From: a virus
Lineage: Duplodnaviria > Heunggongvirae > Uroviricota > Caudoviricetes
Length of the DNA: 23,604 nucleotides
Reading direction: 5' to 3' (one strand)
IMG/VR virus record: IMGVR_UViG_2529292985_000014
Location: 1 to 23,604 of that record
Shown here: piece after piece, positions 1-23,604 of the stretch
How positions within the stretch are numbered: the stretch's first letter is position 1
How the letters are laid out: every line of letters begins with the position of its first letter
Made by a program: the position numbers and the translations under genes
The notes under the pieces: generated by a model
Told to the model about the DNA's origin: nothing
The model's database searches: none
The model's input: the letters and a program-made list of their open reading frames with translations, nothing else

Positions 1-80
1 TTGCTGTTCCCGTCACCTTGCTAAATTAGTTTTCTAACATATTTTATTAGTTTGATGACGGTATCGGAAGATGCAATAAA

Positions 81-110
81 CAAAAAACCCGCTAACTGGC
101 GGGTTTTTAT
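81..110. terminator. Bidirectional rho-independent terminator closing the leftward accessory operon
   Basis: A-tract 81-87, stem AACCCGC (86-92) pairing with GCGGGTT (99-105), loop TAACTG, then T-tract 104-108. Reads as hairpin plus U-run on both strands. Lies just past the last minus-strand ORF (ends 115). Confidence 0.6.
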
Positions 111-114
111 GCAA

Positions 115-429
115 TTACTGTGTTGCAGCCTGATAAATAAGATACGAGATAAATACAGGTACGATGGCCCATTGCAGCAATGAAAGTAGCCTCATTACTG
201 TTATTGGGGTAACTCCATCCACGTATTGTTTCTCTGACATTTTCCCTAACCAACTAACCGACAACAGTGCCGAGTTTTCACCCAATTCCAGCTCTCTGAG
301 CGCTTCACGGATTAACGGCGCTGTCACAGCCTTAACCGGTGTGCTCAACGTGATACTCCGCGTCCTCCCCGCATCGTCAGCGAACGCCAGACTCACATAA
401 TATTTTTTGCTCAATGTACAAACTCCCAA
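115..429 (-). CDS. Hypothetical small protein with hydrophobic C-terminal segment; last gene of the accessory operon
   Basis: 104-aa ORF in the track. No ATG near the 5' end. A more likely start is TTG at 414-412, overlapping the upstream stop as TTGA (coupling). C-terminus LLSLLQWAIVPVFISYLIY looks like a membrane anchor. Terminator follows. Confidence 0.4.
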   Translation of the reverse strand: MGVCTLSKKYYVSLAFADDAGRTRSITLSTPVKAVTAPLIREALRELELGENSALLSVSWLGKMSEKQYVDGVTPITVMRLLSLLQWAIVPVFISYLIYQAATQ

Positions 430-611
430 TCATCAGCGCTTGCACTTTCCGGGGTTATGTGAACCTTATCGCCAGTAACAATATTGCGAGCTTCAAAACT
501 TCCATTGATACGTTTCGAGATCTCAATACATAGAGCCTGCTGCCATGAGCGACGACGAGCGATAGCATTAGTTCCTGCAGGGATAAGTTCTGCCACGTTA
601 AGTAAACGCAA
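411..611 (-). CDS. Hypothetical 66-aa protein
   Basis: ORF with TTG start and GGAG about 9 nt upstream. Sits 14 nt downstream of the VRR-NUC stop. No recognisable motif. Confidence 0.35.
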   Translation of the reverse strand: MRLLNVAELIPAGTNAIARRRSWQQALCIEISKRINGSFEARNIVTGDKVHITPESASADDWEFVH

Positions 612-625
612 AACGATTTCTCCGT

Positions 626-1120
626 TTAATCAAGACAAACATACTCCGTGATAGCTTTTATGGCTTCAGCGGCACTGCGCGCCTCAAAGCAGTAGTAACC
701 GGCTTCTGTGAGGCGCGTCATCCAGACGAGTTGTTCGGGAGTCAGGCGATTTCTCCCATGTTTCATCTCAATGCGCATTCCGTGGTATCCCCCACAAGCA
801 AGGTCTATAGAAAGATCGGGATATCCCTTCTTTTGGCCCTCTGCCACCATTTTTATTGCCGTCCTTATGCCTCGCAGGCCACCGTTTGGAGTGGCGTGAG
901 TATGCTCATACACATAACGCATATTGCGATACATCCAGTCCAGGACGCGAACCTGCTCGTAATGCTCATGGTTCCTTTTGATTAGATCTGGATTTTTCTC
1001 CAGTTCTCTAAGAGCTGCGGCATGTGGGGATGTTTCAGAATATTCACTGCGACGCCTTCTCTTTCGCGCTATTTTTCTAACACACCCATTGATAGTAAAT
1101 ATGCAAAATAATAACAACAA
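626..1120 (-). CDS. VRR-NUC domain (PD-(D/E)xK) nuclease with basic N-terminal extension
   Basis: Translation contains PNGG...GYPDLSIDL...GMRIEMK...RLTPEQLVWMTRLTEAGYY, matching the VRR-NUC pattern (G-x-PDL, E-x-K, LTPEQ..W) as I recall it. Only in-frame starts upstream of the domain are TTG 1120 or 1117, with no Shine-Dalgarno, so the start is uncertain. Confidence 0.55.
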   Translation of the reverse strand: MLLLFCIFTINGCVRKIARKRRRRSEYSETSPHAAALRELEKNPDLIKRNHEHYEQVRVLDWMYRNMRYVYEHTHATPNGGLRGIRTAIKMVAEGQKKGYPDLSIDLACGGYHGMRIEMKHGRNRLTPEQLVWMTRLTEAGYYCFEARSAAEAIKAITEYVCLD

Positions 1121-1144
1121 CGTTAGGTTTGTAGAATAAGAGAG

Positions 1145-1172
1145 ATACTACTCAAGGATCATCTATATGCAA
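1145..1172 (-). promoter_or_regulatory. Candidate sigma70-type promoter upstream of the VRR-NUC gene
   Basis: On the minus strand: TTGCAT, 16-bp spacer, TAGTAT, inside the 144-bp gap between the 84-aa ORF and the VRR-NUC ORF. A 8-bp-stem hairpin GGGTAAAT/ATTTACCC at 1221-1244 precedes it. Prediction by eye only. Confidence 0.2.
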
Positions 1173-1264
1173 CAGGTCGGATGTCCTTTTAAGGTAAAGC
1201 GTGACCTTAATCAACAAGGAGGGTAAATCGCATGGCATTTACCCAACCTGTTATTTTTAAAGGG

Positions 1265-1519
1265 TTATATTTTATCCTGTTCGGATAATTCTTTGATTGT
1301 CTTGTCGATTGCGATCAACCAACCTTCATAGGTTAAATCATCAACAAGTTCTACCAACTTATCATCGGTGTGAGGAAAGTATATCCAGCTCCAGTTCGCA
1401 GGGTTTTCTGCTTTTCGCAGCGTAAAAACCTTCTTGTATCGGTGGAACTCAAGGACATACCCCTTCGATATGGAATATCCCTTTAGGTCTTCGACCGTAA
1501 ACCTACGATTCTTTCGCAT
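1265..1519 (-). CDS. Hypothetical 84-aa protein (occupies the position I recall for P1 lxc)
   Basis: ATG start 2 nt after the stop of the upstream 144-aa ORF (TAG-CC-ATG), suggesting coupling. No motif recognised. Confidence 0.4.
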   Translation of the reverse strand: MRKNRRFTVEDLKGYSISKGYVLEFHRYKKVFTLRKAENPANWSWIYFPHTDDKLVELVDDLTYEGWLIAIDKTIKELSEQDKI

Positions 1520-1521
1520 GG

Positions 1522-1956
1522 CTACCCCATGATTCGATATTTCTCTACAGACTCGTCGTAACTTGTGTACACGTATGGCTCTGTATCATCGGCATAAGGT
1601 GCGACTTCCAGAGCATGAACAGGATTGTATACCGCGTCATTTTCCAGGCGATCGCTCGAATACAGATGCCCAGCCAAAACCGTAAGCGCCGGGCGACTCA
1701 TTTTGTAGATCTCTGCCACATCGCTATCTACAACTTGTCCAAATGATATGTCGCCGCGCTCCAGCAATAACGTTTTAAGCGCAGGCCACCACGGCCCATA
1801 AAGGTGATAAAGCTGTGGATCTCGTTTCAGCCTTTCCACCATGCCATTCAGATATGCATCCAGAAATGCCTCTTCACTCCTGCCATTGAGCGCCTGCGGC
1901 AAAATGTCCTCAAGGTAGGATTCCGTTGGTTTTACTGTGTCGATCAATGTTGTCAT
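1522..1956 (-). CDS. Hypothetical 144-aa acidic protein immediately downstream of darB (position I recall for P1 ulx)
   Basis: ATG start. Its AGAGG Shine-Dalgarno lies inside a hairpin CGGCCTC-TTTC-GAGGCCG (about 1963-1980) that sits between the darB stop and this start. Acidic, aromatic-rich sequence with no known motif. Confidence 0.45.
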   Translation of the reverse strand: MTTLIDTVKPTESYLEDILPQALNGRSEEAFLDAYLNGMVERLKRDPQLYHLYGPWWPALKTLLLERGDISFGQVVDSDVAEIYKMSRPALTVLAGHLYSSDRLENDAVYNPVHALEVAPYADDTEPYVYTSYDESVEKYRIMG

Positions 1957-1992
1957 TTTAATTCGGCCTCTTTCGAGGCCGCTCCATATCTG

Positions 1993-4900
1993 TTAAGCCG
2001 CCGCTTCAATGATTTTACGCACTTCATCAATTGAATAGCGCGTCGATACCATCCAGGCCGGACGGTCAAAGTCCACATCGGCAACCGGGTTAACTTCGAA
2101 GTTCCAGAAACGCCCACCGATTTTCTTGATGGCATCTTTTGCGTTGCGAATAGATGAAGATCCGGGCATATCTGCAATGAGATAAACAGCACCAGCGTCT
2201 TCACTTACGCTCCACCAGCGACCGCGGACACGTGCTTTGGCGCGAATAGGCTTATCGTTTACCACGATAATGTAATCATCATTTGCTGCCTCGTCAGCCT
2301 TATTCTCAGCAGCATCAGCCTGTTCTTCCCGTTCAGTCTTAGCCGCCGCAAGACGTTCAGCAATCTCTGACTCCGTAGCGCCACTATTTTTAAGCGACAC
2401 AAAGTCATCCCACGTTGCAGATTTCAGAGCATCAGGCAACTCTTCCACATACCCGCCCGCTTTTAAGGCGTTAGCATGGCGTATAGCCATCCCGACAAGA
2501 CGATTCAAGCTATCTGCATCTGCGAAATCATCACGGGTAATGCTTTTATCCTCAAATGCATGAATTAACGCCCCCGCTTTAATCCAGACTGTTGCAGATG
2601 TTTCAAGCGGATTATCGGCATTAGAAATGCTTAGTTGCGCACTGTAAACTGACTGATCTGCCAACGAGGCAAGTGACGCCCAACCATCTGCATCACTTTG
2701 CATTTTGTACTGATCAAACAGCGCATCACGCCATGCATTTAGCGCCATGCGTGTTTTCTCAATTTTGGTTGTGATTTTGGACGTTCGCAGTTGTTCGAAC
2801 ATCTGCGAAATCTCCGAACCATTGGTGAAGGCTTTCATGCGCCCCTGGAAATCGCGGAAAGAAAGCACGCCTCGCCAGTACGTTTCCAGGCCTTCTCCAT
2901 TTGGCTTGCGGAACAAGCTGCGGACATCTTCCTGAGTCACTTTTTCAAGTGAACGCCCGGAGAGATCGCGCCCTGCCATCCAGCCATCGAACGCCTTGAC
3001 CACATCATCCATAGTGGCCTGAGCGCCCCATGCCTCCATACCTTGCTCATAATCGAAGCCAAACAATGCACGGAGAAAACCTTCTGCCTCTGAAATACGA
3101 AGTGGGTTATCACCTGTCTGGATTTTCGCGACTTCGCGTTTTAATGCTTCGTCGTTTACATCAGGATAAATCCATTGTTCAGGTGCTATCTCGTCACTTC
3201 CAGATGCGCTAATTTTTTGACCAATCATCCCGCCATAGGTAAAGGCCATTTGAATCTGACCATTGGCGTTACGATAAGCCCAATAGTTTACATCCGGTGC
3301 TCCTTGCCAACCGCCACGATCTCTCCCAGTTACCCGCATAACACCGCTACGAATAGCGTCATAGAATTGATCGCGAGAAAGAGAGGTTGAAAGCTGGTGG
3401 CTTTGAACACCACGTGCCGCTATTTCTCGTGATTCAGCCACCCCCTCTTCAAATGTTACCGCTTCAACCACTGAGTCAAACGGTAATGTCATGGTTGAGC
3501 CAGGAGAACGAGAGTGGCGACTTGCTCTATCCAGCCAGGCGACGCGGCAGGTGTATTGCGCTTTTTCGCCCTCAATTTGTGTCACGCGTACAATCGCCGT
3601 TGTCTCGTATTCAGCATCAATGACTGCACGGTAGTAACTACCTTTATGCAACAGGATGTTCTTGCCAGTGCGCATATACTCCTGCGGGTTCTGAATAACA
3701 TCGATACTGATATCCAGCACACCAGACTTAATAGCACGCTCCACATCACCACGAGAGCGTTTCATAACAGTATCCGCGTCCTTCGCCCTGGTGATTGCAA
3801 ATCGCAATTCACGCACTCTTTTTTTAGCTTTGCTTAGTGCTGAAAGCGTATATTTCTGTCCGTTTTTGTTGGTGCCGCTCTTAATCAGTCCATCCAGATC
3901 ACTCTGGTATCGTTGCGCCTGCTCCATCGCGCTTTTCAGTTCTGCCTCCATCATGCCGATATCCTTCCCGGCAGCATTCGCCGCTTTCAGGTAGTTATCG
4001 AGAGCATTATTGGCTTCGCGTTGCGCTTTAAGTCGCAGGCGTTCCTCACGTTCTTTCGACTGACGAGCCATAATTGCGCGTCGTTCTTCCGGATTTGCCG
4101 CCAGCATAATGGCGCGCTCATCAGCGTCATCCGCATCACCATTGGCGATCTCTGACATATCGGAGGTCATCACCATCTTGATCCAGTCTTTCTTACGTTT
4201 AAGCGTATCCAGACGGAAGTCATCGAATGTGCCTTTGCCACAATAATAGTGAACATTAACCTTCTCTTGCGGAGAACCTACGCGCGCACCGCGCCCATTT
4301 CGTTGGTCGATACTGGCAGGAGTCCAGGGTAGTGTCAGGTGGTGAATATCGGTCGTTCCAATATGCAGGTTGATACCTACTTCGGCTTTCTTGTTACAGA
4401 TAATGATTTGCGTGCGCCCTTCGTTATAGTCGGCAGCAATACCTTCCATCCCCTCAAGGCCAGCATCATTTTTAGCAGAGAGATAATCCTCATATTGGGC
4501 CAGTTTACTGTAGTAGGTTTCCCATGCGCCTTCTTTGTATTCACCGTCTTTGTTTGGCGTCGGTTCGGTCGGTTTTTTGACCTTTTTCAGCTTAACACCA
4601 CCAGCCTGGCTAACAGTCGTAGCATTGATAATGCCTATCTCCTGCTCTGGCATTTGCAACGCACTGGCAATGATGCGACGTAGTTTCTGGTGCTGGGCTT
4701 TCTCGTCGATAAAGATAATTTGCTTACCGTTCTTAAGCCCTTCACGAAGGTTCTCGATAAGTGCGGCATACTTAGGCGGGATCGGGTGTGACACCTGTTT
4801 CATGTCGATGCCTGCATCAGCAATTGCCTTGAGTATTTCAGCCTCCAGGTCAATGCTGGCACGCAATTCGACGTGATTTGGATGCTCACTAAATGTTGTA

Positions 4901-7900
4901 GCTACAACCTTGCTGGTACGGGTACTGACCAGGCCTCCGATCGCATCCTCCTCTGCTTCTTCTGCATCGTCTGCCGCTTTCCCACCAGCCACTTTTGGTA
5001 GGTTATTAGCTATAGACTTCACCTGTTCAGTAAGTTCTACAGGGAACTGGAATGTGATAGCGCTGGCGTAAAGATCCGGGTCGATAGCGACCTTATCCAT
5101 GTCGCGAATGATAGAGAAAATGAAATCATCCGGTTTCCCGCGAGTGATATTGCCTTCATCATCGACAGTGACGTCATCACCACGACTTAACTCCTGCGCG
5201 CGTTTACGAAGCTCTTCATAAGCTGCTTGCTGCTCTGGAGTCATTGGGATCTGCAAGGTGTTTTCGACGATATCCGGGATTTTTACCGTTGCACCAACAT
5301 CGGAAGCCGTTTTAAGCGTTGTCCAGCGGTGGAAAATGCCACGCAGACCATCAAGGTTCTGGAAGCCCACCAGCCCCTGTTTCTCTTCCACTTCGCCAGA
5401 AATTTTCTGGACCTGAACAGTGGCTGTTTTACCGAACACTCGCACAAAGTCGTCAGGGGTAATAATCCCCATGTGCATCCACTCGTGCTGAGGGATCACC
5501 GTTGACAGCATGTTGAAGGCGTCAATAGGGCTATTAACCAGCGGAGTTGCTGTCAGCATTACGACGCCGCGCCCATTGTGACGTTTCATCATGTACGCAG
5601 CTTTTACAGCCATGTCACGGGCCATTTTGGATACCGCCGGATTAGGTAAATATGCCAGTTGCCCCGCTTCACGCCCGGCACCAAAGGAGTTGCGGTAGTT
5701 ATGCCCTTCGTCGGCAATTACGCTATCGAAGTTCATATCCTCAAAGTACGGGATATTCTGCTTCTTCGCTGTACCGGTATTCGCGGCCTGGTCCTTAATC
5801 TTGTTCTTCTTCTGCGCATCACGGTGCTTGCCTGACGCCAGGTCAAGACGCCCCATTTCGGCGGCATTAAAGACAGCCTGCTGTGAGTTTTCTCCGATGG
5901 TTTCATCGCGCAACGGGATAGATGCGAACTGCTCTTTTGTCATGATGACCGTTCGCCAGTTCGACGATGGGATCATGTTCATGCGTTGAGCGATAACGGC
6001 ACTGGCGGATTCTTTAACAACATTACGGGTGATCGGATTGCCGTCGTTATCAAGTCGCGGGGTGCCGTCCTGGTCGAGCACTGGGGCAGTCTGAATATTT
6101 CCGTCACCATCGCGCACTTCGTCCAGACCGATAAACATCATATTGGCGAAGGCATCTGCACTGTAGAAGCTCTGTGCCTCGTGATACCAGTTCTGGTATA
6201 CGGCCTTTGGAACAACGATACAGGTACGTTTGGTTCGCCCGGTTTCAAAGTTATAGGCTTCCAGTGCCAGCGCGGTCGTCGTTTTACCCAAACCAGTTCC
6301 GAATCCCATAATCCCGCGCCCATCTTCCGACAGACGACGAACTTCTTCGTTCTGGTAAGAAAGCGGTATACGTTTCCCGCTGATGCCTTCAAGCCCCAGG
6401 GGTGCGTCTGAATGGGTAAATGGAATATAACCGTTAAAGGCGTCGTTATAATCGCGGGCGATCTGGTCTGCCTGCGGGTGAGTTCTTAACCAGTCGTTAA
6501 AACTCGTCTCAAGCTGGGCGATTTTGTCCAGGTACTCGTTAGCGTTCTGTCCGCGCGGTTTAACACCGTTCAGGTAGTTCTCAAGCTGATTCAGGAAGCC
6601 ATCTTTGTTATTCGCTTTCTTGAACTCGTTCCCGTTTTTGCCGTTTACGGTTCGTAGCTGGTAGCCAGTAAATACCCCGTCCTTACCTTCGTAATCGTCC
6701 GGGGATACCAGAATGCCGTTCTCAACCTTAAGGTCGGGTTCTGTATACTTAAACTCGTCATAGCCCTGCTCTGCCAGGAACTCTTTTATCAGGCGGCGAT
6801 CCAACCACCGTGCGTTAAGGTTTACCGTGACTTTGTTCAGCGGTGTAAACGTGCGTTTCTCTTCGATTTTTGAAAGCTGGCGCTCAAAGTTGGCCTTCCG
6901 CTCTCCTGTGGACGCGTCTCGCCAGCCCACCAGCAGTGCCACTTTTGATTTAATATCACCGCTAGTGGCACGGCCCATCGGTAGCAGGCAACCATATCCA
7001 TCAATAGCGATATCGTCGAATTTCGCCAGGTATTCCTGTGCTTGATCGTCGTCTTCTGGCAGTTCGCCTTTAAACGCCTCGCGGAAGTCATCAAGATTGA
7101 TAGGATTAAGGGCAACATCGCTGAAAAGGTGTGTCACAACCTGTTCCGGACGAGTGAAATCAATACCAGCAGCCCCTTTGCTAACATCAAGCCGTCCGGA
7201 CAGCAGATCGGATGCTTCACCGTCCTGATTGACGTTCCCGGTGAATGTCAGCCAGTTCTTCGCGCCCGCTTCGGTAATGTCGTTTAGCTTAATGGCGTGT
7301 GGTGGGCCATATTTAGCAACTTCGGCAGCCGTCAGACGTGCGGCATCAGCCAGTTCATCATCGACGTTTTCACCAAGGTTACGCTTATCCAGCGCTTTAT
7401 TGATAAGTTGCCCGATCAGCGCACCGCGCATAATGCGCTCACGGTCTTTTTCGCGTTGTTTCCCAGCAAAGCGAATCATTGCCGCTACTTCATCACTGAT
7501 AACCGATGGATAGTCGGAAGCGATCGCGGATATCTGCCCCCATGACAGAGCCAGAATGCCGTTTGTTGATTGGAACGTTGTTTGCAGATCACCGAATGTC
7601 GAAACACCATATCGGCTTACATCAAGTACGGAGGATTTGGTTGTCGCATCTTTAACCCATTGCAGGCCATCAAACTCGTGCCAGATGCCACCTACAAGGC
7701 GCTTGTCTCCTACTTTGGCGCCCTGCCATGCCTGAGTAGTTACGCCAAGCAAATCCCAATTAATGCGGCTTTCAAAGCGGCGCGATAGAGCGGTTTTCAT
7801 CGACTCATTGGATACACGACCGTCCTTTTTCACCACCAGAGTATTGCGGAAGCTGGTACGTTCCATGTCGCCGTAAACAAATCGCTTCCCTTCGGTTGTA

Positions 7901-8910
7901 AACCATTTTCCTTTGAGGAAGGTATCCCAAAGGACGTTTGCCGATTTGAGTGTTGAATCATCCGTGTCGGGGATCATCTCCAGGAAGGTTTCCGGGTGTT
8001 TACGCAATACCCATACGTCCACCACGGTATCTGTACCGGATTCGCTGAACGTACCGGAAGGCATACGATGTGCGCCCAAAAATTCCGCTTTACGGCTGAC
8101 TTTATCGCGCAATTTTTTATATTTCGTACCATCGGTCATGCCATTCGGCACCACCAATACGATAAGCCCACCAGGCTTAACCTTGTCGATCGTGCGCAGC
8201 ACAAAGTAATTGCCAACGTTCTTCTCGTTTGCATATGCCGGATCAAGCCCGGCGACACCGGAACGCCCTTCACCAAACGGTACGTTACCAACAGCGTGAT
8301 CATACATTGCGTCTTTCGCCGCCAGCGCCTCAAACGCCCCGATATTCACATCGTCTTCCGGGTGCAAAAGCTGGTTTATTCGACCGGAAATCGGAGACAG
8401 TTCGGCGCTGGTCATTATCATGCCCTGTCGTTTTGTCTCCTGGAAAATACCTGTGCCCGCTGATGGTTCCAGTACGTGCCCGCCATCAATACCGTAGTCA
8501 GCAAACAGATCCCATATACCTTCAGCCATAAACTGTGGCGTGTAGTATTCGTATTGGCTGCCCTCACCATCTGTCAGGCCGCCTTCACCGGTATACCCGG
8601 CAAGAATCTGACGCTGTTCGTCAGTTAATTTCGCCCCATCGAAGCCGGGCGGAAGGGAATTAAGAAGCTCTACTGCGGCGTTGTTTGCTGCCCGCCGTGT
8701 TTTTTGAATGCTGACACCATCGACTTTCTTAACGCCAAAGGTCGCAACAGCACGTAATTTATGCAACCGACTAACAATTTCAATCAGTTCGCCTAAGCTG
8801 GAGGCTTCACTGATTGAATGAAGTAGTTTATCCAAAGGATTACCCCCTCTAAACCGTAAAAAATCCGCTATGCGGTACGGTTGAGAGGGTATGGAGAATG
8901 TTATTTTCAC
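1993..8910 (-). CDS. darB: DarB-like giant protein: N6-adenine DNA methyltransferase domain plus SF2 helicase core plus long C-terminal region
   Basis: 2305-aa uninterrupted ORF. MTase motif I VLEPSAGTGIF and motif IV GNVPFG (NPPF-type), roughly nt 7900-8560. Helicase Walker A GFGTGLGKTTT (about nt 6270), motif II VIADEGH (about nt 5710), motif III LTATP, motif VI QRNGRGARVG (about nt 4290). The track start is GTG 8910 with no SD. TTG at 8835-8833 is preceded by AGAGGGGG at 7 nt and may be the real start. Confidence 0.8.
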   Translation of the reverse strand: MKITFSIPSQPYRIADFLRFRGGNPLDKLLHSISEASSLGELIEIVSRLHKLRAVATFGVKKVDGVSIQKTRRAANNAAVELLNSLPPGFDGAKLTDEQRQILAGYTGEGGLTDGEGSQYEYYTPQFMAEGIWDLFADYGIDGGHVLEPSAGTGIFQETKRQGMIMTSAELSPISGRINQLLHPEDDVNIGAFEALAAKDAMYDHAVGNVPFGEGRSGVAGLDPAYANEKNVGNYFVLRTIDKVKPGGLIVLVVPNGMTDGTKYKKLRDKVSRKAEFLGAHRMPSGTFSESGTDTVVDVWVLRKHPETFLEMIPDTDDSTLKSANVLWDTFLKGKWFTTEGKRFVYGDMERTSFRNTLVVKKDGRVSNESMKTALSRRFESRINWDLLGVTTQAWQGAKVGDKRLVGGIWHEFDGLQWVKDATTKSSVLDVSRYGVSTFGDLQTTFQSTNGILALSWGQISAIASDYPSVISDEVAAMIRFAGKQREKDRERIMRGALIGQLINKALDKRNLGENVDDELADAARLTAAEVAKYGPPHAIKLNDITEAGAKNWLTFTGNVNQDGEASDLLSGRLDVSKGAAGIDFTRPEQVVTHLFSDVALNPINLDDFREAFKGELPEDDDQAQEYLAKFDDIAIDGYGCLLPMGRATSGDIKSKVALLVGWRDASTGERKANFERQLSKIEEKRTFTPLNKVTVNLNARWLDRRLIKEFLAEQGYDEFKYTEPDLKVENGILVSPDDYEGKDGVFTGYQLRTVNGKNGNEFKKANNKDGFLNQLENYLNGVKPRGQNANEYLDKIAQLETSFNDWLRTHPQADQIARDYNDAFNGYIPFTHSDAPLGLEGISGKRIPLSYQNEEVRRLSEDGRGIMGFGTGLGKTTTALALEAYNFETGRTKRTCIVVPKAVYQNWYHEAQSFYSADAFANMMFIGLDEVRDGDGNIQTAPVLDQDGTPRLDNDGNPITRNVVKESASAVIAQRMNMIPSSNWRTVIMTKEQFASIPLRDETIGENSQQAVFNAAEMGRLDLASGKHRDAQKKNKIKDQAANTGTAKKQNIPYFEDMNFDSVIADEGHNYRNSFGAGREAGQLAYLPNPAVSKMARDMAVKAAYMMKRHNGRGVVMLTATPLVNSPIDAFNMLSTVIPQHEWMHMGIITPDDFVRVFGKTATVQVQKISGEVEEKQGLVGFQNLDGLRGIFHRWTTLKTASDVGATVKIPDIVENTLQIPMTPEQQAAYEELRKRAQELSRGDDVTVDDEGNITRGKPDDFIFSIIRDMDKVAIDPDLYASAITFQFPVELTEQVKSIANNLPKVAGGKAADDAEEAEEDAIGGLVSTRTSKVVATTFSEHPNHVELRASIDLEAEILKAIADAGIDMKQVSHPIPPKYAALIENLREGLKNGKQIIFIDEKAQHQKLRRIIASALQMPEQEIGIINATTVSQAGGVKLKKVKKPTEPTPNKDGEYKEGAWETYYSKLAQYEDYLSAKNDAGLEGMEGIAADYNEGRTQIIICNKKAEVGINLHIGTTDIHHLTLPWTPASIDQRNGRGARVGSPQEKVNVHYYCGKGTFDDFRLDTLKRKKDWIKMVMTSDMSEIANGDADDADERAIMLAANPEERRAIMARQSKEREERLRLKAQREANNALDNYLKAANAAGKDIGMMEAELKSAMEQAQRYQSDLDGLIKSGTNKNGQKYTLSALSKAKKRVRELRFAITRAKDADTVMKRSRGDVERAIKSGVLDISIDVIQNPQEYMRTGKNILLHKGSYYRAVIDAEYETTAIVRVTQIEGEKAQYTCRVAWLDRASRHSRSPGSTMTLPFDSVVEAVTFEEGVAESREIAARGVQSHQLSTSLSRDQFYDAIRSGVMRVTGRDRGGWQGAPDVNYWAYRNANGQIQMAFTYGGMIGQKISASGSDEIAPEQWIYPDVNDEALKREVAKIQTGDNPLRISEAEGFLRALFGFDYEQGMEAWGAQATMDDVVKAFDGWMAGRDLSGRSLEKVTQEDVRSLFRKPNGEGLETYWRGVLSFRDFQGRMKAFTNGSEISQMFEQLRTSKITTKIEKTRMALNAWRDALFDQYKMQSDADGWASLASLADQSVYSAQLSISNADNPLETSATVWIKAGALIHAFEDKSITRDDFADADSLNRLVGMAIRHANALKAGGYVEELPDALKSATWDDFVSLKNSGATESEIAERLAAAKTEREEQADAAENKADEAANDDYIIVVNDKPIRAKARVRGRWWSVSEDAGAVYLIADMPGSSSIRNAKDAIKKIGGRFWNFEVNPVADVDFDRPAWMVSTRYSIDEVRKIIEAAA

Positions 8911-8985
8911 GGGGACGATACTACCGTCAAAATCACATACCCCCCATAGTTTGCCTGCTTATTAACCAATGACCGGAAAAAAAAT

Positions 8986-9471
8986 ATGGCAAACATTGAA
9001 CCTCGCTGGCTAATTGAAGCACGTAAGCACATTGGCCTGACTGAAATAAAAGGCGCTAAACACAACCCTGAAATCGTTCAGTTTTGGCGCGACATCAAGC
9101 GCGGCGGAATTAAAGACGATGAAACGCCGTGGTGCGCAGCATTTGTCGGTGCAATGCTGGAACGTGTAGGCATCCGCTCAACAAGATTTGAGTCGGCAAA
9201 ATCCTATCTGGATTGGGGCGCGAAATTAGATACACCGGCATACGGATGTATCGTTGTATTTACCCGCGTAGGCGGTGGGCACGTAGGCTTCGTTGTCGGA
9301 CGCCGCGCCAATGGCGATCTGCTTGTCCTGGGTGGGAACCAGGGGGATGCGGTTAATATTCGCGCATTCCCAACATCAAGAGTGTCTGGCTATCGCTGGC
9401 CTGCTGGCGAACCACGCAATACCGCTCTGTTACCAGTCGGAGACGCAGCAACCTCAACTAATGAGGCATGA
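8986..9471 (+). CDS. CHAP / NlpC-P60-like Cys-His hydrolase (TIGR02594-like); candidate peptidoglycan hydrolase
   Basis: 161-aa ORF with ATG start. Candidate catalytic Cys in TPWCAAFVGAM and His in GGGHVGFVVG, spaced as in CHAP-type amidases/peptidases (from memory). Only clearly coding plus-strand gene left of cin, divergent from darB. Confidence 0.55.
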   Translation: MANIEPRWLIEARKHIGLTEIKGAKHNPEIVQFWRDIKRGGIKDDETPWCAAFVGAMLERVGIRSTRFESAKSYLDWGAKLDTPAYGCIVVFTRVGGGHVGFVVGRRANGDLLVLGGNQGDAVNIRAFPTSRVSGYRWPAGEPRNTALLPVGDAATSTNEA

Positions 9472-9495
9472 AAAAAGCCCCGACCAGGCCGGGGC
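9471..9495. terminator. Hairpin terminator, functional mainly on the minus strand
   Basis: A-tract 9471-9476, stem GCCCCG (9477-9482) pairing with CGGGGC (9490-9495). The minus strand gets hairpin plus U6. The plus strand has no T-run after the hairpin. Confidence 0.5.
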
Positions 9496-9573
9496 ATCAC
9501 GCTTCAAGTCACGATCCAATCATTACCGACTATATCAGCCGTCGATAAATCAACTTCCCGGATCTGGAGTCCA

Positions 9574-9798
9574 TCAGTGTGCCTCCGCAATGCTGGGATT
9601 GGTAATATTGCGATACCAGGGATTAGTGTTTGGTTGTGGGGAAGTAGAGAAACGACCAGTAAGAACACCATACTGATCAGGGATCAGAGAACGGGCTTCT
9701 TTTTCGGTTGCGGCAATTGCGAAGTGATCGCAGTGTTTTTGCAGGGAGTGGAAACGCCAGATGAATTCTGGACGTGAGCAAGGATTGGCATTAACCAT
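9574..9798 (-). CDS. Hypothetical 74-aa protein
   Basis: ATG start with GAGG about 9 nt upstream. Minus-strand terminator about 80 nt downstream. No recognisable domain. Could be spurious. Confidence 0.3.
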   Translation of the reverse strand: MVNANPCSRPEFIWRFHSLQKHCDHFAIAATEKEARSLIPDQYGVLTGRFSTSPQPNTNPWYRNITNPSIAEAH

Positions 9799-10211
9799 AG
9801 TTACGGCCTCACTAACAGGTTTAACAACCTGCTACCCGCTGTCAAACAGGTGGCAGGACGTGACAGGGTTGACAGACTGGCGTTAGTGAAACCAGCAGGC
9901 CGAAGCCTCCCCATCACGCCCCACCATAATTCGGGCGTAACGCGGTTTACGGACACAAAAATACCGCAATATCGGAAATCTGCGGTTGTCCGCACTAACA
10001 TTCAGGCTGTCAAACCTGGTCGCAGAATTTGCTACGACGGCATGAATATAAGCCTGAAAACATGGAAGATCAACTAAAAATTTCAGCAATGGATGACTTC
10101 AGTCGATGATGCAGATCATACATTCCGATTTAGAAACAGAAAATTAATTTTCTAATACAAATCATCGAGCGAGCATTTGCCGATCATTGGGATGTTTTGT
10201 AGGCACACAGG

Positions 10212-11174
10212 TCATCCCCTAAATCCCGCAGGGATTGACCAATCCTCCCGGTCAAATTCAGACCGATAGCCACGCTGTTTCATCAGGTCAAAGGCTTCAC
10301 CAATGGTTGCACACCCCTGGGAGCCAGAATAATCCATTGAGAAATCCAGGGCACTGGATTGTTTAGGCTTATTCACTGCGGTAGCGGCACTACGTATCCA
10401 TGCAAATTTTTTTGCCAGCTTTTCAGCGGTACGATACAGAGCCTGCCGTTTTGCGTGCCCCTCGTCTGAACGACGCTTTGCAGCTCTCGCTTTTGCCGCC
10501 GCCAGGCAGCGGTTGGTATGTTCTTCCCTGATTACTGGTTTTTTATCCAGCACCCCATTATCCGCTTGAGAACTATCTGCTGGTGAAGCCTTTGGCTGAA
10601 CCGCGCATGATCTTTCTCTTCTTTTTGCTATAGAGTGACTCTTATTTTCTATTGGCTGTTCATTTTGAACATGGGGGGACTTGTTCAAAATGAACAGGGG
10701 GTTCCCAGTTTCAAAAAAATAACGAACCTTTGAAATCAACTGCTTAACCAGTTTTGTGGCGTTGGCAAATTTGATGCCCTGCTTACCCCCTATCTCCATT
10801 GCTGCATGAATGAAGTGGAGAAATTGTGTCGTAAACCGATATACGTTACACACCTGGGCATTGTTATTCGCTACCTGATGTTGCCTAACAAGCATTCCGC
10901 ACTTCGTCGCTTCAGCAAATGCCCGGCGTACAGTAGAAATACTGCGTCCTGTAATCTCGGACATATCAGCATATGAGCGACGGATCATGTATTCATCGGT
11001 AGCCCCTGCCAGGTTGGCGAACTCGGCAATAATAGCGCTATGTGAAGGGGAAAGAAGACCGCTATGACGAGCAAAAAAACTCAACTGATGACCTTTGATT
11101 TTTTTGTGGTATTCAGTGTTGTTTTTATACTCAGAAGTGTTGAAAGTTACTGAAACTGAATTTAAAATATTCAT
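10212..11174 (-). CDS. Hypothetical DNA-binding protein with HTH-like segment and basic central region
   Basis: 320-aa ORF with ATG start. HTH-like MSEITGRSISTVRRAFAEATKCGMLV. Lys/Arg-rich stretch AKARAAKRRSDEGHAKRQ. Contains the paired palindromes at 10658-10702 in its linker region. Confidence 0.5.
   Translation of the reverse strand: MNILNSVSVTFNTSEYKNNTEYHKKIKGHQLSFFARHSGLLSPSHSAIIAEFANLAGATDEYMIRRSYADMSEITGRSISTVRRAFAEATKCGMLVRQHQVANNNAQVCNVYRFTTQFLHFIHAAMEIGGKQGIKFANATKLVKQLISKVRYFFETGNPLFILNKSPHVQNEQPIENKSHSIAKRRERSCAVQPKASPADSSQADNGVLDKKPVIREEHTNRCLAAAKARAAKRRSDEGHAKRQALYRTAEKLAKKFAWIRSAATAVNKPKQSSALDFSMDYSGSQGCATIGEAFDLMKQRGYRSEFDREDWSIPAGFRG
10658..10702. repeat. Two adjacent palindromes TGTTCA-TTT-TGAACA and TGTTCA-AAAA-TGAACA, each followed by a G-run, inside coding sequence
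   Basis: Read directly: 10657-10705 is CTGTTCATTTTGAACATGGGGGGACTTGTTCAAAATGAACAGGGGGTT. It encodes ...NPLFILNKSPHVQNEQP... of the 320-aa protein. Confidence 0.6.
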
Positions 11175-11224
11175 CAGATAGTTCCGTGAAAAAATCTATC
11201 TACCGTATAAATCTATGCCAGTGG

Positions 11225-11234
11225 ATTTATACAC
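11225..11234 (-). promoter_or_regulatory. Candidate extended -10 element (GTGTATAAAT on the minus strand) for the 320-aa gene
   Basis: Lies between the terminator at 11236-11269 and the ATG at 11174. Weak; prediction by eye. Confidence 0.2.
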
Positions 11235-11235
11235 C

Positions 11236-11269
11236 AAAAAGCCGCTTCTCAGCGGCTTTTGCTTTTTTT
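11236..11269. terminator. Bidirectional rho-independent terminator
   Basis: A5 at 11236-11240, stem AAGCCGCT (11239-11246), loop TCTC, stem AGCGGCTT (11251-11258), then TTGCTTTTTTT. About 100 nt downstream of the 332-aa gene stop. Confidence 0.6.
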
Positions 11270-11328
11270 GGCAGTCGCTACCGGAGCAGTGACCGCGATC
11301 CTACTCGATCACATCGGACAGAATCAAC

Positions 11329-11346
11329 AGTGTATATAAATACACT
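11329..11346. promoter_or_regulatory. 18-bp AT-rich perfect palindrome AGTGTAT-ATAA-ATACACT (operator-like or -10-like)
   Basis: Read directly. Geometry GTGT-N8-ACAC resembles a LexA box (CTGT-N8-ACAG) but the outer conserved C/G positions are swapped. Sits between the 332-aa gene stop and the terminator. Confidence 0.3.
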
Positions 11347-11374
11347 ATGTTAGAAATTTAATTTCATTCTGCGG

Positions 11375-12373
11375 TTATGCCCGTCGTGAAACGAAGAGTA
11401 ATGGGGTAGTATTTTTGCTCTCCTTCGGCGATAACTCCGGCTCTTTCTTGCCTGATATCGGCAAGCCATAAGTCGCATTTGCCCCCAGTGATTCAAGCAT
11501 CGCAGCCACTATGCGAGCATCATCTTCAGACTGCATACGGCAGAGCGCCCGGCGCTGTTCTGCGCTAATAAAAACAGGCATTTCCTGGATAGCGTCACGC
11601 AAAATCCGGCGGCATTGCTTTGCATTTTCCCCCTGGCTTTCCATCATCGCTGTTTGAGTGCGCAGCTTATCTCGAAGCTGTATGTTTTCCACTTCAAGGA
11701 GCATCAATTCTGACTCAAGGGCTTCACGCTGTGCTGACTCGAAAATAGCCTGCTGATTCTTCATTGCTGAAAAGTGGTGAACAAGATCCGTAGCCGCGTT
11801 ATCGGTAAAACCTTGTTCGATAAGTGCCGCATGAATAGCCGCGTCGCGCTCTTCTGCTGATTCCAGCATCAGGCTTTTCTTGTCCAGACTGATATAGTTA
11901 GGCACAGTTACGTAATCAAAGCCGTGAAAAGACTTTACCAGGGATACAGATGAATCTGGGCCAGATGTAGCCCATGACCAACCACCCGCACCAGAATTAA
12001 TCATTCCCTGTACAATACGCCCGGTGTCTGTATCCAGTATTTCCTGCGTATGGGTAACAATGCCGTTGTCGTCAATCGAAATGTCGATAGTCCTGTTTGA
12101 TGGCACGTTCTCCAATACAACAGGTTTCCCATCAACCATCACAACAGAGACTTCCGGCAGGTTCAGGCTTTTCGTTTTGTTATAGTGCATCGCCCGGCGA
12201 CCATGACCGTAATAGCCATACATCTCACCAAGTGCGATACGCTCTTTTGTTTCTGGCGAGTTGAATGTGTCTCGCACCGACTGAATAACGTAATTTCGGT
12301 TGTTCTGCGGTGTGTGTTTGCGGATTTTCTCTACCAGGGAGAAGCGATCCGTAACAGTGTTCAGTGATTGCAT
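11375..12373 (-). CDS. Putative prohead protease / scaffold-like protein (possibly P1 Pro-like)
   Basis: 332-aa ORF: N-terminal globular part with Gly/Ser-rich GAGGWSWATSG, central coiled coil ALESELMLLEVENIQLRDKLRTQ, short C-terminal tail. The layout resembles prohead protease-scaffold fusions. Assignment is by architecture and neighbourhood only. Confidence 0.3.
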   Translation of the reverse strand: MQSLNTVTDRFSLVEKIRKHTPQNNRNYVIQSVRDTFNSPETKERIALGEMYGYYGHGRRAMHYNKTKSLNLPEVSVVMVDGKPVVLENVPSNRTIDISIDDNGIVTHTQEILDTDTGRIVQGMINSGAGGWSWATSGPDSSVSLVKSFHGFDYVTVPNYISLDKKSLMLESAEERDAAIHAALIEQGFTDNAATDLVHHFSAMKNQQAIFESAQREALESELMLLEVENIQLRDKLRTQTAMMESQGENAKQCRRILRDAIQEMPVFISAEQRRALCRMQSEDDARIVAAMLESLGANATYGLPISGKKEPELSPKESKNTTPLLFVSRRA

Positions 12374-12386
12374 TATTTCCCTCCGG

Positions 12387-14069
12387 TTAATTGCTCATCA
12401 CAAATTTTGCAAAGTTTATTAACTGTTCTGGCGTCCAGTTTTCCGGATCGTCACCGGACGACAACGGCGCGGATTCGTACATACCATGCTCGTTGTTTTG
12501 CTCTGATTCATTCGCCTTAAACTCTTTGATCATGGTGTTGAGAGTGTCATCGTCGATGTGCAACTGCTCGGTAAACAGATAACGCATAAACGCGTCACTA
12601 CCAGCCAGTTTCGGGTTGTTCTGGATCTGGTCCATAATTTGGGAGATGACAGCAACAAAGTTGGCGCGTGCATCCAGTTCCCGGTTTTCCTCTTCCTGAA
12701 TAGCAGTGTTCATTGAGTTGAATTGCACGTCATAAGGGCGGTTTTTTTCGGTGTAAACCTTGCCGTATTTATAAGCGAGGTGAATGTCCAGAAGCTGATA
12801 AATAGTTCGCTGGGCGGCCTGTCTGATCCAGTTCGCACGCAATGCAGCCTGGATAGCAGTTTGCTGCCAGCCGCCTTCTCCAAGCCCTCCGCTCATCTGA
12901 TCAGCCCAGCCAAGCATTGTTGCGTCAATGCCGAGGCTTGCAGCAAGCTGCCGGAGGTGAAACATAACGTCTTCGATACCACTGATATCTGCGGGTATGG
13001 ATTGCGTATCAATGGTGATGCCGTTCTTCCCGTCTCCCATAACAGGTATCAGATGGTTAAGCACAGTTGGAATAGCGTTGGCATTAATCGACCTTTGCGC
13101 CACCAGGTCACTATGACGCTTCAATGCCTGGCTGACGCCACGCGTATAGTTCGCCGCATTAACCGGGTCAAGTGTGTTCGTCGTAAGAGCAATCAGGCGG
13201 TCAATTTTGGCTGCATTATTTCGCGTTGATTTCAGCGCGGCGAGCGAAGCACATAAATTAAGGTAAGGTTCATAGCTGTATTCCAGGAATGAAGTTCCGT
13301 AATTCTGCGTCTCCATTAACGGCTTATCAGCTTGATCACTTAACAGTGAGTACCCTTTTGTGCCGTAGCTAACCGGAATAACTTTATGCTGTGGCGTCCA
13401 ATAGGGATTTTTCATGGAAACCAGATTCCACGGTTCGGTTATTACTCTGCGCAAACTATGCGTATCCAGGATGTAATCACCACTGAATCCAACCAGCTGG
13501 CTACCGCGATAAAATTCCTGGACGAAATGTGGCAGAGTGTAATAACTGGACTCAATGCCTGTTATCCCCCTGCCCTGTTCAGCATAAGGTCGGACATAAG
13601 ACACCCCAAAGATCGCCATGATCATGGCCCATGAAGGAAGTCCGTCATTAATCATCGCCCCCAAATCAGCGGTTAACTCTTCACATCTACTTACTGCCTC
13701 GGCATCGGAACCATCCTTTGGCGAAAGGATGAATGCCTGTCCGTTTTTTTTTGAAGGCGCAAGCGCATGTGCAATGTGAATGTTTAAAGCCGTCGAGATA
13801 GTCGGGCTTTTAGCCATCGTTTCCAGGATGTTGTACTTTTGCAGGCGCTCGCCGGGCAGTTCAGCGGATAAAGAAATTGAATCTGCCTCACTCGTCATGC
13901 CATCGCTATTGCTCCCCAGGATGCCTGGACGTAAAGCAGACAGGCCGGAACGAGCAACGACACTATGTCCGCTCGTAAAAACGACCGGATCGGCGGGCGT
14001 AACATCACCACCGTTGAAGGCTTTCTTCAATGCTGACAGAAAGCCTTTGTTTTTGTCTTTCGTTGCCAT
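12387..14069 (-). CDS. Putative portal-like virion structural protein
   Basis: 560-aa ORF with ATG start preceded by GGTGA. Size and acidic C-terminus fit a portal protein. It directly precedes the protease-like gene. No diagnostic motif verified. Confidence 0.3.
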   Translation of the reverse strand: MATKDKNKGFLSALKKAFNGGDVTPADPVVFTSGHSVVARSGLSALRPGILGSNSDGMTSEADSISLSAELPGERLQKYNILETMAKSPTISTALNIHIAHALAPSKKNGQAFILSPKDGSDAEAVSRCEELTADLGAMINDGLPSWAMIMAIFGVSYVRPYAEQGRGITGIESSYYTLPHFVQEFYRGSQLVGFSGDYILDTHSLRRVITEPWNLVSMKNPYWTPQHKVIPVSYGTKGYSLLSDQADKPLMETQNYGTSFLEYSYEPYLNLCASLAALKSTRNNAAKIDRLIALTTNTLDPVNAANYTRGVSQALKRHSDLVAQRSINANAIPTVLNHLIPVMGDGKNGITIDTQSIPADISGIEDVMFHLRQLAASLGIDATMLGWADQMSGGLGEGGWQQTAIQAALRANWIRQAAQRTIYQLLDIHLAYKYGKVYTEKNRPYDVQFNSMNTAIQEEENRELDARANFVAVISQIMDQIQNNPKLAGSDAFMRYLFTEQLHIDDDTLNTMIKEFKANESEQNNEHGMYESAPLSSGDDPENWTPEQLINFAKFVMSN

Positions 14070-14133
14070 GAATCACCGCAAATTGTTTCCAGTTTTGCGG
14101 CAGCATAATCAGTATGTGATTTCAGCGGTTGGT

Positions 14134-15531
14134 TTAGTTTTCTGTACGGCAATTATTTGGAACTGTAGAATTTTCAAACATAGCAAAGTTCAGACCTTTC
14201 CCTTCGCCAAATTCACCCTCAATTTCATCAGATACAGCAGACAAAATACTACGCAGATCAACATCGCCACCGCCGAACATATCGCCCAATGCCTGTTGTT
14301 TATGAGTCAGCTCGTCGTTGATTTTTTGCGCCATTTTTTTGAATGCTGCCCCCATACGCTTCGCACTGCGATTATTTGCTACGATGAATAGCGCCAATGC
14401 CTCAGCTTCCGGTGTACTGTCGCCGAATAACCCCCTTTGGGCGATCACTTCTTCAACGGCCTGACCGTTGTCTTTGGCTTCACGTACAAGATTAATTGCT
14501 TCCTGGAGTGCTGCTATCGCCTGTGTATCCAGGCCATTAACCTGCTCTATACCGTCCACTAAGCCTGTTACTGCGTCATGGTGAGCGTCGCCAGACAGCG
14601 ACTGCATTTGCGCAAAATCGCTGGCTGCCGTATTTAATGCGATCAGGATATTACGCATTTCCGGATCTGGCTCTTCCGACACCAGCCGAACAAGCCTTTC
14701 ATCCTTGTACGCTTTGGCAAAAATTGCATTCTGGATGCGATCGATAAGCTGTTTCGTGGGACGCCCATCGGCAGTAAGCAAGCCTGCCGTCGCTGTATCG
14801 CCAATTTCGCGCAAAAACGCACGAATAAACGCATCATTGGACCGCGCCAGCAGGTTTCCATCATCTGAAGGATTAAATAGCGCCATGACGCTCTCAGTGA
14901 GAAATTGCGCATCCGCATACGCTTTTTCACTTGCTGCCATCTCTTGCAGATCACTAATGTTTGAATCGCGGGCAAATTGAGCGCGGTCTACATCTGTGAG
15001 TCTTTCTCGCACCAGTACGGGCATAGACATTTGCGAAATTTCGTCAGGATTCAGACCAAACTCTTTCGCATGGTCGATCAGGTACTGGCGATACTCATCC
15101 GCCTGTCCTTGCTCATAGGCACGCCAGATACCCATACTCCTTCCGTTGCCGGATTCAACAACGTTGTCCGGACCAACTATCGGCGCTCCATGGCTGCTCA
15201 TACCGGAATCCGTTAATTGTGCCGGGCGTAAATCGGAGGCAATACGGTTAACCTGGAGTTTGCTGGATAGCCGGGTACGATCTCGTGGTTGGAGTTCTTC
15301 CGGGAAGGCCGGGTTAATCGTACCGTCAAGGTTGTTCGAAATGATTAGACTGCTGGCATCAACGACCTTAAAAGCCGTCTTTACCTCTGCGCCTTTGCTG
15401 GTGACTACGTAGCTACTTCGCCCCATGCGTGTTTCTTTCCTCTCTAATGAAGAAACCAGAGCAATGACGCTGTTAATATCTGCGGCCTCGGAAAGCGCAG
15501 AAGTAACTGATTTGTTCAAAATACACTCCAA
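14134..15531 (-). CDS. Hypothetical alpha-helical protein, possibly a virion internal protein (downstream of the DdrA-like gene)
   Basis: 465-aa ORF. Track start is TTG 15531. An alternative TTG at 15519-15517 has GGAG 6 nt upstream. No motif recognised. Confidence 0.35.
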   Translation of the reverse strand: MECILNKSVTSALSEAADINSVIALVSSLERKETRMGRSSYVVTSKGAEVKTAFKVVDASSLIISNNLDGTINPAFPEELQPRDRTRLSSKLQVNRIASDLRPAQLTDSGMSSHGAPIVGPDNVVESGNGRSMGIWRAYEQGQADEYRQYLIDHAKEFGLNPDEISQMSMPVLVRERLTDVDRAQFARDSNISDLQEMAASEKAYADAQFLTESVMALFNPSDDGNLLARSNDAFIRAFLREIGDTATAGLLTADGRPTKQLIDRIQNAIFAKAYKDERLVRLVSEEPDPEMRNILIALNTAASDFAQMQSLSGDAHHDAVTGLVDGIEQVNGLDTQAIAALQEAINLVREAKDNGQAVEEVIAQRGLFGDSTPEAEALALFIVANNRSAKRMGAAFKKMAQKINDELTHKQQALGDMFGGGDVDLRSILSAVSDEIEGEFGEGKGLNFAMFENSTVPNNCRTEN

Positions 15532-15588
15532 CTATAGAGAAAGCTGTGAGTGTAAAAAGAGTGTGATTTATGTGAGAACAGAGAAGTG

Positions 15589-15611
15589 AAAGGGGGATTC
15601 CACCCCCTTTT
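15589..15611. terminator. GC hairpin AAAGGGGG-ATTCCA-CCCCCTTT between the DdrA-like and 465-aa genes
   Basis: Read directly. Followed by TTTTG on the plus strand and TTTC on the minus strand. A TATAGT -10-like hexamer lies just downstream on the minus strand. Could be an attenuator or partial terminator. Confidence 0.3.
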
Positions 15612-15613
15612 GA

Positions 15614-15982
15614 TTACCCGGCATAACCGTTGGCTTTCACCCAGCTTATGGTCTGTTCTTTAGCCTGCTCCAACGTAAGGAACTCGCCAACATAGTTTGA
15701 GATCCCACGCAGCGCATCAATAAATTCCATTTGTGTGGACTTTGTGAACACACCGCCCAGGAAGTCAGTCACTATCTTAGGGACTTCATCTACAACAGGA
15801 TCAGTCTGTTGTTGCGGTTCCGCTGCCGGTTGCGCGGCAGTCCCCAGGCCCAATTTCAGCATCACATCAACAATCTGCTTACCAATGGTGACGCGTTGCA
15901 ATACTGGCGCAGTTTTCTGCGCCTGCATTAGATCTGATAGCTCTTTACCTAATTTCAGGCGGTCTAAAACAGAGATGGTCAT
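15614..15982 (-). CDS. DdrA-like small protein encoded directly downstream of the DarA-like gene
   Basis: 122-aa ORF. Its ATG overlaps the upstream stop (TAATG), indicating coupling. Assignment by position only. Confidence 0.4.
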   Translation of the reverse strand: MTISVLDRLKLGKELSDLMQAQKTAPVLQRVTIGKQIVDVMLKLGLGTAAQPAAEPQQQTDPVVDEVPKIVTDFLGGVFTKSTQMEFIDALRGISNYVGEFLTLEQAKEQTISWVKANGYAG

Positions 15983-17907
15983 TAAGCACCTCCCTGCTGA
16001 ATTTCAGCCAGAATGTTGATCAGGTAGTCAACTGCTGCACCCACAGTGGCTTCGTTCTCGTCGTATCGACCTGCACTGATTAGAGCATTTGCTGCTTCCT
16101 GTACATGATCAAGTTCAGTACTGATGACCGTCAGATCGCGGGATGTAAACTGCTCCGGCACGGATTTCAGGTACTCCAGCGCTTTATCTGCCTCCTGATC
16201 AGCTTCACTTGCTGATTCACCCGCTTCTTCTGGTTCCGGCTCCTGTTCTGGTGCTGGTTGTGGTTGTGATTCTGGCTCAACCACATGCTCTGTTTTTACT
16301 TCGCTTGAATAATTTTGAAGGGCGTTATACACGTCCATAATGAAAAGGTTCTCCCCATCACCAAGTGGATACGCCACGTTTGGAAACGCTTTGCGGAAAA
16401 GAATTTTCACTTGCGCCTTGAATGTTTTCAGGTCACTGCCAAACAGGTCCACATAGCCATCAATATGTTTAGACATGCTGGACACAACCAATTGGCCTGC
16501 AAAATCTTTCAGCTCATCTTCATCAGGAAGATAGAGCAACTCGTACTGGCTGACTTCTTTATCTGTCAGTTTACGGTCATACGTAATGATACCGTGACGA
16601 GCATATCCGTAATACTGATCAGCCTGGTCAGGACGATCAAGCACGGCTTTATTTCCATCCGGCACAGCACCAACACCAGCCGGGCGAGATTGAAGTGCAT
16701 AGTGGTATTTACCTACATCTTGGCTCTCTGGTTGTGATACTGGGTTCGTCTCGGGGGCTGTCTGTGGTGGTTCGGAGTCTTCCTGCTGGCCTGGTAACAC
16801 ATCAACTTTATATTTATCTGCGTTATGCTCTCGGTAGGCTTTAAGTAATTTGGTTGCAGCATCTGCCAAACTGCCTCCTTTGACAGCACTGGCATCAATA
16901 CTGAATTTACCTTCAGGTGCTACTATCGTAACGAAATTGTCACTGCCGGACGTGACATAATTAACTTCAGCGCCATTATCCAGCACTGTTTTTCCGTCAA
17001 TGGCAAGATTATGTTTTACATGTCGCAGCTGGTCACTAAACGCTCGCTCCTTCGTTTTTTCACCTTTAGCAGACAACAATTTATCGCGTTTTTCTTGTAA
17101 TTCCTCGTTGATGGCTTTCTGGGCATCAAGTTTTTTTTGCATCTCCGTAAGAGCAGCACGCTTTTCAGTCAGCCCACGTTGCGCAACGTCCACCTGATCA
17201 ATTGTTATTGACCGTTCTTCTGCCAGTTTATCTGCTTCATTGAGATAACTCTCAATATCTGCCTTCATTTTGTCCTGGCGCTCTTTTGCTTTCTTAAACT
17301 TTTCGCTGTTACGCTCAATCAAATTAGATAGCGCCTGGCATACCTGGCTTAAAGAAACATCTCTCCCACCAATCGGGGCGACAACGTGAGTTACGTTACG
17401 CTTATTAAGTAAAAACTGAAATGCAACAAGCTCGTCGTTACTCTTTATTTTTGCCCCGTCAGCTGTTGGAGAGTGGAAAATTATGCTTGTACTCTGCCCG
17501 TCAGTAAGCGGTATCTGCGCGGTCAAAACAGGGATATTAGCTACCCGACGTACACGACCGATAATCGCACCACCAATACAATTACGTCCATTTTCATCGG
17601 TCCCGGCTTCATCAGTCCCTGCCATAATATTCGTACCATTCAGGCCACGATTCAGCGCACGGACGAAAGCTCGCATTGTTTGAGCTAACCGAATTCTGGT
17701 TGTAGTTATGGACTCAAACATAGCTTCGTCAGACACAACCAGAATTTCATTGCCCATATAGGCAAGCTCAATATCTTCTAAGGTCGCCGCCTCAAAAATC
17801 AGGTCATCTTCGCTTAATTCTTCTGAAGACCAGCGACCTGGCATATAGCCGGGGATCGTATCAGCAAAAGTAGACTGAATATTAATTCGTAAAGGATTGT
17901 TAATCAT
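15982..17907 (-). CDS. darA: DarA-like internal head / anti-restriction protein
   Basis: Track ORF is 654 aa from 17946. ATG at 17907 has GGAGG 6 nt upstream and overlaps the upstream stop (ATGATTAA), giving 641 aa. Long coiled coil (KFKKAKERQDKMKADIESYLNEADKLAEE...) and acidic Pro/Glu-rich low-complexity segment (EPESQPQPAPEQEPEPEE). Sits after holin, LydB-like and Hdf-like genes, as I recall for the P1 darA operon. Confidence 0.5.
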   Translation of the reverse strand: MINNPLRINIQSTFADTIPGYMPGRWSSEELSEDDLIFEAATLEDIELAYMGNEILVVSDEAMFESITTTRIRLAQTMRAFVRALNRGLNGTNIMAGTDEAGTDENGRNCIGGAIIGRVRRVANIPVLTAQIPLTDGQSTSIIFHSPTADGAKIKSNDELVAFQFLLNKRNVTHVVAPIGGRDVSLSQVCQALSNLIERNSEKFKKAKERQDKMKADIESYLNEADKLAEERSITIDQVDVAQRGLTEKRAALTEMQKKLDAQKAINEELQEKRDKLLSAKGEKTKERAFSDQLRHVKHNLAIDGKTVLDNGAEVNYVTSGSDNFVTIVAPEGKFSIDASAVKGGSLADAATKLLKAYREHNADKYKVDVLPGQQEDSEPPQTAPETNPVSQPESQDVGKYHYALQSRPAGVGAVPDGNKAVLDRPDQADQYYGYARHGIITYDRKLTDKEVSQYELLYLPDEDELKDFAGQLVVSSMSKHIDGYVDLFGSDLKTFKAQVKILFRKAFPNVAYPLGDGENLFIMDVYNALQNYSSEVKTEHVVEPESQPQPAPEQEPEPEEAGESASEADQEADKALEYLKSVPEQFTSRDLTVISTELDHVQEAANALISAGRYDENEATVGAAVDYLINILAEIQQGGA

Positions 17908-18520
17908 GCTCATCCTCCAGGCGCGCGATTTCTTCTTTAAGAGCACGTGTCTTAGCTACTTCCTGAGACAAGGCAGCTTTAACGTTACCCGTATCTTGCA
18001 TTACTTTGTCTGACTTGCTCTGGAGTTTAGACAGTTTGTCGTTAGCATTAGCGATATCTTCACGGAGTGCATCACGTGATTCTTTCGCTTCAGCTAATTT
18101 CTGAGCGTTGGATTTAACTCCCTGCCGCTTCTTATTTTCGTCATCAATATTTTTTGCTGCACGAGCAAGTTTTCGAGCTAATGACTTCTGGAAAGAAGTT
18201 GCTCCGCGATTAAATAAAGCCGCAAGAGATTGCCCCAAAGCCGACATTGTTTTTACTGGCTTGAACGGTACTGTTTTACCATTCAGTTTGATCCCAGATA
18301 TATCACCGGTATCGTTAACCTGAACTTCCATTGTCTGTTCATCAAGACCAATAAGGGTAAACGTGCGCGTCATGATCCCATCTTTCTTCCTGCCATTACT
18401 TGCAGGGATCACCCTCGCTATCTTGTAACCACCTTTGCTGATTTCTTTGACGAGTTTTGCCAGCCCCTTTTCGTTTAACTCATCATAATTAAGAAGAACA
18501 TAATTATTCTTATTTGACAT
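17900..18520 (-). CDS. hdf: Hdf-like protein (homolog of a DarA fragment)
   Basis: Likely start ATG 18520 with AAGGAGG 5 nt upstream (the track GTG 18535 is less likely). Segment SALGQSLAALFNRGATSFQKS resembles DarA-like LSQVCQALSNLIERNSEKF, and both are followed by a coiled coil. Confidence 0.45.
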   Translation of the reverse strand: MSNKNNYVLLNYDELNEKGLAKLVKEISKGGYKIARVIPASNGRKKDGIMTRTFTLIGLDEQTMEVQVNDTGDISGIKLNGKTVPFKPVKTMSALGQSLAALFNRGATSFQKSLARKLARAAKNIDDENKKRQGVKSNAQKLAEAKESRDALREDIANANDKLSKLQSKSDKVMQDTGNVKAALSQEVAKTRALKEEIARLEDEHD

Positions 18521-18956
18521 CCCAGCCTCCTTCACGCTTTTCGATCGTAAACTGGCGCTCTATGCAGTCATTGATAGGGAAAATGCGATAAAGCGGATTC
18601 AGTCGGCAGTTACCGTTAGTCAATGTGACTTTCAGATCCCACTTCGTTGGCTCAAGATATTTCGTATCGATGAGCAAATACTCTTCTCTCTCACCGCGTT
18701 TTGAGGCGTCAACTGGTCGTGTTTTCCCTGAAATAACCACAGATGGATTTTTCAGGTCTTGCAACCAATATTCGATTTGAGCATTGCTGACCCAGCTTCG
18801 CTTAACACGTAGCGAAACAGGAAATGCTATAGCAGATTCTTTCACTACAGCGTCACCAATACTCAAAATCTCAACACTCTTGCGACGAAAAATGAAACGG
18901 TCAATGATGGCAACAAATGCCATGATAAAAATGAAATAATTCCCAAAGTTACCCAT
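18510..18956 (-). CDS. LydB-like membrane-anchored protein (candidate antiholin or lysis regulator)
   Basis: 148-aa ORF. ATG overlaps the holin stop (TAATG). N-terminal hydrophobic segment NYFIFIMAFVAIIDRFIF followed by a soluble domain. Confidence 0.45.
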   Translation of the reverse strand: MGNFGNYFIFIMAFVAIIDRFIFRRKSVEILSIGDAVVKESAIAFPVSLRVKRSWVSNAQIEYWLQDLKNPSVVISGKTRPVDASKRGEREEYLLIDTKYLEPTKWDLKVTLTNGNCRLNPLYRIFPINDCIERQFTIEKREGGWDVK

Positions 18957-19282
18957 TATTTCTCTCCACCTTTTCCCCCATTCGCTATTACGCTTAAGAG
19001 ATTCAAGACGTTACTAGCTCTGGACTTCAAGCCCTGTAAAATTTCTCTTCCGTTGTTACTGGCAATCAGAACAACGCAGAAAATGATACCTTCAGGCCAT
19101 TCCTGGCTAACCGCCACCCCATACCCCGCAAGCCCGGCTGTTACCGCAGTAAACAATTCACTCGCAAGATTGAGCAGGGACGCAGAAATGCGCCCGTCTC
19201 TAACTCCGAGAAGGAATACGCCGGTTCCACTTAGTAGGGATGTTATGACTACTACAGCCAGATTTTCATAATCTGCAAACAT
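18956..19282 (-). CDS. lydA: Holin (LydA-like), three predicted transmembrane segments
   Basis: 108-aa ORF with strong SD GGAGGGG before the ATG. Hydrophobic stretches LAVVVITSLLSGTGVFLLGV, LFTAVTAGLAGYGVAV and IIFCVVLIAS. Basic C-terminus. First gene of the operon. Confidence 0.55.
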   Translation of the reverse strand: MFADYENLAVVVITSLLSGTGVFLLGVRDGRISASLLNLASELFTAVTAGLAGYGVAVSQEWPEGIIFCVVLIASNNGREILQGLKSRASNVLNLLSVIANGGKGGEK

Positions 19283-19294
19283 ACCCCTCCAGAA

Positions 19295-19325
19295 ATAACA
19301 TCTAATGCGCCACTAACTTAGTCAG
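19295..19325 (-). promoter_or_regulatory. Candidate late-type promoter for the lydA-darA operon: palindrome ACTAAGTTAGT upstream of a -10-like TTAGAT
   Basis: On the minus strand the 11-bp palindrome (plus 19311-19321) is centred about 11-12 bp upstream of TTAGAT (plus 19299-19304). There is no -35 hexamer. This matches my recollection that P1 late promoters carry an inverted repeat centred near -22 instead of a -35. Confidence 0.3.
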
Positions 19326-19387
19326 TTTGTTATTTCCTTACAGGACATCTTCTAAAATCTCCCTCCTTAACATACAAGGGGGAACAT

Positions 19388-19948
19388 ATGCTTATTGGAT
19401 ACATTCGCGTATCAACTAATGACCAAAACACAGCTTTACAACGAAACGCCCTTGAAAGCGCAGGATGTGAGCTAATTTTTGAGGATAAGGCGAGCGGCAA
19501 AAAGGCTGAACGCCCTGGGTTAAAAAAGGTTCTCCGTATGCTTTCCAGAGGTGACACCCTGGTCGTATGGAAGTTAGATCGTCTTGGGCGCAGTATGCGT
19601 CACTTGGTTGTGCTGGTGGAAGAGCTTCGTGACATAGGCATTAACTTCCGGAGTCTCACTGACTCCATCGACACCAGTACACCAATGGGGCGCTTTTTCT
19701 TTCACGTAATGGGGGCGCTGGCAGAAATGGAACGTGAGCTTATCGTTGAACGTACACGCGCTGGACTTGATGCGGCTCGCGCAGAAGGTCGTATAGGTGG
19801 GCGTCGGCCTAAATACCAAGAAGAAACATGGCAGCAAATGCGGCGATTGCTGGAGAAGGGAATCCCCCGTAAGCAGGTTGCAATCATCTATGATGTGGCT
19901 GTTTCCACGCTTTATAAGAAGTTTCCGGCGTCATCATTTCAATCCTAA
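19388..19948 (+). CDS. cin: Cin/Gin/Hin-family serine DNA invertase
   Basis: 186-aa ORF. N-terminal MLIGYIRVSTNDQN with the catalytic Ser. Conserved VVWKLDRLGRS and FHVMGALAEMERELI. C-terminal HTH GIPRKQVAIIYDVAVSTLYKK. SD AAGGGGGAA before the ATG. Confidence 0.85.
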   Translation: MLIGYIRVSTNDQNTALQRNALESAGCELIFEDKASGKKAERPGLKKVLRMLSRGDTLVVWKLDRLGRSMRHLVVLVEELRDIGINFRSLTDSIDTSTPMGRFFFHVMGALAEMERELIVERTRAGLDAARAEGRIGGRRPKYQEETWQQMRRLLEKGIPRKQVAIIYDVAVSTLYKKFPASSFQS

Positions 19949-19965
19949 ACCTTGGTTTAAGAGAA
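19940..19965. other. cix-like recombination crossover site
   Basis: CAATCCTAAACC-TT-GGTTTAAGAGAA: two imperfect 12-bp inverted half-sites around a 2-bp core at 19952-19953. About 9 of 12 matches per half-site to the gix/hix-type half-site TTATCCAAAACC as I recall it. Overlaps the cin stop codon (19946-19948). Confidence 0.5.
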
Positions 19966-19995
19966 CTCGGTACCAGCGGTGAAAAGATCCCCCTG

Positions 19996-22857
19996 TTGAG
20001 CACGGCTAACACATGGAGTTCACGCCAGACTTTCAACGGCGGGATCACCGGGGCGCTGACAGGGAACGCCGACACCGCGACGAAACTTGCGACGGCAAGA
20101 AACATCAACGGTGTTAAATTTGATGGTTCTGTGGACATTTCGATACCAACAATTACGTCCAGAGGGCGTGTTACTGCGCTCACCGGTACAACACAAGGTG
20201 CTGCTACTGGATTGCAAATGTATGAGGCGTACAACAACGGCTATCCTTCTGTTTACGGGAATGTGCTTCATCTTAAGGGCGCAACGGCAGTTGGTGAAGG
20301 TGAGTTGTTCATAGGTTGGAGCGGTACAAGTGGCGCTCATGCACCTGTACATGTACGTTCGCGACGAGATACTGATACAGCCAGTTGGTCAGAGTGGGCG
20401 CAGGTCTACACATCGAAGGATTCCATCCCTGGTGTAAATACCACGGGCAACCAGAACACAACCGGAAACGCGGCGTCTGCAACGAAATTACAAACGGCAA
20501 GAACTATTGGTGGTGTTTCATTTAATGGCACCGCAAACATCGACCTGCCGGGCGTGAATAAAACAGGCAATCAGAGCACTACCGGCAATGCAGCTACAGC
20601 CACAAAACTGCAAACAGCACGCACCATTAATGGGGTTTCATTTGACGGAACGGCTAATATTTCTCTGTCACCGGCAAATATTGGTTGCCCGGCATCTCCT
20701 ACTGGTTGGCTTGAAACAGGTGATAATGGAGCATCAATAACAACAGAGCAATTAGTGACTCTGCTACGAGATAATGGTGCTTTTAATGCAAAGGTATGGA
20801 TAGCGCGTTGTGCCTGGGCGTATGCAAATAGTGCATCCATACCAGACAGCGAAACAGGATGCGGCATTATTCCACTGGCGGGTGCTGTGATAGAAGTATT
20901 CAGCAATAATACCAACAATTACACCATTCGAATAACAACGGCAACGACGACAAGTGTATCTGGCGCACTCACTAATGCTGAATTTATCTATGTGTCTAAT
21001 GGCACAAGTTATTCACCAGGATGGCGCAGAGCGTATAACACTAAAAACAAACCTACTGCGGCTGATGTCGGAGCTTTACCACTATCTGGAGGAGCGTTAA
21101 CTGGCGGATTAACTGCTGCTGGCGAGATTATTTCCAAATCGGCGAATGGTCTGCGCATTGCCTATGGCAACTATGGATTCTTTATCCGAAACGATGGTTC
21201 AAACACATATTTCATGTTGACCGATTCGGGTAACAGCCTGGGAACCTATAATAGGTTAAGGCCGCTTATCATTAACAATGCCAATGGTACTGTTACGATC
21301 GGTAATGGACTCAATGTTACTGGCGGCATCAATGGTAGTTTGAACGGTAATGCTTCAACAGCTACGAAGTTGCAAACTGCTAGAAAAATAAGCGGCGTGT
21401 CTTTTGATGGTTCTGCTGATATAACACTAACAGCTGAAAATGTATCTGCTTTTGCTCGACGCGCTACTGGAACTTATGACGATACTAGTGGTGCGGTCCC
21501 GTGGAATGCCGAATCAGGTGCGTATAATGTTACACGCTCCGGGGCTTCTTATATCGTTGCAAATTTTTATACAGGCGTAGGTAGTTGTCGGACTCTCCAA
21601 ATCCGAGCGCATTATAAAAATGGTGGATTGTATTACCGTTCATCACGTGATGGCTATGGGTTCGAAGAGGACTGGACTCAGATATATACTAAAAAAGACA
21701 GCATCCCTGGTGTGAATACAACTGGTAATCAGAACACTACTGGCAATGCTGCAACTGCAACAAAACTGCAAACAGCACGCACAATAGGCGGAGTGTCATT
21801 CGATGGTAGTGCCAATATCGACCTGCCAGGTGTGAATAAAACAGGTAATCAGAACACTACCGGTAATGCAGCGACAGCGACCAAGTTGCAGACAGCATGT
21901 ACTATCAACGGCGTCTCGTTTGATGGTTCTAAAGATATTGAACTTAACCCACGGTCTATAGGCACGATCAACTCCACAACAATGTCTTTTAGTGGTGGTG
22001 CTGGATGGTTCAAACTGGCAACTGTAACCATGCCACAGGCCAGTTCCGTGGTTTACATAAGCCTGATTGGTGGTGCAGGGTTTAACGTTGGCTCCCCGCA
22101 GCAAGCAGGCATCTCTGAGCTGGTTCTGCGTGCAGGAAATGGAAATCCAAAAGGTATTACTGGTGCATTATGGCGACGGACCTCGGTTGGATTTACTAAT
22201 TTTGCATGGGTGAATACATCCGGTGATACCTATGATGTTTATGTTGAAATAGGTAATTACGCCACAGGTGTTAATATTCAGTGGGATTATACCAGTAACG
22301 CCAGCGTAACGATTCATACATCACCAACTTATACAGCGAATAAACCAACAGGCCTGACAGATGGAACTGTATATGTAATTTACAGTTCGCACATTAAACC
22401 GACTGCTGCTGAGGTTGGGGCGTTGTCATTATCTGGCGGTCAATTGAATGGTGCACTGGGCATCGGAACATCCAGTGCTCTTGGTGGTAACTCGATTGTT
22501 TTGGGTGATAATGACACGGGATTTAAACAAAATGGCGACGGGTATCTGGATGTTTATGCTAATAACGTCCATGTTATGCGCTTTGTCTCCGGCAGTATTC
22601 AAAGTAATAAAACCATAAATATTACAGGTCGTGTTAATCCCTCAGATTACGGTAACTTTGATTCCCGTTATGTGAAAGATGTTCGCCTGGGTACGCGTGT
22701 TGTTCAATTGATGGCGCGTGGTGGTCGTTATGAAAAAGCCGGACACGCAATTACCGGATTAAGAATCATTGGTGAAGTAGATGGCGATGATGAAGCCATC
22801 TTCAGGCCAATACAAAAATACATCAATGGCACATGGTATAACGTCGCACAGGTGTAA
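19996..22857 (+). CDS. Tail-fibre variable cassette (Sv-type C-terminal part of tail fibre protein S), currently not fused to a constant part
   Basis: 953-aa ORF that the track starts at TTG with no SD. The same frame is open upstream to 19918, across the cix-like site. At least six copies of the phage fibre repeat GNA-x-TATKLQTAR-x-I-x-GV-x-FDG. Confidence 0.75.
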   Translation: MSTANTWSSRQTFNGGITGALTGNADTATKLATARNINGVKFDGSVDISIPTITSRGRVTALTGTTQGAATGLQMYEAYNNGYPSVYGNVLHLKGATAVGEGELFIGWSGTSGAHAPVHVRSRRDTDTASWSEWAQVYTSKDSIPGVNTTGNQNTTGNAASATKLQTARTIGGVSFNGTANIDLPGVNKTGNQSTTGNAATATKLQTARTINGVSFDGTANISLSPANIGCPASPTGWLETGDNGASITTEQLVTLLRDNGAFNAKVWIARCAWAYANSASIPDSETGCGIIPLAGAVIEVFSNNTNNYTIRITTATTTSVSGALTNAEFIYVSNGTSYSPGWRRAYNTKNKPTAADVGALPLSGGALTGGLTAAGEIISKSANGLRIAYGNYGFFIRNDGSNTYFMLTDSGNSLGTYNRLRPLIINNANGTVTIGNGLNVTGGINGSLNGNASTATKLQTARKISGVSFDGSADITLTAENVSAFARRATGTYDDTSGAVPWNAESGAYNVTRSGASYIVANFYTGVGSCRTLQIRAHYKNGGLYYRSSRDGYGFEEDWTQIYTKKDSIPGVNTTGNQNTTGNAATATKLQTARTIGGVSFDGSANIDLPGVNKTGNQNTTGNAATATKLQTACTINGVSFDGSKDIELNPRSIGTINSTTMSFSGGAGWFKLATVTMPQASSVVYISLIGGAGFNVGSPQQAGISELVLRAGNGNPKGITGALWRRTSVGFTNFAWVNTSGDTYDVYVEIGNYATGVNIQWDYTSNASVTIHTSPTYTANKPTGLTDGTVYVIYSSHIKPTAAEVGALSLSGGQLNGALGIGTSSALGGNSIVLGDNDTGFKQNGDGYLDVYANNVHVMRFVSGSIQSNKTINITGRVNPSDYGNFDSRYVKDVRLGTRVVQLMARGGRYEKAGHAITGLRIIGEVDGDDEAIFRPIQKYINGTWYNVAQV
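20403..20690 (+). repeat. Internal tail-fibre module, copy 1
   Basis: Encodes YTSKDSIPGVNTTGNQNTTGNAASATKLQTARTIGGVSFNGTANIDLPGVNKTGNQSTTGNAATATKLQTARTINGVSFDGTANISL. Near-identical at protein level to copy 2, diverged at synonymous positions. Confidence 0.7.
21684..21965 (+). repeat. Internal tail-fibre module, copy 2
   Basis: Encodes YTKKDSIPGVNTTGNQNTTGNAATATKLQTARTIGGVSFDGSANIDLPGVNKTGNQNTTGNAATATKLQTACTINGVSFDGSKDIEL. Lies 1281 bp downstream of copy 1, in frame. Confidence 0.7.
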
Positions 22858-23388
22858 ATGATGCAGCATTTAAAAAATATTAAGTCTGGAAATCCTAAAA
22901 CAAAAGAACAATATCAGCTAACAAAGAATTTTGATGTTATCTGGTTATGGTCCGAAGACGGAAAAAACTGGTATGAGGAAGTGAAAAACTTTCAGCCAGA
23001 CACAATAAAGATTGTTTACGATGCAAATAATATTATTGTCGCCATCACCAAAGATGCCTCCACGCTTAACCCTGAAGGTTATAGCGTCGTTGAGGTTCCA
23101 GATATTACAGCCAACCGCCGCGCTGATGATTCCGGTAAGTGGATGTTTAGGGACGGAGCTGTGGTTAAACGGATTTATACGGCAGACGAGCAACAACAAC
23201 AGGCCGAATCACAAAAGGCCGCATTGCTTTCCGAAGCTGAATCAGTCATCCAGCCGCTGGAACGCGCTGTCAGGCTGAATATGGCAACAGACGAGGAGCG
23301 CACACGACTGGAAGCATGGGAACGCTACAGCGTTCTTGTAAGCCGCGTGGATACGGCAAAGCCAGAATGGCCACAAAAACCTGAGTAA
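22858..23388 (+). CDS. Tail fibre assembly protein (U / Tfa-type chaperone)
   Basis: 176-aa ORF. ATG abuts the tail-fibre stop (TAAATG). C-terminus ...[27 protein letters not shown] is typical of Tfa-family proteins. Confidence 0.7.
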
Positions 23389-23415
23389 AAATAAGGCCCG
23401 ATAACGGGCCTTTTC
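23389..23415. terminator. Bidirectional terminator between convergent tail-fibre assembly genes
   Basis: A-tract, stem GGCCCG (23395-23400), loop ATAA, stem CGGGCC (23405-23410), then T-rich run. Fills the gap between the two convergent stops at 23388 and 23416. Confidence 0.6.
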
Positions 23416-23604
23416 TCATTCTGGTTGTTCGGGAAACGTTACTGGCAGGATGGAGGTATCTGTAGATTCTACTTTCTGCGCATATAGCATCCACGCGGTT
23501 AATTTCTGTTTATTCTCATCGGAAATGATGCCCAGCCGTAGCTGTGAGTCCCACAGTTGGGTTTTATCCCTGACAAGTTGCAATAGGCTTTGCTTTTCAT
23601 TTTC
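23416..23604 (-). CDS. Partial second tail fibre assembly gene (U'-type), 3' end only; 5' end lies beyond the window
   Basis: Reverse-complement translation of 23416-23604 gives 63 codons with no stop: ENEKQSLLQLVRDKTQLWDSQLRLGIISDENKQKLTAWMLYAQKVESTDTSILPVTFPEQPE. It ends with the same W-x-Y...V...P-E-x-PE pattern as U. Not in the ORF track because the start is outside the window. Confidence 0.65.
   Translation of the reverse strand, partial: ENEKQSLLQLVRDKTQLWDSQLRLGIISDENKQKLTAWMLYAQKVESTDTSILPVTFPEQPE

Follow-up and report, generated by a model that had tools for sequence, protein, structure and literature searches.

The 23,604-bp stretch of DNA analysed here, hereafter called "the window", very probably represents about one quarter of a D6-type P1-like phage-plasmid that, judging from its sequence, was remodelled by recombination and one microhomology deletion. 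The window is the entire contig AERM01000058.1 in the draft genome (GCA_000193895.2) of Shigella dysenteriae CDC 74-1112 (PMC6397287). It spans 23.6 kb and does not reach the plasmid replicon, the partition genes, c1, the terminase or most of the tail genes. The D6-like layout, with a second c4/icd region, no Lxc and a hydrolase adjoining ImmI, is already published (PMC6799933, citing Gilcrease & Casjens 2018), and the same paper describes the tail-fibre region as the most divergent part of D6-like elements. The ways in which the window departs from the P1 map are usual in the D6 lineage. The new details are confined to the exchange of darB, a small deletion of ant and a rearranged tail-fibre tip. 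Homology, synteny, breakpoints, RNA family matches and site identity were read directly, while any change of the anti-restriction spectrum or the induction behaviour is something we would infer from them.

A gene order shared with phage D6

The gene order from pmgS to cin is identical to that of Escherichia phage D6 (MF356679/NC_050154), and nearly all of the coding sequence lies on the minus strand (Table 1). The window starts at D6 position 4001, and D6 orf9 spans 2793-4016. The DNA identity to D6 is 98.4% in 1-1918, 97.5% in 8623-9574, 97.4% in 9575-14122, and 96.0% in 14174-19962; the proteins, excepting DarB and Sv, are 92-99% identical and follow the same order. This layout occurs in about 86-108 E. 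coli/Salmonella plasmids, and 86 records of D6-like plasmids cover at least 80% of the window.

Table 1. Features of the window, with the matches on which each assignment is based (aa, amino acid identity)
Feature	Position	Strand	Evidence
pmgS-like gene (D6 orf9), first 16 nt, cut by contig end	1..16	-	D6 collinearity
Candidate D6-type C1 operator AATTAGTTTTCTAACA, between pmgR and pmgS	24..39	+	motif AATTARWTTTCTAAYA
pmgR-like ORF (D6 orf10)	115..429	-	97% aa D6; phrog_9115
D6 orf11 homologue, function unknown	411..611	-	97% aa D6
pmgM, VRR-NUC domain	626..1120	-	Pfam VRR_NUC; 98.8% aa D6, 57% P1 PmgM
D6 orf13 homologue	1265..1519	-	97.6% aa D6
ulx, Dar component	1522..1956	-	99.3% aa D6, 47% P1 Ulx; PHROG Ulx-like anti-restriction
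Recombinant block, sister-lineage (pHX138.33gt_1-type) darB allele in D6-type backbone	1927..8614	.	
darB, 2280 aa (gene caller), methyltransferase + SNF2 helicase anti-restriction protein	1993..8835	-	Pfam SNF2-rel, ResIII, Helicase_C, N6_Mtase; 87% aa D6, 43% P1
CHAP/TIGR02594 peptidoglycan hydrolase, likely endolysin	8986..9471	+	99.4% aa D6 orf16
GC-rich hairpin terminator between convergent CHAP gene and immI operon	9477..9495	.	terminator scan
D6 orf17 3' remnant and 830-bp deletion junction	9504..9574	-	alignment with both D6 flanks
icd, cell-division inhibitor, intact	9574..9798	-	NCBIfam phage_ICD_like; 98.6% aa D6, 61% P1
C4 antisense RNA gene	9846..9931	-	Rfam RF01695, 68.8 bits (gathering score 45)
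a1/b1 target sites of C4 RNA	9999..10051	-	Rfam RF03163, 54.4 bits (gathering score 46.7)
Candidate D6-type C1 operator upstream of c4-icd operon	10142..10157	+	position analogous to P1 Oc4
repL, lytic replication initiator	10212..11174	-	PF26868 Phage_P1_RepL; 97.5% aa D6, 29% P1; weak HTH_36 match below cut-off
Candidate D6-type C1 operator upstream of repL	11348..11363	-	position analogous to P1 OrepL
pro, head processing protein	11375..12373	-	98.5% aa D6, 43% P1 Pro
prt, portal protein	12387..14069	-	Pfam Portal_T4; 99.3% aa D6, 50% P1
ddrB, 461 aa, = N-terminal half of 995-aa P1 DdrB	14134..15519	-	Pfam ddrB-ParB; 96% aa D6, 64% to P1 residues 2-442
ddrA	15614..15982	-	PHROG DdrA-like; 92.7% aa D6, 33% P1
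darA, 641 aa	15982..17907	-	Pfam DarA_N, DarA_C; 95% aa D6, 39% P1
hdf	17900..18520	-	Pfam DarA_N; 97.6% aa D6, 40% P1
lydB, holin antagonist	18510..18956	-	Pfam LydB; 99.3% aa D6
lydA, holin	18956..19282	-	99% aa D6, 45% P1 LydA; weak Pfam Phage_holin_3_3 match below cut-off
cin, serine DNA invertase	19388..19948	+	Pfam Resolvase, HTH_7; 98.4% aa both P1 and D6
cixL inversion site	19943..19962	+	20/20 identical to P1 and D6 cixL
Tail-fibre gene S variable part, ~968 aa, Sv-type end, promoterless	19953..22857	+	Pfam Gp34_trimer, gp37_C
U-type tail-fibre assembly chaperone	22858..23388	+	Pfam Caudo_TAP; 96.6% aa P1 U, 94% D6 U, just 55-57% U'
Convergent second chaperone (U'-position), 3' end (62 aa), cut by contig end	23416..23604	-	Caudo_TAP

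The initial annotation had described a P1-like backbone with apparent module replacements. Its assignment to the P1 family was borne out, since all six Dar genes, lydA and lydB, cin with cixL, and part of the invertible tail-fibre segment were found. The absences that it had pointed out (IS1, ssb and a T4-type lysozyme) also hold. No tblastn match in the window to P1 Lyz, Ssb, InsA/InsB, IsaA/IsaB, Hxr, LydC/D/E, Ant1, KilA or Lxc was better than E=0.16, and a DNA search of the window for IS1 gave no match. The whole D6 genome is likewise without homologues of P1 Lyz, Ssb, Hxr, LydC/D/E, Ant1, KilA and Lxc. The CHAP-like gene that had been noticed is real (Pfam CHAP E=2.5e-7, above the cut-off; TIGR02594 E=4e-42), and the accompanying HTH protein is RepL.

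The backbone claim, on the other hand, was only partly right, because the window is collinear with D6 and its gene order is rearranged as compared to P1. The window is thus a relative of P1, rather than a P1/P7 backbone with a few modules swapped. Megablast alignment to P1 and P7 did reveal some homology, which covers just 8% of the window and consists of cin, tail-fibre pieces and c4-icd. Most of the window proteins are 29-64% identical to those of P1, and their P1 homologues are scattered or inverted relative to the window order: pmgM and pmgS lie at 79-84 kb, ulx-darB at 10-17 kb, icd and repL at 48-52 kb, and prt-pro at 17-20 kb. Neither P1-type C1 operators nor Lpa late promoters were detected in the window. 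Cin (98%), U (97%), cixL (20/20) and c4-icd (89% DNA identity) closely resemble their P1 counterparts, as would be expected if IS1, ssb and lyz modules of a P1/P7 (Punavirus) genome had been replaced by the CHAP gene and the HTH protein. However, the small aligned fraction, the low identity of the other proteins, the genome-scale difference in gene order and the failure to detect P1-type C1 operators or late promoters leave this reading with practically no credibility, and the collinearity with D6, whose entire layout is identical, refutes it. The window does have homology to P1 but is not collinear with it. What sets it apart from P1 is an architecture that is fixed in the D6 lineage, rather than the product of local exchanges within a P1 genome. 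The proposed gene-by-gene comparison of accessory loci paid off, though against D6 rather than P1: it uncovered the exchanged darB allele, the loss of ant, the patches in ddrB, ddrA and darA, and the mosaic tail fibre.

The darB block and the ant deletion

The Dar anti-restriction system (ulx-darB and hdf-darA-ddrA-ddrB) is packaged in the capsid. In the window, a 6.7-kb block taking in almost the whole of darB shows 99.6% identity to NZ_CP091837.1, the plasmid pHX138.33gt_1, versus 82.6% to D6. The informative sites change from D6-type to pHX138-type at 1918/1927 and back to D6-type at 8614/8623, and the C-terminal ~500 residues of DarB are just 58-75% identical to D6. This darB allele is found at an identity of at least 95% in 7 of the 118 plasmid records; the identity is 99.6% for pHX138, 97.8% for the S. 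dysenteriae 93-119 plasmid, and 95.9% for that of E. fergusonii. Shorter patches were detected in ddrB, ddrA and darA. The 3' end of ddrB (14134-14600) is a third allele, which is ~80% identical to D6 and 99% identical to many plasmids, and the identity of the patch at 15801-16400 is 87.6% to D6, versus 93.5% to pHX138 and 99.8% to the metagenome contig OBRH01000019.1.

In the repL-linked immunity region, 830 bp (D6 13568-14396) are missing, and with them ant and most of orf17. The junction carries a TCCAT microhomology at 9570-9574. This deletion was found in no PLSDB plasmid (79 plasmids match the flanks) and in no complete E. coli genome (57 genomes match the flanks), while the same junction is present in the metagenome contig OBRH01000019.1.

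Very probably, a D6-type element exchanged DNA with related phage-plasmids by homologous recombination and also underwent one microhomology deletion. A sister lineage also circulating in S. dysenteriae would have supplied the allele that now makes up almost all of darB. The short patches in ddrB, ddrA and darA are other alleles, and the variable part of the tail fibre is a different mosaic from that of D6. The single deletion removed the repL-linked anti-repressor gene ant. In the window, an immI-type c4 RNA-icd module comes after the lytic replicon repL.

Might the darB block and the ant deletion instead be an assembly artefact, with D6-type and pHX138-type phage-plasmids collapsed into one contig? 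The source is a short-read draft contig, pHX138-type plasmids are found in S. dysenteriae, and the breakpoints fall where the two lineages are near-identical. Nevertheless, the independent contig OBRH01000019.1 (87,277 bp), at least 99.7% identical to the window over 5049-12750, has the same darB allele, continues across the right breakpoint onto the same D6-type flank, and has the same deletion junction. Moreover, the block interior gives no mixed signal (~1,149 informative sites are pHX138-type and 12 are D6-type). An artefact is thus highly improbable. The metagenome comparison begins at window position 5049 and covers the right breakpoint; the support for the left one (1918/1927) comes from this draft contig only.

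A somewhat less improbable reading, though still an unlikely one, is that the element is no functional phage-plasmid but a remnant in decay that cannot be induced. The loss of ant and part of orf17 would fit decay; repL, terminase and darA are split in the sister-lineage plasmid of S. dysenteriae 93-119, and a D6-like variant of 75 kb known from Salmonella is defective (PMC6799933). In contrast, all D6 genes represented in the window are full length, 87-99% identical in amino acid sequence, and free of frameshifts. In addition, D6 has a second icd-ant module elsewhere in its genome, and therefore the loss of one ant need not disable the element; P1 ant mutants are viable.

Lysis genes, candidate operators and the tail-fibre segment

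The CHAP hydrolase is most likely the endolysin, working with the LydA holin and the LydB antiholin. Its PHROGs matches are to endolysin and tail lysozyme families, and the best one, "baseplate hub / tail lysozyme", would suit a virion-associated protein instead. For the pmgR-like ORF, which like pmgM is counted among the head-morphogenesis genes, tblastn found no homologue in P1, and its P1 kinship derives only from the D6 annotation.

The motif AATTARWTTTCTAAYA is a candidate D6-type C1 operator. It has three matches in the window versus 0.10 expected, and 11 in D6 versus 0.66 expected, where they occupy the P1-equivalent operator positions, which suggests the operator function.

The window covers cixL and ~3.65 kb, the first half of the invertible segment, and the second cix lies beyond the contig end. 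The Sv part adjoins cin in the switched-off orientation, with the segment inverted relative to the reference records. It is a mosaic in which separate pieces match different phages, and just one plasmid covers at least 80% of it. It contains a diverged internal duplication (20392-20648 and 21670-21926, 75% identical) and six copies of a 78-nt motif. The last 75 residues of S are 93% identical to D6 S and 87% to P1 S.

Relation to known phage-plasmids

P1 and P7 (genus Punavirus) share with the window the Dar system, LydA/LydB, the Cin/cix inversion of the tail-fibre end, the C4 RNA-icd elements of immunity I, RepL, Prt and Pro; Cin, U and cixL are near-identical. Unlike in P1, the pmg genes adjoin ulx-darB, repL/immI is located between darB and pro, the prt-pro block is inverted, and DdrB is half as long. 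IS1, ssb, lyz, hxr, lydC/D/E, kilA and a P1-type ant are absent from the window.

D6 and the D6-like plasmid prophages of E. coli/Salmonella (e.g., pYU39_89) have the same order, with 96-98% DNA identity outside darB, and have the CHAP/TIGR02594 hydrolase, the repL-c4-icd arrangement and the cixL site in common with the window. In D6 and these plasmids, as in the window, the CHAP hydrolase, the c4-icd module and repL are all located between darB and pro. As compared to D6, the window has a mosaic Sv part that is longer by ~450 aa, and its C-segment is inverted. The window also lacks D6 orf23 and orf24 (DUF4145), the common state among D6-like plasmids (88 of 110 are contiguous there).

The pHX138.33gt_1-type plasmids (NZ_CP091837.1; the 79-80 kb plasmids of S. 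dysenteriae, e.g., NZ_CP026816.1; and NZ_CP137859.1 of E. fergusonii) share the darB allele and the D6-like gene order, also with no orf23/24 between prt and ddrB. In contrast, their remaining backbone is just 71-80% identical to the window, and they carry no c4-icd-ant module in the interval from the hydrolase to repL.

Affiliation with the D6-type phage-plasmids

The assembly GCA_000193895.2, from which the window (contig AERM01000058.1) derives, is listed as Shigella dysenteriae CDC 74-1112 (PMC6397287). Among phage records, Escherichia phage D6, a P1-like phage-plasmid, is the sole good match to the whole window, with 86% coverage and 91.8% identity (megablast). Furthermore, 86 E. coli and Salmonella plasmids in PLSDB, ~90-95 kb in size, cover at least 80% of the window at ~92% identity, and 68 complete E. 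coli genomes match it likewise; among the best-covering records listed, every such place lies on a plasmid. Together with a sliding identity profile, segment identities between window and D6 DNA of 98.4% (1-1918), 97.5% (8623-9574), 97.4% (9575-14122) and 96.0% (14174-19962) show a D6-type backbone. It is 96.0-98.4% identical to D6 over 1-1918 and 8623-19962, with the darB block as the exception. Gene by gene, the proteins are 92-99% identical to those of D6 (DarB, 87%). The D6 gene order is kept, two gaps aside: pmgS-pmgR-orf11-pmgM-orf13-ulx-darB, the hydrolase gene, icd-c4-repL-pro-prt-ddrB-ddrA-darA-hdf-lydB-lydA, and cin. The D6 plasmid replicon, partition genes, C1 repressor, Cre/rox and the glnS cargo gene map outside the 23.6-kb contig. 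The window element belongs to the known D6-type phage-plasmid lineage, and the lineage-level differences from P1 have already been published. According to the passages of PMC6799933 that summarise Gilcrease & Casjens 2018, this lineage has c4, icd and an anti-repressor in a region related to ImmI, carries c4/icd in a second region as well, lacks Lxc, and encodes a peptidoglycan hydrolase adjoining ImmI that is proposed to be part of the lysis module.

The observations in the initial annotation were confirmed. Homologues of all six components of the P1-type Dar set (ulx, darB, ddrB, ddrA, darA and hdf) are present as intact ORFs, with Pfam DarA_N, DarA_C and ddrB-ParB, SNF2 and N6_Mtase in DarB, and PHROG Ulx-like and DdrA-like matches. 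As for the Lyd genes, LydB is recognised by Pfam LydB, and LydA shares 99% identity with its D6 counterpart, its Pfam holin match lying below the cut-off. Cin is 98.4% identical to P1 Cin, the invertase gene adjoins a cixL site that matches at 20 of 20 positions, and a Caudo_TAP chaperone gene comes after the tail-fibre ORF. The gene described as CHAP-like encodes a Pfam CHAP domain scoring above the cut-off and matches TIGR02594 (E=4e-42). The HTH protein proved to be RepL, the initiator of lytic replication (PF26868, with only a sub-threshold HTH_36 match); it is 97.5% identical to D6 RepL and 29% to P1 RepL. The reported lack of IS1, ssb and a T4-type lysozyme also held: P1 Ssb, Lyz and InsA/B gave no tblastn match in the window better than E=0.16, and IS1 DNA gave none. 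No window homologue of P1 IsaA/B, Hxr, LydC/D/E, Ant1, KilA or Lxc was found either (best tblastn E=0.16), and for P1 Lyz, Ssb, Hxr, LydC/D/E, Ant1, KilA and Lxc a search of the whole D6 genome gave no homologue. The frame 115-429(-), "similar to P1 pmgR" in the D6 annotation, has no similarity to PmgR detectable by tblastn in either direction (best E=0.18), and its name follows from position only.

The interpretation of these genes as a P1 backbone with module replacements was partly supported: the kinship with P1 stands, and the P1-based frame does not, given proteins of 29-64% identity (Cin, 98%, and U, 97%, excepted), another gene order and the D6 layout. Near-identical collinearity was not seen in the whole-window alignments to P1 and P7, each of which covers 8% of the window by megablast, the P7 matches being confined to cin and tail-fibre pieces. 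In ICTV practice, members of a genus share ~70% nucleotide similarity over the full length, and genome-wide similarity to P1 of the kind that characterises the genus Punavirus was not found in the window. The DNA patches aligning to P1 by blastn are 64-90% identical overall: darB ~70%, c4-icd 89%, prt 64%, ddrB 67%, cin with the start of the C-segment 86%, and the Sv tip with U 90%. The P1 order darB / prt-pro / lyz / ssb / IS1 / hxr-ddrB-ddrA-darA does not occur. The P1 map places ulx-darB at 10-17 kb, c4-icd-ant-kilA-repL at 48-52 kb and the genes pmgM, pmgR and pmgS at 79-84 kb, with prt-pro transcribed divergently from darB, whereas in the window, exactly as in the D6 annotation, the pmg, ulx-darB, c4-icd-repL and prt-pro genes stand side by side on one strand. 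The correct label for the element is a Shigella dysenteriae phage-plasmid of D6 type rather than a variant of P1; beyond this it has little importance.

Features of the window and the motif sites of D6
Feature	Position	Remarks
AATTARWTTTCTAAYA, window	24-39(+), 10142-10157(+), 11348-11363(-)	16-nt motif; candidate C1 operator
CHAP/TIGR02594 hydrolase gene	8986-9471(+)	
Deletion junction	9570-9574	TCCAT, present at both D6 flanks
icd	9574-9798	NCBIfam phage_ICD_like
C4 antisense RNA	9846-9931	Rfam RF01695, 68.8 bits, above gathering score
a1/b1 targets of C4 RNA	9999-10051	Rfam RF03163, above gathering score
repL	10212-11174(-)	
cixL	19943-19962	
Tail-fibre reading frame	19953-22857	968 aa, past cixL
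Copies of fibre motif	within 20061-21938	six copies, 78 nt
Internal duplication in Sv	20392-20648 and 21670-21926	75% identical, 1,278-bp spacing
U-type chaperone	22858-23388	
AATTARWTTTCTAAYA, D6 (NC_050154)	199, 4632, 9067, 10316, 21261, 22467, 64130, 75980, 76631, 80723, 89948	at most 2 mismatches

Interruptions of the D6-type backbone

Four interruptions break the D6-type backbone: the darB block, the ant deletion, the patches in the dar operon and the prt-ddrB spacer. We scored the sites that distinguish D6 from the E. coli plasmid pHX138.33gt_1 (NZ_CP091837.1; hereafter pHX138), of a sister lineage, in a three-way alignment with the window. These sites are D6-type up to 1918, pHX138-type over 1927-8614 (~1,149 vs 12), and D6-type again from 8623. 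The block, which extends from about codon 75 of darB across the 36-bp spacer and reaches into the first ten ulx codons, is 82.6% identical to D6 and 99.6% identical to pHX138; elsewhere the pHX138 backbone shares only 71-80% identity with the window. This darB allele is found with at least 95% identity in only 7 of 118 plasmid records, of which pHX138, four from S. dysenteriae and one from E. fergusonii are named. The proteins of the two alleles are 92-100% identical in the methylase and helicase parts and only 58-75% identical in the C-terminal ~500 residues. With its breakpoints resolved, the block gives a clean example of how two related phage-plasmid lineages that have hosts in common exchange a whole-gene allele of the anti-restriction gene darB.

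Smaller patches lie elsewhere in the dar operon. The 3′ end of ddrB (14134-14600) is ~80% identical to D6, pHX138 and the metagenome contig OBRH01000019.1, and 99% identical to many D6-like plasmids. The stretch 15801-16400, comprising the 5′ end of ddrA and the 3′ end of darA, is 87.6% identical to D6, 93.5% to pHX138 and 99.8% to OBRH01000019.1. DdrB has 461 residues as compared to 995 in P1, so that the N-terminal half of the P1 protein is all that is represented. An antisense frame within ddrB, 14549-14944(+), is 61% identical to P1 IddB (132 aa), which may simply reflect the conservation of ddrB. Between prt and ddrB, the window lacks D6 orf23 and orf24 (DUF4145; 18981-19915 of L001, a part of the D6 record). 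The spot is contiguous in 88 of 110 D6-like plasmids, as in the window; since absence is the majority state, the insertion belongs to D6. The two genes look like a D6-specific insertion, and the site is perhaps a minor hot spot for accessory or defence genes.

An immunity-I module between the CHAP gene and repL had been overlooked in the initial annotation. The anti-repressor gene translationally coupled downstream of icd is absent, and the window contains no Ant1 or KilA homologue. The missing D6 sequence, 13568-14396 of L001, holds that gene, of Rha/Roi type, together with two-thirds of orf17, counted from the 5′ end. The deletion of 830 bp starts where icd stops and ant begins, retains the icd stop codon and leaves a 70-nt remnant of orf17. 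Its junction occurs in 0 of 79 plasmids and 0 of 57 E. coli genomes among those matching the flanks; each of the full-length plasmid matches sampled is ~1,785 bp long and contains the Rha-family gene. Exact searches gave no match in IMG/VR viral contigs or GTDB species-representative genomes. Metagenomes were the sole matching collection, with the exact 32-mer junction in OBRH01000019.1 (87,277 bp).

A second icd and Rha/Roi/KilA-type anti-repressor module lies in D6 far from repL (74.0-75.2 kb; 38023-39179 of L007, another part of that record). Because D6 carries it, the loss of ant may be buffered, and the second module could compensate for the deletion, if the source element has it as well. 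In the pHX138-type lineage, no c4-icd-ant genes separate the TIGR02594 hydrolase gene from repL, the gap being 58 bp (25357-25415 in pHX138; 23539-23597 in plasmid NZ_CP026816.1 of S. dysenteriae 93-119). With this gap, the hydrolase-repL site has three states among relatives: full (D6), c4-icd only (the window) and empty (pHX138-type). The window documents a natural deletion of one of two icd-ant modules. In the annotation of NZ_CP026816.1, repL, the terminase gene and darA ("head protein") are each split into two ORFs, which suggests a decaying phage-plasmid in S. dysenteriae.

Are these junctions products of assembly? Over the 11.9 kb compared, OBRH01000019.1 is 98.3% identical to window 5049-16956, and it carries the same darB allele, right darB breakpoint and ant deletion junction. 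The two differ mainly in ddrB (14250-15750), where OBRH01000019.1 has pHX138-type sequence. OBRH01000019.1 is an independent, near full-length D6-type element, which argues against an assembly chimera and for a lineage; this ant-less variant is a lineage still exchanging dar alleles. The darB allele exchange, the ant deletion, the dar patches and the tail-fibre mosaic are what recombination among co-circulating phage-plasmids ordinarily produces. A further-reaching reading, which we consider rather improbable, is that the window and OBRH01000019.1 represent a maintained D6 sub-lineage that exchanges Dar genes as cassettes with sister phage-plasmids (by the whole-gene darB swap, affecting mainly the C-terminal ~500 residues, and the ddrB/ddrA/darA patches) and has lost the repL-linked anti-repressor. 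The swap would then alter the spectrum of restriction evasion and the loss would alter induction or superinfection behaviour, with selection, rather than chance, focusing recombination on counter-defence genes.

The tail-fibre segment

D6-like genomes diverge most in the tail-fibre inversion region, according to the relevant passages of PMC6799933. In the window, the U-type chaperone and the C-terminal 75 residues of the fibre correspond to S-U of P1 and D6, not S′-U′. Since this match lies on the minus strand of both reference records, the window segment has the orientation opposite to them, which fits the inversion expected of a working Cin switch. The contig, which begins at the start of pmgS, stops within the invertible C-segment, past the 3′ end of a second, convergent chaperone (23416-23604), of which only that end is present; it includes the first Sv-U set, and the region of the second cix site lies beyond. 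This right-hand break fits an assembly break at inverted repeats or mixed segment orientations.

The variable part, Sv, is ~450 residues longer than that of P1 and contains Gp34_trimer and gp37_C domains. Its diverged internal duplication and repeated fibre motif suggest that the shaft grew by internal module duplication or insertion. Sv is also a patchwork, with pieces that best match Cyrano, CMS-2020a, Yersinia P2-like phages, P88 and D108 (megablast), and only one plasmid covers at least 80% of it. A multi-site shufflon resembling the Min system of p15B was considered for the long Sv ORF; cixL is the only cix-like site in the window, the next match having 6 of 20 positions mismatched, and this possibility is therefore unsupported.

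Proposed functions and a candidate operator in the light of P1

The window contains an intact Dar gene set, a LydA/LydB pair, a RepL gene, a C4 RNA-icd module and Cin with cixL. Their roles can be proposed by analogy with P1, whose paradigm is reportedly that of Lobocka et al. 2004 and, for Dar, Piya et al. 2017. The Dar proteins would be packaged in the capsid and shield the injected DNA from (type I) restriction. The CHAP/TIGR02594 hydrolase, which reads as a cytoplasmic protein without an N-terminal hydrophobic segment, would be the endolysin, let out by the LydA holin. RepL would drive lytic replication under C1 control, C4 RNA would repress icd translation, and Cin would flip the tail-fibre ends.

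A weight matrix from 20 P1 operators found no P1-type C1 operator (ATTGCTCTAATAAATTT) scoring 12 or more in the window. A matrix from 10 Lpa-dependent late promoters of P1 found one borderline window site, inside darB, and nothing credible. The 11-mer GTATGTGATTT, common to two intergenic regions, was dropped as a D6-type late-promoter motif because its orientations disagree between them. Scans of the window for tRNA genes and tandem repeats, and its base composition, showed nothing notable.

Which sequence, then, might take the place of the P1 operator? The motif AATTARWTTTCTAAYA occurs at three window sites against 0.10 expected, a count that is circular since the motif was derived from these sites. 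In full D6, with at most two mismatches, it occurs at 11 sites against 0.66 expected, and 8 of the 11 lie outside the part equivalent to the window. Among these eight, c1, lpa, hrdC-dmt and pdcB each have a site immediately upstream, ref is flanked by sites on either side, and the others adjoin cre and the 3′ end of pmgS. AATTARWTTTCTAAYA probably represents the C1 operator of the D6 type, akin to yet distinct from ATTGCTCTAATAAATTT of P1, and its consensus might aid the annotation of immunity regions in the ~100 D6-like plasmids of E. coli, Salmonella and Shigella. Several of the D6 places, namely c1, lpa, dmt, ref and cre, are also places of C1 operators in P1, and the three window sites are positioned like OpmgR, Oc4 and OrepL of P1.

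Follow-up and report, generated by a model that had tools for sequence, protein, structure and literature searches.

Downstream of darB in this phage genome lies a group of five small genes, one of which encodes a nuclease, and the question raised by this locus is whether the group is a defence or anti-defence cassette carried beside an anti-restriction gene, or part of the backbone of the phage. The window refers to the whole 23,604-nucleotide stretch analysed, and the segment to the five genes and their flanking signals.

Gene content and conservation of the segment

The original prediction placed five minus-strand ORFs of 144, 84, 164, 66 and 104 aa after darB, and these were found at the claimed sizes (n = 5; 1522-1956, 1265-1519, 626-1120, 411-611 and 115-429, respectively), in an order kept in phage D6 and under purifying selection. 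Their description as tightly packed fails at a 144-nt gap (1121-1264), which contains a terminator-like hairpin and a promoter-like element. The genes are as follows.

1993-8910, minus strand: darB-like gene, upstream of the segment and given for context; 2305-aa ORF (D6 orf15, annotated "similar to P1 darB")
1522-1956, minus strand: ulx (Ulx, 144 aa); phrog_1629 "Ulx-like anti-restriction", E 1.8e-59; homologous to P1 Ulx
1265-1519, minus strand: 84-aa gene (D6 orf13; phrog_6844), directly after ulx; probable divergent Lxc-like protein
626-1120, minus strand: pmgM orthologue, maximal ORF 164 aa, VRR-NUC; conserved coding from about 1072
411-611, minus strand: 66-aa gene, orf66 (D6 orf11; phrog_7206); TTG start at 611 with a good Shine-Dalgarno sequence (GGAG)
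115-414, minus strand: pmgR-like gene, 99 aa from TTG 414 (ORF open to 429); homologous to P1 PmgR

The same five genes, with the same order, strand, spacing and terminator, are present in phage D6 as orf10-orf14 (NC_050154 / MF356679), where they are annotated as pmgR-like, hypothetical, pmgM-like, hypothetical and ulx-like. D6 differs from the window by few substitutions, with a nucleotide identity of about 97% over positions 1-2100 and proteins that are 97-99% identical, the 84-aa protein here being two residues shorter than its D6 counterpart. The D6 sequence reportedly comes from Gilcrease and Casjens in 2018 (as cited in PMC9024508). Beyond D6, 127 plasmids match the segment and 117 of them are colinear with it; plasmids of E. 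marmotae, S. dysenteriae and E. fergusonii carry all five genes in the same order. A Pantoea plasmid keeps the order darB-ulx-84-aa homologue-PmgM-PmgR-PmgS with two further ORFs interposed, and the Logan contigs L030 and L031 retain the gene order though their 66-aa protein is only 32-36% identical. Comparison with divergent relatives gave dN/dS values of about 0.05-0.2 for the five genes, and comparison inside the clade gave 0.02-0.24; each is a real gene under purifying selection. Very probably, the segment is a conserved and already annotated backbone stretch of a D6-type P1-like phage-plasmid, and its gene set comprises Ulx, a probable Lxc relative, a PmgM junction nuclease, a 66-residue hypothetical protein and PmgR.

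Phage P1 (NC_005856) encodes homologous Ulx, PmgM and PmgR and shares with the segment the relative order darB, ulx, (lxc-like), pmgM, pmgR, pmgS. It differs in that its darB-ulx-lxc and pmgL-pmgM...pmgR-pmgS regions lie about 68 kb apart on the map, the EcoP1 mod-res genes follow lxc, pmgL precedes pmgM, pmgN-pmgQ separate pmgM from pmgR, and a search of P1 for a counterpart of orf66 found none. The original prediction placed the res-mod genes near darB in P1, which is right in substance, the P1 map reading darB-ulx-lxc-mod-res, whereas lxc and ulx do not flank darB as had been supposed but are both downstream of it. In a Salmonella arizonae plasmid that is a P1 relative, ulx-lxc-pmgL-pmgM-pmgN are contiguous, and the res-mod genes of P1 are therefore the exception at this position.

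Identity of the individual genes

Ulx is 47% identical to P1 Ulx (BLASTP, E 1e-38), and its gene starts 36 nt beyond the darB stop, so that both similarity and a position directly downstream of darB identify it. P1 Ulx is an accessory protein that aids the localisation or packaging of DarB into the capsid, as shown for P1 only (PMC9024508 Table 1), and the ulx product here would likewise help the anti-restriction protein DarB enter the capsid. A literature search for "olxA", the name given to Ulx by PGAP, found nothing.

The 84-aa gene, with a dN/dS of about 0.16-0.23 and a Pantoea homologue at the same position, required a less direct route. A fold search with its product gave no informative match. 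P1 Lxc (formerly Bof) is also encoded directly after ulx and has 82 aa compared to 84 aa here, but the two proteins fall in different PHROGs (2160 and 6844, respectively) and have no direct pairwise or profile similarity: BLASTP yielded no alignment with P1 Lxc, and hhalign gave E values of 0.15-0.29, with an HMM shuffle test p of about 0.02-0.2. Homology to Lxc found no direct support in BLASTP or hhalign, and only a Serratia bridge speaks in its favour. This bridge is an unannotated Serratia ORF directly after ulx. Its score was 21.5 bits against the orf84-family HMM and 10.0 bits against the Lxc HMM, and in neither case did any of 3000 shuffles come up to it (Lxc shuffle maximum 9.0). All of these genes lie directly after ulx and encode 82-90 aa. 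Through this single intermediate, whose Lxc score is modest, together with position and size, a divergent lxc is the probable identity of the 84-aa gene, which can be tied to Lxc provisionally. Lxc is annotated in the P1 record (NC_005856) as a modulator of the C1 repressor that enhances C1 binding to operators; occupying the place and size of P1 lxc, the 84-aa gene would by analogy modulate the C1 repressor. Assignment of the 84-aa protein as PmgL was rejected, as P1 PmgL is a DksA-like zinc-finger protein of a different PHROG family.

The VRR-NUC call made for the 164-aa ORF was borne out, as residues 45-150 scored 27.0 bits against Pfam VRR_NUC (PF08774; gathering cut-off 23.8) and the GYPD...E-x-K motif is present. 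Its PD-(D/E)xK core (EHYEQ, GYPDL, IEMK) is conserved across the PmgM family, and the protein is 57% identical to P1 PmgM over 136 aa (E 1.65e-41), with both in PHROG 2363; this core similarity and a location upstream of pmgR-pmgS identify the gene as the pmgM orthologue. It also matched psNUC (PDB 4QBL) with an E of 6e-14, and the PNGG, GYPDL and E-x-K motifs align with psNUC and other stand-alone VRR-Nuc proteins, which have the same domain. The predicted basic N-terminal extension is a K/R-rich tail of about 25-35 residues found in all relatives; together with a conserved SPHAxAL...NPDL element it is a feature of the PmgM family that the crystallised VRR-Nuc proteins lack. Since psNUC, stNUC and saNUC are dimeric Holliday-junction resolvases that cleave four-way junctions symmetrically (PMC4103454), PmgM, as a stand-alone VRR-NUC protein, would by analogy be a dimeric resolvase of Holliday junctions or branched DNA acting on replication and recombination intermediates. 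In P1, deletion of pmgM or pmgS causes no plaque or antirestriction defect (PMC9024508). Within the clade, pmgM has accumulated 15-18 synonymous changes compared to 1 non-synonymous change, a pattern that excludes a degraded pseudogene.

For the last gene, the most likely start is TTG 414 and not the 104-aa limit of the ORF, and the resulting product of 99 aa agrees with the one annotated in D6; this TTG overlaps the orf66 stop and has a good Shine-Dalgarno sequence, GGGAG, 8 nt upstream. Its product is 33% identical to P1 PmgR over 61 aa (BLASTP, E 1e-6), with reciprocal cross-matches among PHROGs 3177, 9115 and 7212, and in D6 the pmgS-like orf9 comes next, so that similarity to P1 PmgR is joined by a position just ahead of pmgS. 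P1 pmgR is essential for head completion, and its deletion leaves heads and tails unjoined (PMC9024508). The architecture of the two proteins is not the same: P1 PmgR (72 aa, soluble) lacks a C-terminal extension of about 30 residues that is present here and is hydrophobic in D6-type and Pantoea homologues. The hydrophobic C-terminal segment of the original prediction was confirmed (Kyte-Doolittle 19-residue mean 1.9), and PmgR here bears a hydrophobic C-terminal tail, which may associate with the membrane. In relatives, the hydrophobic character of the tail is kept, and its sequence is not.

Assessment of a defence or cargo role

The reading of the segment, or of the nuclease with its small partners, as variable cargo beside darB that forms an undescribed cassette for defence, anti-defence or toxin immunity takes its appeal from the surroundings. 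The segment adjoins the anti-restriction genes darB and ulx, two of its five proteins have no annotated function, and elsewhere in the P1 family the interval after ulx/lxc can carry extra genes, such as res-mod in P1 and, in Serratia, a ParA-like ATPase, a DUF5983 protein and hypotheticals. However, the block itself is not variable, being colinear in the 117 plasmids as well as where identity of the 66-aa protein has fallen to 32-36%; three of its genes are homologous to P1 backbone genes, including the one essential for head completion, and antirestriction is unchanged in P1 by loss of pmgM (PMC9024508). Searches with all five proteins against PADLOC-DB gave as the only match Ulx to PDC-S05 (14 bits, E 0.0098) and nothing for the other four, and Pfam and NCBIfam returned no defence, toxin or antitoxin domains. 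Neither a toxin-antitoxin domain nor the variable distribution expected of such systems was seen, the block being invariant in the clade. Conservation and homology largely refute the cassette, which we consider highly improbable. What had been taken for different cargo at a defence/anti-defence hotspot is invariant across the D6-type clade and was already annotated in D6, and the proposed undescribed module ends in a PmgR homologue and drew no support from PADLOC, Pfam or NCBIfam. A hedged alternative offered with it, that the genes were Ulx and Lxc homologues plus a nuclease, came close, with Ulx (47%) and the PmgM nuclease (57%) upheld and Lxc only probable.

Weak evidence leaves an anti-defence possibility for the 66-aa gene only. 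Homologues of its product are few: for each of the small proteins, word-indexed searching recovered just 5 clusters, and a full HMMER scan with the 66-aa family found 7 credible clusters and 3 repeat-protein matches judged spurious. The protein is modelled as a small beta-barrel, and a fold search with this model yielded generic Tudor, PWWP and SH3-like barrels. An identity as PmgN was rejected, as the HMM score was lower than those of shuffles.

The 66-aa protein occurs in this conserved context only and could be a minimal Tad2-like (DUF2829) sponge for TIR- or cGAS-type immune signalling nucleotides, with the rest of the segment being backbone, a reading that we consider unlikely. It stems from the Pantoea gene between PmgM and PmgR, which matches PF11195 (Tad2-like) with an E of 5e-5 and 24.2 bits, itself slightly below the Pfam cut-off; PF11195 was also precomputed for P0020. 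The orf66-family HMM scored 11.7-12.7 bits against this Pantoea protein, with 11.7 reached by 0 of 5000 shuffles (maximum 8.5), and hhalign gave P 6.5e-4 over 25 columns only. The two proteins align colinearly over their full length with invariant R, W, G, D and W, sharing with Tad2/DUF2829 a similar size and with each other an N-terminal "aRR..W" and a C-terminal "DW", yet the significant similarity spans only about 24 residues and among PDB entries the same motif picked up Fc-receptor Ig domains, which are unrelated (E 0.03). PF11195 is the sole Pfam family matched by more than one member of the 66-aa family (2 of 10, best E 0.15), but the window protein has no Pfam match at E <= 10 and falls below every curated threshold. 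The order of elements in the model (alpha, four strands, short helix, strand) fits the described Tad2 topology (bioRxiv 10.1101/2023.05.01.538930), while the 66-aa model had no fold match among solved Tad2 structures. A search with the Pantoea Tad2-like domain returned 2 clusters, too few for a DUF2829 profile.

Proposed transcription units and their signals

The following candidate signals were found on the minus strand.

1965-1985, minus strand: SD-like GGAG, then a stem of 6-7 bp and a loop of 4 nt, in the interval from the darB stop to the ulx ATG
1221-1244, minus strand: terminator-like hairpin (terminator scan) predicted to end the darB-ulx-orf84 unit
1145-1172, minus strand: promoter-like element TTGCAT-N16-TAGTAT upstream of pmgM (hexamer conservation)
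83-108, minus strand: strong intrinsic terminator (10-bp stem and T-run) predicted to end the pmgM-orf66-pmgR unit

From these signals, the genes would be divided between two co-directional transcription units. One would be the tail of the darB operon (ulx and the 84-aa gene), closed by the weak terminator-like hairpin. Relatives preserve the stem of this hairpin (GGGTAAAT/ATTTACCC), with G-T wobble pairs, and a T-rich tail comes after it. The other would be a small operon of pmgM, orf66 and pmgR with its own promoter-like element and the strong terminator. In 10 of 11 aligned sequences, the exception being the indel-ridden L016, the TTGCAT and TAGTAT hexamers are invariant and the spacer is variable; as the element matches 7 of 12 consensus positions, falls short of the consensus cut-off of the scan and went unreported there, it is named here only as a putative promoter. 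The P1 late-promoter -22 box (AAGTGACT) had no match within 1-2100, and its counts across the whole window were at chance. The motif upstream of pmgS occurs once in the whole window.

At the distal end, A and T runs flank the stem of the 83-108 terminator, and a terminator is kept there in relatives with different stem sequences. The "clean bidirectional terminator" proposed for this site is a strong terminator, but its bidirectionality does not hold, as the 5' A-run is not conserved and pmgS, which comes after it, runs in the same direction as the segment genes.

The ulx leader hairpin has no T-run after its stem. Hairpins with covarying stems occur at the same place in 10 relatives, including P1, which likewise has one between an SD-like GGAG and the ulx ATG.

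The start of pmgM

The claim that the nuclease has no canonical start proved accurate: ahead of the conserved core the reading frame contains neither ATG nor GTG, and the only in-frame candidates are TTG codons at 1120 and 1117, both without a Shine-Dalgarno sequence. D6 annotates the gene from a TTG equivalent to window position 1120, whereas PGAP truncates it in plasmids, and these public annotations cut the nuclease short, with loss of a catalytic helix. At the ancestral start position lies one further element.

1069-1089, minus strand: six-codon mini-ORF, ATG GGT GTG TTA GAA AAA TAG

The mini-ORF is in the +1 frame relative to the nuclease and includes an A5 run at 1072-1076. Throughout the D6 clade, this ancestral pmgM ATG is out of frame and runs into GAA-AAA-TAG, except in an A6 sublineage (L015, L017), where it is in frame.

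As the A6 sublineage restores the frame, a -1 frameshift is possible, in which the D6-clade nuclease would be started at the ATG (1089-1087) and ribosomes would slip back by one base on the AAA before TAG; the alternatives are that the gene starts at the upstream TTG 1117 or that it is silent and has no start. S. dysenteriae-type relatives have an in-frame ATG that aligns with this one, and the mini-ORF is identical in 20 of the 20 clade members examined. The A6 allele is inherited, being found in two independent sequences 1 nt apart, and by fusing the ATG in frame it encodes exactly the product of a -1 slip. The site itself, GAA AAA TAG with the core in the -1 frame, allows exact AAA-on-AAA re-pairing, and coding constraint starts two codons past the A-run (CGA, AGG, AGA, all Arg), whereas upstream of the ATG there are 2 non-synonymous changes and 1 synonymous change (tiny counts) and the first TTG is missing in many members. 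Set against this, all 20 clade sequences retain TTG 1117; it shares the frame of the core in the 18 A5 sequences and so remains a candidate start, although not in the two A6 sequences, where the frames differ. An A5 run before a stop codon is, in addition, a weak slippery site, no stimulatory structure was found downstream (MFE -17.5 kcal/mol vs a shuffle mean of -16.6, z = -0.39), and the ATG, like the TTG, is not preceded by a Shine-Dalgarno sequence. On balance we lean somewhat against the frameshift while regarding it as a serious candidate, and D6-clade members may need a -1 slip at GAA-AAA-TAG, or switching between A5 and A6, to make PmgM. If so, slippage or switching would hold nuclease levels low.

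A lipoprotein signal peptide read from the TTG start (MLLLFCIFTINGC) was also considered and rejected, having no charged n-region; D6 has an Arg inside the stretch, and the peptide is absent in relatives with an in-frame ATG.

Implications for D6-type phage-plasmids

A VRR-NUC gene near darB is the usual arrangement in the P1 family and not new cargo. As this arrangement is common and the res-mod genes of P1 are exceptional, hotspot reasoning from the P1 map misleads when applied to D6-type phage-plasmids, a common group in E. coli and Salmonella. The out-of-frame pmgM start and the 66-aa gene are cheap experimental leads, and if the Tad2-like reading of the latter were true, D6-type phage-plasmids would gain an anti-Thoeris or anti-CBASS function beside their Dar anti-restriction genes.

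Five conserved genes follow darB

The five minus-strand ORFs that follow the darB-like gene are, judged from their substitution patterns, real genes. The order of all five is kept in plasmids of E. marmotae, S. dysenteriae and E. fergusonii at protein identities of 50-98%, with dN/dS of about 0.05-0.2 for each gene against these relatives and of 0.02-0.24 in a comparison inside the window's own clade. The original prediction of five genes in this position therefore holds (dN/dS no higher than 0.24).

Genes of the segment
1993-8910, minus strand: darB-like gene, 2305 aa, upstream of the five ORFs
1522-1956, minus strand: ulx, 144 aa
1265-1519, minus strand: 84-aa gene (orf84)
626-1120, minus strand: pmgM (VRR-NUC), 164-aa ORF
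411-611, minus strand: orf66, 66 aa
115-429, minus strand: pmgR-like gene, 104-aa ORF

As read from the sequence, orf66 has TTG 611 as its start codon, 8 nt downstream of a GGAG. For the pmgR-like gene the most likely start is TTG 414, preceded by GGGAG and overlapping the orf66 stop; this gives a 99-aa product, a length that agrees with the phage D6 annotation and with protein family phrog_9115. The predicted terminator at the end of the group and the hydrophobic C-terminus of the last protein were both confirmed; the predicted tight packing was not, as the spacing of 2 nt between ulx and the 84-aa gene is followed by a 144-nt gap between the 84-aa gene and the pmgM nuclease.

Escherichia phage D6 is colinear with positions 1-3000 of the window (89% identity overall, about 97% over 1-2100), and its orf14 to orf10, annotated as ulx-like, hypothetical, pmgM-like, hypothetical and pmgR-like and followed by the pmgS-like orf9, encode proteins 97-99% identical to the five described here. 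The segment is present in 127 plasmids from E. coli, Salmonella, Shigella and others, and all inspected plasmids carrying it are non-mobilizable, 75-95 kb in size and assigned to rep_cluster_1704. A single match spans at least 80% of the query in 117 of the 127, which argues against a variable cassette.

Some public plasmid records are annotated differently. In five PGAP records (L005, L006, L007, L013, L015), the VRR-NUC gene is called as 74-102 aa, with a start within the domain and the EHYEQV helix left out; these versions are almost certainly wrong. The pmgR-like gene is often unlisted in the same records. PGAP records also carry the gene name "olxA" on Ulx, for which a literature search gave no explanatory paper. 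Salmonella pSa1423-160k (MK356558, L016) has many small indels over 874-1523, an A4 run at the pmgM leader and almost no annotated genes, which looks like low-accuracy assembly and not biology.

Gene order in P1 and other relatives

In P1, darB (10469-17236) is followed on the same strand by ulx, lxc and then mod, IS5 and res, essentially as the original prediction had it, and the pmgL-pmgM and pmgR-pmgS pairs map to about 78.6-83.7 kb. In Pantoea pEuc3 the order is darB, ulx, a homologue of the 84-aa gene (30% protein identity, E 3e-11), a small ORF, PmgM, one more ORF, PmgR and PmgS. Two metagenomic contigs (L030, L031), whose orf66-family members are 32-36% identical to that of the window, have darB, ulx, an 84/85-aa gene, a VRR_NUC gene (163 aa), a 66-aa gene, and pmgR-like and pmgS-like genes. 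In addition, ulx, lxc, pmgL, pmgM and pmgN adjoin and are co-directional at 3064-5315 of a P1 relative from S. arizonae (CP053320), with 85% (ulx) and 62% (lxc) identity to P1. From these orders, a VRR-NUC gene shortly downstream of darB-ulx is ancestral and the P1 res-mod genes are an insertion or rearrangement; since the genes are contiguous in the S. arizonae element, the P1 split of ulx-lxc from pmgL-pmgM-pmgN, as well as res-mod, is derived. The arrangement in the window is the widespread one.

The post-ulx interval can take cargo in the wider family, namely res-mod in P1 and, in Serratia pJSRIV002_3 (865-4380), additional genes, about 3.5 kb in all, that separate ulx from the VRR-NUC gene and encode a ParA/MinD-like ATPase, a DUF5983 protein and hypothetical proteins. 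In the window it holds the conserved 84-aa gene only. The proposal of accessory cargo at a hotspot does not fit a segment whose order is kept in D6, plasmids, Pantoea and metagenomic contigs, and that of a defence or toxin-immunity module found no defence, toxin or antitoxin match to the segment in PADLOC, NCBIfam or Pfam.

Two further observations concern the rest of the window. Rfam matches to C4 antisense RNA and its a1/b1 target sites (9846-9931 and 9999-10051, minus strand; 68.8 and 54.4 bits) are separated from the darB promoter region by about 1 kb, so the immunity-I region adjoins darB here; in P1 its position is near 48 kb. A DdrB-like ORF (14134-15531, minus strand) is short, at 465 aa, and its profile match covers 10-443 of 995 positions, compared with 2988 bp for P1 DdrB; either DdrB is shortened here or the gene is split.

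Ulx, PmgR and a probable Lxc

BLASTP and alignment to P1 found homologues of Ulx, PmgM and PmgR, and no match among P1 proteins for either the 84-aa or the 66-aa protein. By its 47% identity to P1 Ulx (E 1e-38), the 144-aa protein is Ulx, which in P1 is a head protein aiding DarB localisation (PMC9024508). The last protein matches P1 PmgR (33% over 61 aa, E 1e-6), and PHROGs 3177, 9115 and 7212 hit one another reciprocally. In P1, pmgR is essential and its deletion leaves unjoined heads and tails (PMC9024508). In the D6-type protein the PmgR core is retained and followed by a hydrophobic C-terminal tail, which is shared with Pantoea homologues by character and not by sequence and which P1 PmgR lacks. 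In E. fergusonii CP099330 (about 2337-2578), a frameshift stops the pmgR-like gene after 43 codons and the tblastn match falls in two pieces; as pmgR is essential in P1, that element may be defective or the record in error.

The 84-aa protein is probably a divergent Lxc, annotated in the P1 record as a C1 repressor modulator, because it shares the position and size of Lxc and a Serratia sequence bridges the two. This unannotated ORF, directly 3' of ulx in pJSRIV002_3, reaches 21.5 bits against the orf84-family HMM and 10.0 bits against an Lxc HMM, values that none of 3000 composition-matched shuffles attains in either case. The hhalign probability is 94% once the Serratia ORF is in the template, a value not independent of that bridge sequence. 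The fallback reading of P1 Ulx and Lxc homologues plus a nuclease was thus largely right, firmly for Ulx and PmgM and with probability for Lxc.

PmgM and its start codon

The predicted VRR-NUC identity of the 164-aa ORF was upheld by Pfam (27.0 bits, threshold 23.8), and the nuclease is PmgM, with 57% identity to the P1 protein over 136 aa (E 1.65e-41). It also matches psNUC (PDB 4QBL; E 6e-14), and the alignment pairs the PNGG, GYPDL and E-x-K motifs; like other stand-alone VRR-Nuc proteins, psNUC resolves Holliday junctions as a dimer (PMC4103454). The PmgM family has two additions, the conserved segment SPHAxAL...NPDL...EHYEQV and an N-terminal tail that is K/R-rich and variable. Deletion of P1 pmgM was one of 24 knock-outs without plaque or antirestriction defect (PMC9024508). 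Together with the likeness to psNUC, this makes a dispensable, host-redundant resolvase of branched replication or recombination DNA the most likely role.

In S. dysenteriae-type relatives pmgM opens with an in-frame ATG (MKTITCVRNY...), and the start is GTG in E. fergusonii and a later ATG in E. marmotae. In every member of the clade that includes the window and D6, the ATG homologous to the S. dysenteriae-type start (1089-1087 in the window) lies outside the reading frame of the nuclease, which is -1 relative to it.

Leader of pmgM in the D6 clade
1069-1089, minus strand: ATG GGT GTG TTA GAA AAA TAG, with an A5 run

The gene is nevertheless functional, as changes in its core are mostly synonymous (15-18 against 1 non-synonymous in the D6 clade) and codon 19, two codons beyond the A-run, is CGA, AGG or AGA, all Arg. 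Initiation at TTG-1117 has slightly less than an even chance of being correct. This second TTG is kept in all clade members, the first upstream TTG being lost to TAG or CAG in many, and nuclease-frame changes upstream of the ATG number two non-synonymous and one synonymous. Production by a -1 frameshift is possible but rather doubtful. An A6 run replaces A5 in two independent sequences 1 nt apart in about 600 (CP057763 and IMG/VR contig IMGVR_UViG_3300045988_131606), both nested inside the A5 clade, and brings the ATG into frame; the product, MGVLEKIARKRRRR..., is identical to what tRNA-Lys would yield by slipping -1 on the AAA ahead of TAG. No stimulatory RNA structure for such a slip is evident at the leader. 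The GAA-AAA-TAG site is a candidate recoding site or homopolymer switch.

The 66-residue protein

The orf66 family is narrow: clustering at 50% identity gives seven clusters, with a length of exactly 66 aa in six cases and of 76 aa in the seventh, and the two divergent members looked up, on the metagenomic contigs, have the same gene context. The model of the 66-aa protein is a small beta-barrel (pLDDT 83.6) with generic fold matches only. Homology to Tad2-like (DUF2829) proteins is close to evenly balanced. The syntenic Pantoea gene matches PF11195 (E 5e-5), a family precomputed for P0020 too, and the orf66 HMM scores 11.7-12.7 bits on the Pantoea protein, where 11.7 was reached by none of 5000 shuffles (maximum 8.5). 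Furthermore, hhalign gives P 6.5e-4, R, W, G, D and W are invariant in a colinear alignment of the two families, and PF11195 is the sole Pfam family hit by more than one orf66 member (2 of 10, E 0.15). However, no score attains a curated threshold, the significant stretch covers about 24 residues and also matches Fc-receptor Ig domains, and solved Tad2 structures are missing from the fold-search matches. Action of the 66-aa protein as a Tad2-like sponge, a putative function, is unlikely.

The Pantoea gene itself (pEuc3 3133-3651, minus strand), which PmgM and PmgR flank, has a 172-aa annotation, and elsewhere one of 87 aa with PF11195 Tad2-like. The P1-like plasmid that carries it belongs to a plant-associated host, and the gene may act in anti-defence against Thoeris.

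Proposed transcription units and regulatory elements

The segment reads as two units. The first would be the end of the darB operon, with ulx, the 84-aa gene and a terminator-like hairpin; the second would run from a promoter-like TTGCAT-N16-TAGTAT through pmgM, orf66 and pmgR to a terminator.

Predicted regulatory elements
1965-1985, minus strand: hairpin (stem 6-7 bp, loop 4 nt) between an SD-like GGAG and the ulx ATG
1221-1244, minus strand: terminator-like hairpin after the 84-aa gene, stem kept in relatives with G-T wobble pairs
1172-1145, minus strand: promoter-like TTGCAT-N16-TAGTAT, head of unit 2
108-83, minus strand: terminator with 10-bp stem after pmgR, end of unit 2
23-51, minus strand: conserved motif ACTAATAAAATATGTTAGAAAACTAATTT between the terminator and pmgS

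The promoter-like element agrees with the consensus at only 7 of 12 positions; TTGCAT and TAGTAT are invariant, with a variable spacer, in 10 of 11 aligned sequences, the exception being the indel-ridden L016. The terminator after pmgR is conserved in position in relatives, with differing stems. The motif ACTAATAAAATATGTTAGAAAACTAATTT occurs once in the window, is kept in the five compared sequences spanning the terminator-pmgS interval (the window, L001, L007, L008, L009), and has a core resembling P1 C1 operators, such as O26 ATTGCACTAATAATTTT and also ATTGCACTAATAA... It may serve pmgS, whose start lies just past the window's left edge, as operator or promoter.

The stem of the hairpin before ulx covaries in all 11 sequences compared (the window, L001, L007, L008, E. 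fergusonii L010, Pantoea L011, Serratia L012, P1 itself as L003, L030, L031 and S. arizonae L032), as GGCCTC/GAGGCC, GGCCCC/GGGGCC, GCCCGG/CCGGGC and GCCCCC/GGGGGC, and no T-run follows it in any of them. Phage T4 has hairpin-bridged translation initiation sites, and by analogy the hairpin probably brings the SD and AUG of ulx together.

In total, the segment is ordinary, already annotated backbone of D6-type P1-like phage-plasmids, in which the pmgM start, the 66-aa gene, the hydrophobic tail of PmgR and the covarying hairpin before ulx are the small points of interest.

Follow-up and report, generated by a model that had tools for sequence, protein, structure and literature searches.

The darB locus and its neighbors

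The window, that is, the whole 23,604-nt stretch of DNA analyzed here, carries on its minus strand a single very large gene, darB, followed at close distance by ulx and accompanied farther along by the remaining genes of a Dar anti-restriction system. The genes and start signals are as follows.

1993-8910, minus strand: mechanical darB ORF, GTG start, 2305 aa, without internal stop
1993-8835, minus strand: most probable darB coding sequence (2280 aa), from a TTG start to a TAA stop at 1993-1995
8843-8849, minus strand: Shine-Dalgarno-like GAGGGGG, read from the sequence, 7 nt 5′ of the TTG start
1522-1956, minus strand: ulx, 37 nt downstream of darB (phrog_1629, "Ulx-like anti-restriction", E 1.8e-59)
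14134-18535, minus strand: rest of the Dar system as a whole, in the gene order of phage D6
14134-15531, minus strand: DdrB-like gene (PHROG match; phrog_2299, the family matching the D6 ddrB-like gene)
15614-15982, minus strand: ddrA (PHROG match, DdrA-like family)
15982-17946, minus strand: darA (phrog_1926, the family matching the D6 darA-like gene)
17900-18535, minus strand: hdf (PHROG match, Hdf-like family)

The single 2305-aa frame given in a preliminary description of this DNA is indeed uninterrupted from its GTG to its stop, but translation probably begins at the TTG at 8835, 25 codons inside that frame. The annotations of phage D6 and of plasmids (the latter by PGAP) begin the gene at the same TTG, which aligns with Met1 of P1 DarB. 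That description had also named a frameshift or fusion artefact as what would undo the reading; none materialized. Intact darB genes of 2278-2280 aa are read in D6 and four plasmids, 113 plasmid records span at least 80% of the C-terminal 2.26 kb of the gene, and dN/dS stays well below 1 throughout. We thus reject a fusion artefact.

The protein is 87% identical in amino acids, and its gene 83% in nucleotides, to gp15 of D6, which is annotated as similar to P1 gene darB. Its residues 23-1962 align with residues 1-1927 of P1 DarB at 43% identity (BLASTP, ~1940 aa, E = 0), which supplies the alignment that the preliminary description had called for. In addition, phrog_1685 is a full-length match, and the P1-type phrog_11801 also matches. 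Because these identities to D6 gp15 and P1 DarB come together with all the Dar partners (Ulx, DdrB, DdrA, DarA, and Hdf) in the window, "DarB-like" is the correct name, and the DarB architecture proposed earlier stands. Ulx is the partner of DarB in P1, and the hdf-darA-ddrA-ddrB genes, the portal gene and pro are arranged in the P1/D6 order. The window is a D6-like phage-plasmid of the P1 family, and its darB is an ordinary, already known gene rather than part of a new kind of system. DarB relatives lie on contigs of ~80-100 kb in many Enterobacterales and in Vibrio, and a distant relative whose tail is only 22% identical still has ulx paired with its darB and DarA/DdrB genes around it. Three EcoKI sites occur in the window, equal to chance and without sign of avoidance. 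A sigma-70 promoter scan of the window gave a count below chance and therefore carries little weight.

Domains up to the helicase

From its N-terminus through the helicase, the protein comprises the following elements.

8746-8835, minus strand: N-terminal 30 residues, MDKLLHSISEASSLGELIEIVSRLHKLRAV as compared with MNKLSIGVFRCSSVSEILKYIRAITSHRAP in P1, matching in position the P1 DarB capsid-targeting sequence
8536-8598, minus strand: GYTGEGG, the GxGG of an LPD36-type N-terminal domain, and EYYTP, the TP motif capping the methyltransferase (both motifs as defined in PMC5512222)
7906-8553, minus strand: gamma-class N6-adenine methyltransferase domain, with motif I EPSAGTG at 8449-8469 and motif IV GNVPFG at 8272-8289
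6376-7905, minus strand: spacer of ~510 aa between methyltransferase and helicase, without family assignment, 28-43% identical to P1 DarB
4093-6375, minus strand: SNF2-type SF2 translocase, with GLGKT at 6280-6300, DEGH at 5701-5712, TAT at 5542-5556 and QRNGRGAR at 4282-4305
4210-4251, minus strand: conserved post-helicase block HYYCGKGTFDDFRL, inside the SNF2 translocase region

Every methyltransferase and helicase motif reported earlier was found at its place: in GTG numbering, EPSAGTG at 148, NVPF at 209, GLGKT at 873, DEGH at 1067, TAT at 1120, and QRNGRGAR at 1536. With EPSAGTG, the NPPY-like motif IV GNVPFG, EYYTP, and GYTGEGG all present, methyltransferase activity is predicted, and the Pfam N6_Mtase score of 20.1 bits falls marginally below the cut-off of 20.4. 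C-terminal to this domain stand the SF2 helicase motifs I, II, III, and VI; SNF2-rel_dom scores 48.3 bits (gathering cut-off 24.9) and Helicase_C 23.7 (cut-off 23.5), and ResIII likewise exceeds its gathering score. Pfam assigned no family to the spacer (GTG-numbered residues 371-870), and Pfam searches of the protein returned no nuclease domain.

The C-terminal tail

Some 730 C-terminal residues had been described earlier as lacking any recognizable motif beyond a coiled coil, and the last 752 aa accordingly gave no Pfam match. Structure prediction, which had been proposed as a check, yielded a confident AlphaFold2 (AF2) fold with a mean pLDDT of 86.1 for the 752-aa tail and 78.8 for the terminal domain modeled alone. 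Four elements can be delineated.

3727-4092, minus strand: three-helix antiparallel coiled-coil-like bundle, residues 1582-1703, AF2 pLDDT above 90, net charge +11
3457-3684, minus strand: small beta-barrel, residues 1718-1793, Tudor/KOW/SH3-like in the model
2287-3156, minus strand: acidic helical region, residues 1894-2183, the most divergent part of the protein
1996-2280, minus strand: terminal alpha/beta domain of ~95 aa, residues 2186-2280, conserved across the DarB family

The coiled coil noted earlier is real: three long helices appear in the model, and the only matches of a PDB profile search were coiled coils such as Rad50. Alignments with DrmD-type SNF2 proteins extend to about residue 1673 and thus cover the first part of this bundle. 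For the barrel, Foldseek returned Tudor, KOW, BAH, and Sgf29 matches at probabilities of 0.9-1.0 but with E above 0.1, their placement on the barrel being inferred from the aligned length. The terminal domain is marked by conserved N, D, and K residues and an invariant W (consensus ..D..GK.G.L...K..LK...A.F....G.WW.IP...L), and it is mildly basic in the family (mean charge +2.3; +1 here) within an acidic protein.

Other searches of the tail were largely silent. Foldseek against the PDB with the 752-aa model gave nothing at E ≤0.001, and PDB profile searches from an 18-sequence tail alignment and a 39-sequence terminal-domain alignment returned coiled-coil noise or nothing. Pfam, NCBIfam, PHROG, and PADLOC produced just the whole-length DarB PHROGs and the DrmD-type helicase overlap. 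No similarity to known anti-restriction folds or DNA mimics was found, and a word-indexed homologue search, the family-alignment query included, recovered only fragments and three P1-type pieces.

An exhaustive HMMER search with the last 752 aa against 1.84 billion representative proteins was more productive. It returned 83 matches; all 42 of those with at least 1900 aa are DarB-sized (2010-2480 aa), and the remainder are shorter pieces. DarB family members carry 566-922 aa beyond helicase motif VI, conserved tail blocks are colinear among ~40 DarB-like proteins of 2000-2480 aa, and the terminal domain recurs in three alignments. The ~750 aa past motif VI are, as modeled, a folded extension common to the DarB family. 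The colinear family alignments and the shared terminal domain rule out that unrelated sequence has taken the place of the P1 tail in the last 343 aa.

Divergence, selection, and recombination

The tail is far more divergent than the enzymatic core, at 58-84% identity to D6 (core ~97%) and 14-25% to P1 (core ~55%). Its helical region at residues 1894-2183 is 58-75% identical to D6 and 14-23% to P1. Nevertheless, the tail is under purifying selection, with a dN/dS of 0.10-0.22 as compared with 0.01-0.08 in the core.

The gene is also a mosaic. Its first ~80 codons match the D6-type backbone, whereas the gene body, including the tail, belongs to another allele: from about nt 7700 to 2000, identity to D6 is 63-88% but to plasmid NZ_CP091837 99-100%. 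As read from these identities, the darB body was acquired by recombination from another allele, independently of ulx. Among the PLSDB plasmid records the window allele is uncommon; five records match it at 99% identity or more, and 110 lie at 60-80% in the tail with a backbone of ~92%. Co-variation of the tail with Ulx, which would have hinted at contact between them, was rejected upon finding a D6-type ulx paired with a non-D6 darB body.

What the tail may do

Taken together, the locus is very probably the darB of a D6-like phage-plasmid of the P1 family, encoding a large protein that is packed in the phage head and defends phage DNA against restriction. In P1, and in P1 only, DarB is known to travel inside the virion, to leave it together with the DNA and to protect in cis against EcoB/EcoK (PMC9024508, PMC12707154). 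About 40 copies reside in each P1 head and are believed to enter the cell together with the DNA, DarB being the last to enter the capsid in a stepwise Dar series, by means of an N-terminal signal of at most 30 residues. Subsequently, the SNF2-type motor would move DarB along the incoming double-stranded DNA, and the fused N6-adenine methyltransferase module would then modify type I sites or block access to them. The mechanism of DarB is still called undefined in PMC11109961, in which darB on a plasmid is reported to alleviate EcoKI restriction even after mutation of its catalytic residues (data not shown there), an effect credited to the darB DNA, with its Chi and EcoKI site, and not to the protein.

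Where does the tail fit in this sequence of events? The preliminary description had proposed it as a candidate capsid-targeting or packaging domain, which we consider improbable. Small deletions among the first 30 residues of P1 DarB abolish packaging, and those residues alone suffice to load TetR-mCherry into capsids (PMC9024508). The N-terminus encoded in the window is colinear with the P1 signal, equal in length up to the FGV.K block, and shares the predicted helix SS[LV].E[LI], with just ~8 of the 30 residues identical and the targeting residues 6-10 differing (IGVFR vs. HSISE). The mosaic agrees with an N-terminal address: the tail is of one allele type, the Ulx, capsid, and Dar genes that accompany it are of another (D6-like), and the N-terminus goes with the backbone. 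On the other side, since packaging of P1 DarB depends on Ulx, DdrB, DarA, and Hdf, surfaces beyond the 30-residue signal could contribute, and since the P1 DarB literature examined describes no C-terminal truncations, the C-terminal region could in principle have an auxiliary packaging role. Our best guess is rather that the tail acts after ejection, as an accessory that helps the motor by binding DNA or a partner, and not as a capsid address. The low positive charge of the terminal domain and the acidity of the protein overall speak against this reading. In this arrangement it would consist, in order, of the post-helicase block and three-helix coiled coil, the Tudor/KOW-like barrel, a fast-diverging helical array, and the terminal alpha/beta domain.

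An alternative, which we regard as possible but rather unlikely, is that the variable C-terminal region is a specificity determinant or effector that contacts host type I HsdR/HsdM or BREX components and undergoes arms-race allele exchange. Its standing as the most divergent part of DarB, the discrete allele classes among plasmids, the recombinational swap of the whole darB body independently of ulx, and a tail dN/dS 2- to 10-fold above that of the core all speak for such a role. However, dN/dS at window scale within the tail denotes purifying selection and dS is saturated, so that the divergence looks old rather than recent or adaptive; the swap spans the whole gene and not the tail alone; and the tail resembles none of the known anti-restriction folds or DNA mimics. 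In a more specific form, put forward just as tentatively, the ~600 residues past the SNF2 module would engage the incoming DNA end or the restriction complex, with the hypervariable helical segment as an exchangeable cassette for evading type I or BREX systems. These residues, including the ~95-aa terminal domain, fall outside the Pfam and PDB copies searched. Far less credible is that the protein is itself a defense enzyme, a type ISP, type III, or DISARM methyltransferase-helicase that excludes other phages. Weak local matches to DrmD, ZorD, DpdE, BrxHII, and type II methyltransferase models point that way, yet they fall far below the family cut-offs and touch helicase or methyltransferase cores only, the Pfam searches show no nuclease domain, and the gene, an ortholog of P1 darB, is surrounded by virion and Dar genes.

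Phage-plasmids of the P1 type are widespread, carry resistance genes and lend themselves to use as delivery vehicles. What this analysis offers for the window is a correct annotation: a complete Dar anti-restriction system with an uncommon darB allele acquired by recombination. The domain map of the tail further shows where to cut in truncation and allele-swap work.

Comparison with known systems

DISARM DrmD and other defense SNF2 helicases align with the protein over the second RecA lobe, the post-helicase block and the first long helix (residues 1468-1674). They differ in having no methyltransferase fusion and no Dar context, and in serving defense as opposed to the counter-defense proposed here. 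The protein does not belong to DrmD: NF038317 reaches 46 bits where its cut-off is 610, the PADLOC matches are local, and the neighbors are phage genes. As for loading, T4 internal proteins with a capsid-targeting sequence, such as IPIII, carry an analogous short N-terminal address for entry into the head and delivery with DNA (PMC9024508); the likeness is one of loading logic, and we claim no sequence relationship.

Closer in architecture is the methyltransferase-helicase dyad described in polyvalent proteins (Iyer et al., 2017, PMC5512222), among them the Bcep22-type "DarB-like antirestriction" proteins. This dyad shares the LPD36-type GxGG domain, the TP motif, the NPPY-like motif IV, and the SNF2-type ATPase. 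Bcep22-type proteins are far larger and multi-domain (the phrog_10089 profile has 4647 positions), their matches are partial, and the tail, in the HMMER search, is seen only in DarB-sized proteins or shorter pieces, unlike in these giants.

P1 DarB (2255 aa) has the same series of N-terminal signal region, LPD36-like domain, gamma-class N6A methyltransferase, spacer, SNF2 helicase, and ~750-aa tail, with ulx downstream in both and a terminal domain that is recognizably common. It differs in its last ~340 residues, which BLAST does not align and which are 14-24% identical in global alignment. Also close is phage D6 gp15 (ASR76325.1, "defense against restriction; similar to P1 gene darB"), at 2278 vs. 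2280 aa, with start, domain order, and neighbors alike and 97-100% identity in the first 400 residues. Beyond these, the two part ways, as the gene body in the window is another allele and its tail just 58-84% identical in amino acids to that of D6.

A single DarB reading frame

The window's ORF listing gives one 2305-aa frame for darB at 1993..8910 on the minus strand, free of internal stops, as the preliminary description had it, and every motif named there is found within the frame:

darB motifs (minus strand; residues counted from the GTG at 8910)
Residue 148: EPSAGTG
Residue 209: NVPF
Residue 873: GLGKT
Residue 1067: DEGH
Residue 1120: TAT
Residue 1536: QRNGRGAR

Twenty-five codons into this frame, at 8835, lies a TTG with GAGGGGG 7 nt upstream; the same start is annotated in relatives, both in phage D6 and by NCBI PGAP, yielding proteins of 2278-2280 aa, and the N-terminus counted from it aligns with Met1 of P1 DarB. 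On these comparisons the start is probably this TTG rather than the GTG at 8910, and residues below are numbered from it (2280 aa; GTG numbers are higher by 25) unless stated otherwise. A sigma-70-like promoter match (TTGACG-16-GAAAAT, 8903-8930, minus strand) overlaps the upstream GTG, in which case the transcript would not include that codon, although promoter-like matches in the region are fewer than chance and the match is therefore weak evidence. A strong hairpin, rich in GC and accompanied by a T-run, occupies 9477-9495 (minus strand). That the frame might be a fusion artefact is ruled out by intact darB genes of 2278-2280 aa in D6 and four plasmids, by 113 plasmid records in which 80% or more of the C-terminal 2.26 kb is covered, and by a dN/dS well under 1 along the whole length.

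The DarB-like assignment is correct and already known. Identity is 87% to D6 gp15, annotated "defense against restriction; similar to P1 gene darB", and 43% to P1 DarB over residues 23-1962 (GTG numbering; E = 0). The protein carries the hallmarks of the DarB-type methyltransferase-helicase dyad described by Iyer et al. (PMC5512222): the GxGG motif of the N-terminal helical domain (GYTGEGG), the TP cap (EYYTP), an NPPY-like motif IV (NVPF) and an SNF2-type ATPase. Among Pfam models, SNF2-rel_dom reaches 48.3 bits (cut-off 24.9), ResIII and Helicase_C also exceed theirs, and N6_Mtase falls slightly below (20.1 against 20.4 bits). The DrmD, ZorD, DpdE and BrxHII models match the helicase or methyltransferase cores only, far under their cut-offs, and a search for a nuclease domain in the protein found none. 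The ~510 aa between methyltransferase and helicase (6376-7905, minus strand) match no Pfam family, like the tail, and share 28-43% identity with P1 DarB.

The C-terminal tail

The last 752 aa (the tail) belong to no Pfam family and, in a PHROG search, match only the whole-length D6-type DarB PHROG. A HMMER search run exhaustively over 1.84 billion representative proteins returned 83 matches, 42 of them at least 1900 aa long and all DarB-sized (2010-2480 aa), the remainder being shorter pieces; the DarB-sized relatives extend 566-922 aa beyond motif VI. Judged from these sequences, the tail is a feature of the DarB family. DrmD-type alignments reach about residue 1673, so that the truly unassigned portion is ~600 aa rather than the ~730 of the earlier view.

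Family alignments of the tail are colinear, with conserved blocks, the terminal domain having been aligned on its own (39 sequences). An AlphaFold2 model of the tail, built from a 49-row alignment, is confident (mean pLDDT 86.1), and the terminal domain modelled separately has the same topology (pLDDT 78.8).

Conserved blocks in the family alignments
Post-helicase block, strongly conserved: YYxGKGSFDxFRLxTLxRKxxW ... N.DA ... LLA.PEE
Tail block: IKRLRP.VE.AI..G.L
Tail block: YPD..D..LK
Tail block: LFG..Y....YG..A
Terminal domain, ~95 aa: ..D..GK.G.L...K..LK...A.F....G.WW.IP...L

Domains in the AlphaFold2 tail model
Residues 1529-1581 (piece 1-53): post-helicase segment
Residues 1582-1703 (piece 54-175): three long helices, net charge +11
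Residues 1718-1793 (piece 190-265): beta-barrel
Residues 1797-1873 (piece 269-345): three short helices and a small sheet
Residues 1894-2183 (piece 366-655): helical array, acidic
Residues 2186-2280 (piece 658-752): alpha/beta domain

Searched against the PDB with Foldseek, the 752-aa model gave no match at E <= 0.001. Tudor, KOW, BAH and Sgf29 barrels recurred with high probability over 60-90 columns, their E values not reaching that threshold; by their size, these matches would belong to the predicted barrel at 1718-1793. PDB sequence profiles returned coiled coils or nothing for the tail and terminal-domain alignments. The tail is folded, family-wide and without annotation in the databases searched, and the domain map, together with the evidence for allele exchange given below, is the useful outcome of the analysis. 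BLAST leaves the last 343 residues unaligned to the P1 record, as if a foreign segment had replaced the P1 tail; this reading is rejected, since a second alignment of the window tail with a P1-type fragment (E 0.005) and the family alignments indicate the same region, strongly diverged.

A mosaic gene in a phage-plasmid

The window matches 862 plasmid records as a whole, mostly from E. coli and non-mobilizable, the best at ~92% identity over ~92% of its length; darB itself is 83% identical to D6 in nucleotides. Gene order is that of D6/P1 (ulx, darB, lysozyme-like ORF, repL, pro, portal, ddrB-like, ddrA, darA, hdf, lydB, lydA, cin, tail fibre), and PHROG scans recover Ulx-like, DdrA-like, Hdf-like and portal proteins together with the families of the D6 darA-like and ddrB-like genes. 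By gene content and order, the window is a P1-family, D6-type phage-plasmid with a complete Dar system.

Several neighbours merit separate mention:

626-1120, minus strand: 164-aa ORF matching a Holliday-junction-resolvase PHROG; its orthologue is a VRR-NUC domain protein in related plasmids and pmgM-like in D6
8986-9471, plus strand, divergent: 161-aa ORF matching the C-terminal lysozyme part of the "baseplate hub subunit and tail lysozyme" PHROG and endolysin PHROGs; relatives are annotated peptidoglycan hydrolase or TIGR02594 family protein
11375-12373, minus strand: ORF with best PHROG label "tail fiber protein", probably wrongly; the D6/P1 orthologue is the head-processing protease Pro
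14134-15531, minus strand: DdrB-like ORF of only 465 aa, aligning with 10-443 of the 995 positions in a PHROG profile; the D6 ddrB-like gene is similarly short
ddrB-portal interval: 64 nt, without room for D6 orf23 and orf24

The tail allele occurs at 99% identity or more in five plasmid records, NZ_CP091837 and one from Shigella dysenteriae among them, and at 60-80% in 110 (74-78% among the matches listed). In a sliding comparison over window positions 1-9500, the darB body (8600-2000) is 99-100% identical to NZ_CP091837, whereas D6 or CP057052 is matched at 94-100% by ulx and everything downstream (2000-1) and by the sequence upstream of darB; these flanks share only 52-79% with NZ_CP091837 and with NZ_CP099330, an E. 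fergusonii plasmid with similar flanks. The first ~80 darB codons follow the backbone (95-100% to D6 and CP057742 versus 77% to NZ_CP091837), and the junctions lie within conserved stretches, one close to the methyltransferase domain and the other at the stop of darB. By this pattern, the darB body was exchanged by homologous recombination inside conserved flanks, while ulx was not and the N-terminus was kept with the capsid and Dar backbone; it is evidence that phage-plasmids trade darB alleles with one another.

Identity to D6 drops from ~97% over residues 1-400 to 58-84% in the tail, and identity to P1 DarB from ~55% to 14-25%. With synonymous sites saturated, dN/dS lies between 0.01 and 0.08 for the enzymatic core and between 0.10 and 0.22 across residues 1650-2250, so the tail is coding and constrained, yet the least constrained part of the protein; no positive selection was seen in darB at this resolution.

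In a scan of one genome per species, relatives lie on ~80-100 kb contigs of Enterobacter, Pantoea, Citrobacter, Rosenbergiella, Serratia, Erwinia, Xenorhabdus and Vibrio, with more remote ones in metagenome-assembled genomes. A distant DarB (tail 22% identical) sits on a 63.7-kb metagenomic contig with a Ulx homologue directly downstream (neighbourhood of 12758-13171; 26% identity, E 6e-20), portal-sized and Pro-sized genes in upstream positions, and ddrB-ParB and DarA_N/C genes nearby, which indicates that the Dar genes move together as a set well beyond Escherichia. The contig also bears a PIN-domain gene pair and a Rep3 replicon.

Mechanism and packaging compared with P1

How DarB works is still regarded as undefined in published work (PMC11109961). 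The SNF2 motor may follow the DNA as it enters, with the methyltransferase module modifying target sites or masking them (cf. PMC5512222), and the tail would act after ejection as an accessory that binds DNA or a partner. We consider it rather improbable that the tail serves as an exchangeable module for specificity or effector function. The DNA of darB, carried on a plasmid, is by itself enough to alleviate EcoKI restriction, an effect that depends on ClpXP and acts through Chi and EcoKI sites, and 11 Chi sites are reported in P1 darB (PMC11109961). Chi (GCTGGTGG) is strongly enriched in the window (7 against 0.67 expected), with six sites within darB (2212-6934), five of those on the coding strand, and one at 19612.

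The proposal that the tail is a capsid-targeting or packaging domain is not supported. An auxiliary packaging role may still exist, since the literature searched reports no C-terminal truncations of DarB. In P1, about 40-45 DarB copies enter each head in a stepwise loading that follows Hdf, DarA and DdrA, and co-ejection of Dar proteins with the DNA is reported. There the signal is N-terminal: deletions inside the first 30 residues abolish packaging, and these residues by themselves send TetR-mCherry into capsids (PMC9024508). The darB mosaic, with its backbone-type N-terminus, is what would be expected if such an N-terminal address must match the cognate head.

Follow-up and report, generated by a model that had tools for sequence, protein, structure and literature searches.

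The proven endolysin of phage P1 is Lyz (gene 17), a T4-lysozyme-type glycosidase and a SAR endolysin with an N-terminal SAR segment. The lyz gene forms a late unit of its own with lydD and lydE, lies downstream of and convergent with prt-pro, and is far from lydA and lydB. In Escherichia phage D6, a P1-like plasmid-prophage, the gene orf16 (ASR76417.1) is annotated as encoding a “putative peptidoglycan hydrolase,” with darB on one side and an immI-like region on the other. Its named counterpart in the Salmonella plasmid-prophage pYU39_89, SE14_05128, has already been proposed as part of a lysis module (PMC6799933). TIGR02594-type endolysins of contiguous lysis cassettes provide a further point of comparison: they are stand-alone proteins of 159–181 aa that adjoin a holin gene and mostly an Rz-like or spanin gene too (P0053, A051, Septimatrevirus, ZC01). 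A literature search for a biochemically characterised TIGR02594-type endolysin gave annotation-level mentions only.

The stretch of DNA analysed here in full (hereafter the window; 23,604 nucleotides, IMG/VR virus record IMGVR_UViG_2529292985_000014) carries the same gene in the same setting. Positions 8700–9800 share 98% DNA identity with D6, and the entire window is colinear with D6 10.3–35 kb at 87–97% identity, which identifies it as a D6-like P1-family phage-plasmid; the best plasmid match reaches approximately 92% over the whole window. The D6 gene order is kept: pmgM, ulx, a darB-like gene (1993–8910, minus strand; D6 synteny), an ORF of 161 aa (8986–9471, plus strand), icd (9574–9798, minus strand; D6 synteny), the C4 antisense RNA (9846–9931, minus strand) and its a1/b1 targets (9999–10051, minus strand; both from Rfam), and repL (10212–11174, minus strand; D6 synteny). 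These are followed by pro, prt, ddrB, ddrA, darA, hdf, lydB and lydA, all on the minus strand, and beyond lydA by cin and an invertible tail-fibre segment. The 161-aa ORF runs intact from ATG to TGA and is the sole plus-strand gene within a minus-strand block of roughly 19 kb, with every neighbour on the opposite strand, just as the preliminary description of this DNA had noticed. Its product is 99.4% identical to D6 orf16, and the flanking genes are also those of orf16. The window differs from D6 in that 829 bp are missing just downstream of the gene and the ribosome-binding site is weaker (Shine-Dalgarno GGAA, compared with GGGAG in D6).

The 161-aa protein matches the NCBIfam model TIGR02594 with 143.6 bits (cut-off 70.55), covering model positions 2–132 of 132, and Pfam CHAP with an E-value of 2.5e-7 (31.6 bits, gathering score 26). 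Both scores lie over the curated cut-offs and assign the protein to the NlpC/P60 papain-like superfamily. Candidate catalytic residues are Cys50 (nt 9133–9135) and His99 (nt 9280–9282), which are invariant in 53 homologues of 67–90% identity; N118, Q119 and D121 are invariant in the same set and are candidates for the third catalytic residue. The initial suggestion of a Cys-His hydrolase of CHAP or NlpC/P60 type is therefore borne out. Searches of the PDB by sequence and by profile returned chance matches only (GAPDH, NDUFS6), so a comparison of folds was needed. With an AlphaFold2 model built from the 53 homologues (mean pLDDT 85.5, pTM 0.85), Foldseek retrieved MepS, a Thermus NlpC/P60 endopeptidase, Cg1735, RipB and LytE from the PDB, each with probability 1.0. 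The modelled protein has a papain-like α+β fold, with C50 at the start of the predicted helix H49-60 and H99 within a predicted β-strand; the papain-like fold anticipated in the preliminary description thus holds at the level of predicted structure. Sequence identity to the solved structures of LytE, CwlO, MepS, RipB, LysIME-EF1, PlyGRCS, the LysGH15 CHAP domain, Tse1 and Tae3 is 14–21%, and the 161-aa protein differs from solved NlpC/P60 and CHAP peptidoglycan hydrolases in lacking a cell-wall-binding domain. DL-endopeptidase is the commonest activity among its closest structural neighbours, and by this analogy a γ-D-Glu-mDAP endopeptidase is the most probable specificity.

The N-terminus is hydrophilic, and the highest 19-residue Kyte-Doolittle mean (1.42) falls in the β-core; hydropathy analysis found no signal peptide, SAR or TM segment in the protein. 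It therefore combines a muralytic domain with the absence of any such segment, as expected of a canonical endolysin, and differs from P1 Lyz, to which it has no homology and whose hydrophobic N-terminus it lacks. Without a SAR segment, it would be expected to gain access to the murein only through holin lesions.

Because the same domain serves baseplate-hub lysins in the Ackermannviridae and T6SS effectors elsewhere, fold alone leaves the role of the protein unfixed, and genetic context is more informative. The hydrolase family is large (8,354 clusters at 50% identity) and occurs in 553 phage records. In a Salmonella lambdoid prophage, the gene of a 161-aa homologue of 70% identity, P0053, is found downstream of a Q-antiterminator, between Phage_holin_3_1 and DUF2514 genes and ahead of Nu1/GpA; by gene order this place is the lambda R slot. 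A Klebsiella homologue sits between antiterminator and terminase. In the Aeromonas P2-like phage A051 the homologue (ORF05, 70%) follows the holin gene and precedes ORF06 and LysC, which is the P2 K slot. Pseudomonas Septimatrevirus has the order holin-endolysin, and phage ZC01 endolysin-holin-Rz. These cassette enzymes are up to 70% identical to the window protein and share its invariant Cys and His. Domain architecture and closest relatives thus point to an endolysin. As a separate observation, a gene for an AcrIF11-like ADP-ribosyltransferase (L010 3131–3592, minus strand) lies just upstream of the TIGR02594 endolysin-slot gene of a Klebsiella prophage.

Conservation among D6-like elements indicates that the gene has a settled place in the lineage. 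Both a Raoultella plasmid (82% aa identity) and an 88-kb metagenomic contig (77% aa identity) retain the arrangement of darB (minus strand), homologue (plus strand) and repL-pro-prt (minus strand), and both are without the icd-ant insertion. On this distribution the hydrolase gene belongs to the stable core of the lineage, whereas the immI genes beside it are gained and lost. Values of dN/dS are 0.05–0.11 against the Raoultella, metagenomic and lambdoid homologues, for which dS is saturated, and 0.16 against D6. Taken together, dN/dS of 0.05–0.16 and thousands of homologues identify 8986–9471 as a gene and not a chance ORF. The metagenomic D6-like contig also carries, beside prt, a group II intron reverse transcriptase with RVT_N, RVT_1, GIIM and HNH domains (L016 10700–12439, minus strand).

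When would such a gene be expressed? Annotated late promoters of P1 have the form AAGTGAYTW-N4-TANNNT, and no site of the type AAGTGAYTW-N3-5-TANNNT was found at any operon start in the window. For this reason a D6-type motif, AAATCACA-N7-YANNNT, was derived in this analysis from D6 upstream regions. D6 contains seven such sites, against 0.16 predicted by a first-order Markov model. All are intergenic and on the coding strand, at 19215, 25241, 27747, 38135, 45511, 54144 and 72120; they lie upstream of late-type operons, the genes concerned being orf16, prt, ddrB, R, pmgB(-sit), the major capsid gene and mat. The window has three sites where 0.05 are expected: 8930–8950 (plus strand; AAATCACA-N7-CATAGT), 36 nt upstream of the hydrolase ATG, 14102–14122 (minus strand), upstream of prt, and 15549–15569 (minus strand), upstream of ddrB. 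The site upstream of prt matches the annotated LPpro of P1 in position, and the core AAATCAC of the motif is the reverse complement of GTGATTT in the P1 LPlyz box. The motif recurs as AAATCACA-N7-CACTAT upstream of the diverged orthologue in L016 and, in a variant form, as AATTCACA-N7-CACCAT upstream of the orthologue in L015, with the intergenic sequence otherwise different in both. The –10 element of the hydrolase-gene site, CATAGT, is imperfect, and no sigma-70-like promoter was called on the plus strand. Since the motif is common to structural operons and kept in orthologues, it suggests Lpa-type transcription at the same late stage as the morphogenetic operons, and the site at 8930–8950 would be the lineage-specific Lpa-type late promoter of the hydrolase gene. 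Such timing would fit an endolysin and also a virion protein, but not a moron expressed in the lysogen. The consensus would also aid the annotation of late operons in D6-like replicons.

On the opposite strand, the longest darB ORF begins at GTG 8910, and the D6-annotated start lies 27 codons further in. A sigma-70-like sequence, TTGACG-16-GAAAAT (8930 to 8903, minus strand), overlaps the late-promoter-like box, so the 75-bp spacer between the two divergent genes may hold overlapping promoters.

Downstream of the hydrolase gene, a terminator scan and folding identified a GC-rich hairpin (9477–9495) common to the convergent transcription units, with folding energies of –20.3 and –22.9 kcal/mol and z about –3.5 on both strands. 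The T-run stands on the minus strand, the strand called by the scan, whereas on the plus strand the stem is preceded by an A-run. By consensus, the minus-strand T-run means that the hairpin primarily terminates the convergent c4-icd operon and not the hydrolase gene. The terminator reported beside the gene is therefore real as a stable hairpin, but it belongs by consensus to the facing operon.

Several further differences from D6 were observed in this part of the replicon. The 829-bp deletion (junction 9570–9574; D6 MF356679 19860–20688) takes out a Roi/Rha-type antirepressor gene and the 5′ part of orf17, right after the icd stop codon, and retains the C4 RNA, the a1/b1 targets and icd. The top PLSDB and complete E. 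coli plasmids all retain the antirepressor, and the deletion was seen in none of the top matches from PLSDB or from complete E. coli genomes; in the diverged relatives L015 and L016 the entire icd-ant block is absent at the same site. A second segment of approximately 1.1 kb with D6 orf23 and orf24 (a DUF4145 protein), located between prt and ddrB, is also missing from the window (about 14122–14174; D6 25241–26352). The P1 C1-operator consensus gave no match with up to 3 mismatches allowed. Elsewhere in D6, the unannotated orf6 (191 aa; L004 5054–5629, minus strand) has a Tad2-like (Thoeris anti-defence 2) domain, the match to Pfam PF11195 (E 1.1e-9) being over the cut-off.

A canonical endolysin requires a holin on the same phage, and a candidate is present. 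The lydB-like antiholin gene (18510–18956, minus strand; D6 orf29) is supported by Pfam LydB with an E-value of 1.1e-24. The adjoining lydA-like gene (18956–19282, minus strand) is syntenic with D6 orf30 (“similar to P1 lydA”) and would encode the holin that releases the endolysin; its product has a hydrophobic N-terminal segment and matches Pfam Phage_holin_3_3 over the full length of the model, although weakly (E 0.0067, below cut-off). The holin and LydB-like pair of the preliminary description is upheld, firmly for LydB and by synteny with a weak match for LydA, at a distance from the hydrolase gene of 9 kb and not 10 kb. The gene is accordingly outside any lysis cassette, and the D6 spanin genes are elsewhere again. 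Linkage in a cassette is no strict requirement, however, since the proven endolysin gene of P1 is also unlinked from its holin.

The spanin genes of D6 deserve a separate description. D6 orf55 (L002 22189–22807, minus strand, equivalent to D6 55088–55706) encodes an Rz-like i-spanin (phrog_214, 3.9e-15) with an N-terminal TM segment. An overlapping o-spanin with a signal sequence and lipobox LSGC (MRYAVLGLTMCVCLMTLSGC) begins upstream of the annotated GTG of orf54, the start of which therefore appears to be mis-annotated. Holin and antiholin, endolysin candidate, and spanins are thus located at three separate loci in D6.

Is there another endolysin? When P1 Lyz, LydD and LydE were compared by tblastn with complete D6 and the window, nothing was found (best E 0.2–0.6; 0.6 for Lyz), and the controls Pro and IsaA gave 1e-77. 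The GenBank (authors’) and RefSeq annotations of D6 contain no other muralytic protein except Sit, its tail-injection transglycosylase, and ten unannotated D6 ORFs had no muralytic match in PHROGs or Pfam. The search for other lysins covered the reference genome D6, which is locally 98% identical, and the window. The T4-type lysozyme that the preliminary description had envisaged elsewhere as the true endolysin was found in D6 neither by tblastn with P1 Lyz nor in the two annotations. With holin, antiholin and spanins present and no other candidate lysin found, orf16 is left as the sole gene that could fill the endolysin role in D6.

It is therefore probable that the gene encodes a soluble, LydA-holin-dependent endolysin of the NlpC/P60-CHAP type, which has replaced the P1 SAR lysozyme cassette lyz-lydD-lydE. 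Among the roles offered in the preliminary description, that of an endolysin is favoured by the predicted papain-like fold and by D6 having no T4-type, P1-type or other endolysin. Late in lytic growth, a lineage-specific promoter, presumably dependent on the Lpa homologue, would transcribe the gene alongside the head and tail operons. The 161-aa enzyme would fold and accumulate in the cytoplasm because it has no export signal. On triggering of the LydA holin, at a time set by the LydB antiholin, it would pass to the periplasm through the holin lesions, where a papain-like active site of Cys50 and His99 would cut the peptide part of the murein. The Rz/Rz1-type spanin pair encoded elsewhere (D6 orf55/orf54) would then disrupt the outer membrane. 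It is from sequence and model that we infer when the gene is transcribed, which bond the enzyme cuts, and that it depends on the holin and is required for lysis.

An alternative is that the enzyme is accessory, speeding lysis or widening the range of murein chemotypes cut, with another, unrecognised protein acting as the true endolysin. About 40% of D6 ORFs are without an assigned function, just ten unannotated ORFs were scanned, and the absence of a second lysin is established for reference D6 only. However, no lysozyme, transglycosylase, amidase or peptidase match appears in the D6 annotations or the scanned ORFs, and both the strength of purifying selection and the fixed synteny speak for a core function, which makes an accessory role unlikely.

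The enzyme could instead be a virion-associated lysin that travels in the tail or baseplate, or inside the head with the Dar proteins, and opens the murein locally at injection. PHROG 1259 and the RefSeq entry for D6 orf16 carry the label “baseplate hub subunit and tail lysozyme,” and gp5-like “tail-associated lysozymes” of the Ackermannviridae contain a TIGR02594-type domain about 40% identical to the 161-aa protein. In Kuttervirus this domain is internal to a 541-aa gp5-like protein encoded between baseplate hub and wedge genes (gp118 of Salmonella phage FrontPhageNews, L017 3045–4670), and in Caulobacter phage CcrBL10 the match falls in the tape-measure gene. The hydrolase gene also shares its 75-bp divergent control region with darB, which encodes a head-packaged protein, and has a late-type promoter motif. 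The label is itself best treated as a transfer and not as evidence, because the Kuttervirus domain is buried in a hub protein whereas D6 orf16 is free-standing; it appears to derive from the Ackermannviridae fusion proteins and is probably wrong for D6 orf16. The window and D6 protein is a bare catalytic domain, without hub, OB-fold or β-helix part, and its gene lies between darB and the immI-like region, outside the tail and baseplate operons. D6 already has a tail transglycosylase in Sit, the closest relatives (70% identity) are found in holin-spanin cassettes and not in tail modules, and D6 would otherwise have no endolysin. The virion-associated lysin proposed in the preliminary description is hence disfavoured, and appears a little less probable even than an accessory enzyme.

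A moron or toxin was also among the earlier suggestions; the gene would then encode an effector of amidase type or serve some other function in the lysogen that has nothing to do with lysis. In favour are TIGR02594 domains at the C-terminus of predicted Stenotrophomonas T6SS effectors and the position of the gene, alone on its strand beside the immunity region. This role is nevertheless very improbable: the protein lacks a signal peptide and any delivery domain such as PAAR or VgrG, there is no T6SS context and no adjoining immunity-like small ORF of the kind seen with Tae-type effectors and polymorphic toxins, PADLOC defence models gave no match, the position of the gene is kept in diverged D6-like elements though the neighbouring immI genes vary, and its promoter motif is shared with structural operons. 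Equally slight is the chance of dual use, in which the endolysin would also travel in the virion, perhaps alongside the Dar proteins, and on injection make a local opening in the murein during entry.

The endolysin reading is in itself ordinary and would not surprise a phage biologist, since the gene was already annotated in D6 and the pYU39_89 counterpart had been assigned to a lysis module (PMC6799933); the finding is nevertheless real. What is added here is the demonstration that D6 has no lyz homologue, the finding that close homologues occur in lysis cassettes, an explanation of how the misleading RefSeq label arose, a candidate late-promoter motif and the D6 spanin pair. The practical value lies in the correct annotation of D6-like elements: 94 of 5,426 complete E. 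coli genomes (about 2%) carry most of the region, and D6-like plasmid-prophages are also present in Salmonella.

Set against known systems, the endolysin reading completes a dispersed lysis system. The phage type represented by the window carries its holin, endolysin and spanin genes at three loci, as P1 does, and not in one contiguous cassette as in A051, Septimatrevirus, ZC01 and the prophage encoding P0053. The split layout would be ancestral to the group, because P1 lyz is likewise unlinked from lydA and lydB. For the same reason “relocated,” the term used for this gene in the preliminary description, is misleading; what has changed is the enzyme, by non-orthologous replacement. Compared with the Ackermannviridae proteins, in which the domain forms part of a baseplate hub, the D6 and window protein is free and encoded outside the tail modules. 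P1 Lyz, from the same phage group, would be a functional parallel, and the two genes are comparably placed, the hydrolase gene likewise lying downstream of prt-pro and convergent with it. The two proteins share no sequence similarity detectable by tblastn, and LydD and LydE have no counterpart here; P1 Lyz is a glycosidase, and the window protein is a predicted cysteine peptidase or amidase of a different fold. LydA and LydB may thus work with a SAR lysozyme in P1 but, in the D6-like phages, with a cysteine peptidase that is strictly cytoplasmic, an arrangement considered more likely than dual use of the enzyme. If this reading is true, the P1 group has exchanged one type of lysin for the other while keeping LydA and LydB, a small but testable insight into the modularity of holins and endolysins, and P1 and the D6-like phages would together represent a natural swap experiment on the compatibility of holins with their endolysins.

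Follow-up and report, generated by a model that had tools for sequence, protein, structure and literature searches.

The P1 darA operon and its relatives

The darA operon of phage P1 has the order lydA-lydB-hdf-darA-ddrA-ddrB-hxr and is transcribed from the late promoter LPdar. The roles of its Hdf, DarA, DdrA and DdrB proteins, and of Ulx and DarB, have been set out (PMC9024508), and Dar protection is known to act in cis (PMC12707154). The P1 capsid carries 55 DarA-Hdf pairs on its inner face, which are lost after DNA ejection (PMC12810830). Knockdown of P1 lydB reduces plating (PMC10695390). The late, Lpa-dependent promoters of P1 lack a -35 element and consist of a 9-bp inverted repeat, which reads AAGTNACTT in LPdar, followed after 4 nt by a -10 hexamer.

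The closest described relative of the block analysed here is orf26-orf30 of Escherichia phage D6 (NC_050154 / MF356679; Gilcrease and Casjens 2018), whose GenBank record names these genes as similar to P1 ddrA, darA, hdf, lydB, and lydA. Nucleotide identity to D6 is 97.3% over the whole block, which lies in the 23,604-nt stretch of viral DNA referred to here as the window; the window itself matches D6 at 97% identity. The same block is found in about 120 phage-plasmids of E. coli, Salmonella, and Shigella (120 plasmid records). The operon is already known as the phage-D6 version of the well-studied P1 darA operon, and it is ordinary because public records already annotate that version. Taken as a whole, the locus is very probably a D6-lineage orthologue of the P1 operon, located on an E. 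coli phage-plasmid of P1-like type and probably expressed as a five-gene late transcript. The functions proposed for its proteins are transferred from P1 across 33–45% identity, and the late timing, coupling, and termination discussed below are likewise proposed after P1.

Organisation of the operon

The operon consists of lydA, lydB, hdf, darA, and ddrA, every one on the minus strand as read from the open reading frames and their junctions. An earlier note on this DNA had proposed an operon of these five genes matching that of P1, and this stands, as all the reading frames are present and have P1 orthologues in identical order. It described the genes correctly, leaving the minus strand unmentioned, and its range of 15982–19282 spans lydA to darA but shares only one base with ddrA, which its title nevertheless names. 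Family assignments agree with the P1 match, with Pfam LydB, DarA_N, and DarA_C domains and PHROGs for a holin, a lysis determining protein, and Hdf-like, DarA-type, and DdrA-like proteins.

The first gene, lydA (18956..19282), encodes a 108 aa putative holin with 41–45% identity to P1 LydA (tblastn 8e-20) that belongs to the PHROG 1527 holin family (4.2e-39). A strong hydrophobic segment spans residues 7–28. LydA scores below the gathering threshold of Pfam PF16083 (Phage_holin_3_3; 16.9 bits vs. a cut-off of 28.4). Direct homology, small size, the hydrophobic segment, and the position before lydB all fit a holin, and the D6 record labels its counterpart ‘holin, similar to P1 lydA’. The following gene, lydB (18510..18956), encodes a predicted holin antagonist of 148 aa with 34% identity to P1 LydB, scoring well above the threshold of Pfam LydB PF16084 (87.3 bits vs. 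a cut-off of 28) and matching PHROG 1898 (1.1e-68). By analogy with P1, LydB would hold LydA back until infection ends, when LydA would permeabilise the inner membrane.

The next gene, hdf (17900..18520), lies immediately upstream of darA and encodes 206 aa from its ATG, comprising a DarA_N domain followed by a long C-terminal helix (PHROG 1620 Hdf-like, 6.4e-76). The product of darA (15982..17907), a putative capsid-internal protein of 641 aa from its ATG, contains both DarA_N and DarA_C domains and is 95% identical to D6 orf27. Immediately downstream, ddrA (15614..15982) encodes a 122 aa protein with 33% identity to P1 DdrA (tblastn 1.3e-19) and a match to the DdrA-like PHROG 1855 (4.8e-50); no Pfam family was found for it. 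Alignment to P1 Hdf, DarA, and DdrA, which the earlier note had proposed as a check, finds similarity in each case (33–45% identity), including matches to chains of the P1 capsid solved by cryo-EM, of DarA to P1 DarA (PDB 9ukm_I, E 1.4e-122 across residues 35–640) and of Hdf to P1 Hdf (9ukm_H, E 2.6e-25).

Gene junctions and translational coupling

All four junctions from lydA to ddrA overlap, by 1, 11, 8, and 1 nt respectively. At the lydA/lydB junction (TAATG) the lydB ATG and the lydA stop have one base in common, while the hdf ATG lies 11 nt inside lydB (ATGTCAAATAA). The darA start overlaps the hdf stop by 8 nt (ATGATTAA), and the ddrA start overlaps the darA stop by a single base (TAATG). 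Three of these had been listed previously and are present; the fourth, lydB/hdf, had been omitted. A strong Shine-Dalgarno sequence at each start was also claimed correctly, as GGAG or GGAGG occurs 3–7 nt upstream of all five genes: GGAGG at 3 nt for lydA, GGAG at 7 nt for lydB, AAGGAGG at 5 nt for hdf, and GGAGG at 6 nt for both darA and ddrA.

The overlaps make translational coupling plausible. Ribosomes may pass from gene to gene where overlapping stop and start codons are combined with strong Shine-Dalgarno sequences, and such passage would help to match the levels of Hdf and DarA. Dependence of downstream on upstream translation is unsupported, because each gene has a strong Shine-Dalgarno sequence of its own and the only predicted structure masking a ribosome binding site, at the lydB start, is weak (-10.6 kcal/mol, z -1.9) and not conserved. 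This hairpin is absent from the 84%-identical relative L007, from P1, and from Cronobacter phage JK004, leaving no conserved masking structure, and it was rejected as evidence of coupling.

It is quite possible, if somewhat short of probable, that the overlaps reflect genome compaction only, with each gene translated independently from its own Shine-Dalgarno sequence and no functional coupling. Of the 94 same-strand junctions annotated in D6, 37 (39%) overlap, making overlap the default packing style, and the start regions of hdf, darA, and ddrA have a moderate predicted accessibility of 0.38–0.52. The presence of a GGAG or GGAGG at every start and the weakness of the lone masked start point the same way. 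However, a run of four overlaps exceeds expectation (p ~0.024 assuming independent junctions) and is the second-longest in the D6 genome. Tight junctions also persist in every lineage compared (P1-like, JK004-like, and D6-like) despite changes in their exact form; at hdf/darA, for example, the overlap is 8 nt here but 4 nt in plasmids L007 and L009, and in P1 and JK004 the two genes are separated by 1 nt. In addition, P1 Hdf and DarA work as 1:1 pairs, an arrangement that would reward matched output. The overlap run is real and mildly unusual, yet it is normal phage gene packing.

Candidate late promoters and the ddrA-ddrB spacer

Upstream of lydA, with its end 33 nt from the ATG, lies a candidate late promoter for the operon, AAATAACA-AACTGAC-TAAGTT (19315..19335, minus strand). 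Searched strictly as AAAT[AC]ACA-N7-TANNNT (AAATMACA-N7-TANNNT), the motif has four matches in the window vs. 0.03 expected in shuffles, all on the minus strand upstream of the late genes lydA, ddrB, prt, and darB. In D6 there are six matches vs. 0.15 expected, all upstream of late genes and on the coding strand. The lydA box is conserved in 80–84%-identical relatives while its flanks diverge, and D6 encodes an Lpa-like activator. From this pattern we infer promoter activity for the box; its role is put no more strongly because P1 late promoters are defined by a 9-bp inverted repeat, which AAATMACA-N7-TANNNT is not. One late transcript would probably start ~33 nt upstream of lydA.

A P1-type promoter was also sought. 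In the region near lydA that also holds the conserved AAATMACA-N7-TANNNT box, the candidate AAGTTAGTG has a poor -10 and is retained by neither L007 nor L008, and window counts of the P1 LPdar box AAGTTACTT and of the local palindrome ACTAAGTTAGT are at chance level. In a control search of P1, boxes of this type did turn up before lydA, R, prt, and lyz. With counts at chance level and the palindrome lost in L007 and L008, the P1-type reading was dropped. Hits from a generic sigma-70 scan were no more numerous than in shuffles, and none of them lay ahead of lydA.

A terminator scan located a hairpin, AAAGGGGG-TGGAAT-CCCCCTTT (15589..15610, minus strand), that begins 4 nt past the ddrA stop. Its stem is kept in relatives, with a compensatory G-C to C-G swap at the fifth pair in L007, L008, and L009. 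The T tract is weak, and the fold including the hairpin (minimum free energy -15.6 kcal/mol, z -1.4) is not more stable than shuffled sequence. By analogy with P1, the late transcript would probably end mostly at this hairpin; given the poor T tract and unremarkable z-score, read-through into ddrB is possible.

Beyond the hairpin lies ddrB (14134..15519, minus strand), which encodes 461 aa from a TTG start and contains a Pfam ddrB-ParB domain (4.3e-42). DdrB is 64–65% identical to residues 2–442 of P1 DdrB and matches only the N-terminal ~450 of its 995 aa. Nothing in the window or in D6 corresponds to the C-terminal half of P1 DdrB. A full-length DdrB of ~995 aa directly after ddrA is therefore absent, and only the ParB-like N-terminal half is present. 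The 94-nt spacer between ddrA and ddrB holds the hairpin and a second candidate late promoter, AAATCACA-CTCTTTT-TACACT (15549..15569, minus strand), 30 nt upstream of ddrB, so that the half-length ddrB appears to have its own promoter.

This arrangement invites the tentative and on balance doubtful proposal that D6-type phage-plasmids have rewired the P1 darA operon, adopting AAATMACA-N7-TANNNT as the late box and dividing the operon between a lydA-ddrA late unit, closed by the hairpin, and a second late unit in which a half-length ddrB is served by a promoter of its own. Alternatively, the operon may run through ddrB as in P1, with the hairpin acting as an RNA-stabilising or processing element and the ddrB box not being a promoter. 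The proximity of ddrB to ddrA in P1 and JK004 (only 12 nt) and the weak T tract and ordinary stability of the hairpin are in keeping with such a continuous transcript. Against it, the spacer contains the same strict box as precedes lydA, prt, darB, pmgB, and gene 23, this box is kept in the divergent relatives L007, L008, and L009 despite their changing flanks, and a compensatory change maintains the hairpin stem. Continuous transcription is also rather unlikely. The box before lydA, ddrB, prt, and darB, the hairpin after ddrA, and the half-length ddrB with its apparent promoter would be the new details of this locus. Both the candidate late-promoter box of D6 type and the proposed separate ddrB unit are small, testable additions for those who study or engineer these elements.

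Common origin of Hdf and DarA

Pfam DarA_N is found in Hdf at residues 11–106 (1.8e-17) and in DarA at residues 62–201 (5.3e-40, 136.5 bits vs. a cut-off of 27), with DarA_C at residues 399–462 of DarA (1.3e-18, 67.7 bits vs. a cut-off of 27). Profile alignment with hhalign joins Hdf 41–205 to DarA 117–281 (probability 95.8%, E 7.9e-9), spanning the DarA_N core and the helical region, and the charged helical segments are collinear (Hdf ~111–187, DarA ~185–301). The partial duplication proposed in the earlier note, which is already known, thus holds at the profile level. Pairwise alignment of the 206 and 641 aa proteins, suggested there as a refutation test, proved misleading since Pfam and hhalign are needed to reveal the relationship: composition-adjusted BLASTP finds no similarity (E=8), and Smith-Waterman with shuffles is marginal (p ~0.005). 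That the resemblance is compositional, reflecting a charged coiled-coil bias rather than common descent, is very improbable, for while BLASTP is silent and the isolated N-terminal domains give no significant Smith-Waterman result in the window pair (p 0.08), they do in the P1 pair (p 2e-5), the globular DarA_N domain was found independently in both proteins, and the hhalign match is collinear through both domains.

An apparent natural Hdf-DarA fusion reading frame of 863 aa in plasmid pMUB-MIN14-1 (L008) was treated as a private mutation or assembly error, because its six closest relatives have two separate genes, with a 1-nt difference in length, and its lydB is also frameshifted.

As paralogues with a DarA_N domain and a long helix in common, Hdf and DarA may, as in P1, associate one-to-one where pentons meet hexons on the inside of the capsid. 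There they would touch the DNA packed in the head, determine head size, and bring in the other Dar proteins.

Anti-restriction genes in the window

The partner genes darB and ulx are present in the same window as the operon. The darB-like gene (1993..8829, minus strand), whose start was set by analogy with D6 orf15, encodes 2278 aa with methyltransferase and SNF2/helicase domains (Pfam N6_Mtase, SNF2-rel_dom, ResIII, Helicase_C) and 43% identity to P1 DarB over ~2000 aa. Its sequence suggests a further component of the anti-restriction system. Downstream of darB, a ulx-like gene (1522..1956, minus strand) encodes 144 aa with 48% identity to P1 Ulx (tblastn 1.1e-39), and its D6 counterpart, orf14, is annotated as ‘Ulx-like anti-restriction’.

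By analogy with P1, DdrA would be a small capsid-internal protein that counters the EcoA type I restriction system, and the Dar proteins would exit the capsid with the DNA and shield it in cis from type I restriction. The block confirms for D6-type phage-plasmids a complete P1-like set of putative capsid-borne anti-restriction proteins, consisting of Hdf, DarA, DdrA, a short DdrB, Ulx, and DarB. These phage-plasmids occur commonly in E. coli, Salmonella, and Shigella of clinical and animal origin, and the set bears on how they may cross restriction barriers. The significance of the locus otherwise extends little past correct annotation.

Comparison with known systems

D6 shares the same genes, the same overlaps of 1, 11, 8, and 1 nt, and the 94-nt ddrA-ddrB spacer. 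The proteins differ by a few amino-acid changes and small indels, with DarA of 641 aa in the window vs. 645 aa in D6, DdrA of 122 vs. 124 aa, and DdrB of 461 vs. 454 aa. The window is without D6 orf23 and orf24 (between ddrB and prt), orf17, and ant. Gene order in JK004 is as here.

Several features distinguish the locus from that of P1. Neither lydC nor hxr was found here, ddrB is half length and set off from ddrA by the hairpin and candidate promoter where P1 has a 12-nt gap, and the forms of the junctions differ. The upstream box is AAATMACA-N7-TANNNT rather than AAGTNACTT-N4-TANNNT, and the first ~35 residues of DarA are unrelated to P1 DarA. Unusual divergence of the operon from P1 was considered and rejected, since its 33–45% identity resembles that of prt (49%), pro (43%), and darB (43%).

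Gene order and orientation are identical to P1, including the position adjoining cin, and orthologues of lydA through ddrB are present at 33–65% identity (lydA to ddrA 33–45%). Both operons have tight or overlapping junctions and an Hdf paralogous to a DarA fragment, with darB and ulx elsewhere in the genome. The likeness extends to the P1 DarA-Hdf capsid complex (PDB 9ukm, 9vz0; PMC12810830) at the level of sequence homology, where both chains align nearly full length, including the helical domains through which the P1 proteins pair in the capsid.

Gene organisation and possible translational coupling

The ORF list and direct reading of the minus strand give five consecutive minus-strand genes: lydA (19282..18956, 108 aa), lydB (18956..18510, 148 aa), hdf (18520..17900, 206 aa from its ATG), darA (17907..15982, 641 aa from its ATG), and ddrA (15982..15614, 122 aa). 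The earlier note had placed a lydA-lydB-hdf-darA-ddrA operon at 15982-19282 without giving its strand. The two protein sizes it reported, 206 and 641 aa, are exact, and its range covers lydA to darA but shares only a single base with ddrA. Successive genes overlap at all four junctions, as had been described. The lydA/lydB and darA/ddrA junctions are both TAATG with a 1-nt overlap, hdf and darA overlap by 8 nt (ATGATTAA), and lydB and hdf by 11 nt (ATGTCAAATAA), the last being missing from the original list. The strong Shine-Dalgarno sequences claimed for each gene are also present, with GGAG or GGAGG lying 3-7 nt upstream of every start. The closest phage, Escherichia phage D6 (NC_050154 / MF356679), has 37 overlaps among its 94 annotated same-strand junctions. 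Four in a row has p ~0.024 if junctions are taken as independent, and only one run in the D6 genome is longer. The run is therefore real and mildly unusual, yet ordinary phage packing.

Tight junctions are retained in all lineages in varying form. Between hdf and darA, the 8-nt overlap of the window and D6 is replaced by one of 4 nt (ATGA) in the related plasmids L007 and L009 and by a 1-nt gap in P1 and Cronobacter phage JK004. Selection for expression that is coupled, or matched between genes, could account for this persistence. On the other hand, a strong Shine-Dalgarno sequence precedes every gene, and the sole structure predicted to mask a ribosome-binding site, that of lydB, is weak and lacks conservation. 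Translational coupling is thus a plausible reading of the arrangement.

Orthology with the P1 darA operon

In P1 the gene order is lydC, LPdar, lydA, lydB, hdf, darA, ddrA, ddrB, hxr, adjoining cin, and JK004 has the same order. The proposed match to this operon holds, with orthologues in the same order and 33-45% identity for the LydA to DdrA proteins. Identity to P1 is 41-45% for LydA, 34-35% for LydB, and, in the alignments that the earlier note had suggested, 37-40% for Hdf, 39-41% for DarA, and 33-34% for DdrA. DdrB reaches 64-65% over its N-terminal half only. All five proteins fall in the expected PHROGs families. Pfam models identify LydB (LydB, 87 bits), DarA (DarA_N plus DarA_C), and DdrB (ddrB-ParB), while the holin model scores LydA under its cut-off. 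DarA and Hdf also match chains of the P1 capsid in the Protein Data Bank, 9ukm_I (1.4e-122) and 9ukm_H (2.6e-25), respectively.

The idea that the operon is a hot spot of divergence was ruled out, as prt (49%), pro (43%), and darB (43%) show that such divergence from P1 is typical of both phages. The DarB-like methyltransferase-helicase (1993..8829, minus strand) has 2278 aa with N6 methyltransferase and SNF2/helicase domains, and a Ulx homologue (1522..1956, minus strand) is 48% identical to that of P1. As these two are present too, all six Dar components lie within the window.

Hdf and DarA as paralogues

The partial duplication that had been proposed to explain a segment shared by Hdf and DarA proved right at profile level. 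Pfam DarA_N matches Hdf at 11-106 (1.8e-17) and DarA at 62-201 (5.3e-40), and hhalign of two four-sequence alignments pairs Hdf 41-205 with DarA 117-281 (95.8% probability, E 7.9e-9). The two proteins align collinearly: after a globular domain comes a charged helical stretch, poor in Pro and Gly, whose hydrophobic residues are spaced in a heptad-like pattern. Simple pairwise alignment, the check originally suggested, would have been a misleading failure: BLASTP found no similarity between the window proteins (E=8). Smith-Waterman with 500 shuffles gave p ~0.005 for them, against 5e-5 for Hdf and DarA of P1. Orthologues of Hdf and DarA share 37-41% identity and the paralogues ~20%, hence the duplication is older than the P1/D6 split. 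The collinear paralogy agrees with cryo-EM of P1, in which the helical domain of DarA runs alongside that of Hdf (135-203), and 55 DarA-Hdf pairs occupy penton-hexon junctions on the inner capsid surface (PMC12810830). The partial duplication is thus already established.

Relation to D6 and distribution among plasmids

The gene block is 97.3% identical to D6, and orf26-orf30 are already labelled in the D6 records as resembling P1 ddrA, darA, hdf, lydB, and lydA. The entire window is collinear with D6 10293-32616 except for two deletions. One, at 14123-14173, removes ~1.1 kb with orf23 and orf24 (a DUF4145 protein), a stretch that in D6 sits between ddrB and the portal gene. The other, after icd, removes ~830 bp with orf17 and the anti-repressor gene ant. 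The icd homologue (9574-9798(-)) follows a C4 antisense RNA and its a1/b1 target sites (Rfam; 9846-9931(-), 9999-10051(-)), which lie downstream of repL.

The block is also found in 120 plasmid records from E. coli, Salmonella, and Shigella, 119 of them typed as non-mobilizable. These plasmids are D6-like phage-plasmids. Some (hits H101-H103, e.g. NZ_CP032875.1 and CP057755.1) match window 14100-19400 in two pieces, with an IS200/IS605 TnpB or TnpA-TnpB element annotated under the matched stretch. Plasmid L008 (NZ_CP069647.1, pMUB-MIN14-1) carries a single 863-aa ORF (2604-5195(-)) that resembles a natural hdf-darA fusion; the two genes are separate in its six closest relatives, and a frameshift private to this record, or else an error of assembly, probably accounts for the fused ORF. 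Its lydB (5283-5606(-)) is also shortened by a 1-nt deletion.

A candidate late promoter and the shortened ddrB

When the sequences preceding late genes in D6 were compared, the box AAAT[AC]ACA-N7-TANNNT recurred. The window contains four strict matches against 0.03 expected, all on the minus strand and 30-52 nt upstream of darB (8886-8906), prt (14102-14122), ddrB (15549-15569), and lydA (19315-19335). D6 has six against 0.15 expected, the extra copies being at pmgB and gene 23, with looser copies before R, genes 7 and 26, and upfC. The boxes upstream of lydA and ddrB are kept in the 80-84% identical plasmids L007 and L008, where the flanks have diverged. A control search for the P1-type box AAGTNACTT-N4-TANNNT found it in P1 before lydA, R, prt, and lyz; the window has only a vestige of it, which L007 and L008 no longer have. 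Among the D6 genes is one for an Lpa-like activator. The AAAT[AC]ACA box is interpreted as a candidate late promoter of the D6 type that differs from the 9-bp inverted repeat of P1 late promoters. One strict copy lies 39 nt upstream of P1 lydC.

A hairpin, AAAGGGGG-TGGAAT-CCCCCTTT (15589..15610, minus strand), directly follows the ddrA stop. Relatives preserve its stem, in which a G-C pair is exchanged for C-G; the T tract is weak and the energy unexceptional (z -1.4). With a box upstream and this hairpin after ddrA, lydA-ddrA has the appearance of a late transcription unit of its own, and a separate promoter seems to serve ddrB. In P1, by contrast, ddrB begins only 12 nt after ddrA. Here ddrB (14134-15519, minus strand) encodes 461 aa matching the N-terminal ~450 aa of the 995-aa P1 DdrB, at 64% identity, far more than the 33-45% seen for its neighbours. 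Both the window and D6 lack counterparts of the C-terminal half of P1 DdrB, of lydC, and of hxr. By tblastn, similarity to P1 DdrB in D6 extends ~80 nt beyond the annotated ddrB stop.

The inversion module

The Cin invertase (19388-19948(+)) shares 98% identity with P1 Cin, against 33-49% between flanking genes and their P1 counterparts, which points to recent exchange of the inversion module. Downstream lie a 953-aa ORF for the variable part of the tail fibre (19996-22857(+)) and a tail-fibre assembly gene (22858-23388(+)). The 953-aa ORF has internal repeats, GNQ(N/S)TTGNAA(S/T)ATKLQTA(R/C)TI(G/N)GVSF(D/N)G, and parts of it match P7, RCS47, and Yersinia phages. The S' of D6 (506 aa) is much shorter and different.

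Proposed functions and comparison with known systems

By analogy, the D6-type proteins most likely function as in P1. LydA would be a holin and LydB its antagonist; in P1, lydB knockdown lowers plating, consistent with premature lysis (PMC10695390). The P1 endolysin Lyz has no homologue in D6 or the window, therefore the CHAP-domain protein (D6 orf16; 8986-9471(+)), divergent from darB, may be the endolysin working with LydA and LydB. A relaxed copy of the box (8930-8950(+)) faces its gene. Hdf and DarA would set head size and both be required to load the other Dar proteins, DdrA would counter EcoA, and DdrB and Ulx would aid loading of DarB, itself expected to counter EcoK and EcoB (PMC9024508). 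Protection would act in cis only, on packaged DNA (PMC12707154), with the Dar proteins presumably exiting the capsid together with the DNA (PMC12810830).

Overall, the operon observation is confirmed and its interpretation supported. The feature itself is already known: the D6 record annotates it, it has been characterised in P1, Pfam and PHROGs have models for it, and the PDB has solved structures. Against these systems, the only points that are perhaps new are the candidate late-promoter box of the D6 type and a ddrB that is shortened and apparently split off as a unit of its own.

Follow-up and report, generated by a model that had tools for sequence, protein, structure and literature searches.

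What raises a question at this locus is a long tail-fibre reading frame, devoid of an ATG start, that lies directly behind a gene for a DNA invertase: is it a gene in its own right or the silent half of a switch? The stretch analysed here (hereafter the window, 23,604 nt) is the complete draft contig AERM01000058.1 (assembly GCA_000193895.2). In silico comparison indicated, with a probability of about 0.93, that a D6/P1-like plasmid prophage of E. coli is present and that the region studied is the end nearest cin of its invertible C segment, which is of the P1 type.

The Cin DNA-inversion system of phage P1 has been in the literature since the 1980s, and the flip of its C segment exchanges the tail-fibre tip, with a resulting change of host range. 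By means of such a switch, P1-like phages alternate two receptor-binding fibre tips. The switch formed here by cixL and Cin is thus of an already known kind and not a new one, and the scientific gain is small, since one more copy is added of a textbook case of phase variation. The backbone (window 1-10200) was 87.9% identical to phage D6 (MF356679) over 100% of its length, and the gene order darA, lydB, lydA, cin, Sv', U', U is shared with plasmid NZ_CP076307, with 98% identity over 9.8 kb. The features of the region are provided in Table 1.

Table 1. Features of the cin-proximal region, in window coordinates.
Feature	Position	Strand	Remarks
cin, serine DNA invertase	19388..19948	+	186 aa, 561 nt; TAA stop at 19946-19948
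Recombinational (Fis-dependent) enhancer, putative	19406..19477		By homology; in the 5' part of cin
cixL crossover site	19940..19965	+	26 bp, CAATCCTAAACC TT GGTTTAAGAGAA; strands exchanged at the TT core, 19952-19953
Inner inverted repeat of the segment	19953..20089		At both segment ends in relatives
Sv' cassette (silent, start-less), encoding an alternative C-terminal part of tail-fibre protein S	19953..22857	+	967 codons plus stop
Quasi-cix site	20136..20161		CATTTCGATACC AA CAATTACGTCCA; in the opposite orientation to cixL
U', tail-fibre assembly chaperone of the silent cassette	22858..23388	+	Pfam Caudo_TAP, 2.2e-37
Terminator-like hairpin, bidirectional	23393..23412		Between the convergent chaperone genes; consensus match only
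U, convergent chaperone gene, 3' end	23416..23604	-	Gene of the expressed cassette; truncated where the contig stops

The invertase gene, its crossover site and a candidate enhancer

The product of cin has the size and architecture of a serine invertase close to Cin, with an N-terminal resolvase catalytic domain (Pfam Resolvase, PF00239, 3.1e-50) and a C-terminal HTH domain (HTH_7, PF02796, 2.8e-18). It is identical to P1 Cin at 183/186 residues (98%) and to the protein of NZ_CP076307 at 185/186, and its best solved relative is Gin (3UJ3, 4e-88). The catalytic Ser9 is intact within the motif VSTNDQ. The differences from P1 Cin are V6I, E12D and R83I, the last at a position where P1, P7 and Gin have arginine. 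A sequencing error at residue 83 was ruled out, because 263 blocks of the collection contain exactly this Cin protein; the allele is therefore widespread, and in loci L013 and L014 it adjoins complete segments.

The site that the earlier note had described as cix-like, over the stop of cin, turned out to be the cixL of P1 itself. It comprises two imperfect inverted half-sites of 12 bp, which agree at 8/12 positions when read towards the 2-bp TT core, and it is identical (26/26, flanks included) in P1, P7, D6-like plasmids and seven other loci. Identity with P1 extends 30 bp to the left and 34 bp to the right of cixL, and the cin stop codon falls within the site in both. The annotations of the P1 record can be transferred directly: its cixL (32215..32234) corresponds to window 19943-19962, its crossover point (32224/32225) to 19952/19953 and its Cin-binding region (32211..32241) to 19939-19969. 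The P7 and D6 records carry corresponding annotations of the system. The 26-mer occurs a single time in the window, and no cixL match with up to three mismatches arose in 100 shuffles.

An enhancer had been expected in the 5' part of cin, by analogy, and left unplaced. Homology now puts the candidate at the position given in Table 1, where 68/72 nt (94%) are identical to the P1 enhancer, annotated in AF234172 (31678..31749) as 'enhancer of Cin-mediated C-segment inversion'. In a crude Fis-consensus scan the best pair of predicted sites with 48-bp spacing was 19410-19424 plus 19458-19472, both within this stretch, and an equally high score was reached at only 10 of 23541 window positions. Inversion at this locus is probably Fis-dependent.

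The start-less cassette and its chaperone gene

The Sv' cassette has homologues in P1 and P7, namely their Sv'/Sv features. It showed Pfam matches to Gp34_trimer (1.4e-32) and gp37_C (2e-06), contains a 78-nt fibre repeat six times and is a mosaic whose pieces are 87-99% identical to different plasmids. The reading frame is indeed open from 19918 across the crossover site, as had been stated (frame 1; preceding TAA at 19915-19917, stop at 22855-22857), although this carries no weight alone, because the 11 open codons left of the crossover are not unusual by chance ((61/64)^11, about 0.6). As far as sequence comparison goes, it is homology and not the open frame that decides how the cassette is to be read. 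The description of a 953-aa ORF with neither ATG nor Shine-Dalgarno sequence at its start was right about the missing signals; its extent had to be corrected, as the cassette proper starts at the crossover and has 967 full codons (19954-22854).

The first codons of the cassette, LGLRELGTSGEKIPLLSTANTW, correspond to the residues found directly after Sc in four S proteins, those of P1, P7 and two plasmids. When the Sc of a relative was joined in silico to the cassette by exchange at the TT core, an unbroken ORF of 1372 aa resulted, with the junction peptide VIQYLGLRELGTSGEK, which is the same in four S proteins. These junction residues and the fused ORF bear out the proposal that the cassette is built for fusion to a constant 5' part. 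Its own chaperone gene, U', follows directly and is 95% identical at DNA level to the U' of P7. In the annotations of P1 and P7 the cassette beside cin is called Sv' and is expressed only once the segment has been inverted, in agreement with the suggestion that the copy next to cin is the silent one.

Beyond U', the terminator-like hairpin has an 8-bp stem with six GC pairs and T-runs on both strands. The remnant of the convergent gene U is called as a 62-aa partial Caudo_TAP product in L007 (13421-13609, equivalent to window 23416-23604), while in L002 the gene is complete and encodes 177 aa. A strong repeat was rejected as the reason for the contig end at 23604, given that in L002 the two chaperone genes share only about 71% identity. 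Draft contigs of such plasmids typically break within the segment or at its edge.

The partner site and inversion in relatives

Since the contig stops 3652 bp into the invertible segment, cixR and Sc are outside the view. A second full copy of cix was not found in the window (26-mer, up to three mismatches), and searches with the 12-bp core (up to one mismatch) and with TAAACCNNGGTTTA (up to three mismatches) returned only cixL or chance-level matches there; neither were there inverted repeats within 19300-23604. In relatives, cixR has the sequence TTATCCAATACC TT GGTTTAAGAGAA and lies inverted inside S (partner-type site in inverted form, TTATCCAATACCTTGGTTTAAGAGAA). Exactly one inverted cixR was present in each of the nine loci that reach far enough (P1, P7, D6, L005, L006, L010, L011, L013 and L014), at distances of 4007-6494 bp. 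In NZ_CP076307 and NZ_CP066033, window 19942-20089 has a match (95.9%) at either end of the segment, the one near cin and the one near Sc, the repeats at the segment ends being 636 bp long in P1, 717 bp in L005 and 152 bp in L006.

That segments of this kind are inverted can be seen in plasmids NZ_CP159151 and NZ_CP123261 (L010 and L011), which are 99.93% identical and differ by a 5.7-kb inversion bounded exactly by both sites. Moreover, the N-terminal 750 nt of the cassette (at least 97% identity) adjoin cin in five complete plasmids, and in 15 others the match lies within an annotated tail-fibre gene and begins exactly at window 19942. One and the same cassette is thus seen in both positions among complete plasmids.

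On this basis, Cin would bind cixL in the window and an inverted cixR that would lie inside S on another contig, and Fis on the enhancer would promote synapsis of the two sites. Cleavage by Cin at the central TT and strand exchange would then flip the entire segment. In the present orientation Sv' and U' would be silent, because they are without promoter, start codon and N-terminal part. After inversion Sv' would be in frame with Sc and transcribed together with U' from the late tail-fibre promoter, and the other cassette would move to the silent position.

The best surviving alternative is that the segment is a defunct remnant in this strain, through loss or disruption of cixR, of Sc or of the other cassette, which would leave it frozen and the cin-side cassette permanently silent. 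The contig does end inside the segment, with the partner out of view, and P1-like plasmids with a truncated cin or an incomplete C segment are known, parts of the segment having been lost in some of them (PMC6906374). We nevertheless consider this reading improbable. The cin gene, cixL and the candidate enhancer are all intact, the silent cassette is still open over its whole length, the chaperone gene U' is intact and followed by the convergent U as in complete relatives, and the nearest backbone relatives all have complete segments. We infer that cixR and Sc are still present in this strain, and inversion of the segment would be expected to affect host range here too.

A quasi-site and the possibility of further states

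The quasi-cix site within the cassette resembles cix in its left half only (ATACC, as in cixR). In contig L016, which encodes the same Cin protein, window 19953-20148 is inverted in place, which amounts to a mini-inversion of 196 bp. Both junctions are exactly those predicted if cixL and the quasi-site were recombined at their 2-bp cores (junction sequence, AAACCTTGGTATCGAAATG). An assembly artefact was ruled out, because the junctions have only 5 nt (TTGGT) in common with the parental sequences, and the two reciprocal junctions both occur exactly as predicted. The L016 junction was not found in complete E. coli genomes and the mini-inversion is therefore rare. Together with the long mosaic cassette, this natural event in a relative is a minor addition to the knowledge of Cin substrates.

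A switch with more than two states, whether through additional cassettes and sites in the segment's unassembled half, on the pattern of p15B Min, or through regular use of the quasi-site, appears very unlikely. If it were true, a regular 196-bp mini-inversion would reversibly uncouple the silent cassette from cixL and lock the fibre type. The window covers 3.65 kb of the segment, and a relaxed search for extra cix sites gave 9 matches there, against 9.5 expected; the multiplicity of more than two sites that marks the p15B Min type was not seen in this part, where a single weak quasi-site is indicated by the relative. A two-state C segment remains the preferred reading.

Annotation of the cassette

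Translation of the 953-aa ORF as a free-standing gene, from TTG 19996 on transcripts reading through from cin, is hardly credible: automatic and manual annotations of relatives do put a CDS at or near this place (D6 orf32; PGAP 'beta strand repeat-containing protein') and the interval between cin and the ORF holds no terminator-like site, but the TTG is without a Shine-Dalgarno sequence (upstream sequence, GAAAAGATCCCCCTG), the first in-frame ATG (20218) lies 74 codons further in, the residues from the crossover on lie inside S, as its continuation, in four relatives, and the product would be without Sc, the P1 annotation having Sv' expressed solely in the inverted state. A functional promoter and start for the cassette, which would speak against a silent copy, were also looked for, and no promoter-like site was found from cin through the first 500 nt of the ORF. 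The practical use of the result is in annotation and assembly. Records should name the cassette Sv' and mark it as a silent gene segment; a 'tail fibre protein' of its own, starting at the TTG or internally, should not be called.

Comparison with known systems

Mu Gin/gix, Salmonella Hin/hix, e14 Pin and p15B Min/mix form, with Cin/cix, the family of Fis-dependent DNA invertases. The region resembles them in its serine invertase (about 190 aa), in the 26-bp size of the site and its 2-bp core and in a putative enhancer near the 5' end of the invertase gene, and it shares with Mu and p15B the alternative tail-fibre C-termini accompanied by chaperones (PMC3798978). However, the site sequences of the Mu, Salmonella, e14 and p15B systems differ from cix. 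Salmonella hin lies within its own invertible segment, which controls a promoter, and p15B Min acts on six sites and many cassettes, unlike the 3.65 kb seen here, with no extra site above chance.

Among the phages with the same sites, P7 (AF503408) has an identical cixL, cin is 95% identical at DNA level and U' with the fibre tip likewise 95%; it differs in an Sv' of 1345 nt, in having Ua and Ub as chaperones of the other cassette and in the presence of lydC. D6 (MF356679) agrees in the gene order around cin, also without lydC, and its cixL and cixR are annotated by homology, whereas its S' cassette has about 520 codons in a segment of 4265 bp, so that the cassette described here is nearly twice as long. 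With regard to P1, lydC stands between lydA and cin there and is absent here, Sv' has 519 codons (32225..33782) and not 967 and is a different mosaic, and the segment measures 4256 bp compared with 5.7-6.5 kb in the closest relatives of the window. The two are alike in other respects, with the same 26-bp cixL enclosing the cin stop, closely similar Cin (98%) and enhancer (94%) sequences, the order lydA, cin, cixL, Sv', U' and convergent U, and the same junction peptide.

The Crossover Site and the Cin Recombinase

The earlier note had placed a cix-like site over the stop codon of cin, and a 26-bp site with the TAA inside it was found there. Read inwards to the central TT, its two 12-bp half-sites share 8 of 12 positions. 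The site is present as a single copy in the window, and none of 100 shuffles matched it at three or fewer mismatches. The site, the 30 bp on its left and the 34 bp on its right are all identical to phage P1, in whose record the elements of the inversion switch are annotated at the corresponding positions; the same annotations are also present in the P7 and D6 records.

Features of the inversion region, with the positions annotated for phage P1
Feature	Window	Strand	P1 record	Remarks
cin	19388-19948	+		186 codons, TAA stop 19946-19948
Putative enhancer of inversion	19406-19477		31678..31749	5' part of cin; by homology, 68/72 nt identical to P1 enhancer
cixL, 26 bp	19940-19965			CAATCCTAAACC TT GGTTTAAGAGAA; encloses cin stop
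cixL, P1 annotation	19943-19962		32215..32234
Crossover, P1 annotation	19952/19953		32224/32225
Cin-binding region, P1 annotation	19939-19969		32211..32241
Quasi-site	20136-20161			CATTTCGATACC AA CAATTACGTCCA; inverted relative to cixL, only one good half-site
U'	22858-23388			Caudo_TAP chaperone
Bidirectional terminator-like hairpin	23393-23412			after U'

Cin, in which Resolvase and HTH_7 domains were detected and whose closest solved relative is Gin, is identical to P1 Cin at 183 of 186 residues (changes V6I, E12D and R83I). Codon 83 (19634-19636) is ATA, encoding Ile, while P1, P7, the E. coli plasmid NZ_CP076307 and Mu Gin have Arg. The Ile83 protein is common in exactly this form (263 blocks of the collection list it) and adjoins complete C segments, the stretch between cixL and its inverted partner cixR that Cin flips; it is a natural allele. 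The enhancer expected inside the 5' part of cin could be placed there by homology to P1. In a crude scan with the Fis consensus, the best pair of sites with 48-bp spacing was 19410-19424 and 19458-19472, within the homologous stretch. This spacing of Fis sites comes from work on the Hin enhancer.

Partner Site and Inversion in Related Loci

A second cix site was sought in the window, which takes in no more than 3652 bp of the C segment, and was not found, as would also be the case in a frozen remnant without a partner. Such a remnant is very unlikely in view of the relatives. Each related locus of sufficient length had exactly one inverted partner, TTATCCAATACC TT GGTTTAAGAGAA, inside the tail-fibre gene S, at a distance of 4007 bp (P7), 4256 bp (P1), 4265 bp (D6), 5729 bp (the plasmid pair NZ_CP159151 and NZ_CP123261), 6185 bp (L013), 6191 bp (L006), 6477 bp (L005) or 6494 bp (L014), and the Cin proteins of L013 and L014 are exactly that of the window. 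NZ_CP159151 and NZ_CP123261 (143.6 kb) share 99.93% identity over the compared region and differ by an inverted segment that ends exactly at the two sites. The first 750 nt of the window's cassette adjoin cin in five complete plasmids (at least 97% identity); in 15 other plasmids the match starts exactly at window position 19942, in an annotated tail-fibre gene, a context that was confirmed for one of the 15.

In a related contig with an identical Cin (L016; GCA_047915335.1, JBLRGT010000016.1), the 196-bp stretch 19953-20148 of the window is inverted in place (L016 8565-8762). Both junctions are exactly as predicted for a reciprocal exchange at the cores of cixL (TT) and the quasi-site (AA). 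None of the complete E. coli genomes searched had the junction, and the mini-inversion is therefore rare. For P1 Cin, quasi-cix sites have been known since the 1980s, and the L016 event behaves alike.

The Tail-Fibre Cassette

As the earlier note had reported, frame 1 is free of stops from 19918 on and leads into a start-less tail-fibre ORF; it closes at 22857. The open frame through the site carries no weight, because only 11 of its codons precede the crossover, no more than chance would readily give. The 953-aa ORF begins at TTG 19996 and its first in-frame ATG is at 20218. Independent translation from this TTG, which no Shine-Dalgarno sequence precedes, is extremely improbable. From cin through the ORF's first 500 nt, no promoter-like site was found. 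The visible part of the segment does not support a Min-like system with multiple sites.

The proposal that the cassette is built for fusion to the constant 5' part of S (Sc) agrees with its junction. The peptide encoded from the crossover on is LGLRELGTSGEKIPLLSTANTW, and the same residues come after Sc in the S proteins of P1, P7, NZ_CP076307 and NZ_CP066033 (...AVIQY/LGLRELG...). When Sc from NZ_CP076307 was fused in silico at the central TT to window 19953-22857, one ORF of 1372 aa with no internal stop resulted. In public annotations the silent start-less cassette appears either as a separate CDS that starts internally or at a TTG, or split into a pseudogene fragment and a CDS (L005 9744-12470; L009 3693-5213; L010, one of the plasmid pair, 9639-11336). 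All these calls are probably artefacts to which the gene-segment architecture gives rise in annotation.

This alternative C-terminal cassette (Sv') has 967 codons, whereas Sv' of P1 is about half as long. Gp34_trimer and gp37_C domains were found in it, together with six copies of a 78-nt (26-aa) fibre repeat, GNAxxATKLQTARxIxGVxFDGxxxI (20061-21938), and a 257-nt block (20392-20648) duplicated at 21670-21926 with 75% identity. From its sequence, it appears to consist of two fibre modules, one after the other. Against every plasmid examined the cassette is a mosaic, with pieces 87-99% identical to different plasmids.

Proposed Mechanism

All the visible parts match P1 by sequence, the frame is compatible with Sc, and the partner and natural inversion are found in relatives; the reading of the earlier note is thereby supported. 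Cin dimers would bind cixL and cixR, and Fis would bind the enhancer within cin. After synapsis, Cin would cut at the central dinucleotide, and rotation of its subunits would swap the halves and so invert the segment. As captured here, Sv' and its chaperone gene U' adjoin cin with no promoter, start or Sc and would be silent; inversion would join them to Sc and place them under the late tail-fibre promoter, giving a different receptor-binding tip. We infer a complete switch in this strain, its Fis dependence and an effect on host range.

Downstream of the hairpin lies the 3' end of the convergent chaperone gene U (about 71% identical to U' in a relative), cut off by the end of the contig; the window is the entire draft contig AERM01000058.1 of assembly GCA_000193895.2. 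No strong repeat explaining the break inside U was found. Contigs of several relatives likewise stop within the C segment or at its edge, and one (L002) begins exactly at ACCTTGG of cix.

Comparison with Known Systems

Window 10300-20089 is 98% identical to NZ_CP076307, and phage D6 matches positions 1-10200 along their entire length with 88% identity; these matches mark the element, by sequence, as a D6/P1-like plasmid prophage. Its genes follow in the order repL, portal, ddrB, darA, lydB, lydA, cin. P1 and P7 have lydC between lydA and cin, whereas the window, like D6, does not. The 105-bp lydA-cin gap (19283-19387) contains the palindrome ACTAACTTAGT (19312-19322), a candidate -22 box of a late promoter for the minus-strand lydA operon, as in P1 late promoters. 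An ORF of 2305 aa (1993-8910, minus strand) lies at the place of the D6 'defense against restriction'/DEAD-box helicase-family gene (darB-like).

The site and the start-less cassette of the window are P1 cixL and the silent Sv' cassette, already known and here rediscovered. The fibre tip, U' and the 3' end of U (21970-23604) are 93% identical to Yersinia phage vB_YpM_39 (OR545053.1, 4001-7573). This phage has the same convergent cassette layout, with its own hin-type invertase adjoining it, and the whole inversion module appears to have been exchanged between unrelated phages.

Follow-up and report, generated by a model that had tools for sequence, protein, structure and literature searches.

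The closest described relatives of the locus analyzed here are the C-segments of the phages P1, P7, and D6, which combine an invertase gene (cin), the crossover sites cixL and cixR, a constant part (Sc) and alternative variable parts (Sv and Sv') of the tail-fibre gene S, and the chaperone genes U and U'. The order cin, cixL, cassette, chaperone gene, and converging chaperone gene is the same in all three. Their variable cassettes measure 1.60 and 1.56 kb in P1, 1.57 and 1.35 kb in P7, and about 1.6 kb in D6, and cassettes of about 1 kb are carried by the G-segment of Mu and by the Hin-type invertible fibre segment of the Yersinia phage vB_YpM_39. The Min multiple-inversion region of plasmid p15B was reportedly described by Sandmeier, Iida, and Arber between 1990 and 1992. 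It has a P1-related backbone, a Din-family invertase, and six crossover sites, and its fibre 3' ends are built from shuffled segments.

The DNA under study, referred to below as the window, is a stretch of 23,604 nt whose 3' end, at 23604, lies inside a converging chaperone gene, with cixR, Sc, and the partner cassette located beyond the contig. It shares with the P1/P7/D6 C-segment the gene order, cixL, the place of the putative enhancer, and a cassette in frame with Sc, and is close to these phages in Cin (98.4% identity), in the fibre tip and chaperone (87–97% to P1 S and U), and in its backbone, positions 1–19400 being 92% identical to phage D6 at 100% coverage. It departs from them in the length of the cassette, which is 2.9 kb here as against 1.35–1.6 kb. 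The cassette protein has a 100% identical record in Shigella dysenteriae CDC 74-1112. The element is very probably a D6-like (P1-related) plasmid prophage of that strain, with the cassette forming the cin-proximal silent arm of a Cin-invertible C-segment and owing its length to mosaic assembly. The cassette is read as such an arm because cin is intact, cixL is that of P1, the cassette has no start of its own and fuses in frame to Sc, and a chaperone gene of the P1 U type lies downstream. The variable tail-fibre cassette proposed in the first-pass annotation is supported, and the inversion system to which it belongs is of the Mu/P1 type. The locus adds an allele to a system already known, and no new mechanism emerges from it.

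Anatomy of the probable invertible switch

The cin gene (19388–19948, plus strand) encodes a serine DNA invertase of 186 aa that matches the Pfam Resolvase (E = 3e-50) and HTH_7 families, and the identity of 98.4% applies to the Cin proteins of both P1 and D6. Within its 5' part lies a putative recombinational enhancer (19406–19477, plus strand), which is 94% identical to the P1 segment annotated as 'enhancer of Cin-mediated C-segment inversion' and is offset by 18 nt into cin in both elements; by homology, it would be expected to serve the same function. The cixL crossover site (CAATCCTAAACC TT GGTTTAAGAGAA; 19940–19965) is 26 bp long with imperfect dyad symmetry, overlaps the cin stop codon, and shows no differences from cixL of P1 or of D6. 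It is the sole match in the window at three or fewer mismatches, where none is expected, and it obtains the highest position weight matrix (PWM) score, 26.4 bits, while shuffled sequence reaches 18.3 at best.

The crossover point, which presumably falls between 19952 and 19953, defines the start of the silent variable 3' cassette of gene S (19953–22857, plus strand), which comprises 967 codons and a stop and has the layout of a P1 C-segment. The 953-aa open reading frame given in the first-pass annotation (19996–22857, with a TTG start) is present, as are its six repeats; the coding cassette, however, begins at the cix crossover, with codons from 19954, and not at the TTG at 19996. The reading frame is open through all 967 codons, and no promoter-like site was found 5' of the cassette. 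Joined in silico to Sc of the D6 type, the cassette yields an open reading frame of 1372 aa, and joined to P1 Sc one of 1421 aa, neither of which contains a stop before its end. From these fusions and from homology with P1, it may be inferred that Cin would invert the DNA between cixL and cixR, the latter outside the contig, and so place the cassette in frame with Sc, the constant 5' part of gene S. The resulting fibre of about 1372 aa would be assembled with the co-inverted U-type chaperone.

That chaperone, a tail-fibre assembly protein of 176 aa orthologous to P1 U, is encoded at 22858–23388 on the plus strand (Pfam Caudo_TAP, E = 2e-37); its amino-acid identity reaches 97% with P1 U and 94% with D6 U, as opposed to 55–57% with U'. 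A bidirectional terminator-like hairpin (23393–23412), with an 8-bp stem containing six GC pairs and with T-runs on both strands, lies between this gene and the second, converging chaperone gene. The latter is of the U' type and is represented by its 3' end, 62 codons and a stop translated from the minus strand (23416–23604), before the contig end cuts it; the fragment aligns with the 3' end of P1 U' (L002, positions 6174–6362). The position beside cin would suggest an Sv'/U' label, but the tip and chaperone compare as P1 S/U type, and the cassette is therefore named here by position, as cin-proximal and silent.

It is extremely unlikely that this silent copy has passed out of use and is a decaying, non-functional remnant. 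In the orientation of the assembly the cassette is silent, and related plasmids are known in which cin is frameshifted and the fibre locked, but here none of the 967 codons is interrupted, synonymous changes far outweigh those that alter the protein, cin is intact, cixL and the enhancer are conserved, and the chaperone gene is intact at 97% identity to P1 U.

Repeats and domains of the cassette

In the cassette, a 78-nt repeat was found six times (at 20061, 20463, 20583, 21345, 21741, and 21861), along with a 257-nt repeat pair (20392–20648 and 21670–21926, 75% identity). In the protein, the 78-nt copies correspond to six repeats of about 40 codons, R1 to R6, and the motif A.[KQR]L...[RCK].[ILV].[GNL]..[FLV].G occurs six times, as against no occurrence in 20,000 protein shuffles. 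The cassette matches 33 PHROG families piecewise; the majority carry a tail-fibre or tail-protein annotation, and the remainder are of unknown function.

The blocks, all on the plus strand, begin with R1 (20026–20145), a 40-codon fibre repeat (GNAxTATKLxTARxIxGVxFDGSxxI) recognized, like the other R repeats, by repeat search. It is followed by insert X (20143–20409), about 89 aa without a family match or Pfam hit, and by module 1 (20428–20667), in which R2 and R3 stand in tandem at a spacing of 40 aa. The head domain D1 (20665–21039) is of the Mu S'/P1 S' kind: residues 204–374 of the cassette match residues 169–328 of Mu S' (PDB 8JU3, E = 7e-28), and residues 1–373 are 62% identical to residues 1–358 of P1 Sv'. 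The KPTAADVGALPLSGG motif and neck T1, a T4 gp34-type C-terminal trimerisation domain, then occupy 21040–21309; the match to Pfam PF21446 (E = 1.4e-32; 113 bits against a cut-off of 27) spans residues 339–441 of the 968-aa query, and T1 also matches Mu S (5YVQ), T4 gp34 (4UXE), and 5NXF in the PDB.

The second half opens with R4 (21310–21429) and insert X' (21427–21687), which is gp37_C-like (Pfam PF12604, E = 2e-6), resembles residues 324–406 of Mu S', and constitutes the second matched stretch of 8JU3 (E = 7e-20). Module 2 (21706–21945), with R5 and R6 in tandem, is succeeded by head domain D2 (21943–22431), which is beta-rich, has no Pfam or PDB match by sequence, and is nearly invariant across 41 aligned homologues. 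The cassette ends in neck T2 and the distal tip (22432–22857), the former sharing homology with T1 (hhalign probability 98%, E = 1.6e-13) and the latter being like the tips of P1, D6, and Mu S. Unlike in Mu, where cassettes are about 1 kb, domains known from both alternative Mu fibres are found here in one polypeptide, D1 and X' matching S' (gp52, 8JU3) and the neck and tip matching S (gp49, 5YVQ).

The first-pass annotation placed two modules at 20403–20690 and 21684–21965, which proved right to within a few bases, and described them as a duplicated unit of about 285 bp. Two such RR modules do exist, but the repeated architecture exceeds 285 bp, with both halves of the cassette sharing the layout R, insert, R-R, head domain, KPTAAxVGALxLSGG, and neck. 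As the annotation had noted, the modules are very similar in protein and differ at many synonymous positions: they share about 89% protein identity as against 75% DNA identity (92% aa and 75% nt for R2/R5; 85% aa and 74% nt for R3/R6). Over 100 aligned codons, third positions account for 62 of the 92 differences, the proportion of synonymous differences (pS) is 0.82, and dN is 0.15. Since the synonymous sites are saturated, the modules do not represent a recent repeat, again in agreement with the annotation; they are paralogues of old standing, maintained because purifying selection acts on their protein sequence. Their DNA is now too diverged, with a longest in-register identical run of 14 nt, so that the two are unlikely to recombine readily together. 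The gap in GC3 between the modules (0.44 and 0.39) was considered as a sign of foreign origin and rejected as not informative.

Probable mosaic origin and possible inner exchange

The annotation's description of the cassette as unusually long holds against cassettes of the P1, P7, D6, and Mu type (1.0–1.6 kb) but not among S proteins with the cix-encoded motif. In a survey of the nearest 120 protein clusters, 76 carried this motif, and the variable part measured 900–1150 aa in 72 of them (900–949 aa in 48, 1000–1099 aa in 16, and 1100–1149 aa in 8), with four to ten repeats each and a mode of seven. The long S genes of P1/D6-like plasmid prophages of E. coli and Shigella (NZ_CP076307, NZ_CP066033/NZ_CP077480, NZ_CP195379, and MH422554) follow the same R/RR repeat grammar, contain the same blocks at 86–100% DNA identity together with inner inverted repeats, and have variable parts of 0.7–1.15 thousand aa (about 2.1–3.4 kb). 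In NZ_CP076307, the cin-proximal cassette measures 2.8 kb and has the same layout. These genes differ from the present one in the order and number of blocks, and none spans at least 80% of the cassette. Among 50,697 phage records, 72,556 plasmid records, and 5,426 E. coli genomes, no record covered at least 80% of the region and the exact combination of blocks was not detected.

Similarity to other elements changes along the cassette. Positions 20059–21308 are 96% identical to MH422554, another punavirus, and over module 1 (20413–20692) the identity to its S gene is complete (280/280); this similarity stops after 21308, save for a short piece at 22448–22564 (76%). Positions 21049–21930 are 92.5% identical to NZ_CP195379, in which the block order is permuted, and positions 21742–23604 are 95.5% identical to NZ_CP066033; both of these plasmids also contain modules with 93% identity to module 2. 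Finally, positions 21970–23604, which comprise the last 0.9 kb of the cassette and the chaperone gene, are 93% identical to Yersinia phage vB_YpM_39. Mosaic acquisition, which the annotation had raised, fits these data: the identity of each module to its counterparts elsewhere (100% and 93%) is far above that between the two modules of this gene (75%). Recombination at the modules, also proposed there, is in keeping with the similarity end points: of 20 such points, 13 have an R repeat no more than 30 nt away, as against 33% expected (binomial P = 0.003), a count that comes from related, non-independent loci and in which the repeats can themselves end BLAST alignments. The KPTAA motifs coincide with further end points (21049 and 22424).

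The length of the cassette very probably reflects a string of blocks that elsewhere form whole cassettes. The proximal unit, R1-X-R2R3-D1-neck, has relatives at the start of each P1 cassette, of which Sv' is the closer; a linker block, R4-X'-R5R6, follows; and the distal unit, D2-neck-tip with the chaperone gene, corresponds at 93% DNA identity to nearly all of the variable cassette of about 1 kb of the Yersinia phage, which has its own invertible fibre segment. In P1 S, by comparison, about 90 aa separate the first neck from the tip, as against about 435 aa here (R4-X'-R5R6-D2-neck T2). Together with the KPTAAxVGAL motif, the repeats R and RR probably serve as homology patches, at which exchange between different fibre genes joined, inserted, deleted, and re-ordered blocks.

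The colinear architecture of the two halves, and the homology of their R and RR repeats, KPTAA motifs, and necks (T1/T2 hhalign probability 98%), might instead go back to a whole fibre unit of about 1.3 kb (R, insert, RR, head, neck) that was duplicated in tandem in situ long ago and later diverged, without blocks from other fibre genes. Such an origin appears improbable. The inserts X and X' show no significant similarity by BLASTP or hhalign, nor do the heads D1 and D2; the nearest relative of each block sits in a different element, at 93–100% identity; among relatives, the order and copy number of these blocks vary; and NZ_CP066033 is without the X'+R piece, its single R aligning to both R4 and R5.

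Mosaic assembly at conserved junctions has a parallel in a system from a 1998 publication cited in PMC10879196, in which conserved motifs likewise lie on either side of variable blocks and mark the points of recombination; that system involves other motifs and another phage group, and here the junctions lie inside an invertible segment. The practical value of the present locus is modest, as a clean annotated example of P1/D6-like phage-plasmids making long fibres from few reusable blocks that meet at conserved repeats. Chimeric fibres might be engineered at two kinds of junction, the R repeats and the KPTAAxVGAL motif.

Exchange may also occur within such cassettes. NZ_CP066033 and NZ_CP077480 are 97,453-bp plasmid isomers that differ by more than an inversion between cixL and cixR: an exchange has taken place within an inner inverted repeat homologous to window positions 21118–21457, inside 197 identical bases, and a further segment has been inverted at a quasi-site located where an R repeat ends. 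These differences would be expected if internal crossover sites let the invertase shuffle sub-segments of the long cassette, as in the Min system of p15B, with which the locus shares a P1-related backbone, a Din-family invertase, and fibre 3' ends made from shuffled segments. For the present cassette, however, multiple inversion of this type is quite improbable. Against the six crossover sites of p15B, the window has a single cix site at three or fewer mismatches, rather than more than two internal ones; neither a pattern search nor a PWM scan of the cassette gave internal cix-like sites above chance, the best candidate (21182–21207) scoring 10.2 bits, under the mean best score of 11.7 in shuffles; and the quasi-site sequence of the related plasmids is not conserved in the window. 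Moreover, homologous recombination explains the exchange in the related plasmids equally well, since it lies within 197 perfectly identical bases.

Inner inverted repeats of 200–534 nt are present in three complete relatives, and neck T1 is their homologue, positions 21118–21457 being 92% identical to the inner inverted repeat of one related plasmid (L001). By analogy, it is conceivable, if on balance unlikely, that long two-unit cassettes of D6/P1-like elements form a two-level switch, in which Cin acting at cix would swap whole cassettes and recombination at the inner repeat, consisting of the conserved neck and the start of an R repeat, would swap only the distal unit with its chaperone gene. 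The inner exchange might be carried out by either the invertase or homologous recombination, and two cassettes could yield four fibres. Nested inversion in the related plasmids, if confirmed, would matter more than the allele itself because the fibre variants per prophage would double.

Repeats and host specificity

The first-pass annotation regarded the near-identical modules as likely receptor-binding determinants and substrates for host-range switching; on this view their duplication would tune host range. This reading could draw on the strong purifying selection on the modules and on their location in the variable part of the fibre gene, but it is very improbable. The R repeats and modules are the most conserved segments across fibres with different, unrelated tips, and a punavirus S gene with a copy of module 1 at 100% identity diverges from this cassette after 21308 (apart from the 76% piece at 22448–22564). 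The P1 homologue of R1-X-R lies within a 636-nt inverted repeat common to S and S', the two alternative fibres, which are identical over aa 1–654 (PMC9942202). Work with chimeras placed the host-range-determining region at the C-terminal region of such fibres (PMC9942202), and the tip and chaperone found here, of P1 S/U type, are better candidates.

R and RR probably serve in the shaft or as linkers, as conserved elements that double as exchange points, likely with a trimeric, intertwined beta structure, as suggested by their conservation pattern and by a weak similarity to Dec. In a sequence search of the PDB, the RR module had a single match, which lay in Dec of phage L, in the spike that its C-terminus forms as a trimer (6E3C, E = 0.05; PMC6449081). 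No Pfam or NCBIfam model matched the R repeat, and PF03406 (Phage_fiber_2, phage tail fibre repeat) gave no match for the cassette or the RR module even at an E limit of 10. Homologues bear precomputed PF03406 hits. Structure prediction, proposed earlier for the repeat modules, was run as an AF2 monomer of the whole cassette with a 42-sequence alignment and returned an unusable model (mean pLDDT 39.4, pTM 0.29, all R repeats below 50), in which insert X was the only stretch of moderate confidence (pLDDT 50–73).

The last 75 aa of the cassette, which form the tip, are 87% identical to the P1 S tip and 93% to the D6 S tip, as against 34% for S' tips, and match residues 425–503 of Mu S (5YVQ, E = 6.5e-15). 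The tip is homologous to those of P1 S and Mu S and is followed by a U-type Tfa gene. Host specificity most likely resides in this distal D2/tip region, together with the chaperone. D1, a head of the Mu S' type located in mid-fibre, may also bind a receptor.

The silent arm of a predicted invertible fibre segment

The cassette, the variable 3' end of tail-fibre gene S (19953-22857, + strand; 967 aa), is the well-preserved silent arm of a known switch and carries a mosaic fibre-end allele that is new. Its translated ORF is 100% identical to a Shigella dysenteriae CDC 74-1112 protein. Phage D6 aligns over the full length of bases 1-19400 at 92% identity, and the element is a D6-like, P1-related plasmid prophage. 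Directly upstream of the cassette lies an intact gene for the serine invertase Cin (19388-19948), with Resolvase and HTH_7 domains and 98.4% identity to P1 Cin. The P1 enhancer sequence within cin is 94% conserved, and its function is assigned by homology. The 26-bp crossover site cixL (CAATCCTAAACC TT GGTTTAAGAGAA; 19940-19965) overlaps the cin stop codon and is identical in P1 and D6; no second cixL-like site was found by pattern and matrix scans of the whole window. From the crossover onward the cassette frame is open, and in silico joining of the constant 5' part of S (Sc) to base 19953 gave uninterrupted proteins of 1372 aa with a D6-type Sc and 1421 aa with that of P1. No promoter-like site was found upstream of the cassette.

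Downstream is a Caudo_TAP chaperone gene (22858-23388), followed by the 3' end of a second, converging chaperone gene that is interrupted by the contig end. Between the two, a hairpin with a perfect 8-bp GC-rich stem and T-runs on both strands (23393-23412) is likely a bidirectional terminator at the centre of the invertible segment. This anatomy is the same as that of the P1, P7, and D6 C-segments, and the cassette is the arm adjoining cin, silent in this assembly state. Its last 75 aa share 87% identity with the P1 S tip and 93% with the D6 S tip, against 34% with S' tips; for the chaperone, identity is 97% with P1 U and 55% with U'. Tip and chaperone are thus of the S/U type, and the state of the window corresponds by homology to the orientation of P1 that stores the S-type end and expresses the other. 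The same draft genome must hold the partner cassette and Sc on a different contig. The contig breaks at 23604, 187 nt inside the converging chaperone gene and not at a cix site; we suspect that tfa-type genes repeated among the prophages of the genome caused the break.

Repeats and architecture of the cassette

A first-pass annotation had described an ORF at 19996-22857 with six fibre repeats and a duplicated module, and this description is correct, as shown by a repeat search of the window, module identities, and codon counts. The ORF is present as a mechanical reading frame; the search returned six copies of a 78-nt repeat (at 20061, 20463, 20583, 21345, 21741, and 21861) and a 257-nt pair (20392-20648 and 21670-21926) with 75% identity. 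At the protein level the repeat (R1-R6; 20026-20145, 20428-20667, 21310-21429, and 21706-21945) consists of 40 residues with the core GNAxTATKLxTARxIxGVxFDGSxxI, a motif occurring six times in the cassette protein and not once in 20,000 shuffles. The tandem pairs R2R3 and R5R6 make up the two modules, with 92% amino acid and 75% nucleotide identity between R2 and R5 and 85% and 74% between R3 and R6. Over 100 aligned codons, third positions hold 62 of the 92 differences, and the proportion of synonymous differences is saturated (0.82) beside a dN of 0.15. Identical runs between the modules reach at most 14 bases in register, or 23 when shifted out of it, and such short runs should guard against internal deletion.

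The cassette reads, in order, cix-encoded linker, R1, insert X, R2R3, head domain D1, KPTAADVGALPLSGG with neck T1, R4, insert X', R5R6, head domain D2, KPTAAEVGALSLSGG with neck T2, and tip. The two halves are colinear in element order, and the necks are homologous (hhalign probability 98%, E 1.6e-13); sequence and profile comparison detected no relatedness between X and X' or between D1 and D2. D1 lies within a stretch (aa 204-374) that matches Mu S' in PDB 8JU3, T1 matches Pfam Gp34_trimer (113 bits) as well as Mu S 5YVQ and T4 gp34, and X' is a gp37_C element matching Mu S' aa 324-406. D2 has no family match, and the tip lies within a stretch (aa 892-967) matching Mu S aa 425-503. Between neck and tip the cassette has about 435 aa, compared with about 90 aa in P1 S.

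The modules had also been proposed as receptor-binding determinants, a proposal that the comparisons do not support. They are the most conserved parts of fibres with unrelated tips, and the P1 homologue of R1-X-R lies inside a 636-nt inverted repeat common to both arms; S and S' of P1 do not differ over their first 654 residues (PMC9942202), so the region cannot account for what distinguishes them. The 40-residue repeat is widespread among enterobacterial phage fibres, matched no model in searches of Pfam and NCBIfam, and has as its sole solved-structure analogue the poorly resolved C-terminal spike of phage L Dec. On the strength of this conservation, the shared P1 region, and the weak similarity to Dec, we read single and paired repeats as parts of a shaft or linker, and also as patches of homology at which fibre genes exchange sequence, rather than as receptor-binding parts. 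The host-range-determining region of such fibres has been placed at the C-terminal region (PMC9942202), and here the distal D2/tip region, together with the chaperone, is the most likely determinant of specificity.

Mosaic origin and length of the cassette

Mosaic acquisition, one origin suggested for the modules at first pass, is supported in that the closest relative of each block is a different element. Positions 20059-21308 are 96% identical to the S gene of MH422554 (280/280 over module 1), 21049-21930 are 92.5% identical to NZ_CP195379, where cassette blocks occur in another order, and 21742-23604 are 95.5% identical to NZ_CP066033, which is without the X'+R piece and where a single repeat aligns to both R4 and R5. 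Positions 21970-23604 are 93% identical to Yersinia phage vB_YpM_39; in that phage, a Hin-type invertible segment has a variable cassette that consists almost entirely of this stretch, which also takes in the chaperone gene. The cassette protein matches 33 PHROG families piecewise. Strong similarity ended within 30 nt of a repeat at 13 of 20 end points against 33% expected (binomial P 0.003), although the loci are relatives of one another and a repeat may by itself terminate an alignment. Both KPTAAxVGALxLSGG motifs mark further end points. No record in the phage, plasmid, and E. coli genome collections covers at least 80% of the region, so that this combination of blocks is, so far, known from the Shigella contig alone.

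The cassette had been called unusually long, which is true only against the prototypes, P1 (1603 and 1558 nt), P7 (1567 and 1345 nt), and D6 (about 1.6 kb); the cassette of the Yersinia phage is about 1 kb. Among the 120 nearest protein clusters, 76 carry the cix-encoded motif, and their variable parts mostly span 900-1149 aa (900-949 aa in 48, 1000-1099 aa in 16, and 1100-1149 aa in 8) with 4 to 10 repeats, most often 7. NZ_CP076307 has a cin-proximal cassette of 2.8 kb with the layout seen here, and the S proteins of NZ_CP077480 and NZ_CP195379 reach 1439 and 1551 aa. By these comparisons, 967 aa and six repeats are average among relatives.

Related plasmids and other loci of the window

In NZ_CP195379 (3576-8932), which has the 1551-aa S gene, the chaperone gene is truncated, cin is frameshifted, and no alternative cassette is annotated; its fibre looks locked in one state. 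NZ_CP066033 and NZ_CP077480, both D6-like plasmids of 97,453 bp, are rearrangement isomers (6000-12250 of the former compared with 3200-9450 of the latter). Three rearrangements separate them. Beyond a cixL x cixR inversion, sequence has been exchanged inside an inner inverted repeat of 307 nt (197 nt perfectly identical) that encodes the neck together with the beginning of an R repeat. In addition, the stretch between cixL and a quasi-site, GGCGATATCAA|CATTAATACATTGG, located where an R repeat ends, is inverted, and this inversion disrupts the silent cassette of NZ_CP077480. MH422554 and NZ_CP076307 likewise have inner repeats, of 200-534 nt, and the window has a homologue at 21118-21457 (92%), where the best cix-like candidate of the inner region (21182-21207) scored no better than chance. 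The exchange in the isomers, the inner repeats elsewhere, and the window homologue are the basis for reading the locus as a two-level switch, which we regard as improbable.

Elsewhere in the window, a C4 antisense RNA (9846-9931, - strand; Rfam RF01695, 68.8 bits) and its a1/b1 target element (9999-10051, - strand; RF03163) form the P1-type immI immunity region, which is 93% identical to P1 c4/icd and here sits in a D6-like backbone. A 2305-aa ORF (1993-8910, - strand) with N6 DNA methylase, SNF2/ResIII helicase, and Helicase_C domains is read as an antirestriction protein of the DarB type; the corresponding part of D6 contains genes with the annotation 'defense against restriction'. DarA (15982-17946) and a DdrB-like gene (14134-15531) lie nearby.

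Follow-up and report, generated by a model that had tools for sequence, protein, structure and literature searches.

The stretch of DNA analysed here (the window: 23,604 nucleotides, IMG/VR record IMGVR_UViG_2529292985_000014) very probably derives from a P1/P7-like phage-plasmid, and its right-hand end, where the tail-fibre assembly genes U and U' converge on a shared hairpin, would be the centre of a Cin-invertible C-segment. The system itself is the classical C-segment switch of P1 or G-segment switch of Mu, and as such it is already known. The arrangement of U and U' with its central hairpin has likewise been annotated before, in P1, P7, Mu and D108, and nothing about it is new in principle. 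What is particular to this element is a long, mosaic cassette of ~2.9 kb beside the invertase gene, yet even this feature recurs in other plasmids, for example in the P1-like E. coli plasmids NZ_CP066033.1 (L005) and NZ_CP076307.1 (L016). Placing the window among the P1/P7-like phage-plasmids, with a host-range switch that is apparently intact, helps both its annotation and the prediction of its host range, and it identifies which cassette is predicted to be silent in the sequenced orientation. In P1, the C-segment is a tail-fibre switch that is inverted by Cin (PMC6906374).

Gene neighbourhood and the convergent chaperone genes

Similarity searches match positions 19300-23604 to the C-segment of P7, P1, D6 and RCS47, and to hundreds of E. 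coli plasmids. Of 5426 complete E. coli genomes, 2240 contain parts of this 4.3-kb region. In a megablast search of phage, plasmid and complete E. coli genome sequences, no single record covers 80% or more of it. The genes of the window run from a darB-like gene through the darA operon, lydB, lydA, cin and cixL to a 2.9-kb fibre cassette and U (Table 1). The P7 record is annotated in the order darA, odaE, lydB, lydA, lydC, cin, cixL, Sv', U', Ub/Ua, Sv, cixR, Sc and R, and the same C-segment features are annotated in the P1 record. The window shares with both phages the neighbours of the segment (darA operon, lydB, lydA and cin) as well as the gene order. Furthermore, positions 12300-20089 are 98.7% identical to NZ_CP076307.1, in which cin is followed by a long start-less cassette, a Tfa gene, a convergent Tfa gene, a complete fibre gene of 1259 aa and a gene at the position of P1 R. 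As far as the window extends, its order is the same, which speaks for a P1/P7-like C-segment. The domains of the 2305-aa reading frame are as expected for an antirestriction protein of the P1 DarB type, which it is predicted to encode. The gap between lydA and cin (19283-19387) is ~105 bp long and, unlike the corresponding place in P1 and P7, where lydC is annotated, it holds no lydC-sized reading frame; such a frame is likewise absent between lydA and cin in L005, L016 and the E. coli plasmid NZ_CP148392.1 (L006).

Table 1. Features of the window, with positions counted from its first nucleotide
Feature	Position	Strand	Remarks
VRR-NUC ORF	626-1120	-	near the DarB-type ORF
DarB-type ORF, 2305 aa	1993-8910	-	SNF2-related, ResIII and helicase C-terminal domains; N6-methylase just below cut-off
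CHAP-domain ORF	8986-9471	+	near the DarB-type ORF
lydA	18956-19282	-	
cin, serine DNA invertase, 186 aa	19388-19948	+	transcribed towards the invertible segment
cixL crossover site	19939-19973		core CTAAACCTTGGTTTAAGAGAA at 19945-19965; overlaps the cin stop codon; left boundary of the segment
Variable tail-fibre cassette, Sv type at tip, ~960 codons	19966-22857	+	no start of its own; adjoins cin
U, tail-fibre assembly protein, 176 aa	22858-23388	+	PF02413; ends ...PEWPQKPE
GC-rich symmetrical hairpin, A/T runs on both sides	23393-23412	both	predicted bidirectional intrinsic terminator
U', 3' part, last 62 codons and stop	23416-23604	-	PF02413; ends ...PVTFPEQPE; runs off the window end

The full-length invertase gene matches the Pfam families Resolvase (170.5 bits) and HTH_7 (66.2 bits). 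Together with the cix-proximal flank it is 95.6% identical to P7 at the nucleotide level, and the records of P7 and P1 annotate its homologue as Cin, with the enhancer in its 5' part. As in these two phages, cin points into the segment and the crossover site overlaps its stop codon. The 35-base cixL string is matched at 35 of 35 positions in P7, where a 20-bp cixL is annotated within it, and also in L006 and L016; in the whole window it is the only cix-like site at up to three mismatches. Its inner half-site, GGTTTAAGAGAACTCGGTAC, recurs inverted at cixR in P7, P1, L005, L006 and L016, whereas the outer half-site differs.

The preliminary description of this region had read a plus-strand U and a minus-strand, partial U' that end 27 bp apart, with C-termini that share the signature of the Tfa proteins and are otherwise diverged. 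Each of these points is borne out. The U reading frame begins directly after the stop codon of the long fibre frame, with its second ATG (22861) being the counterpart of the P1/Mu start. The stop codon of U' is at 23416-23418, from where the frame is open to the window end at 23604, and the two stop codons are separated by the 27 bp at 23389-23415. Both proteins match Caudo_TAP (PF02413; curated cut-off of 22.1 bits), U with 128.6 bits and the U' fragment with 67.0 bits over profile positions 69-131. The gene names, too, agree with the closest homologues: U is 97.1% identical to P1 gpU and to D108 U, and 97.7% to a P7 gene that bears the name U' there by virtue of its position, while for the U' fragment the identity amounts to 96.8% with both D108 U' and P7 Ub, and to 93.5% with P1 U'. 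Furthermore, U is ~97% identical (E 1e-107) to 'Tail fiber assembly protein U' of Mu in the crystallised S-U complex (PDB 5yvq_B). An exact protein match of U is found in three short contigs, of which L002 is the best. That same contig encodes a complete protein of 177 aa whose C-terminus is 100% identical to the U' fragment.

When U is aligned with this complete U' from L002, the closest contig, the two are 56% identical overall. The N-terminal ~93 residues are ~75% identical (a value given for P7 Ua) and the last 62 residues only 31%. The C-terminal part of the chaperone is reportedly what contacts the fibre tip in the S-U complex of Mu. If so, a diverged C-terminus on a conserved N-terminus would fit chaperones that are dedicated to different fibre tips.

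The full module of U, hairpin and U' is present at a coverage of at least 80% in 31 phage records, which include P1, P7, D6, Mu, D108 and P88. With the G-segment of Mu and D108 (S-U / U'-S', with gin) the window shares this module at 88-93% nucleotide identity; in D108 terminators are annotated on both strands at this place, and the fibre tip and U of the window match the Mu structure 5yvq. Mu and D108 differ, however, in the invertase gene gin, which is found on the opposite side, is directed away from the segment and has a nucleotide identity of only ~70%, in that their cassettes are much shorter, and in that they are transposable phages instead of phage-plasmids. A second group of matches consists of P2 gpG and other single tail-fibre assembly genes of Peduovirus, which are 85-89% identical to U over the first ~515 bp; these stop at around base 515 of the 747-base query and thus exclude the hairpin and the convergent U'. 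Phages of the P2 type are not known to carry an invertase. Within the module, the contigs L007 to L013 are 99-100% identical to the window over 23340-23470, a stretch that reaches from the 3' end of U across the hairpin to the end of U', and only 83% identical over 22803-23604 as a whole. This change in identity suggests a recombination joint inside U, near its 3' end.

The hairpin between the two stop codons

The hairpin consists of AAGGCCCG-ATAA-CGGGCCTT, with eight base pairs of which six are G-C, a loop of four nucleotides and a T-rich tail in either direction, and it is located 4 nt and 3 nt beyond the two stop codons. A consensus scan called it terminator-like on both strands, as the preliminary description had it. 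The predicted RNA fold reaches -21.2 kcal/mol on the plus strand and -23.0 kcal/mol on the minus strand (z about -5.0), and none of 200 dinucleotide-preserving shuffles folded as well. Among 15 related loci, including P1, P7 and D108, the stem AAGGCCCG/CGGGCCTT is invariant, while the loop occurs as ATAA, CTAT or ATAG and the flanks vary as well, a pattern that fits selection on the stem. Because the stem never varies among these 15 loci, there is no covariation to score and hence none to support the structure. In the D108 record, rho-independent terminators are annotated, as a prediction, on both strands at the homologous place. A scan of 19000-23604 against Rfam gave nothing at the hairpin, and a sub-threshold chance match to mir-255 (E 0.59).

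From its shape and conservation we infer that the hairpin is a bidirectional intrinsic terminator, with termination as such being predicted. Most likely, it serves to end the late R-S-U fibre operon behind the chaperone gene that occupies the expressed position at the time, and to stop read-through that comes from cin on the opposite side, so that no antisense transcription would enter the other cassette. A segment that has to work in both orientations needs such a symmetrical element.

Could the palindrome instead be conserved for another role, such as that of a joint in module recombination or a binding site, or for no role at all? Such a reading would sit well with a stem that is invariant and hence without covariation, with the interruptions in both U-tracts (UUUUCUCAUUCU and UUAUUUUUACUC), and with the shift in similarity near the 3' end of U among L007 to L013 (99-100% versus 83%). 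The canonical shape of an intrinsic terminator on both strands, immediately after both stop codons, its strong folding relative to the shuffles, and the constancy of the stem next to a changing loop and flanks, from Mu-type to P1-type phages, nevertheless argue against it; moreover, the annotators of D108 made the same call as we do, and no Rfam family matches at this place. A palindrome that does not terminate transcription lacks positive support, and we consider it improbable.

Orientation and the far arm of the segment

The P7 record states that the cassette proximal to cin is expressed only after inversion. In the window, Sv-U follows cin and not the constant part of S, and judged by this position the plus-strand Sv-U is therefore the silent copy in the present orientation, a point that was missing from the preliminary description. 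L016 is in the same orientation state and has its complete fibre gene, of 1259 aa, on the far side. Among the relatives, the U-type cassette adjoins cin in P7, L006 and L016, as it does in the window, whereas in the P1 reference and in L005 it is joined to Sc, the constant part of S. Since it can occupy either position, both orientations occur in this family, which is indirect evidence that the switch operates there; this particular element may invert as well.

A contig of 5.3 kb (L007; IMGVR_UViG_3300012281_000016) carries the same cin-to-cassette sequence, inverted, at its two ends (1-1087 and 4207-5293). These ends are 86% identical to positions 19439-20528 of the window, and each of them has a cix site. 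It looks like an assembly of a segment that was present in both orientations in the sample.

How would the switch work in the window? In the proposed model, two cassettes, Sv-U and Sv'-U', face each other, each made up of a variable 3' end of S and its own chaperone gene. Cin would recombine two inverted cix sites, of which one is at the end of cin and the other inside S, and inversion would thereby join one cassette or the other, Sv-U or Sv'-U', to the constant part of S with its late promoter, switching the host range. In the sequenced orientation, U' would belong to the expressed operon of R, Sc-Sv' and U', which would run in from beyond the right edge of the window and stop at the hairpin, leaving Sv-U silent behind cin.

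The window stops 189 bp into U', and Sv', cixR and Sc would lie beyond its end; for these we turned to the relatives. The preliminary description had taken the junction of U and U' as the centre of an Sv-U / U'-Sv' segment, with a second cassette and the far crossover site just beyond the window end. The first part agrees with the presence of cin and cixL in the window and with the relatives, since in five of five that are full-length the hairpin is close to the middle of the segment, namely P7 (left arm ~1880 bp, right arm ~2110 bp), P1 (~2140 and ~2100 bp), L005 (~3040 and ~3130 bp), L006 (~1640 and ~2100 bp) and L016 (~3350 and ~3100 bp); the left arm of the window measures ~3440 bp, and its right arm would lie beyond the window end. 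As for the second part, each of the five has exactly one further cix site, in inverted orientation, and in addition U', another fibre cassette and the constant part of S. The predicted components are therefore present in all relatives examined, but 'just' has to be read as ~2.1-3.1 kb past the hairpin, which is where the far cix site of the window should be found. By analogy, it would consist of an inverted GGTTTAAGAGAACTCGGTAC preceded by an outer half-site of the GTTATCCAATACC type.

In L002, L016, P1 and P7, Sv' follows U', and the constant part of S, which in the element would lie to the right of the window, is present in P7, P1, L005 and L016. The contig L002, which is 98.9% identical over 22651-23601, continues from the hairpin into U' (177 aa) and then a fibre cassette that encodes at least 621 aa, both on the minus strand. 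At its far end, this cassette repeats the proximal part of the window cassette in inverted orientation, and the contig ends before the crossover site. An exact 35-mer taken from the window end has matches in 7 viral contigs. Going by these relatives, the element itself would have a right half of the same kind.

As the right half would lie beyond the window end, it is conceivable that the segment is degenerate and frozen, having kept U and U' but suffered a deletion or disruption of the far cix, of Sv' or of the constant part of S. P1-like plasmids in which cin is truncated, or in which the C-segment is greatly altered or deleted, have been reported (PMC6906374), and in P7 the U gene is itself split into Ua and Ub. 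Against this, the window has a full-length cin of 186 aa with both Pfam domains and an intact cixL that is identical to the P7 site, its U' fragment is without a single difference from the intact 177-aa U' of L002, and the most syntenic complete plasmid, L016, carries the whole system. Loss of the switch in this element is, in our view, improbable, and we retain the reading of a C-segment that would be able to invert.

The long cassette next to cin

While cin, U, U' and the hairpin stem barely distinguish the window from P1 and P7 (95.6% nucleotide identity to P7 for cin, 97% for U, 94-97% for U', and an identical stem), the cassette between them does. At ~2.9 kb it is roughly twice as long as the cin-adjacent cassettes of P7 (1.35 kb) and P1 (1.56 kb), and it resembles these only over its first ~150-750 bp and its last ~220 bp. 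Its open frame, for which a mechanical start is a TTG at 19996, matches the Pfam family Gp34_trimer with 113 bits. The last ~76 aa match residues 425-503 of the Mu fibre protein S (PDB 5yvq_A), and positions 22634-23604 are 90% identical to the S-U region of P1.

The remainder is a mosaic. One piece, 19949-21425, is 98% identical to L002, several IMG/VR contigs match a second, 21784-22679, at 94-95% identity, and 21970-23604 is 93% identical to the Yersinia pestis phage vB_YpM_39. For 21425-21740 there is no close match among the loci compared, and a 41-mer taken from the middle of the cassette, where its sequence is unique, has no exact match in genome_contigs or viral_contigs. L016 and L005 resemble the window in their layout, as they have long cassettes in both arms (~3.0-3.35 kb each), a segment of ~6.2-6.5 kb and the hairpin at its midpoint; in L005, the counterpart of 21742-23604 is 95.5% identical. 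However, the middle of the window cassette matches these two in pieces of 72-92% identity only, and hence none of them is the same allele.

Within the cassette, a direct repeat of 257 nt (20392-20648 and 21670-21926) is 75% identical between its copies, and a unit of 78 nt occurs six times, at 20061, 20463, 20583, 21345, 21741 and 21861. No inverted repeats were found in 19300-23604.

The P1 relative p15B has a multi-site Min system. A shufflon-like arrangement of this type in the window, with more than two crossover sites, more than two cassettes and a U/U' junction that is not simply the middle, might account for a cassette of such unusual length and internal repetition, and the P1 record does note homologies to p15B, but with a single cix-like site in the window at up to three mismatches, a left arm of 3.4 kb that holds none, no inverted repeats, exactly two sites in the closest complete relatives and a cin that is 95.6% identical to that of P7, we regard it as highly improbable. 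The two-site C-segment is thus the reading with which we continue. The element could tentatively be placed in a sub-lineage of P1-like phage-plasmids in which the C-segment has roughly doubled to ~6.5-7 kb, with fibre ends of ~900-960 codons that are built from two stacked modules per arm, and in which the hairpin would be a needed insulator against antisense transcription into the silent cassette and cin; we consider this a possibility, though on balance a doubtful one. The 78-nt unit encodes ...TATKLQTARTIxGVSFDGS..., and a single copy departs from this in having Cys (TGT, ...QTACTING...) at the position that is Arg in the rest.
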